DNA of 64,000 bases, taken from NCBI RefSeq assembly GCF_004010195.1, contig NC_057719.1, positions 27,649,458-27,713,457 on the forward strand, read 5' to 3'. The stretch is from Chiloscyllium plagiosum (Eukaryota). The position numbers and the translations under genes were made by a program. Positions within the stretch are counted from its first letter, which is position 1; each line of letters starts with the position of its first letter. Below the pieces are notes generated by a model, which saw only the letters and a list, made by a program, of their open reading frames with translations, did no database searches and was not told where the DNA came from. This document shows positions 1 to 64,000 of the stretch, piece by piece.

Positions 1-122
1 TGAAGGTGATTAAATGCAGCATTCCAGGATATGGTTTAAAGCCAGTCCCGGTTAGCAAACTACAGCTGCAACCTCACTGGGAGAAAGGAAGGAGAGCTCA
101 CCCTGCATAATAGGTACAGCAG

Positions 123-218
123 TCAGATCCAACTGCAAATTCCCTCCCCAAAGCCCAATTTGGAGAACACATCCCACGTGGAGGTGTGCGATATCCTGTC
201 AAAGGCCCTCTCTGGGTC
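123..218 (-). mobile_element. Inverted Tx1 RT segment abutting the 5' end of the Tx1 copy
   Basis: Minus strand reads DPERAFDRISHTSTWDVFSKLGFGEGICSWI, homologous to 369-456 on +. Confidence 0.85.
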
Positions 219-2150
219 AGGTCTGCTCTGGGATTGGTGAATCACCTCAATCAAACCTGTGCTGCACCAGGCAGGACAATCTTCAAGAGCCTCGCACTCC
301 TCAGGAATAGGATCGCCTCTGTGCAAGATGGGAGGAGGGTGGGTTGGGAGGCTTGCCTCATCAGCCTGGACCAAGAGAAGGCCTTTGACAGAATGTCACA
401 CACGTATATGTGGGGCGTGCTCTCCAAAGTGGGCTTTGGGGAAGAAATCTGGATCCAGCTGCACGACACCAACATCATTCATGCAGTCTCATCAATGGGT
501 GGGAATTAGAAAGCTTTCTGATCAGATGTGGAGTCAGGCAGGGCTGCTTACTTGCTCCTGCCTTGTTTGGGTGTGGTTTAGAGTCCTTGGCTAAGAGTAT
601 CAGGAAGAATGTGAGCCTGAGAGGGGCAACTATTCCAGACAGCAGAAGCCTGCAGGTCAATGCCTCCCTGTACATGGACGAGGTCACAGTTTTCTGCTCA
701 GATCTGTTGTCAGTTGCGCAGACTCATGAGCATCTGCAACCATTTCAATCTAGCCCCGACAGCTAAGGTAAATCAAGGCAAGAGTGATGCCATGTTCTTT
801 GGGAACTGGGCTGACTGATCCTTTCTCCCCTTCACCATCAGGACAGATGACCTGAAGATGCTGGGACATGCACAAAATCTTGGGAGGAGCACATAGCCAA
901 GGTGAGGCAGAAACTGGGCTTTTGGGAGCACTGCTTCCTTTCCACTGAGTAAAAACCTGCTCATTAGGTGTGAGGTACTCTCTCTGTTGCTGTCTATGGC
1001 AGAGGTCAGGCCCATTCCCAGAACCTGCACTTGAGCCATCATCCACTTCACCTGGAGACCTGAGATGGATCACGTCCACAGGGACACCATAGAAATAACT
1101 CTGGATAAGGCTGGGGAAGAAAATACCCAATTCTGCCCACATTCTGATGGCCAGCTTTGCATGTGGCTGCATCAAGTTGTGTGAAGACCCTCGGTTTGCA
1201 AACACGAAGTGTCACTACATACTGGGGTTCTACCTGTCCTCAGTGTTGCAAAGGATGGGACTGGCCTCGATGCTGCTGAACACTGCCGCTGAAAGTAGTT
1301 GGACCATTCCTTATTACCTATCCTTCATGGAGAAATTTGCAAATAAAAATACCTTTGACAACGGTCCATCAGGAAATGGTCAGCACATAGTATCCTCAAC
1401 ACCCTGTGGGAAAAGGAGAGGGTGGATCCTGTCATGTGGTTTCCTGAGCAGACTGTCAAAGTCATCTGGCAGAACGCCTCATCACCAGAACTTTCCAACA
1501 AGCACCAAGACATCACTTGGCTGTTGGTGAGGAGGGCACTACCTGTCAGATCCTTCTTGTAGGCCCGATTGGTCAGCATCAGCACATGCTGCCCTCAAAG
1601 CAGCTGGGGGTGTAGAGACTGTCACACATCTCCTTCTGGAATGTGCCTTTGCAAAGTAAGTCCGGAGAAAGATGCAGTGGTTTTTGTTGAAGTTCGTCCC
1701 GAGCAACTCCAGCAGTCAGGACTCTATGCTCCACTGTCTGTTTTTCTGGACGCACACCAAGACAAAAATTGACTGCCCCTGAAATAAAAACTCAGTGAAA
1801 GACATTCTTTAGTCTGCCCAAAACCTGTCTGTCTACCAGAACAAGGAGTTGACCTCGAACTAGTGTTGCAAACTGGAACATTTCAAGGCCCAGGACTTTG
1901 TGCTGAGGGACGCACTAAAGCTTGGGACAGTTGCTACTAAGGCGCAGTGGGGAAAGACTGCTGTCTGAGGTCTTTCAGCCAAAGTACAACGGTGCTCTGT
2001 TCAGTTATCGGACCATCCCGGAGCCTCAAATATATCTAAATAGAGTCTTGTATAAGAAAGAACTGATCTGTGTGCAGAATCACTCTAGTGACTATGTATG
2101 TATATGGTGTATCTTTTATGAATAAAGTATGTTTTTGAAATGAAAAAAAG
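214..2150 (+). mobile_element. 5'-truncated Tx1/L1-clade LINE, decayed ORF2 (RT plus C-terminal Cys/His motif)
   Basis: Frameshifted motifs QTCA.PGRTI, SLDQEKAFDR, GVRQGC and LYMDEV; Cys/His-rich end near 1585-1650; AATAAA at 2121 followed by an A-rich tail. Confidence 0.9.
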
Positions 2151-2479
2151 CAAGTGTTCCAGAGGCTCACAGTGACAACTGCACTGAAGAGTCATGGAGC
2201 ATGCAAGTGGGCCTGAAGCAGACCTCTCGGAAGGTAGCACGGAAAACTGTATTTAACACAAATCTTCCTAAGTCGAACATGTGATTATTTGTAACATACG
2301 GAAACCAGAATACATAATAATTGGTCGGACGACAATGTAATTATAGGAAGCTCTATCACCAATAATGTGTCCCCTCAATTGGAGAAACCTGTTGAGAGAG
2401 TCACCAAGACTTGGAGGTTAGTGATATCTCAAAGAAAATATGAAAGATTGTGGGATGAGTTAACAGAGCAGCAGGATGA

Positions 2480-2905
2480 TCCCATAAAAAAACAAAACTT
2501 GCAGTGAAGTCCATGTACAAGAGCTTGGTCCTGCACACATTAAGAAATATCACACTCCTGAAAACCCTCAAAGCAGAACCAATAAATTAATATCTAGCTT
2601 AGAAACCCTGAAGTTTCTCTAGATGTTCAGGCAGATGGGCTTGTTTTTAGCTTTTCAGAACATATAAGCGTCAGGCAGACTCAACTGAATTATTTGAAAT
2701 GATGACATGTGGACAGCTCACTAGAATTGTATGAGCCTGAGAGAATGAGAGGACGTGTGTACAAGTTATGTAATCACAGAACTAGATTAGATGTCAGGAG
2801 ATCTTTCTTTGTTCACAGAGGGTCATTGACCTCTGGAATAAATTTCTGGCTCGCTTAGTGGGAGCAGATTCACTGCAAATGTTCAGAAGGGAAACAAACT
2901 AATGT
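2480..2905 (+). mobile_element. Old CR1-type LINE 3' remnant
   Basis: Degenerate match to the CR1 ORF2 C-terminus (..RLDVRR.FF.QRVIDLWN..). Confidence 0.6.
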
Positions 2906-3254
2906 CCTGGAGGAAACTGATATCACTGCACACAAAAGCTAGGTGGAACATTAGGGATTCCACCTTTTACTCTTGGTTATGTCCTGGAATTTTTTTTGAT
3001 GTTTGCCTTGGGTGCGGTGGGCAACAGTCCAAACAAATCAAAAGTTCTGTTTACCGAGGACTTTACCCCATCTGCTTTCAGTTAATCTTCCAAAGGACTA
3101 TATAGGTGCAGCTGAGTGTCAAGGGGTCACGTTGCCTGGTAGATATAGCTTATTGAGTGAGGATGTTTCTATGTTTTCTGTATTTTTTTTGTGAGCAACC
3201 ATCATTGGCAACACCAGTAATTTTGCTGTCAGTTTACTGGTTTCGCTTCAAGAA

Positions 3255-3640
3255 CTCTCATTCATATGTGTAGCCCTTGTAGGAAGTCCTAAAGCACTTT
3301 ATAACAATTGATGAATACTGAAGTGTATTTACTGCTACTTTAAAAGAAAAGCACAGCAGCCTGTTTGCATACTTCACAGTGTCACAAAAGAAGTGAGATG
3401 AATGACCAGTTGTTACTATGCTGTTGATGAAGAGGTATTTTTTAGCAAGGAGCCAGAAACACTGCGCTGTTGTGTGAGTCATGCCACGGATTATTTTACA
3501 TCCCCCTGAGTAAGGCAGATAGGATAGTGGGTCAACAGCACTTCCAGCAAGGCAGCCCTAACTCACTCTAGAACAGGTTATACTCCCAAGTCGTCAACCT
3601 GCAATATGCATTTGTGAACAAGAATTCTATAACTGGTTGA
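3255..3640 (-). mobile_element. Degenerate Deu-domain SINE (SacSINE1-like)
   Basis: gccacggattattttacatccccctgagtaaggcagat and gtcctaaagcactttataacaattgatgaatactgaagtgt resemble the reverse complement of the Deu core and tail. Confidence 0.6.
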
Positions 3641-3717
3641 GGCTGGCACTTAACAAATTATAGAGGAAGATGGTAAGAGAAAATCTCTCGGCTTTCTGTT
3701 CCAGAGCACCACTGAAG

Positions 3718-5613
3718 TGGGCAGCACAGTGGCTCAGTGGTTAGCACTGCTGCCTCACAGCGCCAGGTTCGATTCCAGTCTCGGGTGACTGTCTGTCTGT
3801 GTGGAGTTTGCACATTCTCCCGGTGTCTGCGTGGGTTTCCTCCGGGTGCTCCGGTTTCCTCTCACAGTCCAAAGATGTGCTGGTTAGGTGAATCGGCCAT
3901 GCTAAATTGCTCATTGTGTTAGGTCAATTAGTCAGAGGGAAATGGGTCTGGGTAGGTTACTCTTCAGAGCTGGAAATGTGTTGCTGGAAAAGCGCAGCAG
4001 GTCAGGCAGCATCCAGGGAACAGGAGAATCGACGTTTCGGGCATAAGCCCTTCTTCAGGAATGAGGAAAGTTTGTCCGCACCTCCACACACATCATCTAT
4101 TGCATCCTCTGCACCCGATGTGGCCTCCNNNNNNNNNNNNNNNNNNNNNNNNNNNNNNNNNNNNNNNNNNNNNNNNNNNNNNNNNNNNNNNNNNNNNNNN
4201 NNNNNNNNNNNNNNNNNNNNNNNNNNNNNNNNNNNNNNNNNNNNNNNNNNNNNNNNNNNNNNNNNNNNNNNNNNNNNNNNNNNNNNNNNNNNNNNNNNNN
4301 NNNNNNNNNNNNNNNNNNNNNNNNNNNNNNNNNNNNNNNNNNNNNNNNNNNNNNNNNNNNNNNNNNNNNNNNNNNNNNNNNNNNNNNNNNNNNNNNNNNN
4401 NNNNNNNNNNNNNNNNNNNNNNNNNNNNNNNNNNNNNNNNNNNNNNNNNNNNNNNNNNNNNNNNNNNNNNNNNNNNNNNNNNNNNNNNNNNNNNNNNNNN
4501 NNNNNNNNNNNNNNNNNNNNNNNNNNNNNNNNNNNNNNNNNNNNNNNNNNNNNNNNNNNNNNNNNNNNNNNNNNNNNNNNNNNNNNNNNNNNNNNNNNNN
4601 NNNNNNNNNNNNNNNNNNNNNNNNNNNNNNNNNNNNNNNNNNNNNNNNNNNNNNNNNNNNNNNNNNNNNNNNNNNNNNNNNNNNNNNNNNNNNNNNNNNN
4701 NNNNNNNNNNNNNNNNNNNNNNNNNNNNNNNNNNNNNNNNNNNNNNNNNNNNNNNNNNNNNNNNNNNNNNNNNNNNNNNNNNNNNNNNNNNNNNNNNNNN
4801 NNNNNNNNNNNNNNNNNNNNNNNNNNNNNNNNNNNNNNNNNNNNNNNNNNNNNNNNNNNNNNNNNNNNNNNNNNNNNNNNNNNNNNNNNNNNNNNNNNNN
4901 NNNNNNNNNNNNNNNNNNNNNNNNNNNNNNNNNNNNNNNNNNNNNNNNNNNNNNNNNNNNNNNNNNNNNNNNNNNNNNNNNNNNNNNNNNNNNNNNNNNN
5001 NNNNNNNNNNNNNNNNNNNGTGTCCCAGAGGTGTTCTCTGAAGTGCTCCGCAAGTAGGCGGCCTGTCTCCCCAATATAGAGGAGGCCACATCGGGTGCAG
5101 AGGATGCAATAGATGATGTGTGTGGAGGTGCAGGTGAATCTGTGGCGGATATGGAAGTTTCCTTTGGGGCCTTGGAGGGAGTTGAGGGGGGAGGTGTGGG
5201 CGCAAGTCTTGTACCTCCTGCGGTTGCAGGGGAGGGTGCCGGGAGTGGAGGTTGGGTTGGTGGGGGGTGTGGATGTGACGAGGGAGTCACGGAGGGAGTG
5301 GTCTTTACGGAATGCTGTTAGGGGAGGGGAGGGAAATATATCCTTGGTGTTGGGGTCCGTTTAGACCAAACGGACCCCACCACCAAGGATATATTTCCCT
5401 CCCCTCCCCTATCAGCATTCCGTAAAGACCACTCCCTCCGTGACTCCCTCGTCAGATCCACACCCCCCACCAACCCAACCTCCACTCCCGGCACCTTCCC
5501 CTGCAACCGCAGGAGGTGCAAGACTTGCGCCCACACCTCCCCCCTCACGGTCGGTGTGGACTGGTTGGGCCGATGGGACTGTTTCCACACTGTAGGGAAT
5601 CTAATATAATCTA
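3718..5613 (+). mobile_element. HE1-type tRNA-derived V-SINE split by a Penelope-like insertion (parts 3718-3969 and 5549-5613)
   Basis: A-box tggctcagtgg, B-box ggttcgattcc and V-core ggagtttgcacattctccc; the body resumes at ggtcggtgtggact and ends in an ATCTA tail. Confidence 0.9.
3970..5548. mobile_element. Rearranged Penelope-like element (GIY-YIG end plus terminal arm), contains gap 4129-5019
   Basis: Minus strand 5020-5140 encodes FTCTSTHIIYCILCTRCGLLYIGETGRLLAEHFREH (GIY-YIG); hammerhead core CTGAAGA-agggc-ttat-gccc-GAAA-cgtc on - near 4030-4060. Confidence 0.85.
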
Positions 5614-7274
5614 TTTAGCTTGTGAACCACGTAGTTTCCATGATTGAAATACTTGCTAAAGAGAAAATAATTTACATTTCATTCCCTCAAGCTTTTATTA
5701 TTTGCGCTTAAGTCTCAGCCTCTATTTTATTGCTTGATAGCCCTTATATGGTCTTGGTTATCAAATGGTCTATTTTCCTGAATATAATGTGTGCATTATA
5801 CCACAGTTTCAATACATAAAGTCAACATAGGTTCATAAATGTAAAACATAACACTTTGAACTGTACCTAATTTCAACCTGGTGTACAAGTCTCAGTAAAA
5901 AGAACACATGTTAAATTATGTTGATTTAATTCTTGGCATTTACCTCAAACATATTCCAATTAAGCAGTTCTTAAAACTCTGGTTCAATCAAAATCAGCAA
6001 TTTCAATCAACTAATCAAAACTAGTTTCTTACTACTTCTGGAATCTGCTCTGCTCTTACGGCAGTTTAAGGCAATATGGGGTTGGGGGGTTGCTTCACAA
6101 GTCACATATCACAAAAACATGGAATGGAATCTACAAACAGTATCAATGTATTATGGGTAAAAGAGTAACAAGGTTCTGTCCAGTTCTCAGACACCTTGTT
6201 ACCTCAAAATGTAAATATTAGTTTGAAAAAAGGGATTTGTATTGTGGGTACAACATCACTCTTCACTTGGAAAGGTAACAAAAGGCAAGGTTGCTATATT
6301 CTGAACAGTGTGCAGGTAGGGCTTCCATTAAGGCTTACCATCACCAGCACATCACACAAATGACAGGCTAGCTGACCAGTACAGTCTGTCCTACATAACT
6401 GTGGGGCAAAACAGCACAATGACCCTCAATGTCTCATACCCATTAACAACAATGTAATCTCCGAGAAACAATAAAACCTAAAGCTAATTCAGGGGAAAAC
6501 AATTCCTCAAAATGTGAGGAGAATAAATTCCAATTGACACGATATCCATGAGACATATAGAACCCAATACACCTCCCCCCCACCCCGACTAATTGTACAC
6601 TACAATACTGCTTTCAGCTGGAAATTCATTCATGTTTTACACTTACATTCAAATAATCTGCCTCTGTATCATGTTATGGGGTAAAAATTAAATATTAGTT
6701 CAACAGAAGGCCTAACTAAAACTTCATACAAGGGTATTTGGCACATTTTGTTGTATATTGCGACATTTGAATATAACCCTAAATTTCCATTTATTTTTGC
6801 TGAGCGTTATGGGCCTGCCTTTTAGAAATCCATATACAATAAAATAAATAAGCCTCTCTTCTATATCTTAGACCAGAATCCGACATGTAAACAAGATTAG
6901 CACTTGCTCAGTCCATGTGTGCAAAATTAATTTATCCATGTTAAATGACATATGCCAGATTTGAGCCAAATATCCTCTGATTCTCTTTATATCTAAAAAA
7001 TGGCTTTTATTAGTTATTAGTACAATTATCCGTCATCATACTCTGCAATGACTTTTATAGATGCTCTGTTATCAGTTTCCATTGGCTTTTGTTCAACTCA
7101 ATTCCCATTTCTGCTGTCCTGAAAGTTACTTCCTTTTCATTTGTGAAAATATCCTTCTTTAACCCAAAGTTGTCCTTTCACATGACAGTTAAAAATTTTG
7201 GTTTTGCTAACCTCCTGCTCCTCAATGTGTTGTTTCTTTGACTCAAAGGACATGCATGGTTTCCTTTTGCATTT

Positions 7275-8310
7275 TTACTGTTTCAAAAATATTTTTTATT
7301 AATAAAATCATCTAAGTACATAAAAATGATCTAAATCATATCTGTATCATGCAGAAAATGATTTATGTTCATTTGGAGGCACTGAGGGGGCCTAGTAACT
7401 GAACAGGCCCTTATTATACCCCCCTCCCCCCACCTTACCTCAGTTCCAACCTTCCAGCCCAGCACTGTCCACATGACCTGTCCTACCTAGCAATCTCCCT
7501 TCCCAACTATCCACGCCTGACTTGCTGTGCTTTTCCAGCACCACTCTGATCTAAACTCTGGTTTCCAGCATCTGCAGTCCTCACGTTTGCCTTATTATAC
7601 TTTGGCAGCAAGTCTTCAGATGGTGGTCTTCCCCACTGTAACTTGGCGGCAGCTACCCCAGGCTTTACTGCATCCCTCAGTGCCTAATACTGAACCTCAA
7701 GAGTTCACTGGGGAAATGCAACATTCCCACAGTCACCTGTGAATCACCGGCCCAAGACTATCCAAAGTGGAGGAGGAGCATCCGGGAAGGCACTGAGCAC
7801 CTTGACACTTGCCAGGCTCGGTCAGACATGGCAGTGAGGTGAAAACAGTGAAAGGAGCACACTGCTACACCAACACAGCACCCCCCCATCCCTTTCCATG
7901 GCCACCAATTGGCCCAAGTGTAACAAAGTCTGTGGAAGCCGTATCAATCTGTACAACTACCTACGGACTCACCCTGAAAGTGAAAGATAGTCATCTTGAT
8001 CTGTGAGAGATTGCCAATGATGGTGATGATGACGAAAAATCCAGGACCTTGAAATACACCAGTCTGCAACATTCGATCAAGGTCAACTCTTTATACTGGA
8101 AGACCAACAACTTCAGACAGACCAAAGAGCATCTTTCATCGCATTGATGATCTTCCAGCCTCAGTCGATGTTTGTTTTGGTGTACATCCTGGAAAACAGC
8201 TTGGAGATCATCAGGTCCTACGTCACGGAGTTGTTCGGGGTGAACTTTGACAAAAACCACTGCCTCTCTCTCCAGACTTCCTTTACATTCTAGGAGGATT
8301 CATGCGACTG
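7275..8310 (-). mobile_element. Fragmented Tx1 3' end, interrupted by a Penelope fragment (about 7420-7592) and other sequence
   Basis: Segments 7281-7410, 7600-7680 and 8035-8310 resemble the reverse complement of 1650-2140. Confidence 0.75.
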
Positions 8311-8444
8311 GATAACGTGGATCAATTCCCAAACCCTGGAAATTTCCTCTCAGAGGCCAGCAACCAACAATGAAATTCAACATGGTCTCCAGTATCTCAG
8401 GCTCTGACGGTTGCCAAGAAAGTGCCTCACAGCAAAGATCTCAT

Positions 8445-9155
8445 AAACATCTCCTTTGTGTGGAGCTACAGGAGATGGGAGAGATACTAAACAAATATTT
8501 TGCATCAGTATTTACTAGGAAGAAGAACAGGTAAGATATTGAGTGTGGAGGAATAGATGGTGACATCTTGAAAAATGTCCATATTACAGAGGAGGAAGTG
8601 CTGGATGTCTTGAAATGCATAAAGGTGGATAAGTCCGCAGGGCCTGATCAGGTGTACCCTAGATCTCTCTGGAAAGCTAGAGAAGTGATTCCTGAGCCTC
8701 TTGTTGAGATATTTATATCATCGATAGTCACAGGTGACGTGCTGGAAGACTGGAGGTTGGCTAACATGGTGCCATTATTTAAGAAAGGTGGTAAGGACAA
8801 GCCAGGGAACTGGTGAGCCAGACAGAGGGAATCCTGAAGAACAAGATTTACATGTATTTAGAAAGGCAAGGACTGATTAGGGATAGTCAACATGGCTTTG
8901 TGCGTGGGAAATCATGTCTCACAAACTTGATTGAATTTTTTAAAGTAGTGACGAAGGGGATTAATGAGGGCAGATTGGTGGACGTGACGTATATGGACTT
9001 CAGTAAGACGTTTGACAGGGTTCCTCATGGGAGACTGATTAGCAAGGTTAGATCTATGGAGTACAGGGAGAACTAGCCATTTGGATGCAGAACTGGCTTG
9101 AAAGTAAAAGACACAGGATGGTGGTGGAGGGTTGCTTTTCTGACTGGAGGCCTGA
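8445..9155 (+). mobile_element. CR1 LINE RT fragment
   Basis: KSAGPDQVYPR, WRLANMVPLFKKG, SQHGFVRGKSCLTNL, YMDFSKTFD. Confidence 0.92.
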
Positions 9156-9242
9156 ATAGTTTGTAAATTTCTACAATAAGTGATAGTAAAAGAGATTGTT
9201 TAAACATATTTAGGTAATAGTCTGAGAATGCAAAGAAGAACA

Positions 9243-9445
9243 GGAGTGTGTTGCTGGGAAAGCACAGCAGGTCAGGTAGCATCCGAGGAGCAGGGGAAAT
9301 CGGTGTTTCGGGCATTAACCCTTAATCAGGAAGGGCTTATGCCTGAAACGTCAATTCTCCTGCTCCTCAGATGCTGCCTGACCTGCTGTGCTTTCCCAGC
9401 AACACACTCTCAACTCTGATCTCCAGCATCATCACTTTCTCCTGG
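9243..9445. mobile_element. Palindromic Penelope-terminus mini-element (family A)
   Basis: Inverted arms spanning 9245-9409 plus a tail; flanking direct repeat aaagaagaaca at 9232-9242 and 9446-9456. Confidence 0.8.
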
Positions 9446-9479
9446 AAAGAAGAACAAGCCCATCAGTAATAATTGCTGT

Positions 9480-9810
9480 AGAGTGAACAGAAGTAGACAG
9501 GCAAGAGGCTGGAAGAACACAGCAATCCTGGCAGAATCTAGAGATGGAGAAGTTGAAGTTTCAGGTGTAACCCTTCTTCAGGACTGGGGGTGGGGGTAGG
9601 AGGAGCTGCAGATAAACGAGGAGGCGGAGCAGGGTTGTGAAATGGGGATAGGTGAAGACAGGTAGAGGGTACGACCCCATTGGTCAAAGGAAGGAATGAA
9701 TCTGGTTGGTGGCAGGGAGCAGAGGAAAGGATGGGGAGGGACTGGGAAGGGAGTCAGGGGATGGGGAGGGATGTTATTTGAATTTGGAGAACTCAATATT
9801 GAGTCCTTCA
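9480..9810 (-). mobile_element. Penelope-like 3' terminal fragment
   Basis: Minus-strand CTGAAGA-agggt-taca-cct-GAAA core; purine-rich spacer like the other PLE copies. Confidence 0.65.
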
Positions 9811-10579
9811 AACAGAAAGTAGTTAGTTTATTGATCTAGCAATGGCAGATTTGATTATTATCTCTATAAAAGCAATAGAAGGCTATATTTCAATTTTTCT
9901 AGAAAGGTCTCGTAAATAAGAGTATTACAAATTGCCAGGCAACCAAGAAAGCAGACTGTTCCCTAGACAACAGGAAAAACTTAGCAAGCACTTCAATAAT
10001 CACTAATGCATACATTAAATAACCTTTTCCAACCAACCTAACCTGTTTCACATGGTTGCTATAGGTTTCAGTCTAACCTCCCACCATAGACATACTTTAC
10101 CCAAAATTTAAAGTGCATTAAACCAGCTTCAGAAGTGTTTTCTTTTGTGACAGGATATGGTTCTCTTGTACAGTGAAATGGAACAGTGGGACCACTGTTC
10201 GAACTCTAACCATGTGGTATGATAAAGATCATCTCTCTTCACTAAATGTAACTTTCCAACTGAAGTCAGTTTTTACAGGCTCGGCCCAGTTCAGAATGTG
10301 TGGGTCCAAATGAAAGATTATCCAAGACTAAAGACAAATTGCTGCAAGATAAAGGTTAAAGCAGAGCACTGCGCAACTAAAGCTCCCTCTACTGTCACCC
10401 CCAGGAATGTGCTGTTGCTGAGACATTGTAAGTCTGCTCCCTATTTAATCTATTATAAAATCCCATCACATTCCTCACCAGCTAATTCTGTGCTTTCCCA
10501 ACAGCACCTACCCATTAGTGCCACATTTACTCAATGTAAAGCAAAAACCTTGACTTACTGGTATCACGTTTACATTTTA

Positions 10580-11020
10580 ACTTAGTTCAGGCCCAGAGCA
10601 TGTGGCCTATACTGACACTTTGGAACAATACTGACTGTACTGCTAGGGGTAATCATCTTTCAGATAAATTTTTAACGCAATGCCTTATCTGCCCCTTCAG
10701 GTGGATGTAAAAGATGCTATGAAGAACAGTTAGGAAATATCTCCCAGTTTCCTGGCCAGCACACCCATAATCAGATCAGCTAATGATCTTAAATGAGATG
10801 GGAAACAGGCTTGATGGACCAAATGGTCTACTTCTGCTCCTATGTTTTCATTTATCCATTAACCAAAACCTCACAAAACCAGATCAATTGCTTATTCTTC
10901 TCATTGTCAGTTAGCAATTTGGGTAAAAACACCAATTGACTGTAGCATTAATTCAAAATGATTTCACCAGTAATAAACTCCTTTTGATGGGCCAGTACAA
11001 ATGTTACTGCATGAATAAAA
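10580..11020 (+). mobile_element. Degenerate Deu-domain SINE with an inserted CR1 tail (about 10770-10850)
   Basis: tctgccccttcaggtggatgtaaaagat resembles the Deu core. Confidence 0.6.
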
Positions 11021-11289
11021 ATTCTTAGTTTGAACTCACAAAGGCAGAAATGACTCTTTTATCTGCATTTATGTCTACCTAAAGATATTGCCTCTAAAAA
11101 TCTCCTCACAGGAGAAAAAAAGACTTTCACTCCAAAGGTCTGTCCTGTGTATGAACCAAGTTCAAAGGCAGGTACAAAAACTTCCTCACAAACCAATTGT
11201 CCAGACTCGTGTTTCCTTTAATGAAACATTGGAAAAACTCAAGCCAATGCCTTCAGTCCCCGTGATCCCTAGTCACTGGCTGCTTCTCT

Positions 11290-11850
11290 CTCTCTGCATA
11301 CTCTCAAAGGCAAATGGAGCTGAGAATCTGACCCCCATATACTCTCCAACGACCAGGACTGCCTGTTCCCACCTCATGACATCACCTGTTTTTACCCACA
11401 CCCAAGCCCGTCTGCTACCAAAACTTCCATGCCTTTGTTACCTCTAACCTGGATTATTCCAACACTCCTGTGGCCAGCCTCCCAGTTCGTCATTGCATCC
11501 CCCATCAATCTAAGTTAATCTGAAATTCCGCTGCTTATTTCCCAACTGATCGTAGTCATCCATTACAACTGTGCTCTCTGATCTGCAATGGCTTCCAGTC
11601 CAGTGCCTGAATTTTCCAATTTCTATTTTCCTTGTTTTCAAACCCATCCATGATCTCTCTTCTCCCAATCTCTGTAACCTCGCAGGCCTTCTTTCCATTC
11701 TGACTCCTTCAGCATCAGCACCCCAGCAGTGGGCACCATGGCTTCAATTGGATAGGCCTTTAAACTCGGGAATACACTCCCCACCTCATTCTTCTCCTTT
11801 GAAACACTCCTTGAAATTACCTCTTTGACTAAGCTTTCGGTCATCTAACC
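11290..11850 (+). mobile_element. L2 LINE 3' remnant
   Basis: HAFVTSNLDYSN and VLSDLQWLPV motifs; ends like L2 with ..FETLLEITSL.. Confidence 0.75.
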
Positions 11851-12371
11851 TAATAAAGAAAAGTCACATTTCATTGATTAAATTTCTAATGGAGAACCTG
11901 GGAACATTCCTGCAAAGTAATAGGCACTATTGAATGAAAGTTGTTGCTGGAAAAGCTGGAGTAGTTTGCTAGAAGGAACAAACTGTGGAGCATGTGTTGT
12001 ATTTCGACAACTAAAATGCCAATAAATGAAATAGATTCCAAACAATTTAATTTTATTTTAGGGTAGTTGAAATGATTCACAGAACCTTGTGAGAATTCAT
12101 TACTGTCTATTCTGACTCCCACTATTGGATTTGTGGATATGATTTCAGCTGGCACTGTCAGCGTAGCACTGACAGAATGCATCACTAAAGCTCTGGCATC
12201 TGGGCAGATGGACGATGAAGTCCCATGGCGTCTCTAATGGAAACTGCGGGACGCTCTCCTGCTTTCCTCGCCAAAATTCCTCCCTCCATTTGCAACATAT
12301 CCAAAGGTTAGCATGAGGGTGCTCCATAAATGCAAGATGTTTTTGCCTCTGATCTTTGTCCCACAGAAATG

Positions 12372-12687
12372 TTAGATTAGATTAGATTACTTACAATGTG
12401 GAAACAGGCCCTTCGGCCCAACAAGTCCACACCGACCCGCCGAAGAGCAACCCACCCAGATACATTCCCATACATTTACCCCTTCACCTAACACTACAGG
12501 CAATTTAGCTTGGCCAATTCACCTAACCTGCACAGTTTTGGACTGTGGGAGGAAACCGGAGCACCTGGAGGAAACCCACGCAGACACGGGGAGAATGTGC
12601 AAACTCCACACAGACAGTTGCCCGAGGCGGGAATTGAACCCGGGTCTCTGGCGCTGTGAGGCAACAGTGCTAACCACTGTGCCACCC
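12372..12687 (-). mobile_element. HE1-type SINE, near full length
   Basis: Pol III A and B boxes, V-core and (ATCTA)n tail on -. Confidence 0.95.
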
Positions 12688-12974
12688 ACTGTTATGGTAC
12701 AGAAGGAGCTCACTCAGCCCATTGTACCAGCACCAAATGAGCATCATGACTCAGGGGGCAGTCTCCTCCTTCTCCCCCATACCCTTGCACTCTTTATACA
12801 TTATCTCAAATAGTTATTGTCACAGTCAAGGTCTTAAGAGCCCAAGTTGGGGAAATCCTGGATATTTTCCTTCTGCAATTCCAGAAAGAATAAATTTTAT
12901 TTTATCTTATTCCTTATTTTTATTTCACAATCAAATTTCGCCAGTGTATCGAGTCAGATAAATTAACTTCAAAT

Positions 12975-13535
12975 TCAGGCCACTTTGAGAATACTGTGTC
13001 CAGTTCTGGTCACCCAGTTAGGAGAAGGATATTATGGGAAGGACACTGGAGAGGGTTCAGAAGAGAATTACCAGGATGTTGCTGGATATGGAAAGTATGA
13101 AACATAAAGAAAGGATGGATAGGTTGGGACTTTTTTCACTGGAGAGGAGGTGGTTGCGGGTGACCTTATATAGAGGTTTATAAAATAATAAGGTGTATAG
13201 ATAGAGTTAATGGCAGTTGTCTTTTCCCTAGGATGGGGGATTTCAAGACAATTGGGCACATTAAGATGAAAGAAGTGAGATTTAAAAAGACATGGGGCAA
13301 ATTCTTTAGTCAGAGGGTGGGTTGTGTGTGGAATGAACTTTCAGAGAAACAGTGGATATGGGTATAGTTTAAAAAACATTCGGATAAGGACACGAATAGG
13401 AAAGATTTGGAGGGGTGTCGGCCAGGAGCCGACAGGTGGGACTAGTTGAATTTGGGATTATAATTGATATGGATCGGTTGGATCGAACGGTCCATTTCCA
13501 TGCTGTATGACTCTACATCCCTATGACTATGACTG
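12975..13535 (+). mobile_element. CR1 LINE 3' end
   Basis: EYCVQFWSP and RGDLI.VYKI motifs; tatgactct-type repeat tail. Confidence 0.88.
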
Positions 13536-14129
13536 TTGCTTATTTTACATCAACTAATGGCTGTGCTATTTCTGAAATATTGAATCTGATTATTACTTCA
13601 GATAAACAGATATGTAATGCTGTATGTCATAAAATCAGTATCTGTGCACTGTATACCATTGGGATTATTTTATGGAAAATGACTGTGCAACAGCCCCATC
13701 TATTGTCATTATCTAATACTGTCATTGAAATACAACCAGTATTGGCTTTGAAATTATATTGTAGTTCAGTTCGCTAAACATACATCTGAAACAATTCTGA
13801 TTTGTAGAAGGGCTAAAAAGTGACATCACCTTTGTTGCAGCAAAGAAAAATGACTTTGTAATTTGCTTTGTCAATCAACTGGAACACATTGGAGTCATCA
13901 TTTTGTGTAGGCAGGGTCTAAGAGTAAAAACACACCCAACACTGTACAGTGTGGAAGTACTTCAGAACACAGAGGCTTAAAACCAAAGCAACTTTTTTTA
14001 AACTCACTCAATTGCAGATAGATTAAAAAATGCTTTTGATATTACATAATATTAAAGTACAAGATCTCTTTACTCTGTCCTCTGTAAATCATTTCCTAAC
14101 CAGATACCAACCTTTTTATGTTTAAAATT

Positions 14130-14232
14130 TGCAGGTAAGTGGTGTTGAAATGCCCAACAGCCATGATTGAATGGCGGAGTGGACTCGATGGGCTGAATGG
14201 CCCTACTTCCACTCCTATTCATTATGGTCTTA
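14130..14232 (+). mobile_element. CR1 3' tail
   Basis: gactcgatgggctgaatggccctact...ttatggtctt, similar to 31700-31800. Confidence 0.75.
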
Positions 14233-15339
14233 AAACTAAACATTCTGTTCAGTCAGATTTGTAGAAAATGTAGTTTCTCGTCACATCTACCCGTTGACTG
14301 GATTGCCTCTCCCAGCATCAGAATTGCAGATTGGCAAAAAAGGCATTATATCCACAATTCTATCACTGGATCTGATATGGATGTGTAAACACAGCTAAAC
14401 AGCTCATGCTCACTGCTTCCTGGAATCTGACTTAGATAGGTATCAGTATAAAAGCAATACCCCACACATGCTCTTTGGCCAAACCTTTGCCAATTCACCT
14501 ACTCTGACAGAGGCTTTTTGGCACCTCTTTGTCCACTTCTTCTGCCTTCTGTATTTAAAGTACATTCTGTAACCAGGAGCTTGACTTGAGGAAACAGAGT
14601 ACAAGTTCACATCCCCTTGTGCAGCCCTCATTTCACCTATCAACAAATCGTATACCAAGGAACTGCACTACCTTCCTCAGTAACACTTGGTGTCAAAGTT
14701 ATGGGAGCTCTCCCACAAATTAGTCAAGAAACAACCTGGCACAATTATACACAGAATTCTATATAGGCCACTGACTCAGACTCCTTCATTGCACTATAAG
14801 GCAGATAGACCAGAGGGGTGAGACATAACTCTGTACAGTCAGATGAAAGTGATCTGGGACTCCTCCAATCAATTCAGTCCAGCTCCCCATGAAATCTGGC
14901 TTCAGGTCAAATACATGCAGAGATCTCAGGTTGAAAATCAGTATGGCTCCATGTTGAATACCATGTGGAGAGACTACAGAGAGGAGGAAAACACATTAGC
15001 TAGAGAATTAAAAATATTTGAAGGGTATTTATATCACTTTTTGTTTTAAAGAAAAAAGACACTCAATCGGTTTTTGAAGTTATTTTGAATGCGTGTTGGG
15101 AATGGGTTGATGTTTCTGGGTCCAAAATGACCATTAGGATCTGCAGGAGAAGCCATTGGGAAATGTAATATCGGGTTCAGTATGATAATATTAAAGTTGT
15201 ACATGTTTGCAAAAAGTAGCAAAATGTTCTAAAAACAGAATAGTTGAGGAGTCTTCAAATTCTGAACCTATGAGGACTTGAGCGCTATAATGGTGAGCCC
15301 CATGATTTGCAGAGTTAATCAAGGCTCTCAGAGTGGGGA

Positions 15340-16965
15340 GAAACAAAGAACAGAGCATGCGAGAGAAACACAGTGGGCCTGGCAGAATCTCAAGATAGAA
15401 AAACAGAGTTAACACTCAGAGTCTGGAGACCCTTCGTCAGAAAGGAAAATAGCCAGGAAAGGGTAGTTGTATGTTGAGCTCTATCCAAGTTATAGGGAGC
15501 AAGGGAGAGGGTGAGAGCCAAAGTGCAAGAGATGGGTCAGGCATAGCTGAGAAGCCTGTTAACCACAATGGTGGGGAATTCTTGGTTGATGAAGAAGGTG
15601 GACATTTCAGAGGCCCCCTTGTCAAATTTGGTATCATCAGATCAGATGCGAAGGAGACAGAGAAACTGGGAGAATGGAACAGAGTCTTTACAGAAAGCAG
15701 GGTGTGAAGATGTATAGGAGAAAGTGAGGACTGCAGATGCTGGAGATCAGAGGTGTTTTGGCGGAAATGACAACGGATGATACGATACATATGGAGGTTG
15801 GTGGGGTGGTAGGTCCTCACCTACCCCAGGACAGAACCCCACTGGTCCTCACCTACCCCAGGACAGAACCCCACTGGTCCTCACCTACCACCCCACCAAC
15901 CTCCATATACATCGTATCATCCGTCGTCATTTCCACCACCTCCAAACAGACCCCACCACCAGGGATATATTTCTCTCCCCTACCCTATCAGCATTCCGAA
16001 AAGACCACTCCCTCCGTGACTCCCTCGTCAGGTCCACACCCCCCACCAACCAAACTTCCACTCCCGGCACCTTCCCCTGCAACCGCAAGAAATGCAAAAC
16101 GTGCGCCCACACCTTCCCCCTCACTTCCCTCCAAGGCCCCAAGGGATCCTTCCATATCCGTCACAAATTCACCTGCACCTCCACACACATCATTTACTGC
16201 ATCNNNNNNNNNNNNNNNNNNNNNNNNNNNNNNNNNNNNNNNNNNNNNNNNNNNNNNNNNNNNNNNNNNNNNNNNNNNNNNNNNNNNNNNNNNNNNNNNN
16301 NTGCAGGTCCTTGGACTCCTCCATCGCCAGACCATAGCAACACGACGGCTGGAGGAAGATCGCCTCATCTTCTGCCTAGGAACCCTCCAACCACAAGGGA
16401 TGAACTCCGATTTCTCCAGTTTCCTCATTTCCCATCCCCCCACTTTGTCTCAGTGCCAACCCTCGAACTCAGCACCACCTTCCTAACCTGCAATCTTCTT
16501 CCTGACCTCTCCGCCCCCACCCCCACTCCGGCCTATCACCCTCACCTTAACCTCCTTCCACCTATCACATTTCCAACGTCCCTCTCCCAACTCCATCCTC
16601 CCTACCTTTTATCTTAGCCCGCTTGGCACACTTTGCTCATTCCTGAAGAAGGGCTCATGCCCGAAAGGTCGATTCTCCTGCTCCTTGGATGCTGCCTGAC
16701 CTGCTGCGCTTTTCCAGCAACACATTTTCAGCTGTGAGGAAGTATAGACACGATAACTGTGGGAGCCAATGGGTTTGTCATGGATATCAGTGGCCAAGCT
16801 AACCCCAGAATTAGAAACAGATGTCTAGGAAGGAAAGGGAAGAGTCTGAGATGTTCCAGGTGAAGATGAGAGCGGGGCAGAAATTGGAAACAAAATTGAT
16901 AAACTTTTTGAATTTTGGATGAGAGGGGGAAGCAGCACTAATGATGTCATCAATGTACCAGACAA
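15340..16965 (-). mobile_element. Older Penelope-like element (15340-15715 and 16748-16965) hosting a younger PLE
   Basis: Minus frame WYIDDI...FINFVSNFCPALIFTWNISDSSLSFLD is PLE-type RT; a terminal arm with a decayed hammerhead lies near 15400-15440. Confidence 0.75.
15718..16732 (+). mobile_element. Penelope-like element 3' portion (Cys linker plus GIY-YIG) with an inverted 5' piece; gap 16204-16301
   Basis: PLVLTYHP...PGTFPCNRKKCKTC...FTCTSTHIIYCI; hammerhead-like core at 16643-16670; imperfect direct repeat at 15703-15717 and 16733-16747. Confidence 0.88.
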
Positions 16966-17275
16966 TGTCATAGAGTTGTATAGCAATAGAAACAAATGCT
17001 TTGGTCCATCTTGTCCATGTCAACCAGATATCTTAAATTAATCTAGTCCTATTTGCGAGATTTTGGCCCATATCCCTCTAGACCATTCCTATTTATCTAG
17101 CCATCCAGATAGTTTTGAATGTTGTATAAGCATCCAACCCTTCTTCTGGCAGCTCATTCCATACACTCACCAACGTGCTTAAAGATGTTGCCCCTTAGGT
17201 CCCTTTTACATCTTTCCCGGCTCACCTTAAACCTATGCCATCTAGCTTTGAACTTCCCTACCCTGGGGAAAAGTG
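16965..17275 (-). mobile_element. CR1 3' end
   Basis: ..HRFKVSRERCKRDLRGNIF.. followed by the CR1 tail. Confidence 0.8.
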
Positions 17276-18011
17276 TTGTGGAGAGAGACCCAAGTAAGAC
17301 TGGAAGAAGGAGTGCTTCACATACTATACAAAGAGGCATAACTGAGCCCAGAAATCTGCTCTCTTGCACAGAAGCTCAAATGAACATTTTTCCTTACCCA
17401 TTGGCTCAAAAGTGTGTCTTGTCACCACTACAGGATGAGTCTCAAACTCGTTCAGTGAATAAGCTGCCAGATTGGGTTTGTTCACATGCTCAGCTGCACA
17501 CTTCATTATAACCTTGGTTCAGGTTTGGATCAAAGAACTAAATTCCAGAACTGAAATGAAATGACTGCTCACTGACCTCAAGGCATCCCAAGAACAAGGC
17601 GAAAAAGTAGTTGATACATATACATGCTATAAACAGTTCACATCCATCCCATTCCAAATAGCGTAGGACCAGCTGGAGTATTCCAATAACTGGATAACAT
17701 CAGCCAGTTCACGAATCTTGTAAAGTTAGCAAATTAATTCAGAAAAGTCATTCGTTTGGTAATCTGGGATGTTTTGAAGTTAATCTGTTGCTTTCCTCTG
17801 TGGGTGACAAATGTTGCTAGCGACTCAGACCAGGATCCTTCTACTATATGTTTCGCTGCACTGAACACTAAAATAAATACCACCTCATCCCAGCATGAAT
17901 GTTGAGAGAGTATCTTTGCTTGTTTGATTGGATCTCACAAGGTTTGAGATCCAAGTAATTAAACTTGCTCTGGACAGAGCATTATTCAACTCATTCTAAA
18001 ACAAGGATCAT

Positions 18012-18130
18012 ATCAGACTCAAAATATTGACTCGTTCTCTTTCATTGATGCCTCTAGACCTGCTGAGTTTCTCCAGCGCTTTCTGTGTTTAGTTCAGATC
18101 CAAAATACTTGCAGCGTTTTGCTTTTATTT
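18012..18130 (+). mobile_element. Penelope terminal arm (family C), degenerate
   Basis: agacctgctgagtttctccagc...ttttgcttttatttt resembles 27400-27514. Confidence 0.55.
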
Positions 18131-20079
18131 TGTTGCCTATCACCAATCTCTACTGATGTCAATCACTCCAGGAACCAGAAACATTGGTTAATCAACAGGG
18201 AAATTTCAAGCTCCATCCATTAGAAAAGAGGACAAATAAGAAGGAAGACATCATTTTTATAAGATTACAATCTTCTAGAGATCTCTGGATGTTACACAGA
18301 TGCAGAGAAACCTACATCCAGAACCTCAACCTGAGCTACAAATCTTCTCAAAACTCGGCATCATGAATGGTGCTTGTATATCATTAATGCTTTGTAAAGT
18401 CATAATAACCTTTGTAACTGCAACTGAGTTAAAGTGTAACTAATAGTTTACCAGTTGGCTACCAACACTAGAAATGGAAGTGACATAAGCAAACTAAGGC
18501 TTTGGTGTTCTCACTTGGTTTCAGAAGCATAAACGTGGTCATGATGTGAAGGGCAATGCCGTTGCTGGTCAGGAACTGAGGTCAAATATTTCAAACTGAA
18601 AAACTGAAGACCCCAGTAGTTGACTCATCACCATGGTAATGTGTCATTGACATCTGCTGATTTCTAACTGCATAGCACTAACAATCTGAAAACAGGATCT
18701 TAGTTCCTTGGAGGGGATTCATTTCACAGGGATACCCAAAGGTATAGAGCTCGATTAATCAAAAGAAGTACAATGCAATGGAGAACAAATAAAATATTAT
18801 CCAGTGGAGAAAATATATTACAGCCACAGTATTACAAAGACTGGGGTCTTCCAATATGGAATTAGTCTGGGAAGTACAGAACAGCTATTCAACCACAAGA
18901 TTCCAAAATAAGTTTGCTGAATTCTAATTCTTCTAAAAGCAGTGACTCACATGGCAGTCCACATGGACACATACCTTTAACTTTAACTGTCTTACATTTT
19001 TCATCACTTAAGAGAACAAGGCACTCTTACTAAAGCAACATCCTTGGCAACCCTCCTGACAAGACGACAGCACAGTCTGAGTTATTGCTTGAGGCTCATG
19101 TCACAACAAAATAACAAAATCACTTACATCACTCCCATAAAGTAAAACTGCCACTCTACATGCTCCCAATTACTGGGCTCCAATAAAAAGGAACTCATTG
19201 TGCACCAGGTCAGGAAGTCAAGATTGCCTGGAAGCCTGTGAGGATGGCAAAAAGAAACATGAAAGTTACTTTTTATCTATTACCTTCAGATGTTACTGGA
19301 GCAGAGGGGTGCATTCTGATTCCTTCAACTCTACAGTCTTTTACAGATGTCAGGTTACTCCCTTCACAGAGTTACAACAGGGGATACGCCTCCCCGCAGG
19401 TGATTTCCTTGTGGAAAGAACAAGTGTGCTGGCTGGCTGCAGTTGTACAGTGGTCAGCTGGGATTTGATTCCCTGTGCTTGGTATTAACCAGCCAGGCAG
19501 GATGCTGGTAGCTGATTGCTTCTAACTGTCCTGAGCCAGCCACCCTCTTTATAGAGCACTGGGCCATGATGCTTCGAAATGTCTTAAGTCCTTGCAATGG
19601 TGATTCCAGCCCTTCCCTTATAAGATTGCATTCCTTTATCCTCCAATGCAATAGTTCATTGTTGCTTGACTGAGTAATCTGCGCTTTGTCGGTCTCGTCA
19701 CATTTCAGGTGCATATTTTCAGGATTTGTTGACTGACGAGAAAAAAATTATGAGTGCTGTTTCCCTTTTAAGTAGCTGGTTTGTTTGCTGTGGAAATTCC
19801 CTTCATAAAATTGTAAACAGCAATATTGGTGATGAATTGTTTTCCGCTATAAAGAGCTTTGGTAAATTCCTTTATCCATGACTATCATCGCAAGGACAAT
19901 CTCTACGCTATGAAGACCATGGGCAGCCCGAGAGGTGTCTGAAAGTGCCTTTCAGATCTTATCAAACAACGGTGCAGACTGGAGGGGTTGAATGGCTTAC
20001 TTCTTTTCATAATTCACATCCTCTCAATGACCACTGTACTCAATTAGTGGGATAGAAGTAACATCAAAATAACTTTAAT

Positions 20080-20578
20080 CGACGAGTGTGCGGCTGGAAA
20101 AGCACAGCTAGTCAGGCAGTATTCAAGGAGCAGGAGAATTGACATTTCAAGCATAACCTCTTTATCAGGAATGAGGGGGTGGCCCAAGGGGGCTGAGAGA
20201 TAAATGGGAGGAGGGTAGGGCTGGGGGGAAGGTAGCTGGGAATGCGAGAGGTAGATGAAGTTGGGGGTCAGAGAGGAAGGTGGAGAGGATAGGTGGGAAG
20301 GAAGATGGACAGGTAGGACAGGTCAAGACGATGGTGCTAAGTTGGAAGGTTGGCTGGTGGGGGGTGGTGAGGAAATGAGGAAACTGGTAAAATCTACATC
20401 GATCCCATGTGGTTGGAGGTCCCAAGGCAGAAGATGAGGTGTTCTTCCTCCTGGGGTGTGAAGGGTTTGGCGGTGGAGGTTTGGCTTCATGTCTTTGGCA
20501 GAGGGGGAAGGGGAGTTAGAGTGTTCAACCATGGGGCGGTGGGGTTGGTTGGTGCGGGTGTCCCAGAGATGTTCACTG
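20080..20578 (-). mobile_element. Penelope-like 3' fragment
   Basis: Resembles the reverse complement of 44811-45393 (EHLWDT...LQPHGIDVDF). Confidence 0.85.
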
Positions 20579-21599
20579 AAAAGAGGGATTTATATTTTCT
20601 GATTCAGTAAAATAAGTTCACCTTTGATTTAACAAAAACACCTGTAAAATTGAGGTCAGATTGATTTAGAAAATTATCCATATATCCATCAAAATCCATA
20701 ACAATTCTTGATATATATCAAGTACGATTCAGACAGTCACTTACTAACACATGTAGTTTACACTAAATCTTATTTGTCAAATGAGAATTTACAAAATAAG
20801 CTCAAAAAATAAAACCAGCACTCAGGAATTGCAACACAGAAATTTGTTGAAGTGTGATTTATGTTACATGGTCTCTCTCATACATAGCTCTCACTGTTTC
20901 TTGACCAGGCAGCATTGCAATTAAGTTTGATCCCATAGGGATTGTATGTCTGCTCCAGCACAGCCTAACTCAAAGTCCAGGAGAAAAGAATTTACCTCAA
21001 ATGAGCAAGAAGTTAAAACCTTAACCAGAAAGGTATCACTAAAAAACCTTTCCAATGGAACATTTCTTTTTAATCATTCATGAGATGCAGGCACTGTCAC
21101 CAGTTCTTACTCATCGCTAATTGCCTTTTGATTCGGTAGTAATGAGCTGCCTTCTTGAACTGCGGCAGACTGTGTGTTTAGTCAAACCAAAATACCATTA
21201 GTCAGTGAGTGCCAAGGTTTTGACTCTGTTCCTTCAGTGTCACTGGATCAAAACCACGGAACACCTTCCTAGTACTATTTTATGTCTACCCACAGCACAC
21301 AGAATGTTGCAGTTCAAGAAAGCAGCTCAACGTCAATATCAAGGTTTCATTTTATTAAAAAAATATCAGTTCAACAGTTTCTTAGGATTATTTATCCAGT
21401 TATGCAGAATGATACCAAGCGAAAGGGCAGTCTATCCATCTTCTCAGTGTAGGCAGTGCAAATGAGACACAAAAACAGTCACTCCAACACATTCTGATCC
21501 CTGGCTGGTTACATGTGTCACTACCAACCCTGGGGAAGATGATAGTTATCTGCCTACTCCAATACAATTGAATGGTTGTCAGAGGACCTCAGACAAAAA

Positions 21600-22350
21600 T
21601 AATGGAGGGGAGAAACTGATTTATCTAACAAAGTATGGTTTCTTATTCTTGGAGAAAAGGGGAAACAATATTTCAAGCATAATTCAGTGCCATTAGAACA
21701 AGTGTGGCATAATTGATTTGTAAAGATTCATGCAATTCATGAAAATGTAACTGAGGAGAGGACTCTGACATCAGTGAGAAGGAACATAGTCTATATTGAG
21801 CATGTGAAAAGACAGGTCTCAGACACTCCATTGCAGTGTGCTTAATTGAGAACTGATGTGATGTGGTTTTCTACTTGCCCACATAACATATACTACAAAG
21901 AATGGGGTTCTTACGGAGAAGCTTCTTAACAACCACATACACTGCTATGACATCTCAGATTACATACACAATCTGGGTTTTATGACCAGTAAACTATACG
22001 GTGTACATTCAGGACTAGCTTATTGGACAACTAAGGGTAATCCAAAAGGCACAGCTAAGAGCACAACGCTCAGACTGATGGTTGAAAACTTTGCAATGCT
22101 GCCCAACCATCCACTAGGGTCATCATTGAACAGACAACTGACCTTCTGAAGATGTGATTCTATGACCTGGACCACTCAGGAGGAACACCTCAGGACTGAC
22201 CAGAAAAACGTTTCCGGAACAGTAATTGATTGCCGAGTCCTGCACAACCTCACTCAACGACAGAGTGAGAACGTTGAAGAGTGGGAGATGGACTAACCGC
22301 GTGTTCTCTCCGCCGAGGAAGAAGGAAATCCAACAAGATGCTGAAGGACC
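21600..22350 (+). mobile_element. Possible highly decayed Gypsy integrase C-terminal remnant
   Basis: FLLAHITYTTKNGVLTEKLLNNH near 21870-21935 resembles the Gypsy FLLAYR.TP..TTGVSPAELL motif. Confidence 0.35.
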
Positions 22351-22369
22351 CTGATAGATCGGAGAATGA

Positions 22370-22558
22370 TTTGGAAATGCTACTGTTGGACTGGGGTGTA
22401 CATACTTAAAAATCACACAACACCATGTTATAGTCCAACAGGTTTAATTGGAAGCACTAGCTTTCAGAGTGCTGCTTCTTCAACCACCTGATGAAGGAAC
22501 AGAGCTCCGAAAGCTCGTACTTCCAATTAAACTTGTTGGATTATAACCTGGTGTTGTC
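22370..22558. mobile_element. Palindromic Penelope-terminus mini-element (family B) with hammerhead core
   Basis: Inverted arms; + core cac-CTGATGA-aggaac-aga-gctcc-GAAA-gctc; imperfect direct repeat at 22356-22369 and 22559-22572. Confidence 0.8.
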
Positions 22559-23439
22559 AGATATGAGAATGAAGGATATTACGTCAACAATTGTGGGAAC
22601 ACAAATGTAACAGCTAGTAGTGATACACAAGCTTGCCAACCCTCAAAGAGAAGGCTTGTTTTTTTTTTAAACAAAGCAAGTTTATGTTGCTTTGCTTGTC
22701 ATATATCACACAGGTATTCACATTTTCTTTGCACCAATAAACCCCCGTTCAGTTTGACATCAGAGAATCAGAATAGATTTCTGTTGTCTTACATGGAGGT
22801 CATGCTTGTAGCACAAAGACCTTTGTGTGCATTGTCACAGAGAATGGAGAGGGGCCACATGCTAACTGACACAGACCACAACCACAAAGCTTATCTTCCC
22901 ACTTCCCAGATGGCTTCTTCCCTCCACATGAGACATGTGCATGAGAATATCAGAGCCCTTCACAATGCCACATCTTAAGCAGCTAAGGTGATCATCATCC
23001 CGCAAGACATTTAAAAAGAGGGTGCAAAATTGTTGGAAGTATAACCAGATTACACAAGACCATGGGAATCGGGGTGCAACTCAAAAGGTTAGCACCGATG
23101 CACCCAAAGTGACCTCAATATTCTTTAATCTTTCTCTTCCTACTATTTTAAGTAGCTGCATCTCAGCTAAGCAGGTGGAAGCCTATCTGCTTTGCCACCT
23201 CGTCACAGATAACATTGACAGGCATCCTCAATCTTCAGCATCCTCGCTCCTTGGTATCTGCATGTGGAGGCACATTGGTCCCTGGTGGTGGTGACGTGAA
23301 ACTGCAGGGCACCTCTCAGCACACAATTCTGGGTGCCTATCTATCGGCTGTTTGTTACCCCAGTTGGTGCACCATATCACCTCCCTTACCCCTTGAGGGT
23401 TTGGGGTAAAGGTCCCTCGGCCCTCATTGTGGTGATGAA

Positions 23440-23892
23440 TGAACAGAACAAAGAACAATACATCGTAGAACAGATCCTTCGGCCCTCAATGTCACACTGA
23501 CCTGTGAACTAATCTGAGCCCTTCCCCCTACACTATCCCATCATCATCCATGTGCTTATCCAAGGACTGTTTAAATGCCGCTGATGTGGCAGGCAGGGCA
23601 TTCCAAGCCCTTACCACTCTGAGTAAAGAACCTGCCTCTGATATCTGTCTTAAATCTATCACCCCTCACATTTGTAGTTATGCCCCCTTGTACAAGCTGA
23701 CGTCATCATCCTAGGAAAAAGACTTTCATTGTCCACCCTATCTAATCCTCTGATCATCTTGTATGAATCTATTAAATCCCCTCTTAGGCTCCTTCTATCC
23801 AATGAGAACAGACCCAAGTCCCTCAGCCTTTCCTCATAAGACCTTCGCTCCAGGCAACATCCTGGTAAATCTCCTCTGCACCTTTTCTAATG
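23440..23892 (-). mobile_element. CR1 3' end
   Basis: Reverse complement of the CR1 ORF2 end with a ttctttgttct-type tail. Confidence 0.82.
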
Positions 23893-25899
23893 CTTGAGGT
23901 GAATGGGCCTGTAAGGCCACAGAGGCAGCTACAAAGTCAGAGACAAAGTTGGCTGACCCCTCTATCCTTCACCCCAGTCTACACAAGGTCTCTGGCACCT
24001 CTGCCAAATGTTCCGCTACCAGTATCTGTATCTCCAACTCATACAGGGCTGGGTCCAGATGCTCATCATCTATATACGAGTCAGCAGGGGCCCATTCTCC
24101 TCCAAAGATCAGAGACGTTAGCGTTTTCCTCCTCTTACATCTGTGGGCCCATATCAATGCCGTGTACACCAGGATGTGCCCTTGAGCCTACTGTCGATGC
24201 ACTGCCCATGGAGGTGGGTGGAATGCCTTGACAGCATATACTCCAAGGGTCTGTTATATCTCGGGAGGTATCTTTTTGGAGAACTGGGCCTGGGGAAATG
24301 GGTATTTTCCCCTTCTGGCTGCTGCCTTAATTCTATGGTCGGTAGGCTGCAGAGACACACAAAGATCTGTCAGTGACACGATATATGATCATTGCTGGTG
24401 CTTGGCGGCTCTCTCAATAAATTGCTGGACATATACATAGTCCCCTTACTTGCCTGCCAACTTAGTGACTTTCCTCCTCAAAGTCCTTAATCCAGGCATC
24501 TCTTTCACCCCTCCTTTTATACCCCTCCAATCTGTCTGTGCACTCTCAAACTGATTATACACCTCCTTCTCACATGGAAGCATAGTGACATTAAGGAACA
24601 TTAATCTGGATACATGACCACAATATATACATTGATGGTGATTAGGATGGGAACGCCCTCAGAGCTTTGATTGTCAGCTACATGGATATGAGGTAAATTA
24701 AGAGTTAAAAGATTTGAAGTTAAAACTAATTCAGGGCACCCAGAGAGTTAGTATTGGTTGAGATCAATAAGGCTTTGTGTAAATTTTTATGCCTGATATT
24801 CCTTTGAAGTGAAGTGATCATCCTGAAGTTATATTTCATGTAACTGCCCCCATACTAGATTTGGATATAAAGCCAGATGACCATGAACTTCTCCTGTTTG
24901 TGAGGCAAGGTGAAGGAGCTGGAGGTACTTTAGCCAAGAAGTGAGGCAGAGAATGATTGCTCCAGAACATGGAACAGCCATGTTTATACTACATCAGGCA
25001 GTCTACAGACGTGAATTAACACCAATATCCAAGTGTTGAATTCAAACAAACCAGTTTCGGATGTCTAGTCAGAATTCCAAAACAAATTTCCCTGAGAAAT
25101 TTGAACTTTAGGGGAGCAGGGTTGGGGAGAGGAGATGGCAATAATGACCATAACAATGACAATACTAATAATGATGTTAAATGATTACAAGTAAACTATT
25201 GGAATGATATAGACCTTGTAAAGAGGAACTTAGGGGGCGATGTGGTATAAATGAGGTTTCTGTAAAACATGATGTAATTGATGTCAGACTCACCTAATCA
25301 GTGAGAGAAAAGACCCCAGTCCAGAAGAGTGAGGCCTGAGACACTACACTAAAGAACTCCATTTGAGAACCAGGTATGAACAGATGTAAATAAAAGAATG
25401 TTAGAATTGAAGAGCCTTACTTACAGACAAGAAGAAAACAGTCTCCAGAACAGTGCATGCGCAAACACCCAAACCCACAGACTAGTATGTCAAAATAAAA
25501 TTTAGGATTATCATATTGTAAACAGGATTGAACTTTCAAGTTAACAGAAAATCCTCCTTCAGACGTTCCTGACAATGTCTCGTTTGGCAAAATCGTCTAC
25601 AACAGCCCCCACTACTTTTTGTTCTCAACATTATTATGGAGCAAGTGCCAGCTCTTTCCAGTAAAAATCAATCTGCTTTCATTAAAATCATTACACCGTT
25701 GAGTCACATAATTACAAATAGCATTACCCATTGGGTAAGTAACTGTTGATGGAGTGCCAGAGGTTGATATTACTCATGTTGTATTTCATTCCTTCTCAAA
25801 AAGGATACTAATTCTTTCACAATTGTACTGTTGTACCATCTGGATCAGTGAATGGACAGCGCAAAAACCCCTCAGCTCAGTCTAGGCCAGGTAGGTTTC

Positions 25900-27040
25900 G
25901 AATGGGAGTTCTCCAGGAATAGATACCACTTCTTGGAGGTGAATTTTATTAGTTTTAGTTGAACTGTTTGTTGGACCAGACTGTTCTGGTGGACTGTTTG
26001 GCCTTAGAGAGGACAAGACTTTTCATCCAATATAATTTTTCCAACTAATATCCATGATAATCAAGCTGAAAGATTGAATTCATTTCAACAACCACTGCCA
26101 AAATGGTCAGGTCAGAAGAAAGAGTGTTGAAAGTTCCCATGGCTGTGTTCCAAACGTCTACCCTCCCCTTCCCATTCACCCAACTTTCAAACATCATCTT
26201 TCATTTGTCCACTAGCAGAAGTACTTCCATTATCATAACTAGGTTCAATCAGATTAAAGTTATCAATTTACCAGCTTGAGCCACTTAATGCATTTGTTCC
26301 ATTTCTCAAAACTGGAATGGGTTAGGAATGGGAGAAAGTGAGGACTGCAGATCAGAGTCAAAAAGTGTGGCACTGGAAAGGCACAGCCGGACAGGCAGCA
26401 TTTGAGAAGCAGGAGAGTTGACGTTTCAAGCATAAGCTTAGCTCATGCTCGTAACATCGGCTCTCCTACTTCTCGGATGCTGCCTGCCTGGCTGTGTTTT
26501 TCCAGCGCCACACTTTTTGACATAGATTAGGAATGGTTTGTGGAGTGTTGGAACATATGACTAGAGATGCAGTTTTGATTTGTTATAATCCTAAGAATAA
26601 ATTGGTTTTAGCATGCAATGCCTGACTATAGAGGTTAGATCTAGGTATGGAAGATGGTGGGGAAAGTTCTGTAGCATTTGTTTCACATTAACAAAGTCAG
26701 ATTGAAATTGCTCAAAGTTGAGAAATAGGCGTTCCTGATCAAATATGGGGTTAAGTTCCACACTTTCTTGTATGGTAGGAAGTCCATTTTGACTGTCCAC
26801 TATGTCGTTATCATAAGAAAAGTATGGAAATTACCATCTAGCTGATCACAAAACAAATACATCTGCAACACCATTTGATGTTGGGTAAAACAGTGGTATC
26901 AATTGGCATTTAACTCCATTTTTACTCCAATATTTCAAATTCCTCTGATTTAAACTGTTGACTCTAGCATCTGTGGGAATCCATAAATCATATTTGGTTT
27001 AAAGAGGACAATACCATTCCCAGTGAGTATAAATTTTCAC
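25900..27040 (-). mobile_element. Decayed Gypsy/Ty3 integrase region
   Basis: Minus strand gives IYGFPQML..QFKSEEFE and KNGVKCQLIPLFYPTSNGVADVFV, compare the integrase core YGLP..LVSDNG.QF.SEEF..NGI.H..PYHP.SNG.AERFV. Confidence 0.6.
26332..26526. mobile_element. Palindromic Penelope-terminus mini-element (family A)
   Basis: Arms gtcaaaaagtgtggc...gccacactttttgac; direct repeat ttaggaatgg at 26322-26331 and 26527-26536. Confidence 0.8.
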
Positions 27041-27286
27041 TCCATTCACTGGAGTTTAGAAGAATGAGAGGTGATCACATTGAAACATATAGGATTCTTA
27101 AACGGCTTGACAGGGAAATGCTGAGCGGATGTTTCCCTTCATGGGAGAGTCTAGGACCTGGAGACTAGGGCTGGAGAAACATGGAAAAAAATGTTATCAT
27201 CTATTTCCTTAATTAACCTTTTACCTAATGAAGTGCAACTAAATGACAGATTTGATAAATCTCATAAATACTGCAATGTATTCAGC

Positions 27287-27514
27287 AACAACAACGACAG
27301 AAATTGCTGGAAAAGCTCAGCAGGTCGGGCAGCATCTGTGGAGAGAAATCAAAGTTAATGTTTCGGGTCCAGTGAGTCTTCTTCAGACTACCACTGGAAC
27401 CAGAAAATTAATTCTGCTTTCTATCCGCAGATGCTGCCATAACTGCTGAGCTTTTCCAGCAATTTCTGTTTTTGTTTCTGATTTCCAGCATCCACACTTC
27501 CTTCAGTTTTTATT
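27287..27514. mobile_element. Palindromic Penelope-terminus mini-element (family C)
   Basis: Arms acagaaattgctggaaaagctcagcag...ctgctgagcttttccagcaatttctgt; 15-bp direct repeat tgcaatgtattcagc at 27272-27286 and 27515-27529. Confidence 0.8.
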
Positions 27515-28617
27515 TGCAATGTATTCAGCTCTGCACAGCAAACTTGGTGGACATGTATATTCATTATCAAATATTCATGGGTATTTTAAACAAATATTTC
27601 ACCAGAACAGGAACCCGTAAAGATTTTTTTTTAATCAATTGTTTGCTTATTAATCTATTATTCACGAAACGGTTGTAGATGTTTGTTCAGTAAATACAGC
27701 TGAATAACATTTACATATATTATGAGAACATATGTTTGGCTTTCTACTGAAATGAATGCAGTTAAAATGGTATCACTATGGGCAGACATGCGGCTGGTCA
27801 GTAATTTCTACTGGATAATACTGGTGTTAAACCCAGTTAAACTGAGTAATTCCAGTATGGATCCTCAGAGGACACTGTCTACTTTTTGGCAATCTGAAAG
27901 AATACTTCCTTCAACACCCAGTTTTCCTCTTTGTCACCATCTTTCAACCTTCTTTCCTATCTGACCCCTGAACACATCGCATCAGGATAAACACTTTCTC
28001 AATGCCTTGAATGTATCTTCCAATGCATTTCCTTTCTCTGCTCTTTCTGTTGATCCTCCATGAAATTCAATACAACTGGGAAGCATGACTGTTTACTTAC
28101 AAAGCCATGTTAACTTCTTTTTAAATATACAGTATGGGCCCAACCTATTCATTTAGCAGACAGTCTACGGTCTTTTCTACCACTCGCATGAAGCCAATGA
28201 CTGATATTACTGTATGGAGAATTTCATTAAATTCATAACAATTATTAAACTAAGTGATGGTTTAATTTTATGAGAATTTCATTAAGTTCATAACAATCAT
28301 TAAAATTAAACCAGTTTATGTAGAATGTACTGTGGATTAGAAAATATTCAAAGCTGTCAGCTTTTGAAATCACCTCCAGTGTGACACAAATGCAGAAGAA
28401 GATCTTTCTCACAATGATTTTGGAAGATGACAAAATCAACAGTATTGGAAAAGGGTCTGTACAACCCGAGCCTTTCACACTGACCAGTTTTCTTTGATAG
28501 TTTTACTGTCATCTGTCTGTAGTCAGTCACTGAGTGAGTGACTGTCATCAGGTCAAGGTCACCTAATGTGCACATGGATTAATTGTTTCTCAAGTAGTTC
28601 AGCTGATCCAAAATGGG

Positions 28618-28846
28618 GGTCTAGATCAGAGTGGTGCTGGAAAAGCACAGGAGGTCAGGCAGCATCCAAGGACCAGGAAAATCGATGTTTTGGGAAAAAG
28701 CCCTTCAACAGGAATGCCCTGAAGGGCTTTTGCCCGAAACGTCAATTTTCCTGGTCCTCGGATGCTGCCTGACCTGCTGTGCTTTTCCAGCACCACTCTG
28801 ATCTAGACTCTGATCTCCAGCATCTGCAGTCCTCACTTTCACCGCC
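28618..28846. mobile_element. Palindromic Penelope-terminus mini-element (family A)
   Basis: Arms gtctagatcagagtggtgctgg...ccagcaccactctgatctagac; 13-bp direct repeat gatccaaaatggg at 28605-28617 and 28847-28859. Confidence 0.88.
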
Positions 28847-29889
28847 GATCCAAAATGGGCCAAGTATTTTACAAAAGTTTCAAAATCTTGAAAAACATTG
28901 AATCGTTTTCCATTTTAAAACATCAAGAAACAGTTTGTCAATCTCCTTATTCAATATCTCCGATTGATCAACAGGTTCACATAACATTGCTGAAAGCAGT
29001 AAGCAAGCAAATTTCCTCCCCTATCATTGGTAGTAGTACAGAGACCAGAGACTGAAGGCCCCAGAAATAGCATAGGGAAAGCAATAGCAGTGAGAACGCA
29101 CAGCGGAGATCTGGAGTGCAGGAAGAAAGAAGCAGAGAGAGCAAGAGCACTAGGGGGCATGTGATAGTGGAGGATGGGGAGGGGTGTTGTATGGAGAAGA
29201 TGGCAGGGGAGGATGAGAAAGTGCTTAGGGAGGCAGCCAGGGACATAGAGGGAGAATAGAGGATAGAAGAGGGTTGGGATAGGGAAGGCAAAGGAAACTG
29301 AAGCACAGAGATGAGCGGTACATGCTACCAGCTGCCACTCACTCACTTATCACTGGCTGGTTATCCATGTCGCCCACTTGCAATGCTGGTCCGCTTGCTG
29401 AACCCCCTGGAAAGTGTACACAGATCACCAATTATCGACAGAACTCAGACTGAGAACCATTGCGGTACATTATGCACAATGTAGTTGGTGCACCTGCTGC
29501 ACAATATAACAATGGTGACAAAGGGAGTGATCGACGGGAGTCTAGTCAAGTACTTCCTTTGTCCTGGATGGTGTTAAGTTTGTGGAGTATTGTTGAAACT
29601 TCTCAGGTTGGCAACTGCAATTAAACAAATTTCTGGATCTTTCTTCGTGTGACACAGGCTCCAGCCATTTTCCATCACTCCACCAGCCAGGGTGGAGGCC
29701 AAGTCACTGAATATATTTAAGAAAGAAAGAGAAGGTTTATAGACACAAAAGACACCAAGGAGCATGACAATGAGCAACATTAAGGCATTGAGAGAGAGAA
29801 TCAGCCTTGATGGGTTGAATGACCTATTCTTGCTGCTCTTTTCTGTTTCTATTAGTCTTCCAACAAGATCATCCCTGTGACCTACTGCT

Positions 29890-30750
29890 TCTGAGTGCCA
29901 ACGGGAAAGCAAAATGGCATAATAGGTGGAGGGAAAGCTGAGGAAGCGGGAAAGCTGCAGAAGGACTTGGACAGACTGGTCGAGTGGGCGCAGAAGTAGC
30001 AGAGAGAATACACTGTAGGAAATTGTGAGGTTATGCACTTTGGTAAGAAGAACAGAGGCATAGACTATTTTACAAATGGGGAAGGGCTTCAGAAATCTAA
30101 TGCTTAAATGGACTGGGGAATCCTAGTTCAGATTCTCTTAAGGTCAACATACAGATTCAATTGGCAGTTAGGACAGCAAATGCAATGTTAACATCCACTT
30201 AGAGAGGACTAGAATGTAACAGATGCACTGCTGAGGTTATGTCAGACCGCATTTGGATTATGAGCAGTTTGGGCCCCTGTATCTAAGGAAGGATGTGTTG
30301 ACCTTGAAGGTGGTCCAGTGGAGGTTTACAAGAATGTTATTCAGGTTGATGCACTTGTCATACGAGGAGCAGTTGAAGACTCTGGGTTTATACTCAATTG
30401 CGTTTAGAACACTGAGCGGGAGTCTCATTGAAACTTACAGAATACTGAGAGGCCTGGACAGTGTGGACATGGAGAAGATGTTTCCACTAGTGAGAGAGAC
30501 TAGGACCCAAGGGCACAGCCTCAAAGTGAAGGAACGACCCTTTAGAACTGAAATAGGGAGAAATTTCTTCAGTCAAGAGGCAATGAATCTGTAGAGGGCT
30601 GTGAAGGCCAAGTCAATGTTTTGAAGACAGAGTAATGAGTAAAGGGAGAATGCAGGAGAATGGGGTTGAGAAACATATCAGCTCTGACCGAATGGGGGAG
30701 CAGATTTGATAGGCCAATGGCCTAATTCTTCTCTTCTATCTTAAGGTCCT
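29890..30750 (+). mobile_element. CR1 LINE 3' portion
   Basis: LQKDLDRL, LIETYRILRGLD and RNFFSQ motifs, then the tail. Confidence 0.88.
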
Positions 30751-30799
30751 CAATTGACTATCAACTACTTTTCTCATTTCCAATACTTTATATCTGATA

Positions 30800-31805
30800 A
30801 AATTCTTTGAAGAGGTGACAGGTAGGTTAGACCGGGGAAACCCAGTGGATGTGGTCTATCTAGACTTCCAAAAGGCCTTTGATAAGGTGCCACACGGGAG
30901 GCTGCTGAGCAAGATGAGGGCCCATGGTGTTCGAGGTGAGCTACTGGTATAGATTGAGGATTGGCTGTCTGACAGAAGGCAGAGAATTGGGATAAAAGNN
31001 NNNNNNNNNNNNNNNNNNNNNNNNNNNNNNNNNNNNNNNNNNNNNNNNNNNNNNNNNNNNNNNNNNNNNNNNNNNNNNNNNNNNNNNNNNNNNNNNNNNN
31101 NNNNNNNNNNNNNNNNNNNNNNNNNNNNNNNNNNNNNNNNNNNNNNNNNNNNNNNNNNNNNNNNNNNNNNNNNNNNNNNNNNNNNNNNNNNNNNNNNNNN
31201 NNNNNNNNNNNNNNNNNNNNNNNNNNNNNNNNNNNNNNNNNNNNNNNNNNNNNNNNNNNNNNNNNNNNNNNNNNNNNNNNNNNNNNNNNNNNNNNNNNNN
31301 NNNNNNNNNNNNNNNNNNNNNNNNNNNNNNNNNNNNNNNNNNNNNNNTGGTAGGTTTAACATATGAGGAACGGCTGAGGATCCTGTGATTGTATTCATTG
31401 GAGTTTAGAAGATTAAGGGGAGATCTAATAGAAACTTACAAGATAGTACATGGCTTGGCGAGGGTGGACGCTAGGAAATTGTTTCCGTTAGGCGAGGAGA
31501 CTAGGACCCGTGGACACAGCCTTAGAATTAGAGGGGGTAAATTCAGAACAGAAATGCGGAGACATTTCTTCAGCCAGAGAGTGGTGGGCCTGTGGAATTC
31601 ATTGCCACAGAGTGCAGTGGAGGCTGGGACGCTAAATGGCTTCAAGGCAGAGATTGATAAATTCTTGATGTCACAAGGAATTAAGGGCTATGGGGAGAAT
31701 GCTGGTAAGTGGAGTTGAAATGCCCATCAACCATGATTAAATGGTGGAGTGGACTCGATGGGCCGAATGGCCTTACTTCCACTCCTATATCTTATGGTCT
31801 TATAA
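30800..31805 (+). mobile_element. CR1 LINE (RT to 3' end) spanning gap 30999-31347
   Basis: VYLDFQKAFDKVPH; RGDLIETYKI...FFSQRVVGLWNSLP. Confidence 0.9.
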
Positions 31806-31909
31806 AAAGTGAAATGTTTAAAGGCAGTGATAAAGATAAAACACTTTTCAAAATGTCACTGCAGTCTTTTGCCAGGGTTGTACAGTGTTTTGAGATTTAT
31901 CTTCAGTTA

Positions 31910-33185
31910 GAGTTATAGAGTCATGGAGTTGTACAGCACAGAAACAGAACCTTTGGTCCAACTCACCCATACCCTATATCCTAAATTAATCTAGCCCCAT
32001 TTGCCAGCATTTGGCCATACCCCTCAAAACCCTTCCTATTCACGTACCCATCAAGATGTCTTTTAAATGTTGTAATTGTACTCCCCTCTATCACTTCGTC
32101 TGGCAGCTCATTCCATAGATGCACTACCACCTGCATGAAAATCTTGTCCATTAGTCCCCTTTTAAATCTTTCCCCTCTCACCTTAAACCTATGCCCTCTA
32201 GTTTTGAACTCCCCTATTCTGGGGAAAAAGACTTTGGCTATTCAGCCTATCCATGGCCCTCATGATTTTATAAATCTCTCCAAGGTGAACCCTCAGCCTC
32301 CTACCCTCCAGCCCCAGCCTATTTGGCCTCTCCCTACAGCTGAAACCCTCCAACTCTGGCAACATTCTTGTAAATCTTTTCAAAACCCTTTCAAGTTTAA
32401 CAAGATCTTTCCTATAGCAGGGAGAGCAGAATTGAATGCAGAACTCGAAGTTGGCCTCACCAATTTCTTGTACAGCTGCAAAATAATGTCCTAATTCTTA
32501 TACTCAATGTTTTGACCATTGTCCTTTACAGCCACAACATGACATCCTAAACCCTATACTCATCAAAAAGGAAAGCATACCAAATACCTTCTTCATTGCC
32601 CTGTCTACCTGTGACTCCACTTTCAAGGAACTATGAACCTACACTCCAAGTCTCTTTGTTCAGCAACACTCCCTAGCACCTTACCATTAAATGCATAAGT
32701 TGTGCCCTGATTTGCGTTACCAAATGCAACACCTCACATTTATCTAAATTAAACTCCACCTGTCACTCCTCGGTCCATTGGCCCAGCTGATCATGGCCCT
32801 GTTGTAATTTGAGATAACCTTCGTCACTGTCCATTACACTACCAATTTTGGTGTCATCAGCAAACTTACTAACCAAACCTCCTGTATTTACATCCAAATC
32901 TTTTGTATAAATGATGAAAAGCAGTAGACCCAGCACTGATCCTTGCAGCACACCGCTGGTCACAGGCCTCCAATCTGAAAAACAACCCTCCACCACCACC
33001 CTCTGTCTCCTACCTTCAAGCCAATCTTGTATACAAATGGCTAGCTCGGTGTTCCATGTGATCTAACCTTACTAACCAGTCTATCAGACAGAAACTTGTT
33101 GAACACCTTGCTGAATCCATACAGACAGCATCCACCGCTCTGCCTTCAACAATCTTTTTTGTCACTTCTGCAAAAAACTTCAAGT
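31910..33185 (-). mobile_element. CR1 LINE 3' portion
   Basis: SGVLQGSVLG, SKFADDTK and WNELP motifs on -. Confidence 0.92.
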
Positions 33186-33984
33186 TGACGCCAGATCAAC
33201 CCATGAGGATTGACCACCCTAAGTTTCAGAGATCCACATATGTGAAAAGATCTATCCTCACACTATTCACATTAACCTCAAATGCAGCCTTCATATCACA
33301 GGCAATATTTTCACCTCATCCAGAATTCAGATCTTTTGTCTACAAAATGTCCCATAATACCTTGGTGGATTTAACAACGCCTCATGACAGATCGGTTTCT
33401 GATTGCTGTGTTCACTGGTAAGCAGGACCTCCCTCTGCTACATTTCAGCAGAAGTATCCCCAGTGTGAGGTCAACGACCTTGTATATTAATTGTAATGTC
33501 GTAGTTTCTGCAGAATGTTATGAGTAAGCAGGGCATTGAAACAATCAGGAAGCTGGAGTTAACATCAGCACAGCACAGCTGCCATGCAGTTTGTTTGTTT
33601 ACCGTCTGCATCACAAGAACAATGATACCATACAGAACACACACAGGCCTATCTTCTTCAAACAGTCTGTTTCCTGCTTCCGTTCAAATATACAAACATT
33701 TCAACCTCCTCAATGTTCCAATGTTGAAAGAAGAGGGTGGAGTCAGGTGCAAATTTACAAGTGTTGTCTCATGCTGGCAACTAGCAGGAATTAGTGTCAC
33801 TTTTTATTAAAACATGTGTTTCTCTAGCATCTCGCAGACAGCAAGTTCACACAAACAACATGGTGATGAGCAAACACTCCTGGAGAGTGTGAATTATCTC
33901 AGTTGAGGTATGCCAGGACATCAGGCACAATTCACTTCATAGAATCATAGAATCCCTGGAGTGTGGAAGGAGGTCATTTGGATG

Positions 33985-36390
33985 GCCTGGGATGATCACT
34001 TTATTGGGATTGTACTATAGTCCCCTCCCAATAGTCAGCATTCCAAAAGTAAGGAGACCTCAGTTATCTGTAAGAACAATAGGGCGGTAGTGATAGGGGA
34101 TGTCAACTTTCCAAACATAGACTAGGACTGCCATAGTACTAACAGCTTGAGTTGGGAGGAATTTGTTAAGAAAACTTTGTTATTCAATAAATGGATATAC
34201 TTACAAGAGAAGAAGCAAAACTCGACCTTCTATTTGGGAATTAAGGCTGGGCAATTGAATGAGGTGTCAGTGGGGGAACACTTTGGGGCAAGTGACCATA
34301 ATTCTATTAGTTTTAAGGTAGTTATGAAAAATGATAGAGGCGATTTAAAATTTAATGTATTAAATTGGAGTAAGGCCAATTTTGATGGTATCAGGCAGGA
34401 TCTTTAAAAGTTGTTTGGGGGAAGCTGATGGCATGGTTGGGAAGTGGGAGGCCTTCAAAAATGAGATAACAAAGGTTCAGAGACAGTTATGTTCTTGTTA
34501 GCACAAAAGGCAAGACTGGTCAGTGTATGGAATGCGCAGGTCAAGCAAAATAAGGAGGCATAGGTCAGGCAGAAAGAGTTGGCTTAAGTGAAATCACTCA
34601 GAGTATAAGAGCAATTGGAGTACAGTAGTCTCCCGTACCTGCGGGAGATACATTCCACAACCTACTGCGGAATTCAGAAACCGTGGATAGGAGCGAACCT
34701 ACTCATTTCAATGGGAAATATAACTTCCCAGCAGCCCCTTGGCCCCTAGTTGTGGAAAGTTCCCCTTAATATGTTCAGGCCGCAGTAAACCATGGGTAAC
34801 TGAAACCGCGGAAAATGATTCCGCAGGTACAGGGGTCGCCCTGTATACTTAACAGGGAAGTCAGGAGGGCCAAAACAGGAAATAAGATAGCTTTAGCAAA
34901 TTGAGATAAGGAGAATCCGAAGAGATTCAGTAAGTACGTTAAGGACAAAAGAGTAACTAGGGAGAGAATAGGGATCTTTAAAAGAAGAATGAGGCCATCT
35001 AAAAGTGGAATTACATGAGATGGATGAGATATTAAACAAATATTTCACATCAGTATTTAGTCTGGGGGAGTAGCCAATTGGATATAAAAATCACCTTGAA
35101 TGTAAGAGGCAAAAAGGGTGGTAGTAGAGTGTTACTTATAGGACTGAAGTCCTATGACCAGCAGTGTGCAGCAAGGATCAGTGCTGAGTCCACTGTTTTT
35201 TTGTCATTTATATAAATGATTTGGATTGAATATAGGAGGAATGGTTGTAAGTTGACACTAAAATTGGAGGTGTAGTGAGCAATGAAGAAGGTTATCTCAG
35301 AGTACAATGGGACCTTGATCAGATAGTCCAAGGAGTGGCAGATGGAGTTTAATTTAGGTAAATACGGGCTGTTGAATTTTAGAACATAGAAGAATACAGC
35401 GCAGTACAGGCCCTTTATCTCAGAGTACAATGGGACCTTGATCAGATAGTCCAAGGAGTGGCAGATGGAGTTTAATTTAGGTAAATATGGGCTGTTGAAT
35501 TTTGAAAAGGTAAATAATGGTAGGACTTGTACAGTTAATGGTAGGACCCTGGAGCGTTTTCCAAACAAACAGAATTCCTCTACCAATAAAAGCCAGTACG
35601 CCATATGCCTTCCTCACCGCACTATTTACCTGGGTGAAATAATGGTAAATAATGGTAGGACTTGTACAGTTAATGGTAGGACCCTGGAGCGTTTTCCAAA
35701 CAAACAGACCTAGAGGCATAGCTGCATAGTTTCTTGAAAGTGGTTTGGCAGGCAGACAGGGTGGGGAAGAAGCCGTTTGGCACATCTGCCTTCATTGGTC
35801 AGAACATTGAGTATTGGAATTGGGACATCATTTTGCAGCTGTACAAGACATTAATGAGGCTACTTTTAGAGTACTGCGTTCAATTCTTGTCTCCTTGCGA
35901 AAGGAAAGATGTTGTGAAACATAAAAGGATTCAGAAACGATTTACAAGGATGTTGCCAGGTTGGGGGGGTTTGATCTATAGGGAGAGGCGGAATACTCTG
36001 GGACTATTTTCTTGGAGCATTGCACACTGAAGGGTAACCTTACAGAGGTTTAAAAAATCATGAGGGGCGTGGATAGGGTGAATAGCCAAGGTCTTTTTCC
36101 CGGGGTGGGGAGTGGAGGGGGGGGGGGGGGTGTCCAGAACTAGAAAACAGGACCTGAGGGGCAACGTTTTCACATGTATAGAACAATCTGCCAGAGAAGG
36201 TGCTGTGGGAGCTGGTCCATTTACAGCTTTTAAAAGAAATCTGGATGGGTATATGAATAGGAAGGGTTTAAGAGGAATATGAGCCCAATGCTGGCAAATG
36301 GGACTAGATCAGTTTAGGATATCCAGTCAACGTGGATGGGTTAGACTGATGGGTATGTTTCAGTGCTGTACAACTCAATGATTCTATAAC
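33985..36390 (+). mobile_element. Internally deleted CR1 LINE (endonuclease to 3' tail)
   Basis: GLYYSPP, GDVNFP, EHFGASDHN and LEYCVQF motifs, then the tail. Confidence 0.9.
34623..34843. mobile_element. Tigger/pogo-type (Tc1/mariner superfamily) MITE inserted in CR1
   Basis: Imperfect TIRs cagtagtctcccgtacctgcgg / ccgcaggtacaggggtcgccctg; TA at 34621-34622 and 34844-34845; CR1 is continuous across the site. Confidence 0.82.
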
Positions 36391-37727
36391 AAACGTTTCA
36401 TTCAATGCTCAATCACTTGTAACAAGCAGCATTCAAAATTAATTTATATTTCCACTTCAAGGAGTTTATAACCATTGAGAGCTCAATCAAATTGTAATTA
36501 GCAGATGCCCTACTGTGATAACAGAAGGCTGTGAAACCAGTCATGTCAGGCTAAAACAGTAATGGTACCCAGCAGGATTATAACTGACAGACAAAATGAA
36601 ATAGCAGGCAATGCTTTAAAAACAAAACTACCCTAGATTTTTAATCAAAGATTCAAAGGACAGGTGCCTTGACACTTAATGGTTACTCTTGATGGTGTTG
36701 AGAAGCTTACATTTATGCACTTTTTAGGCACATTCATGTGTATTTCTAATTATCTCAAAGAGCAACTTACTTTTTCCACACTGCCTGTCCAAATGAATCC
36801 AAGAAATTCAGACCTGCTACCACGGATCAAATGTACACAAGTTTGTTTTTGGAAACACTGCACTACCAGAATCATGAGTGGAGGAGGCTGCTGATTTCTA
36901 TGGCCAGCTGCCTCCAGAAAAAATGTACATGCACAAAATGCAACGCACTCCCATTCCTGCCTGGGCAATGGTAGATAACATGTTCAGGGGCAGGACTTCC
37001 GATTTCCAAACCCAACACCAAAGTGCAGAAGCTTTTCACTACTGTGAAAATCTAGGCCTGCAAGTCAGATACCCTAAGTCAGATTCTATACCACAGTTAT
37101 AGTGAGGAATATCTGCTCAGTGTATACAGTTCATAAAAAGCACGAGTCAGAAAAGGTGATGAGCTAACCTTACTGGCTTGAAAGAGATGCTGGCGAGAAA
37201 GGAAAGAAAGAAAATTAAAATTTGGTGGATGCAATTAATTACTTGCTGGATTACAAAGAAATTGTTAGGGAGAAGGGTACTACTTCATGCAGAATCTGGG
37301 AGTAACTGGTTTAACTCTTTGAAGAAAAACTGGATTAGGTATAGTTTTTATGAAAAAAAAGAGAGGGGATTGAAGAGGTTAATTGTAAACTAGTTTACGA
37401 TTTAGACTTTATTGTCGTATGTCCCCAAATATAAAAACACAGGAATACACTGAAAAGTTTTCAATGACGCCACCTTAGGTACAAGTAACTTGGTACAAAA
37501 ATTTAAGAACAAGGAAAAAAAAAAGAAACCTGTGTTTGCATCAAATCAGTGAGTGCAGGACAAAAATCTTAAAATAATTTTGTTCATGATTATTAGACTG
37601 ACTTTTATTTGCAAAATAAAATCACTGTTTCTTAATGTAGTCCTTCTTTGAACTTGTTTCTTTTTGATTACACCTCTGTGAAGTTCCTTGGTGGGTTTCA
37701 GTGTTAAAAACTAGCTGAAAAGTTTTT

Positions 37728-37792
37728 AAAACCAAAACAATTGCGGATGCTGAGGAAGGGTCTCCGGATCCAAAACGTTGAGTTTGATTTTT
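37728..37792 (+). mobile_element. 65-bp Penelope-derived insertion made of an inverted terminal stub plus a hammerhead-like core
   Basis: CTGAGGA-agggtc-tccg-gatcc-AAAA-cgtt; 13-bp direct repeat ctgaaaagttttt at 37715-37727 and 37793-37805. Confidence 0.7.
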
Positions 37793-38104
37793 CTGAAAAG
37801 TTTTTGTTCTTTGTGCAACGAATCTCTGAGCTTCCTAATTGCCGTTGAAAAGCCAAAAAGGAAACAGGAAAAGCAGGGAACTTTGATCATGCCAATGATT
37901 ATTTCAAATAGTGTTTTAGTGGTTGTAGAAGGGCAGCATATTTTTTGATTGCTGATTGGTTGAGCCACCTCTATCTCTGGCAGATAATCTGTAAACAATA
38001 AGCCTTTCTTTCTCACCAAAATGAAATCATTGAATTTAAACATTTGAGTTAAAAGGACAGACAATAGGAGCTGCCAATACATCACGGGGACAACTGCACT
38101 TCAA

Positions 38105-40115
38105 ATCATAGAAATGTACAGCACAGAAACAGACCTTTCGGTCCAACTCGTCCATGCCAACGAGATATCCCTGTCTAATCTAGTCCCATTTTCCAGCATT
38201 TGGCCCATATCCCTCTAAACCTTTCTTATTCATACACCCACCCAGATGCCTTTTAAATATTGTAATTGTACCAGCCTCCACCATTTCCTCTGGCAGCTCA
38301 TTCTACACACGCACCACCCTCTGTGTGAAAATGTTGCCCCTTAGGTCCCTTTTATATCTTTCCCCTCTCACCCTAAACCTATGCACTCTAGTTCTGGACT
38401 CCCCCACCCCAGGGAAAAGACCTTGTCTATTTATCCTATCCACAACCCCCCCATCATTTTATAAACCTCAATAAGGTCACTCCTCAGCCTCAGACACTCC
38501 AGGGAAAACTGCCCCAGCCTGTTCAGCCTCTCCCTATAGCTCAAATCCTCCAACCCTGGCAACATCCTTGTAAATCTTTTCTGAACCCTTTCAAGTTTCA
38601 CAACATCGTTCCGATAGGAAGGAGACCAGAATCGCATGCAACATTCCAAAAGTAGCCTAACCAATGTGCTGTACAGCCGTAACATAACCTCTCAATCCTA
38701 TACTCAATGCATTGACCAATAAAGGAAAGCATATTAAATGCCTTCTTCACTATCCTATCTACCAGTGACTCCACTTTCAAGGAACTACAAACCTGCACTC
38801 CAAGGTCTCTTTGTTCAGGACCTTACCATTAAGTGTATAAGTCCTGTTCCGATTGCTTTTCCAAAATGCACCTCACATTTGTCTAAATTAAACTCCTTCT
38901 GCCACTTCTCAGCCCATTGGCCCATCTGATCAAGATCCTGTTGTACTCGGAGGTAACCTTCTTTGCTGTCAACTAGACTTCTACATCTGCAAACTTACTA
39001 ACTATACCTCTTATGTTCACATCCAAATCATTTATATAAATGAAGAAAAGTAGTGGACCCAACACTGATCCTTGTGGCACTCCACTGGTCACAGCTCTCC
39101 AGCCTGAAAAGCAACCCTTCCCACCACCCTCTGTCTTCTACCTTCAAGCCAGTTCTGTATCCAAATGGCTAGTTCCCCCTGTATTCCATGAGATCTAGCC
39201 TTGCTAACCAGTTTCCCATGAGAAACCTTGTCAAACACCTTGTAGAAGTCCATATACATCACGTCCACCGCTCTGCCCTCATCAATCCTCTTTATTTCTT
39301 CAAAAAACTCAGTGAAGTTTGTTAGACATGATTTCCCATGCACAAACTATGCTGACTATCCCTAATCAGTCCTTGCCTTTCCAAATACATGAACATCCTG
39401 TCCCTCAGGATTCCCTCCAACAACTTGCCCACCACTGACATCAGGCTCACTGGTCTATAGTTCCCTGGCTTGTCCTTACTACCTTTCTTAAATAGTGGCA
39501 CCATGTTAACTAACCTCCAGTCTTCCGGCACCTGACCTGTGACTATTGATGATACAAATATCTCAGCAAAAGGCCCAGCAATCACTTCTCTAGCTTCCCA
39601 CAGATATCTAGGGTACACCTGATCAGGTCCTGGGGAGTTATCCACTTTTATGCATTTCAAGACATCCAGCACCTCCTCCTCTGTAATATGGACCTTTTTC
39701 AAAATGTCACCATCTATTTCCCCACATTCTGTATCTTCCATGTCCTTCTCCACAGTAAACACTGATGCAAAATACTAGTTTAATATCTTCCCCATCTCCT
39801 GTGGCTCCACACAAAGGCCACCTTGCTGTTCTTTGAGGGCTACTATTCTCTCCCTAATACCCTTTCGTCCTGAACGTATGTATAAAACCCCTTTGGATTC
39901 TCCTTAATCCTATGTGCCAAAGCTCATGTCCTATTGTTGCCCTCCTGATTTCCTTCAAGTATACTTCTACACCCTTAATGGCTCTAAGGACTCATTCGAT
40001 CTCTGCTGTCTATACCTGACATATGCTTACTTCTTTTTCTTAACCAATACCTCAATTTCTCTAGTCATCCAGCTTTCGCTACACCTACCAGCTTTTCCTT
40101 TCACCCTAACAGGAT
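38105..40115 (-). mobile_element. CR1 LINE ORF2 (RT to 3' tail), decayed
   Basis: ORF-track hits NYRPVSL, YMDFYKVFD and RFTRMLPG. Confidence 0.93.
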
Positions 40116-43100
40116 TGCACACATAAGTAACAGCACCATGTTTGTGTTGGGAATATAAACTCAAACAAAAAAGTTGCATAGTGGGTATAAAAGAGATATA
40201 AATTTGTCAATAAAGAGAGTACAAGCAGTTCAATGTTGGCACCTAAAAATATTAACTCAACTTTACTTTCCAATTAATATTGATGGACATGCTCCAATAT
40301 GTCTCATCTTTCCAGAAGGTGTAAATTTATTGTAGAGTTTTGTATGCTCTAGCCATGTTCTAAATTTTCAATGTAAAAGGTCAATGCTTTGTCATCTTCA
40401 TTCTTGTTTTTAAAATATACAAAACAGTGTTCCACATTCAAATATTCAACCTGTTGTACTTAGTCCTTATGCAAATAGTCAAGTGTAAAAGAGGACTGTC
40501 AAGTGTCAATGTTACAGTCTGATCACTTAGTTAATTCCAGTCAATTCAAAAGTTCTTTTTGCCTTGAAAGACTGAATTATCCAATAACTTAAATAAAGCA
40601 ATTTCATTAGAAAAGTATTGGTGATGTTTGTGCTTTAAACATATAATTTTAGTTGGTTAATTCAAATTGAGGATAGTAGACTGAATTGGGGTTTTTTTTG
40701 CAAGTAATCATTCTTGTGGATTTCAGCTAATGAAAATTCAGTTTATAGGGGAATGAATCTGACCGAACTTTATTTGCAATTCAATACTTACATTTGCCAA
40801 TAGACAGGACATGACAACCCCAGAATTAGATTCAAGATAGTGTGCCAGAACAGTTTGGAACACTATAACTCATTCTCACCGAATCACTCACTGTCCCCCT
40901 TATGTCCCAGTTTTGTAGTTCTGGTGATCATGTAACTATGCAAGGTAAAGCTTGTGTGAACTAAGCATTACAGGCAGAATGTTCAGTGACATTCAAAAAT
41001 ATAAAATTCAGAATCAGACTCTTTGCAAAATAACACATGGACCTTATATTCTGGCAATACTTAAATAAAATTGTCCCAGCATTTCCTGCCATTAATTTGG
41101 TTGTGTGTATTTAATTTTCTGTGCTACACTCTTGAAGCACTGTCCATGTTCGATTTGTTTACACTAGATTTAAAGTCATCATGTCAATATAATGTGATGA
41201 TGTTGTATAAAATTATTACCTGACTGGCTAAGCTTAGTACACTGAGAAAGTCAAACTCACGGCTCTCAAAAGGACTTACGTTTATTCAAAATGGATTAGC
41301 TAAGCAACATTTGGCAACTAACTTTGAGACTTCAAATCTGGCAAATAAAAGGTATTCAAACAAAGTAGTCTTTATAAGGAATAAGTAAATAGAATCACAG
41401 CTTCAATGGTCCAACAGCATCCACACCTTGAGCATTGTGGAAGATAAAAACTTGCCCTCACTTGCAACATGACCCGATTGAAATACCAGAGTTGTAAGAG
41501 CAGACCAAGCAGCTACTGAAGGGCTGCTGGCAGCCATTTGTGACGTTAGTGGTCTGACACAGGAGGAAGGGACACTGAAGTCTAATGATTTAGCTTCCAA
41601 GTAGAATGACGACCTCTGTTCAACCTCCATCCCCAAAGGACACAGTCCAGGTGGAATACTGCACTGTGGGCAGGTCTGCACTGAATTCAGAGCGGAATGA
41701 AACTCCCAAACGTAGCGGGTTTCAACACTCTGCATTCACCATCTGTTTCAGGGAATACCGTGTATCACGAATGTGTTCCAGGCTTCAAACATCATGCCCA
41801 AATTGCCAGATAGTAAGTACTTGTGGCCATAGGGTTCAATGCCATCATATTAACCATTCTAAATGAGAAATGCTAATTGCTCCATACAAGTTATAATCCC
41901 ATTGACAATAATACTATGAAATTTCATTTTATATACTAATATTTGTACTGCATTACACTCAATTTAAAAGTGATGTATTAATTGCAATAAGCATATTGTT
42001 GTTTTTCACTTCAGGAACTACACTGGAAACAGACCAAGCAAATGAGCCATGCTTCTTAGACATTTTTTCTAGTTCACCTGTAATACTGACACCTCCAGTT
42101 TAGAGTAAAAGGGTAAATTATACCTTTAAGGATAGCTACTGAATGTGTGTAAGTGGAGCCAAGTCATAATGACATCAGATCCTGTGGAAATGGAGCCCGA
42201 GTCTGTCAGGCTTCAGCAGCTTGACTTCGCTTCCCGTGCCTTGAAAACAGTTAGGCTCAATAAAGCCTCTAGCTTTTCGCTCAAGTATGTGTCGGCTTCA
42301 CATTTTCTGCATGATAGTATAAAGACCAGGCCCACAGAACCAGAGGCAAATAGTAGGAAGAGTCCAAAGTGCAGCCCAGTACCAGCAAGGTCAAACCATG
42401 AGGCCCACTGAGCGGTCCAACCCCAAACATCTGGTGGAAATACTGGAAACTCAGACACCAGGGACCAACAAACGAGAGACTTCAAGGTCCAACCAGACAC
42501 TGAACCACAAGCAAGGAAATGTGTTGAGGATTATGATGAAGGCGGTGTTGTTGCCTATTCTTACTGATTGCAGTCTGTAGGTCAGGAAGTCGTTGGGGGA
42601 GGGGGGGTTGGATTTGAGACCTAGGTCTCAGTTTAGAGATAAGTTTGTTCGGAATTATGGTGTTAAAGGCTGAACTGTAGTCAATAAGTACGCACCTAAT
42701 GCACGTATCCTCATTACCTGATGTTCCACGTAGGACCATGGAGAAAGTAACAGCCCAAATAATGTCAAACTGAAGTATAAGTGAGAAAGGAATTGCACCG
42801 TAAAAAGGCTGAACTGTAGTCAATAAGTACGCACCTAATGCACGTATCCTCATTACCTGATGTTCCACGTAGGACCATGGAGATGGCATCTGTTGTGCAT
42901 TTGCTGCAACAATCAGCAAATTGCAAAGGATTATGGCACTCTGGTAGGCTTGAGTAAGCACTTCATAATTATGGAGGTCAGAGCCTCCATATGGTAGTCG
43001 CAGAGGCATGCTGCATGGTTTTTCTTTGGCACTGGTTTGATGGTAGTTTTCTTGAAGCAGGTGGGGGCTTCAGATCGTGCGAAGGACAGGTAAAAAAAGT

Positions 43101-43183
43101 GTCTGCGAATACACCAGCTAGTCTGCACACCTAAGAGTGCACAGCCAGAGACTCCATCGGGGCCAGTCACTTTCCGTGGGTTT

Positions 43184-43209
43184 GAGAGAGAGAGAGAGAG
43201 AGAGAGAGC
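43184..43209. repeat. (GA)n microsatellite
   Basis: Seen directly in the sequence. Confidence 0.95.
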
Positions 43210-44810
43210 GCCGATCTAACGTGTGCAGTGGTGACCGTGGGTACAGGTGCAACCAAGGGTGTTGGGACAGATGGCAGTGTTTCACTGACCTTCTGTTCAA
43301 AATCAGTGTAAAATACATTGAGCCCGTCGAGTAAGGATGTACAATTGCCTGTAATTCTGTTCAAGTTTGCTTTGTAGCCCAATATGTCGTGTAAGCCTTG
43401 TCACAAGTGATGGGTGTCCGTGTGGTTGGTCTGGGTTTCATGTTTATTGCCTCTTGACATTCCTGATGGCTTTGTGAAGGTCACATCTGAATTTCCTGTA
43501 TAGGTCAGGGTTGCTTGACTTGTACACCTCAGACCTGGAGTTCAGCAGGGAGTTGGCTTCCTGGTTCATCCATGGTTTCCAGTTAGGAAACATTCAGAGA
43601 AACCTCTTCAGCATGCAGTCTTCCATACACTTACCAATGAAGTCTTTGACAGTAGTAACATATTTGTTTAGGTTGGCCGCTGAGTTCATGACATGGGTCA
43701 GTCCACTGACTCTCAGCCCTTTAGCTTCCTGAGACCAATAATGCACTACTTTCTGTAATGGGTCTTCATGCTTCAATTTCTGCTTGTAAACCGGCAGAAG
43801 CACAGCGTTGTGATCTAATTTTCCACAATGCGGATGGGGAATGGGGTGGTGGGCATCTTTGATGATTGTATAGCAATGGTCAAGGATGGTCACACCTCTG
43901 GTGGGATAGGAGGTGTGTTGGTGAATTTCAGTAGCACAGTCTTGAGGTTGGCCTGGTTGAAGTCACCAGTTTCAATGAACAAGGCATCAGGGTATTCAGT
44001 CTAAAGACTGTTTGTGGCATTGTATCTTCAGTAAGTGCATTCTTCACTTCTGCATAGGGTAGGATGGAGACCACCGTCAGTATAGCAGAGGTGAAATCAT
44101 GCAGTAGGTAGTATGGACTGCACTTTACTGTAAGATATGGCCTTCATGTGGAGCTGCCAGTTGATTGGCTGGCAGCGAACTCGCTGGGTGGATTTCCACT
44201 TCTGGATCTTGATTTCAGATCAAGGCCCGAAGTTCTCTCCAAAGTACCTGATTGAAGGAATATATTTAATTCATTCATAGGTTGGGCCTTGTCGTGGAAT
44301 TTCAGATCAGGTGTCTTGTCACTTTCCAGCAAGCTAACATAGCACAATATCTTTATAAAGGCTGTTAGCTAGACATGTCCTCGCACATTTAGGTTTTAGG
44401 TCCTCTGCATGTCAAGTTGCTGAAAAAAACATACTTGCAATAAGGGAAAACAGGCAAGCAACTTGACATCTCTTAGCTAATCAGACTGAAGGAATATGAA
44501 AGTAACAACCCAAATAATGTCAAACTGAAGTATAAGTGAGAAAGGAATTGCACCGTAAAGAACATCATACTGTACAAATATTTACAAGATTGGATGTCTA
44601 GCACAGGAACAGGTTAAGCTCATCAAATCAGGCTGGAGTTTAGACAGTATATCATAACTCTCCTTTTATTCCACCTCCCTCATTTCAGTCTTTGTTTTCT
44701 CTCTTTCAGCTAATTCCATTAATCATTCCCAAGGGATTTAATATAATTCTGAGTAAAGAGACTTCCTGCTAGCTATATTCATTTACTATTATAGTAACAT
44801 TATGAATGAA

Positions 44811-45393
44811 GAGCCCTTCAGGGAACATCTCTGGGACACCCGCACCAATCAACTCTGCTGCCCCGTGGCCCAACATTTCAACTCCCCCTCCCACTCTGCC
44901 AAGGATACGCGGGTCCTGGGCCTCCTCCACCACCGCTCCCTTACCACCAAATGCCTGGAGGAAGAAAGCCTCATCTTCGGCCTCGGAACACTTCAACCAC
45001 AGGGTATCAATGTGGACTTCACCAGTTTCCACATTTCCCCTCCTCCCACCTTACCTCAGTTCCAACCTTCCAGCTCAGCACTGTCCTCATGACCTGTCCT
45101 ACCTGCCAATCTTCCTTCCCACCTATCCACTCCACCCTTCTCTCTGACCTATCACCTCCATCCCCACCCCCATTCACCTATTGTACTCTTTGCTACCTTC
45201 TCCCCAGCTGCCTCCACCCCTCCTTCCTATTTATCTCTCCAACCTGTAGGCTTCCTGCCTCTATTCCTGAAGGGCTTTTGCCCGAAATATTGATTTTCCT
45301 GTTCCTCGGATGCTGCCTGACCTGCTGTGCGTTTCCAGCACCACTCTGATCTAAACTCTGGTTTCCAACATCTGCAGTCCTCACTTTTGCCTG
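44811..45393 (+). mobile_element. Penelope-like 3' fragment with terminal arm
   Basis: FREHLWDT..PVAQHFN..EESLIFGLGTLQPQGIN; direct repeat atgaatgaa at 44802-44810 and 45394-45402. Confidence 0.88.
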
Positions 45394-45504
45394 ATGAATG
45401 AAACAGTCATGCCACACCAATTAGTTCCTTTTTTTAAAAACTTTTCCATTATTAGATCCTCTCTAAGACTTTTCTAAAAGGAGAAAATGCCCCATTTGGC
45501 TAAC

Positions 45505-45630
45505 TATATGAATTGGAAAGGTTTGGAGGGAAAAGGGCTAGGAGCAGGCAGGTAGGACTAGTTTAGCTTGGGATTATTTTTGGCATGGACTGGTTGGACC
45601 GAACGGCCTGTTTCTGTGCTGTATGACTCT
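45505..45630 (+). mobile_element. CR1 3' tail ending the insert in Rex1
   Basis: gttggaccgaacggcctgtttctgtgctgtatgactct. Confidence 0.85.
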
Positions 45631-46885
45631 ATATTCCAGATCCAGGGAACAGTAACCCACCAGGGTCTGAGCACCAGGAGGTGTTGATTAGGAGGCAGAC
45701 CCCACCACTCCTTGCCTTGCCTGAGGATGCTGAGCGGTACATTCAGTCAACTGAGAAACCCTCAGATTGTAAGGCACAATCGGGCAGAGCAGGAATGAGC
45801 CATGTCTCTGTGAAACGGAGCACACAGCGGCCCCTCAACTCCCTTTGAAAGGGAAGTTTCATTTTAAGTTCATCCATTTTGCTCTCAATGACTTGAATAT
45901 TTACCAGGTGTATGCTGGAAAGGGGTGGGGGGGGGCGGGGGGCCATGAAACCCTGAAGTTTCAGTCTCACCTGAAATGCAGTGCATCTCCCATGTTTTCT
46001 GGGTAAATAGCTGCTCAAAGTTGATCCCGGGCGTCAGTGAGGGAAGTCTGCTGCTTCTTGAGGGTCGGGCTTGTGGTTTCAGTGACAGCAACACAGGTAG
46101 TTGTGTCTCATTCATGTTGTGTGTGTGTGTGTGAAATTTTGCTCATCCTACATTCTAAAAACCTAACAACTTATTATTTTCTCCTTCACCTGTCATCACT
46201 CCTAAGGCCTTCAGTCCCCTGCTCTCTAACTGTTATTGATTTAAAATCATGGTCCTGAATCACACACCTTACATCACTAGGGGCAAAGAAGTCTTGCTTC
46301 ACTTGTATAGCATCCTGCTGAGAGACCACACCTGGAGTAGAGCATGCACTTCTGGTGCCTTCCCCAGAAGGAGGATATATTTGCAATTGAGGGAGTGCAG
46401 CAGAGGCTCACCAGACTGATTCCTGGGATGGTAGGACTATCGTATGTGGAGAGATTGAGGATTGGCTTAAATTATCAGGAGTTTAAAAAAATGAGAATGG
46501 CTCCTAAAATACGACAAAATTCTTAAAAGGGTTAAATAGAATAAATGCAGAAAGGATGTTGCCCCTGATTGGTTGAGTCTGGAACTGAGGGGCACGTGAT
46601 CAGAATAACAGACAAGCCAGATAAGACTGAAGAGGAAAATTAATTTTTTTTCACCCAAAGTGATGAATCTTGAGAATCCTCTTTGGTTGAAAGACGTGGC
46701 CCTAGAAATAATGGATACAGTTGGGGGTCATCTTCCATGATTCTTTAGACGCTGGAACAGTTCCTACTGATTAGAGGATAGCTATTGTCATCCCACTTTT
46801 TTTTTTAAAAAAGCTAGGGAGAAAATTAGGATGTGGTTTATGTGGACTTTCAGAAGACTTTTGACAAAGACCTGCATAAGATAGT

Positions 46886-47195
46886 ATGGTGGCTCAGTGG
46901 TTAGCACAGCTGCCTCACAGGATCCCAGGTTCGATTCCAGCCTCGGGTGACTGTCTGTGTGGAGTTTGCACATTCTCCTAGTGTCTGCATGGGTTTCCTC
47001 TGGGTGCTCTGGTTTCCTCCCACAGTCCAAAAGGTGTGCAGGTCAGGTGAATAGGCCATGCTAAATTGCCCATTAGGTGTTAGGTGCATTAGTCAGAGGG
47101 AAATGGGTCTGGGTGGGTTACTGTTTGGAGGGTCGGTGTGGACTGGTTGGGCTGAAGGGCTTATTTCCACACTGTAGGGAATCTACTCTAATCTA
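46886..47195 (+). mobile_element. HE1-type SINE nested in CR1
   Basis: A and B boxes, V-core, ATCTA tail. Confidence 0.92.
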
Positions 47196-47707
47196 AGACA
47201 GCAACGGGTAAAACTAAAAGGCAACAGGATTAGGAGTGGATGGATAAAAGATTGGTTAGTAGACAGGAAACAGAATAGGAATAAATGGATCTTTTCCTGA
47301 TTGGCATTAGTTACTATTGGGATACTGCAGAGATTAGTACTAGAACCCCAGCTATTCACAATATATATTAATGATTTTGATGAGGAAACTAAATACAACA
47401 TCTCAAAATTTGCAGGTGATAGAATGCTGGATGGGAGGGTGAGCTGTGAGGAGAATGCAGAGATACTTCAGTGTGACTTGAGCAGACTGAGCGAGTGGGT
47501 AAATGCATGGCAAAGGCAGTACAATGTCAATAAGTTAAAGTGTATCCACTTTGGTCACAGAAGTTAGGAAAGGAGATCATTATTTAAATGGCTGTAAATT
47601 AACTGAGGGGAATGCTGAATGAGACCTGGATGCCTTTGTGCACCAGTCGTTGAATGTAAGTGTGTAGGTGCAGCAGGCAGTAAAAGAAGGCAAACTGTAT
47701 TATAGTG

Positions 47708-47928
47708 TTAAAAATCACACAACACCAGGTTATAGTCCAACAGGTTTAACTGGAAGCACTAGCTTTCGGAGCGACGCTCCTTCATCAGGTGATTGTGGAC
47801 AATCACCTGATGGAGGAGCGTCGCTCCGAAAGCGAGTGTGCTTCCAATTAAACTTGTTGGACTATAACCTGACGTTGTATGATTTTTAACTTTGTACACT
47901 CCAGTCCAACACCGACATCTCCGAATCG
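47708..47928. mobile_element. Palindromic Penelope-terminus mini-element (family B) nested in CR1
   Basis: Arms of about 90 bp centred on attgtggacaat; 12-bp direct repeat tgtattatagtg at 47696-47707 and 47929-47940. Confidence 0.88.
47757..47791 (-). ncRNA. Minimal type I hammerhead ribozyme motif with intact core
   Basis: cac-CUGAUGA-a-ggagc-guc-gcucc-GAAA-gc-UA-gug: short helix I cac/gug, 5-bp helix II, palindromic AGCU in place of helix III; activity not shown. Confidence 0.7.
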
Positions 47929-49529
47929 TGTATTATAGTGAGAGAGTATGTGTATAAGGATGTCTTGCTGTAATCGCACAGCGTATTGATGAGACCACAT
48001 CTGGAGTATTGTGTGCAGTTTTGGTCTCCTTATCGGAGGAAAGATGTTCTTGCTAGAGGGAGAGTACAGCAGAAGTTTACCAAATTGTTCCCTGGGATGG
48101 CAGGACTGACGTACGAGGACAAACTGAGTTGGTTAGGATTGTATTCACTGGAGTTTACAAGATGAAGACCTATAAAATTCTAACAAGGCTAGACAGGGTT
48201 AGCTGCAGGAAAGATGTTACCAATGGTGGGAGAGTCTGAAACCAGGGGTCATAGGATAAGGGGGTAATCATTTTAGCACCGAGATCAGGAGAAATTTCTT
48301 CACCTGGATGGTATATGAATAGGAAGGATTTGGAGGGATATGGGCCCTGTGCTGGCAGGTGGGACTGGATTGGGTTGGGATATCTGGTCGGCATGAACGA
48401 GTTGGACTGAAGCGTCTGTTCCATGCTGTACATCTCTATGACTCTATGACACCTTGAGAGTGATGAGCCTTTGGATTCTACTACCATAGTAGAATCCAAA
48501 GGCCAATACATTAAGTTTTCCAGGAGGAGGTAGATATAGCTATTGTGGCTAAAGGGATCAAGAGATATGGAGGGGAGGCGAGGGATTAAATTATTAAACT
48601 CGATGATCAGCCATGGTCATATTAAATAGCACAGCAGTCTCGACAGGTCAAATAGTCAACCCCTGCTGCGATGTTTCCATGGAACACCCCAGAGGGCTGT
48701 GGAAGCTCTGTTATTAAGTAAGTTCAGGACAGAGATTGAAAGATTTCTAGTTATTAATGACATCAACAGATATGGGGTCATATCGGAAGAAGGCACTATA
48801 GTAGATGACCAGCCATGGTTGTGAATGGCAGAGGAGACTCCTGTTCCCAAACTTCCTACAGGAAACAAAAGCAGTCATCAAATCTCACAGAGCAGAGAAA
48901 GTCTCACCTTTAACAGACAGCGCCCCCTGATAAGGCTGTGCACTGAGTATAACAGTGGTGATTATGCCTTAGGTCTCAATGCAAGCAGAATGACTTGGTC
49001 AGTTTAGCAGCTGCAGTGCCAATGCCATTTTTGACAGGTGAGGCATTTCAGAACAAATTGCAACAGACAACATAATTACAGCCTTCAATTACAGCTATTT
49101 CAGTTTAAAGTGAAACCTCATTATAGATCAGGCATACTTTAAATTGGCACAGTCAAAAACCATCGGGAGACTGTGAATTCCTTTATAAGGAGCACATAGT
49201 GGATAATTGCCAAAAGGGACACTCGACAGAAGCCCTCCAATTTTCAATGGAGATTCAGAATGAAGCTTGATCAGAATTTTTAGACTTGAAGAAAGACCTT
49301 AAATAGACTGCCAGATGGATTGAACTTGACAAGCAGACCAGACGCCTGATTTAGAAAGGCCCATGTATTGTCTTGCATGCATCCCATAAGATGGGCCATT
49401 TTCAGGTGGTTAGCTGAAGCAACAATAGAAGATTTCAGCCTGCAGCAAAGAAGTTTCAAAGATGTCTCCTCAGTCAACAACTGTCCAAGAAGTGAGGGTG
49501 AATGTCTCTGACACCAATGCAGCATTTGA

Positions 49530-50090
49530 TCAACAGCACATCATGCAGTCCCAGCACAACCCTGTGCCAATGGAAAATGGGAGAAAACTCTCCACTGGCT
49601 GAAATCATACCTAAGGAAGGTATAGTTGAAAGGAAGATAGTTGGTGTAGTTGGAGGTTAGTTCCAGAACATCTCTGCAGGAGTCCCTCAGCCCAAACATC
49701 TTCAGCTTTCTCATCAATGAGCTTCTCTTTAAATGTTTCGAGATTAGGATGTTCACTGATGATAGCACAATGTTCAGCGTCATTTGTAATTCCTCAGATC
49801 CTGAAGCAGTCGACGTTCATATGCAACAATCCGGACAACATTCAGACTCGGGCTGGTACATAATAAGAAAACGTGTCACCTAAGTGCCATGCAATGTTAA
49901 TCTCCAACAACAATGAATCCAAACATTGTCCCTTGAAAGTCAATGGCATAACCATCACTAAATCCTAACTACTAACATCATGGGAGTTATTATTAATGGG
50001 AAAATGAACCAGATCAGAGGCTAGGAATTCTGCAGTGAGTAACCATCTCCTTCTACATCATCTACATAGCAAGAGTGTAATGCAATACAG
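49530..50090 (+). mobile_element. Decayed CR1/L2-group RT fragment
   Basis: SLSPNIFSFLINEL and MFTDDSTMF (FADD-type motif). Confidence 0.7.
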
Positions 50091-50094
50091 TCCC

Positions 50095-50455
50095 AAATTA
50101 GAATCATAAAATCCCTACAGTGTGATAGCAGGCCATTCGGCCTATCGAGTTCACAACAACCCCCTAAAGAGCATCCATCCCAGATCAACTCCTCCATCCT
50201 ATCCCTGTAACCCTGAATATCCTATGGCTAACCTATCTAGCCTGCACACCTCTGGACACTACAGCCAATTAAACACGGCCAATTCACCTAACCTATGCAT
50301 CTTTGGACTGCAAGACAAAACCAAAGTACCCAGATGAAACTCATGCAGACATGGGAGAATGTGCAAACCCCACACAGACAGTTGTCAGAGGGTGAAACTG
50401 AACCTGGTTCCCTGGCATTGTAAGGCAGCAGTGCTAACCACTAAGCCACCATATT
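50095..50455 (-). mobile_element. Diverged HE1-type SINE
   Basis: gggagaatgtgcaaac core and gcagtgctaaccact head on -. Confidence 0.85.
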
Positions 50456-50459
50456 GTCC

Positions 50460-50710
50460 TGTCCTTGACTGCCTTAATCCTTTGTAATTTGCCTACCAGT
50501 ACAACAGGTCCACTGCAGACGCCGTCTCCCTGATCCTACACTCATCCCCTGGAACATCTGAATAACAAGGATACATACGACAGGCTCCTACTTATTGATT
50601 ACAGTACCGCCTTCAACATCATAATTCCGCCTTCAACCCCAAGACTAGGTCTTGGCTCTCCACTCTAACTTGATCCTTGACTTCCTGACCCACAGACTGC
50701 AATCGTTAAG
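50460..50710 (+). mobile_element. Rex1 RT fragment
   Basis: FAYQYNRSTADAV...LLLIDYSTAFNII. Confidence 0.8.
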
Positions 50711-50729
50711 AATTGAATATTACATGTTT

Positions 50730-52610
50730 TAATGTGCACAGAGATGCACAAATCCTCAGTCCCTGATGAGTTGTATCCCAGACTGCTCTGGGAAGTAGGG
50801 GAGGAGATTGCTGGGACCCTGGTGGACATATTTAAGACCTTGCTGGCCACAGGTGAAATGCTAGGTGACTGGAGAATAGCTAGTGTGGTTCCTTTCTTCA
50901 AGAAGGGCAGTTGGGATAGACCACGGCATTACAGGCCAGTGGTAGGGAAATTAGATTAGACTAGATCCCTACAGTGTGGAAACAGGCCCTTCGATCCAAC
51001 AAGTCCACACCGACCCTCTGAAGAGTAATCCACCCAGAAGCCCATTCCCTCTGACTGATGCACCTAACACTATGGACAATTTAGCATGGCCAATTCACCT
51101 GACCTGCACATCTTTGGATTGTGGGAGGAAACTGGAGCACCTGGAGGAAACCCACGCTGACACGGGGAGAATGTGCAAACTCCACACAGACAGTCACCCA
51201 AGGCTGGAATTGAACTGGGGACCCTGGTGCTGTGAGGCAGTAGTGCTAACCACTGAGCCACCATGCCACCCTAATTATTGGAACAAATTCTGATAAAAAG
51301 GATTAATCAATATTTGGAAAGGTTGGGATGGATCAGGGATAGTCAGGATGGATTTGTTAAAGGGAAATACTATCTAACTGACCCTTTTAAAAAGATAACT
51401 AAATATATTGATGAAGGTTGTGCAGTTGATGTGGTTTACATGGACTTCAGTAAGGCCTTTCACAATGTTCCACATGGAGGGCTAGTCCAAAAAGTGAGAA
51501 CCAATGAGATCCAGGGTAGGTTGGCCAGCAAATTGGAGACACAGGGGGGTTGTTTTTGTACTTGGAAGCCTACGACCAGCATTGTACCACAGAGATTGGT
51601 ACTGGGATCCTTAAATGTTTGTTACATACATTAATTCTTGGATGTGAATGGAAAAGGTTCAATTATTAATTTTGCAGTTAAAGAAAATTGGTGTTGATAG
51701 TGAGCAGAATGGTCTTAGGTTACAGTCTGATATTGATCAGCTAGTAAATTGGGCAGGGCAATGGCAGATGGAGTTTAATCCTGATGAGTGTGAGGTGATG
51801 CATTTTGGGAGGTCAAATAGTAGAATACACTCACAAATTAGAATCATAAAATCCTTACAGTGTGGTAGCAGCGTCCATGAATGGTATGTCCCGAGGGAGT
51901 ATTGAGGAACAAAGGAACTTGATGTACAAGTCCATAGGTCCCTGAAGGTGTCAGCACAGGTAGACAGGGTGAAGAAGAAGCTATATGGAACACTTGCCTT
52001 CATTAGCCAGAGCATAGAATATAGGAGCAAGGAAGTCTTGTTACAACTTTATGAGGCATTGATTAGGCCACAGTTAGAACACTGAGTGCAGTTCTGGTCA
52101 CTACATTATCAGAAGAATGTGATTGCACTGGAGTGCCTACAGAGGAGACACACAAGGATGTTGCCTGGGATGAAAAGTCTCCGTTATGAGGGGAGACTGG
52201 ATAGGCTGGGTTTGTTTTCTTTGGAGGAAAGGTGGTTCAGGAGGGTTTTAATTGAGGTATATAAAATGATGAAAGTCATGGACAGTAAATGGTCAGAATT
52301 TCTTCCCCATGGCAGACATGTCTAAGACCAGAGAACTTAGGTTTAGGATGAGGAACAAGTTGTTTAGAGGAGATATGAGAAATAATTGTTTTCACTCAAA
52401 GGGTAGTAGATAAATGGAATGTGCTGCCTAACAGGGTGAAGGAGGTAGTGAACATTTAAGAAGGATCTGGATGAGTACTTAAGATGTCATGGCACAGTCA
52501 GCTATGGACCAAGTGCAGGTAAATGGGATTAACGTAGTTGGTGTTTGTTGGTCAGCATAGATATGGTGGGCTGAAGGGCCTGTTTCTATTATGTATTACT
52601 CAATGACTTT
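50730..52610 (+). mobile_element. CR1 LINE RT to 3' tail
   Basis: YMDFSKAF, WQMEFNP and RMLPG motifs, then the tail. Confidence 0.9.
50951..51271 (-). mobile_element. HE1-type SINE nested in CR1
   Basis: Complete head, core and tail on -. Confidence 0.93.
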
Positions 52611-53869
52611 TACTATTTCAGTTTTTTTTAAATGATCCTTGGAGCTTTTGGGTTTTTTTTTAATGCTTCCTACAGGCTCTGTGTTCTGTTTATTTCATGG
52701 AAAGTTTTTGCTTAAAACTCAACAGACATCTCTGTAGTGTATTAAACAAAATCCCTTAGGCAAGCCTATGGAGTTCTTCAATACAGACTTGTGGAAGAAT
52801 CCACAAACTGTTCTAAAATTCAACACAGTCATAAAATGAGTAATTACAGAAATAAATAACTAAGCAGGGAGCTAGAGCTCCATAATTAGAGGGGTGTTAC
52901 AGCAGTCAATCTATTTGCTGTATTTATAATATAGCCAGCGCTGGCATTTTCACTGTTAAAGCAACTTGCAAGAACTTCACAATTCTCAGTACAATTGCCT
53001 GAGAGAATCTTTGAGTCTTGCAATCAAAAGGAGAAAGAATTGCAGAAAGGTAAGACACACAAACTAATAATAACTCATGGAATTGCCCATGTCTTGGCCA
53101 TCAGTAACACAGTAACAGGCTAGTAATACAAGAACAAAAAACACAGGAACAGAAGTAGAGCATTTCAGCTTGTAAACCCTTCTCTCCCATTACAATGACA
53201 GCTGATCCTGGGCTTCAAATTCACTTTTCAAACCATTCCTCATCCCAAATCTACTTTTCTATTTTGACGACCAAGGTGAATATCTTCACATTCCCCACAT
53301 CATTATGTCATCTGGTTGCCCACTCACTTAACCTATCTACATCTCTTTGTAGCATCAGTACTCCACACCACAATCCATGCTCCACAGAGTTTCCACTGAG
53401 GCTCGTATTATCAGAAAAATCTCTTTATAGAAATGGAGTGTCATGTACAGTGTAAAAACCTGAGCCATCAGCACTGAACAGTGAAGTGTCAAAGCTTATT
53501 GTCTGCCAGCATTCCCAAAGTCATGCCTAACACAATGAGTGGAACCATGGGAAAACTAAACACACTGCAGTCAAAGTCATAGAAAATATCAAGGGAAACT
53601 TTGACTAAACGAATTTCAGCAAATGTGAACAAGATTTTAAAAAGTCTGAATGAATCCAAGGAGCAAGATGTGGCATGACAAGCATGGAGCTGGGAGGGAA
53701 TTGTAGTATCAGAGACAGAATAAGCAGCTCGAGCAATAAGACAGATAGTAACAGGGCACAATGACATCCTCAAACAAAGCGAGTCATCATGCTCCTAGAT
53801 TGCAACCTAACCTCTTCATCCTGTCATGCACAGGGTCTTGAGTTTTAACAGGGATTTGCAATGGATTAA

Positions 53870-54860
53870 CCCACAGATCAGAGAAACCTCAAAAATATTC
53901 CTGGCCAATCTGAGATCCAATTATAACTAACTTTATTGCCTTTGGATTCCTTGGGCAGTGTTTGGAGAAATACAAGACCTTGGTCCATTCCACTGTCACT
54001 CCTAACACTAACTCATTTCACCATGGCACCTTCTAGTCCCTTTACAGATCTAAAACTCATCCAATCGTCTCCTCCATCCTCACTGTCCAAAGCCTCAAAA
54101 ACGTCCAGGTGAAGCAGCAGTTTACTTGTATTTCTTTCATTCCAGTTTACTGTATTTGCTGTCTCACAATGTGGTCTTCTTTACATTAGGGAGACCAAAA
54201 GTAGACTGGGTGAGTATTTTGTGGAACACTTCCACTCTGTCTCTAGGAACGTCTGTAACCTTCCATATGTTTCACCTTGCGCTAGTGCTAACAATATTGT
54301 CCTGGGTCTGCTGCAATGTTCCACTGAAGCACAATGCAAGCTCAAGGAACAATAACTCATTTTCTGCTTAGACACTCTGCAGTCTTGAGGACGTAATACT
54401 GGGTTCCATAACTTCAAAAACTGATCACATTATAACTGTTCTCCATTTCTCTTGTATTCATCCACCTCCCCCTACAACCCCTCTAGCCCTTTGACTTTTG
54501 CACTGGGCCTCTCTACCACCTTCGGTAAAAACAATGACTGTAGATGTTGGAAACCAGATTCTGGATTAGTGGTGCTGGAAAAGCACAGCAGTTTAGGCAG
54601 CATCTGAAAAGCAGTAAAATTGATGTTTCAGGCAAAAGCCCTTCATCAGGAATATAGCATACAGCTCTCTACCACCTTGCTCTCCTTCACCTGTCAAAAA
54701 TATTTCATAAAGTTATCTTTAGTCTTTTTCAGTTCTGAAGAGTCGTTGTGCACTGAAAACGCTGACTCTGTTTCTCTCTTAATGGATGCTGACAGACACG
54801 TCGTGTTTCTTCAGCTTTCCATGTGTTTCTCACACTATTTATAGTCACAGCACCTCTGCA
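53870..54860 (+). mobile_element. Old Penelope-like 3' region (GIY-YIG) with a nested family-A arm at 54523-54664
   Basis: LYLLSQCGLLYIRETK-like GIY-YIG motif across frameshifts; the nested arm is flanked by ctctctaccacctt at 54509-54522 and 54665-54678. Confidence 0.78.
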
Positions 54861-55507
54861 GGTTGTTTTCATTTTTAAAATGAGATGCCATATAACACAC
54901 AACACTAAACATAGTATCAGAAATGTCCAACAGAAATGATGTGGATTTTCAGAGCTGTATGAAAGCCAGCTACCGCAAGATTTGAAAAGAAAAAATTCAG
55001 CAGAAGAATTTCAACTGGGCTGAGTCAGGATGGCTGTTAATTTTCCAGTCCCTGAGCTGTGGAAATTAAAGGTAGTATGAGGTAGACCTGGAATATCTTG
55101 AAGTCTCAGTAGCAAAATTCTGAAGTTGCTCAAACATTAATCATGTAATGTGAACAATTAACAGTAGCAATTCTTGTCAATGCCGGGGGGGGGGGGGGGT
55201 GGAAATGGAGCTGTATTGCCCCCAGGACCAAAATGAGGTGCTGAAAAGCCAGGCTGCAGACATTTTGAAAGTTTCAAGACACATTTTGCAACTTCTAATA
55301 AATATCTGGAGAGAAGGCCAAAAGAAAGGTGGTGAAGGTCAGGGTAAAGGATATAGAATATTGCAGAAGACACCACGTGAAACAAAAGGAAGTATGTTCC
55401 AACATGGGCTTTGCAATGTTTTAGTTGTACAAAATGCAGTTTTGTTGCAAGTGTTTAGCTAGGGAGAAGCAAAGCAAGCTTATAAAAGTAAGCAGTGTAA
55501 ATGTAGG

Positions 55508-55835
55508 AGGCACGGTGGCACAGTGGTTAGCACTGCTGCCTCACAGCGCCTGAGACCCGGGTTCAATTCCCGACTCAGGCGACTGACTGTGTGGAGTTTG
55601 CATGTTCTCCCCGTGTCTGCGTGGGTTTCCTCCGGGTGCTCCGGTTTCCTCCCACAGTCCAAAGATGTGCAGGTCAGGTGAATTGGCCATGTTAAATTGC
55701 CCGTAGTGTTAGGTAAGGGGTAAATGTTGGGGTATGGGTGGGTTGCGCTTCGGCGGGGCGGTGTGGACTTGTTGGGCCGAAGGGCCTGTTTCCACGCTGT
55801 AATGTAATCTAAAAATCTAATCTAAATCTAATCTA
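55508..55835 (+). mobile_element. Young-looking HE1-type SINE
   Basis: CpG-rich; A-box tggcacagtgg, B-box ggttcaattcc, (ATCTA)n tail. Confidence 0.95.
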
Positions 55836-56184
55836 GGAGAAAGTGAGGACTGGATGCTGGAGAGTCAGAGTCACAAAGTGTGGTGCTAGAAGGGCACAGC
55901 AGGTAAAGAAGCATCCGAGAAGCAGGAAATGTTAGAAGATAGTTCTGATGAATCACCCTCCATCCAACAACAGGCTAGCATCATCAGGTCTGAAAGGTGA
56001 TAAAAGATTTCCGGCTGTTAGAATGACAACTGCAATTGGACAGCATCAAGTGGATGTAAAACGTGTCGGACAAATACTGGTACTCAATGCAAGATTGTGA
56101 GCTTTGTAGACCAGTGCAAAAAGTGTCTTAAGAATATGATCCAAAAATGAACACTTCCAAAAATAAAGTTGAGCCTACATAATA

Positions 56185-56745
56185 CATAGAAACACAGAAT
56201 ATCAGAGCAGGAGTTGACCATTCAGCCCTTCAAGCCTGTTCCACCATTCAGTATATCATGGATGACCATCCAACTCAGTACCCTGCTCCTGCTTTCTCCC
56301 CATATTCTTTGATTCCTTTATTCTGAAGAACTACATCCAGATATTTCTTGAAACTCTTCAATACTTTGCCCTCTACAGTTTCCTGGGGCAAAGAATTCCA
56401 CAAGCTCACACCTCTCTGGGTGAGGACATTCCTTCTCATCTCAGACCTAAAAGGCCTAGCCCTTCTCCTGAGCTCTGGTTCTCAAACTCTCCAGTCATCC
56501 AGAGCATCCTCCCTGCATCTACCCTTTCCAATCCTGTTTGAATTTTATAGGTTTCTATGAGACCCTGCTTCATTCTTCCTAACTCCAGTGAATAAAGTCT
56601 TAACTGATCCAGTCTCTCCCTGTTCATCCCAGAAATCATTCTGATAAACTCTTTGCACTCCCTCAATAGCCAGATAAGGAGACCAAAACTACACAAAATA
56701 CTCCAGGCATGGTGTTACTCTGTACAGTTGCAGCAAGACATCAGC
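56185..56745 (-). mobile_element. CR1 3' end
   Basis: GLIETYKIQTGLERVDAG motif and tail. Confidence 0.82.
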
Positions 56746-57385
56746 ATTCTCTTAAGATGTAAATGCAGGTTTAGTTAGCAGTTAGGAAGGTAAATGCAAT
56801 GTTAGACTTCATTTCGAGACCTAGAATACAAAAGCAGAGGTGTACTACTGAGGTTCTGGTCAAACTGCATTTGGAATACTGTAAGCAGTTTTACACCCCA
56901 AATCTAAGGAAGGATGTGCTGGCAATGGAGGGGGTCCAGAGAAAGTTTACAAGAATGGTCCTGGAAATGAAAGGCTTGTCATACAATGAGTGGTTAAAGT
57001 CTCTGGGTCTGTACTCGATGGAGTTTAGAAGGCTGAGGGGGAATCTCATTGAAACCTACAGGATACTGAGAGGCTTGAATAGAGTGGATGTGGAGATGTT
57101 TCCATGAGTGAGGATCCAAGGGCACAGCCTCAATGAAGGGACAGTCCTTTAGAACAGAGATTAGGAGGAATTTCTTCAGCCAGAGGGTGGTGACTATGTG
57201 GACTTCATTGCCACAGTGGGCTGCAAAGGCAAGTCATTGAAAGTATTTAAGACAGAAATAGTAAGGGTTGATTGGTAATGAGATCAAGGTTTTATGGGAG
57301 AAGACAGGAGAAACATATCAGCCATGATTGAACGGAAGAGCAGACTCAGTGGGCTGAATGGCCTGATTCTGCTCCTATATCTTCT
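56746..57385 (+). mobile_element. CR1 3' end
   Basis: EGVQRKFTRM and RGNLIETYRIL motifs and tail. Confidence 0.85.
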
Positions 57386-57429
57386 GGGTACAAGTGAAGC
57401 ACAGAGCCCAATGAAATGGGAAGAACCGA

Positions 57430-60400
57430 GATAGAGTCATAGAGATGTACAGCATGAAAACAGACCCTTCGGTCCAACATGTCCATGAAGACCAGATATC
57501 CCAACCCAATCTGGTCCCACCTGCCAGCACCGGCCCATATCCCTAAAACCTTTCCTATTCACACACCCATCCAAATGCCTCTTAAATGTTGCAATTGCAC
57601 TAGCCTCCACCACATCCTCTGGCAGCTCATTCCATACACGTACCACTCTGAAACAATTGCCCCTTAGGTCTCCTTTATATCTTTCCCCTCTCACCCTAAA
57701 CATATGCCCTCTAGTTCTGGACTCCCCGATCCCAGGGAAAAGACTTTGTCTATTTATCCTATCCATGCTCCTCATGATTTTGTAAACCTCTATAAGGTCA
57801 CCCCTCAGCCTCCGACACTCCAGGGAAAACAGCCCCAGCCTGTTCAGTCTCTCCCTATAGCTCAAATATTCCAACCCTGGCAACATTCTTGTAAATTTTT
57901 TCTGAACCCTTTCAAGTTTCACAACATCTTTCCGATAGGACGGAGACTAGAAATGCAGGCAATATTCCAACAGTGGCCTAACCAATGTCCTGTACAGCCA
58001 CAACATGACCTCCCAACTCCTGTAGTCAATACTCCGAACAATAAAAAAAAGCATACCAAATGCCTTCTTCACTATCCTATCTACCTGCGACTCCACTTTC
58101 AAGGAGCTGTGAACCTGCACTCCAAGTTCTCTTTGTTCAGCAACACTCTCTCGGACCTGACCATTAAGTGTATAAGTCCTGCTAAGATTTGCTTTCCCAA
58201 AATACAGCACCTCGCATTTATTTGAATTAAACTCCATCTGCCACTTCTCAGCCCATTGGCTCATCTTGTCAAGATCCTGTTGTAATCTGAGGTAACCCTC
58301 TTTGCTGTCCACTACACCTCCAATTTTGGTGTCATCTGCAAACTTACTAACTGTACACCTTATGCTCACATCCAAATCATTTATGTAAATGACAAAAAGT
58401 AGAGGACCCAGCACCGATCCTTGTGGCACTCCACTGGTCACACGCCTCCAGTCTGAAAAACAACCTCCCACCACCACCCTCTGTCTTCTAACTTTGAACT
58501 AGTTCTATATCCAAATGTCTAGTTCTCCCTGTATCCTGTGAGATCTAACCTTGCTAAGCGGTCTCCCATGGGGAACCTTGTCGAACGCCTTACTGAAGTC
58601 CATATAGATCAAATCTACTCCTCTGCCCTCATCAAACCTCTTTGTTACATCTTCAAAAAAACTCAATCAAGTTTGTGAGACATTATTTCCCACACACAAA
58701 GTCATTTTGACTACCCCTAATCGGTCCTTGCCTTTCCAAATACATGAACATCCTGTCCCTCAGGACTCCCTCCAAAAACTTGGCCACCACTGACATCAGG
58801 CTCACTGGTCTATAGTTCCCTGGCCTGTCCTTACCATCCTTCTTAAACAGTGGCACCACGTTAGCCAACCTCCAGTCTTCCGGCACCTCACCTGTGATTA
58901 TCGATGATACAAATATCTCAGCAAGAGACCCAGCAATCACTTCTCTAGCTTCCCACAGAGTTCTAGGGTACACCTGATCAGTTCCTGGGGTTTTATCCAC
59001 TTTTATCCGTTTCAAGATATCCAGCACTTCCTTCTCTGCAATATGGGCATTTTGCAAGGTGTCACCATCTATTTCCCTACATTCTATACCCTCCATACCA
59101 TTTTCCACAGTAAATACTGATGCAAAATACTCATTTAGTATTTCCCCCATTTTCTGCAGCTCCACACAAAGGCTGCCTTGCTGACCTTTGAGGGGCCCTA
59201 TTCTCTCCCTGGTTACCCTTTTGTCCTTAATATATTTTCCTTAATTCTATTTGCCAAAGCTTTCTCACATCCCCTTTTTGCCCTCCTGGTTTCCCTCTTA
59301 AGTATACTCCTACTGCCTTTATATCTAAGGAGTCATGCGATCTCTCCTGTTTGTACCTTACATATGCTTCCTTCTTTTTCTTAACCAAACCCTCAATTTC
59401 TTTAGTCATCCAGCATTCCCTATAGTTACCAGCTTTCCCTTTCACCCTGACAGGAATATACTTTCTCTGGATTCTCGTTATCTCATTTCTGAAGGCTTNN
59501 NNNNNNNNNNNNNNNNNNNNNNNNNNNNNNNNNNNNNNNNNNNNNNNNNNNNNNNNNNNNNNNNNNNNNNNNNNNNNNNNNNNNNNNNNNNNNNNNNNNN
59601 NNNNNNNNNNNNNNNNNNNNNNNNNNNNNNNNNNNNNNNNNNNNNNNNNNNNNNNNNNNNNNNNNNNNNNNNNNNNNNNNNNNNNNNNNNNNNNNNNNNN
59701 NNNNNNNNNNNNNNNNNNNNNNNNNNNNNNNNNNNNNNNNNNNNNNNNNNNNNNNNNNNNNNNNNNNNNNNNNNNNNNNNNNNNNNNNNNNNNNNNNNNN
59801 NNNNNNNNNNNNNNNNNNNNNNNNNNNNNNNNNNNNNNNNNNNNNNNNNNNNNNNNNNNNNNNNNNNNACCTACCAGCCTTTCCTTTCACCCTGACAGGA
59901 ATATACTTTCTCTGGATGCTTCTTATCTCATTTCTGAAGTCTTCCCATTTTCCAGCTGTCCCTTTACCTGCGAACATCTGCCTCCAATCAGCTTTTGAGA
60001 GTTCTTGCCTAATACCGTCAAAATTGGCCTTTCTCCAATTTAGAACTTCAACTTTTAGATCTGGTCTATCCTTTTCCATCACTATTTTAAAACGAATAGA
60101 ATTATGGTCGCTGGTCCCAAAGTGCTCCCCCATTGACACCTCAGTCACCTGCCCTGCATTGTTTCCCAAGAGTTTAGCACCTTCTCTAGTAGATACATCC
60201 ACAAACTGAATCAGAAAATTGTCTTGTACAAACTTAACAAATTCCTCTCCATCTAAATCCTTAACACTCTGGCAGTACCAGTCTATGTTTGGAAAGTTAA
60301 ATCCTCTACCATAATCACCCTATGATTCTTACAGATAGCTGAGATCTCCTTACAAGTTTGTTTCTTAATTTCCCTGACTATTAGGGGGTATAATATAATC

Positions 60401-60945
60401 CTAATAAGGTGATCATCCCTTTCTTATTTCTCAGTTCCACCCAAATAATTTCCCTGGATGTACTTCCAGGAATATCCTCCCCAAGTACAGCTGTAATGCT
60501 ATCCCTTATCAAAAATGCCACACACCCTCCTCTCTTGCCTCCCTTTCTATCCTTCCTGTAGCATTTGTAACCTGGAACATTAAGTTGCCAGTCCTGCCCA
60601 TCCCTGAGCCATGTTTCTGTAATTGCTATGATATCCAGTCCCATATTCCTAACCATGCCCAGAGTTTATCTGCTTTCCCTGTTCAGCCCCTTGCATTGAA
60701 ATAAATGCAGTTTAATTTATTAGTCCTACCTCGTCCCTGCCTGTTTGACTTGCTTCTGTTCTCAACTGTACCAGTCTCAGATTGATCTCTTTCCTCAGTA
60801 TTTCCCTGGGTCCCACCCCACCAGCTTACTAGTTTAAATCCTCCCAAGCTGCTCTAGCAAATCTCCCTGCCAGTGTATTAGTCCCCTTCCAATTTAGGTG
60901 CAATCAGTCCTTCTTGTACAGGTCACTTCTACCCCAAAAGAGATC
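57430..60945 (-). mobile_element. Long CR1 LINE: nearly complete decayed ORF2 (APE plus RT) with upstream sequence; gap 59499-59868
   Basis: [38 protein letters not shown] and WNELP motifs, then the tail. Confidence 0.95.
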
Positions 60946-61922
60946 TGCAGTTTCAGATTCCTCATCAAAATCCACACAACTGAAGTAAATCTAAAACCTG
61001 AGTGAGTAAAGCTCAACATGCCAGAAGAGATCTACAGCATTTTGCAGGTTATTAAGCATTGACAACAGATCTTAATTGATTGCAAAGACTTGGTGGAGAA
61101 ACTGAGAATCCAACTAATGCAGAAGGTCCTGAAAAATGGAATGAAAGGCAATCAAGAAATTATTCTTGGAGGAGCTGGCAACTCAAAACAAGTGAAAGTA
61201 GAAGAGATAGTCATCAGAACAGCAGAGAAAGATTGTAAAAAGGATAAAAGAATGGAACAAGAAAATAATAGGATTTGAAGATGGCTGAAGTCGAAGACAC
61301 ATGCTCACAATCAAAGTATCATAATGGTCACAATATAATACCTAATATAGGCAGAAATACACAGTCTTTCACACAAAAGACTGACACACTAAAGCTCTTA
61401 AATCAAATGAATTGTTTTATAATGCACAATGCAGACTTACATCAACAGTGCCTACAATTTAGTGAAGTATTTCATTGGCTCCTTAGGGCAGCTTTGCAGT
61501 TCTGAAAGATGCTGTGGAGCAGCATTTCTTTTGAGTCCTAGCTATCTTTTACGAGGTTAAAATCTACGTGCTATTTCTAACAACACAAGGTATAAAGCTC
61601 AACCTATTTTGAAATCATACTGATGAAAATTGCACACCTCGCTGATACTTTTAGAACAGCACTTTTCCCAATGTCAATATAAACAGAGCAGACGAAACGG
61701 TATCTCTCTGGAGAGAAACAATGTTAACCTTTTACAGTTGCAAACCACTTATCAGACATAACTCCATCAGTTCTGAACAAAGGCTACAGACTGAAAACTC
61801 TGTTTACCTTCTCCACACAAAACGCTGCTTCAAATGGAGCTTTGTTTTACTATCTGAAATCAAGTAACAGAGGTCAGTGTACTGACAGTGAGAGGACTTG
61901 GCCTGGATCCTGAAAGATACCG

Positions 61923-62004
61923 GAAGAAGGGCTTATGCCCGAAACGTCGATTCTCCTTGGATGCTGCCTGATCTGCTGCACTTTTCCAGCAACACATTTT
62001 TCAG
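61923..62004 (+). mobile_element. Single-arm Penelope terminus (family A)
   Basis: gaaga-agggc-ttat-gccc-GAAA-cgtc; 15-bp direct repeat tcctgaaagataccg at 61908-61922 and 62005-62019. Confidence 0.82.
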
Positions 62005-62094
62005 TCCTGAAAGATACCGACAGGTATGAAACCAGTGCAACAAGAATTGCCTAAAGAAGTTCTTGCCTAATTTGTCAGCATGTAAACATGTACA

Positions 62095-62305
62095 TAGAAC
62101 TTAGAACAGTACAGCACAGAACAGGCCCTTCAGCCCACGATGTTGTGCCGACCATTGATCCTCATGTAAGGTAAACCTAATATACGAACCCTCAAATTTC
62201 TGTGACCATATGCATGTCCAGCAGTCTCTTAAATATCCCCAATGACCTCGCTTCCACAACTGCTGCTGGCAACGCATTTCATGCTCTCACAACTCTCTGT
62301 GTAAA
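62095..62305 (-). mobile_element. CR1 3' tail
   Basis: tagaacagtacagcacagaacaggcccttcagccc. Confidence 0.8.
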
Positions 62306-62512
62306 GCTCATGGCCAATGGTGTGTAAGGGCAAAGAACAAGCAGCAGTTTTCACTTGAATCAAATGCCAGGAACCCGGCAGGGTTAGCCACTCTGCACCT
62401 TGAAAGTCGGCGGTGAAAGCTGATATTGCCCGCCATAGCTATGGAATACTCCATGGTATCTCAAGCTGGCTGGCGAACAGGACTTCGACACCCTCCTGCC
62501 TTACAAAGCAAT

Positions 62513-62637
62513 AAAAACAAGGACTGCAGATGGCTGGAAACCAGAGTCTAGATTAGAGTGGTGCTGGAAAAGCACAGCAGGTCAGGCAGCATCCGAGGAG
62601 CAGGAAAAAAAAACATCGACATTTCGGGCAAAAGCCC
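62513..62637 (-). mobile_element. Single-arm Penelope terminus (family A)
   Basis: Direct repeat tacaaagcaat at 62502-62512 and 62638-62648. Confidence 0.82.
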
Positions 62638-64000
62638 TACAAAGCAATCAGACTGTCCAGCAGCCCTATCAGCCCAGGTTAGAGCAGTAGCCAACACTGC
62701 AATCCCCAGAGAGGTTGAGCTAACAGAGGCCAGACTTCAGGTAAGTCTGGCGTATTGATGGGACCAGGCTAATAGACACCAGGGAGGGAGCAGAATGTTT
62801 ATTCTGGGGTGGGGAAGCAGTGAGGCAGACAGAAAGAGTAACATGGGGGGAAAAGGTGGGGCTCTTCCAGGAGCATGGTGACACCCAGAAAGAGGATCTT
62901 CCCAACACCACCATCCCCCAAACTTGCCCAATAAAAACTGCCAGGCATACACAGCTACCATGTTTCCCCCCCACCCCTTACCATGGGTAAAATAGGGGCC
63001 AGGGCAGGAGCAGGCACTTTTGTGGTCATTAACTGGATAATAAAAGGCATTCCTCTGTAAAACGGGAGGAGAGATCAGGATGGGCAGGCAGGTAGTGTAC
63101 AGGCCACAGCTTTTTATAATCGAGCACAGTTCCCCCAACTAATCCCATCTTCAAATCCACTTCAGGGAAAGTAAAGTTCTACCAGTGGGAAAATTTCCCA
63201 CGTCAAATGGTCTGTTGCTTTATGCTCACTTTTTTAAAGCAGTTGGCCTCATTATATCTTTTTCCTATGATAAAAAATGATTAAACATTCACAATATTAT
63301 TAAGACATCCTGCAGAATGAAGCCTAGTTTATTCCAAAGTTGTGAGCTAGCTAGATAGTCACAATTGATGACAAACCAGTTAAAAGTATCACAATAATGT
63401 TCTGAACCTTTGGATAGACATTTAAAAAAGCCACTTTCTACCTAAATATATTTTGAATATATTCTGCATCCTGTAATGAGAAAGGTGTCAAAAGAAAATT
63501 AATATCAAGTAAATTTAAAATGTTTAGTTTGAAGAATACAAATTCCATACCTTCTGAAATAAATTGTGGGAAAACAATCTGTGGAGAGCTGAAGCTCATC
63601 TTGATAACTCTGCCTTTCTGTAGATGGTCCTATTCAGAAGGGATTTCAGGACAGCAACCATTCATTTCACAGATGCAAACAAAAGCCAAACTTCAAATCA
63701 GAGTTACACTGGAGGAGCAATGCTGCAGGTAAACAACGTTAAATTCACGGGAAGAAAAGCAGTAAATCCTTTCCACAGACCTCCAATGGTCACAATATTG
63801 TATTGTTTAATCTCGGCAGAAAATCAGTCTTTCACACAAAAAAACTGACACACTAAAGCTCTTAAATCAAATGAATTGTTTTATAATGCACAATGCAGAC
63901 TTACATCAATAGTGCCTACAATTTAGTGAAGTATTTCATTGGCTCCTTAGGGCAGCTTTGCAGTTCTGAAAGATGCTGTGGAGCAGCATTTCTTTTGAGT

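Follow-up and report, generated by a model that had tools for sequence, protein, structure and literature searches.

Penelope-like element copies in the window

Analysis of the window (the whole 64-kb stretch of Chiloscyllium plagiosum DNA considered here) revealed that the twelve named inserts are all 3' ends of GIY-YIG Penelope-like elements (PLEs), consisting of pLTR sequence with or without a tail of ~37 nt (Table 1). Ten of them are short (65-229 bp), while the insert at 44811 is 583 bp long. Eight further PLE copies without clear target-site duplications (TSDs) lie within the window, and PLE-derived sequence makes up ~6.5 kb of it. The terminus and the 3' ends of the short inserts (stubs) are identical in kind to those of the long ORF-bearing copies at 15718, 44811 and 20080, in agreement with the original prediction that the inserts derive from a PLE terminus. 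The copies at 15718 and 44811, predicted to contain GIY-YIG, indeed carry a linker with GIY-YIG and the end of a GIY-YIG ORF, respectively, and the insert copies sort into families A, B and C, where at least three sequence families had been expected.

A Chiloscyllium punctatum protein shares 73% identity with the ORF, and fragments in the window match the C-terminal part of proteins of 486-897 aa with RVT_1 followed by GIY-YIG (in the long homologues both domains score below the Pfam curated cut-offs). RT remnants are present at 15480-16972; no full-length PLE ORF was found in the window. The order of RT and C-terminal GIY-YIG is that of canonical EN+ PLEs, as is the CCHH motif, with its two Cys between GIY and YIG (PMC8557442): on the minus strand at 5022-5360, the IIY and YIG motifs enclose a CxxC, and the two later His are seen in the alignment of the 44811 copy. 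A pLTR with hammerhead, an optional tail, an inverted truncated arm and a TSD of variable length complete the set of EN+ PLE features. To judge from the linker, the elements probably belong to the Neptune clade: both the 15718 copy and the plus arm at 5340-5549 have CX4CxxC, which fits the Neptune pattern CX2-5CxxC, a Cys motif that Neptune shares with Nematis (PMC8557442). Both Neptune and Poseidon are reported across the vertebrates sampled in a 2026 preprint. The copies at 44811 and 20580 have an apparent common 5' end (n=2).

Table 1. PLE-derived features of the window. Arm starts are given relative to the first catalytic base of the hammerhead (C3).
Feature	Position	Strand	TSD	Layout
Family A1 palindrome	9243..9445	.	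11 bp (9232-9242 / 9446-9456)	Inverted tail-less arm, start -3; direct tailed arm, start +5
Family A1 long copy	15718..16731	+		Nested in older PLE; inverted tail 15718-15752, inverted ORF piece, linker + GIY-YIG, 3' UTR, hammerhead 16643-16670, tail-less pLTR end; 98 N inside
Family B palindrome	22370..22564	.	8 bp	Minus arm tailed, start +4; plus arm tail-less, start -7, near-intact hammerhead 22488-22516
Family A3 palindrome	26332..26526	.	10 bp	Both arms start ~+9/+10 (stem II); tail on minus arm
Family C palindrome	27287..27514	.	15 bp	Minus arm tail-less, core boxes present, start 0 or slightly upstream, stem II decayed; plus arm tailed, start ~+7
Family A2 palindrome	28618..28846	.	13 bp	Tail-less arm, start -5; tailed arm, start +4/+5
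Family C-like insert	37728..37792	.	13 bp	Inverted tail-only arm; tail-less arm from C3, early end at +44
Family A2 single long copy	44811..45393	+	9 bp	GIY-YIG ORF end, 3' UTR, hammerhead minus 3 core bases, pLTR, tail; copy also in organism B
Family B palindrome	47708..47928	.	12 bp	Both arms start about -8 to -11; tail on plus arm; intact minimal hammerhead 47788-47760 (minus strand)
Family A2 single tailed arm	54523..54664	-	14 bp	Start -4; nested in older PLE copy (about 53990-54830)
Family A1 single tail-less arm	61923..62004	+	15 bp	Start ~+2
Family A2 single tailed arm	62513..62637	-	11 bp	Start +7
Family A1 complex copy	3970..5547	-	None	Within SINE-like repeat; tail-less pLTR, intact hammerhead 4058-4031, 891 N, GIY-YIG ORF, 365 bp fold-back with second arm end within ORF
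Family A3-like long tail-less copy	20080..20580	-	No clear TSD
Family A2 copy	7420..7594	+	No clear TSD	Tail present; hammerhead lost by internal deletion
Older PLE 3' end, family D	9475..9800	-		Hammerhead 9581-9555
Older PLE copy	15341..16972	-		RT remnants and decayed terminus; split by 15718 insertion
Old short family-C-like terminus	17989..18114	+	No clear TSD	Decayed; start near -8
Older PLE copy, host of 54523	53990..54830	+		GIY-YIG remnants; decayed terminus near 54735
Decayed tailed family-A terminus	55833..55940	-	No clear TSD

Target-site duplications

With insert ends placed by homology, the search for direct repeats reached from 12 nt within to 25 nt beyond each boundary. Exact TSDs of 8-15 bp were found at 11/12 named inserts, well above the null from 2884 random flank pairs, in which repeats of at least 8, 9 and 11 bp had probabilities of 0.024, 0.009 and 0.002, respectively. 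The separate direct repeats that had been claimed, and with them the mutual independence of the insertions, are thus borne out; the range of 9-15 bp given for them suits ten exact TSDs, and one (22370) is shorter. The TSD of the 15718 copy is imperfect, with 6 exact bp, or 15 bp with two mismatches (15703-15717 vs 16733-16747). Comparison at the sequence level identifies this duplication as insertion-made, because the duplicated block corresponds to a motif present once in intact RT proteins: in four full-length or long RT homologues it is single at that place. Near its N-terminus, protein P0001 also matches the loose motif pattern at an additional, unrelated place.

The TSDs have an AT content of 64% vs 57% for the window. 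An in-silico search for empty sites against paralogues in the window gave no crossing matches for the 12 named inserts; the 3970 copy had four, with no duplication and a 4-nt gap (its boundary being 4 nt off). No orthologous empty site was present among the joints listed (15 of 405). In organism B the 44811 site is filled.

Hammerhead motifs

A strict descriptor of the minimal type I hammerhead (CUGANGA, unpaired base, stem II, GAAA, palindromic pair, UH) matched six motifs in the window, with 0.02 expected from 200 shuffles. Three of the six lie inside the ten short inserts (22488+, 47788- and 54649-), and a mismatch-free stem II together with the 15.2-16.2 pair occurs only in 47788 and 4058. 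The CUGA box is present with a mutated core or stem II in the inserts at 9243, 27287, 28618 and 37728, and was never received by those at 26332, 61923 and 62513. The inserts had been described as mostly hammerhead-bearing; the ten short ones comprise three with strict motifs, four with mutated ones and three without the CUGA box.

Judged by eye, helix I has 2-3 bp and is weak, and minimum-energy folding did not recover the hammerhead fold. Rfam gave no matches at gathering thresholds and, at two loci, no hammerhead family up to E=10; the generic hairpin families (mostly miRNA) with E<=10 were rejected as far below their own cut-offs. By the descriptor, the window contains candidate minimal type I hammerheads, complete in 47788 and 4058.

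Arm starts and tail asymmetry

Head-to-head palindromes, which had gone unnoticed earlier, account for 6/10 short inserts. Arm starts cluster in a narrow zone: 16/17 arms of the ten short inserts begin within -11 to +12 of C3 and 0/17 at the hammerhead cut site (starts in families B and C, which have no upstream reference in the window, are approximate). This zone is used by 11/20 insertions, with P about 1e-4 against a memoryless-stop bound and only 0.035 at the most conservative per-insertion chance (0.33). Neither random breakpoints nor a discrete non-autonomous family, the two options originally offered, describes this pattern, which is one of a preferred stop zone at the hammerhead and of two-armed fold-back products. 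The palindrome centres in the window all differ, both within family A (three) and within family B (two).

Two classes of 3' end, tailed and tail-less, are observed. In all eight TSD-flanked two-armed inserts the tail is on exactly one arm, and the tailed arm reaches less far upstream than its partner in six, equally far in two and farther in none (sign test P=0.03; like the start window, this asymmetry was noticed post hoc and n is small). No description of hammerhead-edge stops or arm asymmetry was found in the open-access papers searched; subscription papers (e.g., Arkhipova, 2006) or supplements may contain one.

Sister arms in the three family-A palindromes are 82-92% identical and no more alike than unrelated copies of the same subfamily (28618 L/R 92%, 28618R/62513 95%); a shared template is therefore not demonstrated. 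One private allele joins the sister arms at 9243 and one at 28618. Four more do so at 26332, but in the alignment the 26332 subfamily includes just one further copy, 20080.

DNA and RNA reads

Loose ends in the DNA reads pile up at two discrete 3' ends species-wide, 45344 (3/3 DNA runs) and 45392 (2/3 DNA runs, among the rows listed). Depth over the hammerhead and pLTR was 7.0-8.5 times that over the body in the three DNA runs and ~21 times in RNA reads; contig depth does not equal copy number, and several subfamilies stack on the conserved terminus. An opposite-strand joint, 45268/45303, was found in every one of the three runs (9, 5 and 6 contigs, respectively). Short tandem joints that lead from the end of the tail back to 45311-45315 were supported by 1-3 contigs in each row. 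The mapping reference lacks three core bases at 45267, and alignments are clipped there. Loose ends at 45292, the cut-site position, were rejected as evidence of cleavage and attributed to clipping at mismatches of this copy, since they also occur in the DNA runs and carry upstream hammerhead sequence. No RNA-end pile was called in 3313 reads, a weak test (poly(A) single-cell library, 2% read). Metagenome matches were discarded as chance, 17/17 loci matching over only 21-32 nt.

Origin of the stubs

The stubs are separate 3'-end insertions of GIY-YIG PLEs, and we consider it fairly probable that they are dead-on-arrival products of target-primed reverse transcription (TPRT) that usually stopped at the hammerhead and often proceeded from the two cut strands simultaneously. 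Rather than a new mobile family, they probably represent insertions that failed, from elements of a known kind; of the two options proposed originally, abortive insertion and a non-autonomous SINE-like class, the former is supported. The same pattern recurs in several unrelated sequence families, which points to a mechanism rather than to one master copy. A MITE (DNA transposon) was rejected, as the inserts have an unpaired tail of 25-47 nt on one side and TSDs varying from 8 to 15 bp. A non-LTR retrozyme, with at least two head-to-tail units and a whole hammerhead in each, was likewise rejected, the units here being head-to-head or single.

That the stubs form a discrete SINE- or retrozyme-like family, with a short RNA starting just before the hammerhead, transcribed from stubs and mobilized by PLE protein in trans, appears improbable. 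The tight clustering of starts, the 7-8.5-fold excess of terminus over body in DNA contigs, the recurrent 45268/45303 joint and the short tandem joints would suit such a family, and PLE-derived non-autonomous elements have been published (10.64898/2026.07.22.740005; PMC8557442). However, same-family palindromes with different centres leave a discrete family unsupported: many copies of one fixed unit with common boundaries and centre were not found in the window, nor were tandem units or cut-site starts, and the long ORF copies have identical ends. Origin from ribozyme self-cleavage, in which the templates would be cleaved or circular RNAs that terminate at the cut site, is extremely improbable. 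The hammerhead cores have a family-specific, pairing-preserving stem II, and a re-ligated circle would be compatible with the DNA data; however, no arm starts from the cut site, most arms retain sequence upstream of it, the RNA reads, as far as that weak test goes, gave no pile of ends, and the hammerhead of PAc, a PLE of the anole, is dispensable for insertion in vitro (PMC11167929).

The arm asymmetry suggests, on small numbers, twin priming on one RNA at two known RT start sites. The endonuclease would nick both strands 8-15 nt apart, a spacing taken from the TSDs observed; cleavage and extension of both strands are documented for PAc (PMC11167929), which belongs to Poseidon and not to Neptune. 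From each nick, RT may be primed at either of two internal start sites, which lie ~37 nt apart. In vitro, PAc likewise has two RT start sites and uses uncleaved RNA as the dominant template, and a dimer is predicted (PMC11167929); an uncleaved template is also indicated here, since copies span the cut site. A single RNA could serve both primers, with the upstream, tail-less cDNA as the leader, which would stop at -11 to +12, at either the RNA 5' end or the stem-II/ribozyme fold. The tail-primed cDNA would trail and might stop at the start of the leader, giving the tail-only arms at 15718 and 37728; otherwise it may follow by strand displacement or meet a fold-back copy of the leader. The two new ends could then join via 2-5 nt of microhomology, and host repair would fill in to give a head-to-head palindrome; single-arm inserts would arise where only one nick was primed.

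Two other schemes compete for the arms. Two independent RNAs, one per nick, may each have been copied to a stop near the hammerhead and then end-joined, the asymmetry being a small-sample accident. The low identity of sister arms, the centres of 26332 and 47708, which look like blunt joins of equally long ends, and the modest, post hoc sign test would all fit, yet a free choice of start site at equal odds would give one tail in eight of eight with a probability of only 1/256, no case of reversed asymmetry was seen, and the tail-only arm of 15718 begins within 1 nt of its partner's end; we regard this scheme as unlikely. Pure fold-back, in which one cDNA halts at the hammerhead, folds onto itself through a hairpin of 3-5 bp and serves as its own template, or else self-primes on an antisense template (a proposal of PMC3846280), without any second primed cDNA, seems rather unlikely. 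In its favour, the element already contains the short hairpins that form the centres of 9243, 27287 and 15718, 47708 is a near-perfect hairpin, and some private alleles are common to sister arms. The 3970-5547 copy, with two arms, no tail, no TSD and a second arm ending inside the ORF, also fits plain fold-back rather than two primers, which its 891-N gap makes uncertain. However, the orientable loops (9243, 22370, 27287, 28618 and 15718) belong to the tail-less arm, whose copying cannot give the tail of the other arm, and the tail-only arms of 15718 and 37728 require a second priming event. The best explanation itself includes a leader that folds back and is captured by a second, tail-primed cDNA.

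Generalized to PLE integration, asymmetric twin-primed TPRT would involve a dimer that starts a leader from the pLTR end and a trailer from the tail end of one RNA, one per cut strand, with the hammerhead as the 5' edge of the RNA or a common stop. We offer this tentatively, as a possibility with less than an even chance. If true, one mechanism would account for the tail, for the inverted arm and for the rule of one tail, and the ribozyme region would have a function independent of cleavage. The PLE papers cited leave open how inverted arms and tails are made and what the hammerhead does.

As a class of element the inserts are ordinary, and they provide one testable mechanistic clue. Such stubs, easily mislabelled as MITEs, SINEs or miRNA hairpins, are of value as a fossil record of the PLE mechanism. 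Thousands of TSD-bounded stubs would make the predictions countable (one tail per palindrome, no tailed arm that exceeds its partner in length, arm starts ahead of the cut site), and these are also checkable in the existing PAc in vitro system.

Comparison with known systems

In L1 twin priming, the two target ends prime one RNA and an inversion results; the internal position at which the second primer anneals varies, and the arms are free of overlap. In the present inserts, by contrast, the arms do overlap, and the second start site would lie at a set distance of ~37 nt from the first. The inserts resemble non-LTR retrozymes (Cervera and de la Pena, 2020, PMC7229834; Li et al., 2026, preprint) in being non-coding, hammerhead-bearing and pLTR-related, whereas retrozymes are head-to-tail tandems with a whole ribozyme per unit. 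With the metazoan PLE hammerheads (Cervera and de la Pena, 2014, PMC4209133) they share the core boxes, the unpaired base before stem II, the palindromic 15.2-16.2 and the presence of several families per genome. Those motifs are mostly single, 'probably related to truncated PLEs', and where two hammerheads occur together, they are on opposite strands and separated by 100-700 bp. No shark is named in the excerpts of that paper, and most motifs here are truncated or decayed.

As in PAc (Poseidon, Anolis carolinensis; Frangieh et al., 2024, PMC11167929, excerpts), two adjacent internal start sites would define the tail here, both strands would be cut and extended, the template would be uncleaved and targets lean towards AT. 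PAc is of another clade (the linker here being CX4CxxC), and palindrome formation and hammerhead stops are not addressed in those excerpts. Compared with EN+ PLE units (Arkhipova et al., 2013; Craig et al., 2021), our inserts mostly consist of two terminal arms with no body, and the pile-up of starts at the hammerhead and the tailed arm that is never longer go beyond what the excerpts of PMC3846280 and PMC8557442 describe. The anatomy of inverted arm plus tail is itself already described (PMC8557442, PMC3846280, PMC11167929). EN+ PLE units have 5' truncation, a pLTR, a head-to-head inverted truncated copy, a tail of 30-40 bp on one side, TSDs that are either absent or ~8-10 bp long, junctions with microhomology and palindromic centres (PMC3846280, PMC8557442), and these features are shared by the inserts described here.

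Direct Repeats and Insertion

Exact direct repeats of 8-15 bp were found at 11 of the 12 named inserts, with boundaries set by homology (null in 2884 random pairs: P(>=9) = 0.009). The twelfth, 15718, lies within an older Penelope-like element (PLE) reverse transcriptase (RT) remnant, and its 15-bp repeat has two mismatches. The block duplicated there encodes a YTSSH-type motif, of which homologues have one copy at that place; therefore, the insertion made the repeat. The original prediction of independent insertions is thus borne out, as is a separate repeat for each insert, except that the lengths are 8-15 bp, not 9-15 bp, and that of 15718 is imperfect. The stubs are real, separately inserted, and mostly ordinary PLE debris.

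Eight additional PLE copies in the window have repeats of just 4-5 bp, which is the chance level. At 3970-5547 a SINE-like repeat is interrupted without duplication, as shown by four paralogues. This insertion is blunt, and the first 6 nt of its target equal the start of the element's tail (a stretch of ~37 nt that follows the end of the PLE terminal repeat, pLTR), a hint that primer and template pair where synthesis starts. Two of the 12 named inserts (15718 and 54523) are nested in older PLE copies, and 9243 ends ~30 bp away from another one; PLE sequence is possibly somewhat preferred as an insertion target. Of the four N runs in the window, two (4129-5019 and 16204-16301) interrupt long copies of PLEs, which would be expected if repeats of this kind break assembly. 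LINE RT fragments are abundant; these and a ~310 bp SINE-like repeat are putatively CR1 and HE1, respectively.

Arm anatomy of the inserts (starts counted from the first catalytic base of the hammerhead, C3) and other repeats in the window
Feature	Position	Tail-less arm start	Tailed arm start	Remarks
Insert	9243	-3	+5	
Insert	22370	-7	+4	
Insert	27287	0 or slightly upstream	about +7	
Insert	28618	-5	+4/5	
Insert	37728	0		other arm tail only
Insert	15718			tail-less arm long; other arm tail only plus short inverted ORF piece
Insert	26332	+10	+9/10	
Insert	47708	about -8 to -11	about -8 to -11	
Insert	54523			single arm, start -4
Insert	61923			single arm, start about +2
Insert	62513			single arm, start +7
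LINE RT fragments	30128-36391, 38104-40114, 56383-60419			RVT_1 at 57950-58498
SINE-like repeat, ~310 bp	12372-12686, 46885-47196, 50949-51270, 55506-55825			

Arm Anatomy and Hammerheads

Six of the ten short inserts are head-to-head palindromes, which had been overlooked in the first reading. With 37728 and 15718 they make eight two-armed inserts flanked by target-site duplications (TSDs), all eight carrying a tail on exactly one arm. Upstream, the tailed arm is shorter than its partner in six cases, tied in two, and longer in none (sign test P = 0.03). A 24-nt zone contains the starts of 16 of the 17 arms of short inserts, and none of the 17 starts at the hammerhead cut site (+27/+28). When each insertion is counted once, 11 of the 20 start in the zone; the best memoryless-stop model gives this a P of about 1e-4, and with the bound set most conservatively P = 0.035, the zone having been picked post hoc.

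A strict minimal-hammerhead descriptor matched six times in the window (0.02 expected), and the stems differ by family yet keep pairing; an Rfam search of the window and of two loci did not recognise them. The short inserts had been described as mostly hammerhead-bearing; three of the six descriptor matches lie in these ten, the other inserts being cut off within the motif or decayed.

At the 5' end of the 15718 long arm (15814-15890), a 32-nt ORF segment is tandemly repeated, consistent with RT slippage prior to joining. Long copies 44811 and 20580, from different subfamilies, start at most ~6 nt apart within the endonuclease ORF, where there may be a second stop site. The pLTR end of family A1 (16715-16731) resembles a 3' splice acceptor (pyrimidine tract, then CAG) exactly at the tail boundary, which may be chance.

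Element Identity

The GIY-YIG fragment at 5022-5360 (minus strand) shares 73% identity with a Chiloscyllium punctatum protein (3 matches among 127 candidates), which marks the window as shark DNA, and matched 2693 cluster representatives (E<=0.001). RVT_1 followed by GIY-YIG was found in the four longest homologues tested and in the Chiloscyllium protein, all under Pfam cut-offs. Both the CX4CxxC linker and the CCHH residues, assigned to Neptune and Nematis in PMC8557442, are present in the window copies; judged from these sequences, their clade is likely Neptune.

Wider DNA and RNA Data

The query 44565-45490 was aligned at 80% likeness to sets of DNA contigs from three organisms (A, B, and C; 98,460, 60,571, and 75,650 records) and to 3313 RNA reads, drawn from about 2% of a single run. 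Depth at 45278-45339 was higher than over the ORF/UTR body by factors of 7.0, 8.2, and 8.5 in the DNA sets and of about 21 in the RNA reads, where contig depth does not equal copy number and several subfamilies stack on the conserved terminus. Among the best 24 of 2815 loose-end rows, piles occurred at 45268 on the upstream side, where the consensus is heterogeneous, at the pLTR end (45344), and at the tail end (45392); the first pile is sharpened because the reference copy lacks three core bases at 45267. Among the 3313 RNA reads, no pile-up of ends was called.

Opposite-strand joints occurred in all three DNA sets (best 15 of 405 joints), and the joints listed, again the best 15 of 405, included no empty site for the 44811 insertion. 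In organism B, one contig crosses from the left flank into the 44811 element for 67 nt and shows 23 differences over 313 nt; this insertion is therefore old and shared. Short tandem joints among those listed lead from the tail end (45387-45388) back into the pLTR at 45311-45315, the spot at which an internal deletion at 7515 resumes; both are candidate retrozyme-like mini-units without a hammerhead.

Proposed Integration Model

In an anole element, according to PMC11167929, both strands are cut and extended, two adjacent internal RT start sites bound the tail, the dominant template is uncleaved RNA, and a protein dimer is predicted. Applied here, this would mean that the pLTR end is primed from one nick and the tail end from the other, and one nick per start site would give the one-tail rule. 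If both primers used one RNA, the tail-primed cDNA would trail, which would account for both the arm asymmetry and the tail-only arms. Insert 3970-5547 is a counter-example to two-site priming: it has two arms but neither a tail nor a TSD, and it contains an N gap.

The tail arm of 15718 starts <=1 nt from its partner's end, and palindrome centres show 2-5 nt microhomology or hairpins already in the element. Wherever it can be oriented, the loop is part of the tail-less arm, so that a lone snap-back is excluded; the same orientation would allow a fold-back of the leader (the tail-less cDNA primed at the pLTR end) captured by the tail cDNA. That sister arms share one template is at most a possibility: 6 of 11 two-copy alleles unite them, but four of these come from a subfamily that a single further copy represents in the alignment, and unrelated copies resemble one another at least as closely as sister arms do. 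The stop at the hammerhead edge may mark either the 5' terminus of the RNA or a block imposed by structure. The one-tail rule and the trailing-arm asymmetry are a modest, testable clue to PLE integration. The alternative of a discrete non-autonomous SINE-like family, also put forward in the original prediction, is unsupported, since the five family A/B palindromes each have a different centre.

Comparison with Known Systems

No description of hammerhead-edge stops or arm asymmetry was found in the open-access literature searched. Genome-wide, single and opposite-strand minimal hammerheads have been put down to truncated PLEs (PMC4209133). Retrozymes are tandem units (PMC7229834; preprint 10.64898/2026.07.22.740005), whereas the window stubs are not. 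Inverted truncated arms, one-sided tails, TSDs, and palindromic centres have already been published for PLEs (PMC8557442, PMC3846280, PMC8969392), and all four features recur among the window stubs.

What the first reader, a model, noticed from the sequence alone, without database searches (positions are those of the whole stretch)
47696..47940. Fold-back element with back-to-back hammerheads, one with an intact core
Seen: inverted arms of about 90 bp centred on attgtggacaat. The minus-strand copy (47757-47791) has every core nucleotide, CUGAUGA..GAAA-GC-UA. The plus-strand copy has two core substitutions (CTGATGG, GCGA). One arm carries an extra tail of about 38 nt. Established: PLE minimal hammerheads have a palindromic helix III and are proposed to cleave as dimers. 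Inference: transcription through either strand makes a long hairpin that sequesters the ribozyme and could be an ADAR or Dicer substrate.
Basis: partly seen in the sequence, partly recalled or inferred. Interest (0 to 1): 0.7.

Follow-up and report, generated by a model that had tools for sequence, protein, structure and literature searches.

The report
Fold-back Penelope retroelement stub
This is an ordinary short, mirror-image insertion left by a Penelope-type jumping gene; each of its two halves carries a copy of the element's small ribozyme motif, but the hairpin shape is predicted to stop either copy from folding.

Summary
In detail: 92-column inverted arms (83 matches), an intact minimal-hammerhead core on the minus strand, two core changes on the plus strand, and a 38-nt tail. 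A contig from a related organism shows the empty site with the duplication once, so this is a retroinsertion. It matches the published Penelope-like-element pattern (inverted truncated pLTR end, one tail, TSD; opposite-strand min-HHR pairs). Five more short fold-backs lie in this window, and the scan already noted the kind repeatedly in this genome. The hammerheads are back to back only in DNA: each RNA strand holds one sense copy, transcribed after its own antisense, with helix II probability 0. The plus-arm core changes depart from the family norm (92% and 99.9% intact). No RNA read ties transcription or editing to this locus. Two side leads: the tail-less arm reaches further 5' in 6 of 7 insertions (one tie), which suggests staggered double priming, and family transcripts appear polyadenylated just past the uncut ribozyme. 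Verdict: real, known kind, low interest.

The parts
47696..47707 (+). Left copy of the 12-bp target-site duplication; its last base is shared with the arm end
   Evidence: Perfect direct repeat with 47929-47940; present once in the empty orthologous site (X12 record 1)
47707..47799 (-). Tail-less arm: 93-nt 3' end of a PLE pseudo-LTR, sense on minus, starting 11 nt before the ribozyme core
   Evidence: family-wide boundary at 47707 (1514 contigs with loose ends there in X2); upstream family sequence from loose ends at 47799
47757..47791 (-). Minimal type I hammerhead motif with intact core; predicted scissile bond between 47760 and 47759
   Evidence: Descriptor scan and anchored table; architecture as in PMC4209133; cleavage not tested
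47799..47890 (+). Tailed arm body: same pLTR end, sense on plus, starting 8 nt before the core; 1-nt overlap with the other arm at 47799
47804..47838 (+). Degenerate hammerhead copy (G for A9, G for U16.1, palindrome of helix III lost, 2-nt duplication downstream)
   Evidence: other family copies laid here read A at 47813 in 92% and T at 47834 in 99.9% of X2 depth
47847..47852 (+). ATTAAA hexamer, candidate poly(A) signal of the family (the mirror hexamer in the left arm, 47750-47745, carries a rare change)
   Evidence: family letters at 47749/47750 and poly(T) loose ends at 47730/47733 in RNA run X21; reading it as a poly(A) signal rests on recalled consensus
47891..47928 (+). 38-nt PLE 'tail', on one arm only
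   Evidence: same tail on the other family copy at 22367-22405; 30-40 bp tail described in PMC8557442 and PMC3846280
47929..47940 (+). Right copy of the 12-bp target-site duplication
47310..47695 (+). Host: decayed CR1-type LINE reverse-transcriptase region, left part
   Evidence: tblastn of another LINE ORF piece of the window (RVT_1, E 2.3e-15) hits 47310-47555 at E 4e-20; the label CR1 is recalled
47941..48450 (+). Host LINE continues after the insertion, through to its 3' end
   Evidence: tblastn hit 47935-48021 and blastn matches to many LINE 3' ends in the window

Best explanation
A dead-on-arrival insertion made by the machinery of an endonuclease-positive Penelope-like element (PLE). 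The endonuclease nicked an AT-rich site in an old LINE on both strands about 12 bp apart. Each nick became joined to a reverse-transcribed copy of the pLTR end, one beginning at the tail end and one 38 nt further in. Both copies stopped 8-11 nt upstream of the hammerhead core and were joined head to head. Shown: insertion, TSD, empty orthologous site, one tail, family boundaries, intact family core. Inferred: the order of enzymatic steps (from the two RT start sites and two-strand extension reported for the anole Poseidon element). The hammerhead is a passenger inherited from the parent pLTR, where compensatory changes between families show it was under selection. At this locus it is decaying and cannot fold in read-through RNA, because the antisense arm is always transcribed first. 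If the locus is ever read through, the RNA is a generic repeat-derived hairpin and a likely ADAR substrate, with no sign of a dedicated function.
For: Empty site: X12 (organism B) record 1, 350 nt, depth 11.9, maps 47435-47695 then directly 47929-48017 with 14 differences and no gap; filled site in another sample of organism A (X2 record 16, 47447-47728, 1 difference). TSD 12 of 12. Five more short fold-backs from three pLTR families in the 64 kb, each with one tail and a 10-16 bp direct repeat (scores 8-15; random >=8 in 24 of 1000), plus a 1-kb one with a 15-bp repeat. Centres differ between copies and often cut the ribozyme (15 joints shown and 540 more not shown, several of the shown ones linking the two arms at other positions). 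Family core intact at the two positions changed in the plus arm. Sequestration. Between-family compensatory pairs in helix II (A-U vs G-C; G-C vs C-G vs U-A), helix III palindrome AGCU vs ACGU, helix I A-U vs U-A (7 copies). Published architecture: PMC3846280, PMC8557442, PMC4209133, PMC11167929.
Against: The autonomous partner of this family was not found: no ORF is attached, and the upstream motif is absent from the window; the endonuclease fragments in the window adjoin a different pLTR family and match GIY-YIG only weakly (E 0.02; Atlas leads). The empty site rests on one contig of one run. The arms differ by 7 of 90 letters while the flanks differ from organism B by 14 of 350, more than a post-split insertion of identical arms would predict on average, and 6 of the 7 changes plus the indel sit on the tailed arm. 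The arms may not have been identical at insertion, or the site was polymorphic in the ancestor. Expression of the locus was tested only on about 2% of one 3'-biased run.
Confidence: 0.88

Rival explanations
1. Mechanistic alternative for the same insertion: self-priming fold-back. One cDNA (or an antisense template) folds at its end and is copied back on itself, as proposed by Arkhipova et al. 2013 for palindromic PLE junctions.
For: Proposed in print for head-to-head PLE junctions (PMC3846280 passages). Both arms share minority family letters (loop II, and the position mirrored at 47792), as a self-copy would.
Against: A self-copy of a tailed first strand should leave the unpaired centre on the tailed arm; here it belongs to the tail-less arm in 5 of 6 short fold-backs, with 1 tie. 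It also gives no reason for the second arm to stop at the fixed boundary 47707. An antisense-template version is not excluded.
Confidence: 0.2
2. The palindrome is a non-autonomous mobile unit (MITE-like or retrozyme-like) that is copied whole.
For: Similar size and anatomy of several elements in the window; flanked by TSDs.
Against: The second copy of this family in the window has a different centre and the tail on the other side; solo tailed arms with their own TSDs exist (54523-54662, 62510-62645); many different joints in family contigs. Retrozymes are defined as same-strand tandem units with at least two HHRs (bioRxiv 2026.07.22.740005).
Confidence: 0.05
3. A selected RNA device: a ribozyme switch or a source of edited or diced RNA with a host function.
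For: Very stable hairpin; one intact core; Penelope repeats are ADAR targets in other vertebrates.
Against: Absent from the orthologous site of a relative that differs by only 4% in the flanks; zero RNA depth on the adjoining flanks (47535-47696, 47940-47966) and no excess of A>G/T>C places over DNA runs (9/8 vs 8/7) in the one RNA raw-read run (weak test); plus-arm core decayed; helix II never forms in the hairpin; the active double-hammerhead fold scores -17.3 against -32.9 and -40.7 kcal/mol for the best co-folds, without tertiary contacts.
Confidence: 0.04
4. Assembly artefact (fold-back chimera).
For: Perfect hairpins can arise as artefacts; the window has gaps (1708 N); no listed contig spans the centre of this copy.
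Against: Arms differ at 9 of 92 columns; the TSD and the empty site give exactly the expected 233-bp difference; the left junction is seen in an independent sample.
Confidence: 0.02

Closest known systems
Inverted insertion units of EN+ Penelope-like elements (Arkhipova et al. 2013, PMC3846280; Craig et al. 2021, PMC8557442, Fig. 2 legend; passages read)
   Same: Head-to-head inverted 5'-truncated pLTR copy, 30-40 bp tail at one end only, TSD, insertion into other retroelements.
   Different: Both arms are only about 90 nt, with no ORF; TSD 12 bp against 8-10 bp in the rotifer examples.
[quoted passage not shown]
   Same: Type I core, extra nucleotide between 9 and 10.1, G10.1-C11.1, palindromic 15.2-16.2; the paper reports dual min-HHRs 100-700 bp apart on opposite strands and mostly solo motifs from truncated PLEs.
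   Different: Helix II is 5 bp and helix I 3 bp (7-8 and 4-5 bp in the S. mansoni families); the two cores are closer (C3 positions 19 nt apart); N17 is A here and C in the window's other families.
Anole Poseidon element PAc in vitro (Frangieh et al. 2024, PMC11167929; main text read)
   Same: AT-rich target, tail bounded by two RT start sites, both DNA strands extended, HHR dispensable for insertion and inactive without protein.
   Different: Different host and probably a different PLE clade (not established here); that paper does not treat inverted insertions in the text read.
Palindromic Harbinger repeats and Penelope repeats as ADAR targets (Porath et al. 2017, PMC5625713; PMC10636886; passages read)
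   Same: About 200-nt self-folding repeat that needs no second copy to form dsRNA.
   Different: Editing of this locus is not shown; Harbinger is a DNA transposon with a palindromic consensus, whereas here the palindrome is built at insertion.
Non-LTR retrozymes (bioRxiv 10.64898/2026.07.22.740005; abstract, introduction and part of methods read)
   Same: Non-coding, type I HHR, PLE pLTR origin.
   Different: Retrozymes are same-strand tandem repeats with at least two HHRs; this is an opposite-strand pair with one intact core.

Membership tests
EN+ PLE inverted insertion unit | Head-to-head inverted, 5'-truncated copies of the pLTR end | tested here: met
   both arms are truncated against the upstream family sequence seen
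EN+ PLE inverted insertion unit | 30-40 bp tail at one end only | tested here: met
   38 nt on the right arm only; fixed family boundary at 47707
EN+ PLE inverted insertion unit | Target-site duplication created on insertion | tested here: met
   12 of 12 direct repeat, single in the empty site of organism B (one contig)
EN+ PLE inverted insertion unit | Hammerhead motif in the pLTR | tested here: met
EN+ PLE inverted insertion unit | Parent element with PLE-type RT and C-terminal GIY-YIG endonuclease | tested here: inconclusive
   Not in the window for this family; a sister pLTR family adjoins an ORF fragment with a weak GIY-YIG match (E 0.02) and Atlas neighbours of which a minority carry GIY-YIG or HTH_animal, 10-18% of members; no genome held
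PLE min-HHR (type I) | Conserved core CUGANGA / GAAA / UH (minus copy) | tested here: met
PLE min-HHR (type I) | Conserved core (plus copy) | tested here: not met
   G at 9 and at 16.1; helix II probability 0.02-0.05 even in the isolated arm
PLE min-HHR (type I) | Extra nucleotide between 9 and 10.1, G10.1-C11.1, palindromic 15.2-16.2 | tested here: met
   Minus copy has all three; features listed in PMC4209133
PLE min-HHR (type I) | Covariation in the helices | tested here: inconclusive
   Compensatory pairs between three families in 7 hand-anchored copies; within the family, one search shows the largest variation in loop II (47774, 47775) and about 15% at two CpG stem positions, but gives no linkage between positions; no formal statistic was run
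PLE min-HHR (type I) | Self-cleavage as a dimer or with protein help | not testable with these tools
   No pile of RNA ends listed, but the library type cannot show it
Rfam hammerhead families | Match at gathering score | tested here: not met
   0 matches in the window; none among 12 matches at E<=10
Non-LTR retrozyme | Same-strand tandem units with two or more complete HHRs | tested here: not met
   Opposite strands, one intact core
MITE-like palindromic unit | Constant internal structure across copies | tested here: not met
   Centre and tail side differ in the second family copy; many different joints
microRNA precursor | Match to a family at gathering score; processed small RNA | tested here: not met
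   Best hits 40 bits against a cut-off of 81, on both strands, as any long hairpin gives; small RNA data not available

The most novel reading that the evidence does not exclude
These stubs record the missing step of PLE integration: staggered double priming. The two target nicks prime at the two RT start sites that bound the tail; the inner primer runs ahead and the tail-end primer trails behind it on the same RNA, displacing the first cDNA, and the two cDNA ends are then joined by microhomology. This predicts exactly one tail per fold-back (7 of 7 here), a tail-less arm that reaches as far 5' as the tailed arm or further (6 of 7, one tie) and shared subfamily letters in both arms. I found no statement of this rule in the passages read or in searches. 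In addition, the pLTR end appears to carry a working poly(A) site 27-30 nt past the uncut ribozyme (about 1000 reads in one run), so the many copies may donate transcript ends genome-wide. Against: n is small and the rule was seen post hoc; the tailed arm here carries most of the differences and a 2-nt duplication also found in about 30 contigs of organism B, which could mean two templates.
Probability: 0.22. Interest if true: 0.55.

Novelty: new member of a known kind. Interest (0 to 1): 0.2.

Why it matters
The locus itself matters little: it is one of very many PLE stubs. Its use is as a clean, dated integration footprint (filled and empty site, perfect TSD, both junctions readable). How PLEs make their inverted, one-tailed insertions is still open, and a genome this rich in short fold-backs makes the arm-length rule testable by counting alone. 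If the family's poly(A) site and hairpins are active at scale, these stubs could be a large source of transcript ends and ADAR substrates in this lineage.

Tried and rejected
Rfam: nothing at gathering score; at E<=10 only hairpin-driven microRNA and weak sRNA matches, rejected. No whole genome held, so no census. Exact-pattern scans of viral contigs and metagenome contigs for more family copies: 0 each. Of 24 runs listed, 4 were laid. The MAFFT alignment of 12 ribozyme regions put the families one column out of register in helix II, so no pair-count statistic was run on it; hand-anchored comparison of 7 copies that reach back to C3 was used instead, leaving out the 5 more decayed ones (B9L, B20, C27L, B28L, B61). 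Body-tail stem-loop: seen in 4 of 5 folded copies, but z only -0.3 to -1.7, not claimed. The 7515-7587 arm as the far end of the 3961-5547 inversion: only an 8-nt repeat away from the tail end, not accepted. Three solo arms (45255, 55836, 7512) gave no TSD. Summed contig depth was not used as copy number. The central 4+4 palindrome as a natural self-priming hairpin: rejected, since the upstream family sequence shows a 1-nt-overlap junction. Lunse et al. 2017 was not held and is known only through a review's passage. Supplement text of PMC11167929 held none of the search terms; its figures S1-S2 could not be seen and may bear on the tail and inversion model. Inverted pairs I3 and I11 were not examined.

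Full report
1. Observation. The sequence is as described. The two inverted pairs 47707-47759/47838-47890 and 47757-47796/47799-47838 form one hairpin with a 2-nt offset; the arms match at 83 of 92 columns, with 7 substitutions and 2 gap columns. The plus strand folds at -150.3 kcal/mol, z -21.3, with 0 of 200 shuffles as stable. On the minus strand, C3 at 47788 begins CUGAUGA, followed by one extra A, a 5-bp helix II, GAAA, the palindrome AGCU, A17 and a 3-bp helix I. A descriptor written for this architecture gives 5 hits in the window against 11 in 200 shuffled windows; this copy is the only one with both the palindrome and a full 3-bp helix I. The plus copy has G at positions 9 and 16.1 and a 2-nt duplication downstream. 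The tail is 38 nt. Rfam does not recognise the motif.

2. It is an insertion. A perfect 12-bp direct repeat flanks the element at 47696-47707 and 47929-47940; the same search reaches that score at 2 of 1000 random positions. Both flanks belong to one decayed LINE: a reverse-transcriptase fragment elsewhere in the window (RVT_1) aligns to 47310-47555 and again to 47935-48021. No genome was held, so I laid four public runs on 47400-48200 at 88% likeness. In DNA run X12 of a second organism (B), one 350-nt contig at depth 11.9 maps to 47435-47695 and continues without a gap at 47929-48017, with 14 differences. That is the empty site: the element plus one copy of the repeat (233 bp) is missing. 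Other LINE copies in the window match the left flank and the near right flank at only about 58-65%, so this contig is the orthologue. In another sample of the window's organism, a contig spans the left junction with 1 difference (X2 record 16). The empty site rests on one contig of one run.

3. It is one of a crowd. Of 11 inverted pairs in the window, two are this element, five are other short fold-backs (9244-9443, 22367-22559, 26331-26521, 27290-27514, 28619-28843), two belong to longer inversions that include endonuclease-like ORF sequence (3961-5547, 15717-16735), and two were not examined. The five short ones come from three pLTR families; each has one tail and a 10-16 bp flanking repeat (ends set by hand). 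The 1-kb element has a 15-bp repeat with 2 mismatches. Two of five solo arms tested have their own repeats. The copy at 22367-22559 is the same family as the finding, but with a different centre and the tail on the left. In all five other short fold-backs at least one arm is cut off inside the ribozyme. In one search about 55,000 contigs per DNA run were laid, almost all on the element; 1514 X2 contigs have loose ends at 47707, and 555 joints were recorded, of which 15 are shown. The scan's earlier notes describe the same kind many times on other pieces of this genome (unchecked AI notes). That the host is a shark is my recollection and those notes' wording, not a result of mine.

4. The ribozyme. 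Family contigs laid on the plus arm read A at 47813 (92% of X2 depth, 91% of X12) and T at 47834 (99.9%, 97.5%), so the two core changes are rare departures from an intact family core. Across three families in the window, helix II keeps its pairing through changed letters (A-U vs G-C; G-C vs C-G vs U-A), the helix III palindrome switches between AGCU and ACGU, and helix I shows A-U vs U-A (7 hand-anchored copies; several carry CpG-type decay). This points to selection on the parent elements, not on this copy. Geometry matters: the arms are joined at their 5' ends, so a transcript of either strand makes the antisense arm first and then one sense ribozyme. Helix II has probability 0.0 in both full strands and in 4 of 4 nascent minus-strand RNAs, against 0.98-0.995 in the isolated minus arm. 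The palindrome therefore cannot supply the second ribozyme for a dimer. Even two free arms prefer other co-folds (-32.9 and -40.7 against -17.3 kcal/mol; no tertiary terms). This fits reports that min-HHRs cleave poorly (PMC4209133) and that the anole element's ribozyme needs protein and is dispensable for insertion (PMC11167929).

5. RNA. In the one raw-read RNA run (X21, single-cell poly(A), about 2% read) 2441 reads were laid, 31 of them at 99% or more, and depth was zero on 47535-47696 and 47940-47966. Nothing ties transcription to this locus, but the test is weak. Places with A>G and T>C numbered 9 and 8, against 8 and 7 in both DNA runs, so no editing signal; hyper-edited reads would be lost at this threshold. 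No pile of ends was listed. Family copies are transcribed: 564 and 472 reads carry poly(T) before 47730 and 47733, that is, sense RNA ending in poly(A) 27-30 nt past the predicted scissile bond and running uncut across it. The family has AATAAA or ATTAAA 12-15 nt upstream (letters at 47749-47750) and a GU-rich stretch downstream (consensus recalled). Priming on genomic A tracts at a few loci is not excluded.

6. Mechanism. Shown: TSD, empty site, fixed arm boundary, one tail, 1-nt-overlap junction with arms starting 11 and 8 nt before C3 (loose ends at 47799). Inferred: staggered nicks, two priming events at the two RT start sites that bound the tail (as found in vitro for the anole element, where both strands are extended), and end joining of the two cDNAs. 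One regularity appeared post hoc. The tail-less arm reaches further 5' by 3 nt here, 11 nt at 22.4 kb, 8 nt at 9.3 kb, 8-10 nt at 28.7 kb and roughly 8 nt at 27.4 kb, with a tie at 26.4 kb; the 1-kb element agrees by eye. That is 6 of 7 with one tie (two-sided p 0.03; 0.06 for the short ones alone). A trailing second primer on the same RNA would give this; simple self-priming of a tailed first strand would give the opposite. Against a single template: 6 of the 7 arm substitutions and the duplication lie on the tailed arm, that duplication occurs in about 30 contigs of organism B, and arm divergence (7 of 90) exceeds flank divergence from organism B (14 of 350).

7. Comparison with what is known. 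The inverted truncated copy, the one-sided 30-40 bp tail and the TSD are described for EN+ PLEs (PMC3846280, PMC8557442; passages). Dual min-HHRs close together on opposite strands, and the extra nucleotide after A9, are in PMC4209133 (results and discussion read). It is not a retrozyme (same-strand tandems), not a MITE-like unit (variable centres) and not a microRNA family member. Membership of the PLE insertion class is met on four features; the parent ORF of this family was not recovered, and the endonuclease fragments of a sister family give only weak support. Paper searches were made; two listed no paper whose title or abstract start proposes twin priming for PLE inversions, and 48 none on a pLTR poly(A) site, but the library lacks most subscription journals, including several classic Penelope papers.

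8. Verdict. Real, well explained, a new member of a known kind. Interest 0.2. The residual value lies in the arm-length rule and the candidate poly(A) site, both testable with a whole genome and deeper RNA data.

Noticed in passing
window 9244-9443, 22367-22559, 26331-26521, 27290-27514, 28619-28843: Five further short PLE fold-backs from three pLTR families, each with one tail and a 10-16 bp flanking repeat; the tail-less arm reaches further 5' in four, tie in one.
   Followed up: yes
window 15717-16735: 1-kb PLE insertion: short tailed inverted arm with an internal deletion, a 31-nt tandem duplication near the centre, endonuclease-like ORF end, hammerhead at 16643, 15-bp flanking repeat with 2 mismatches.
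   Followed up: partly
window 3961-5547: Longer head-to-head PLE inversion (180-nt arms, 97% complementary, around 5365) across an N gap; minus arm ends in a hammerhead at 4058 with an intact core; the plus arm is cut off at 5547 by what looks like a LINE 3' end.
   Followed up: partly
family reads laid at window 47730-47733 (run X21): About 1000 RNA reads of family copies end in poly(A) 12-15 nt after an AATAAA/ATTAAA hexamer and before a GU-rich stretch: a candidate poly(A) site inside the pLTR end. Another 123 reads have A-rich loose ends right after the tail end (47927).
   Followed up: partly
window 47855-47910 and tails at 22367, 28843, 9443: The tail can pair back onto the body in both main families, putting the tail-less boundary inside a stem-loop; individually not significant (z -0.3 to -1.7).
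   Followed up: partly
window 54523-54662, 62510-62645, 45255-45392, 55836-55935, 7512-7592, 20084-20252, 61917-62000, 9500-9590: Solo pLTR ends of sister families; the first two have 14- and 11-bp flanking repeats; several begin just upstream of or inside the ribozyme.
   Followed up: partly
window 48467-48503: Perfect 17-bp inverted repeat with a 3-nt loop just after the LINE 3' end.
   Followed up: no
window 136-451 and 21143-21329: Two other inverted pairs (90 nt at 79%; 34 nt at 85%) that were not examined; the first lies in a reverse-transcriptase-like ORF fragment.
   Followed up: no
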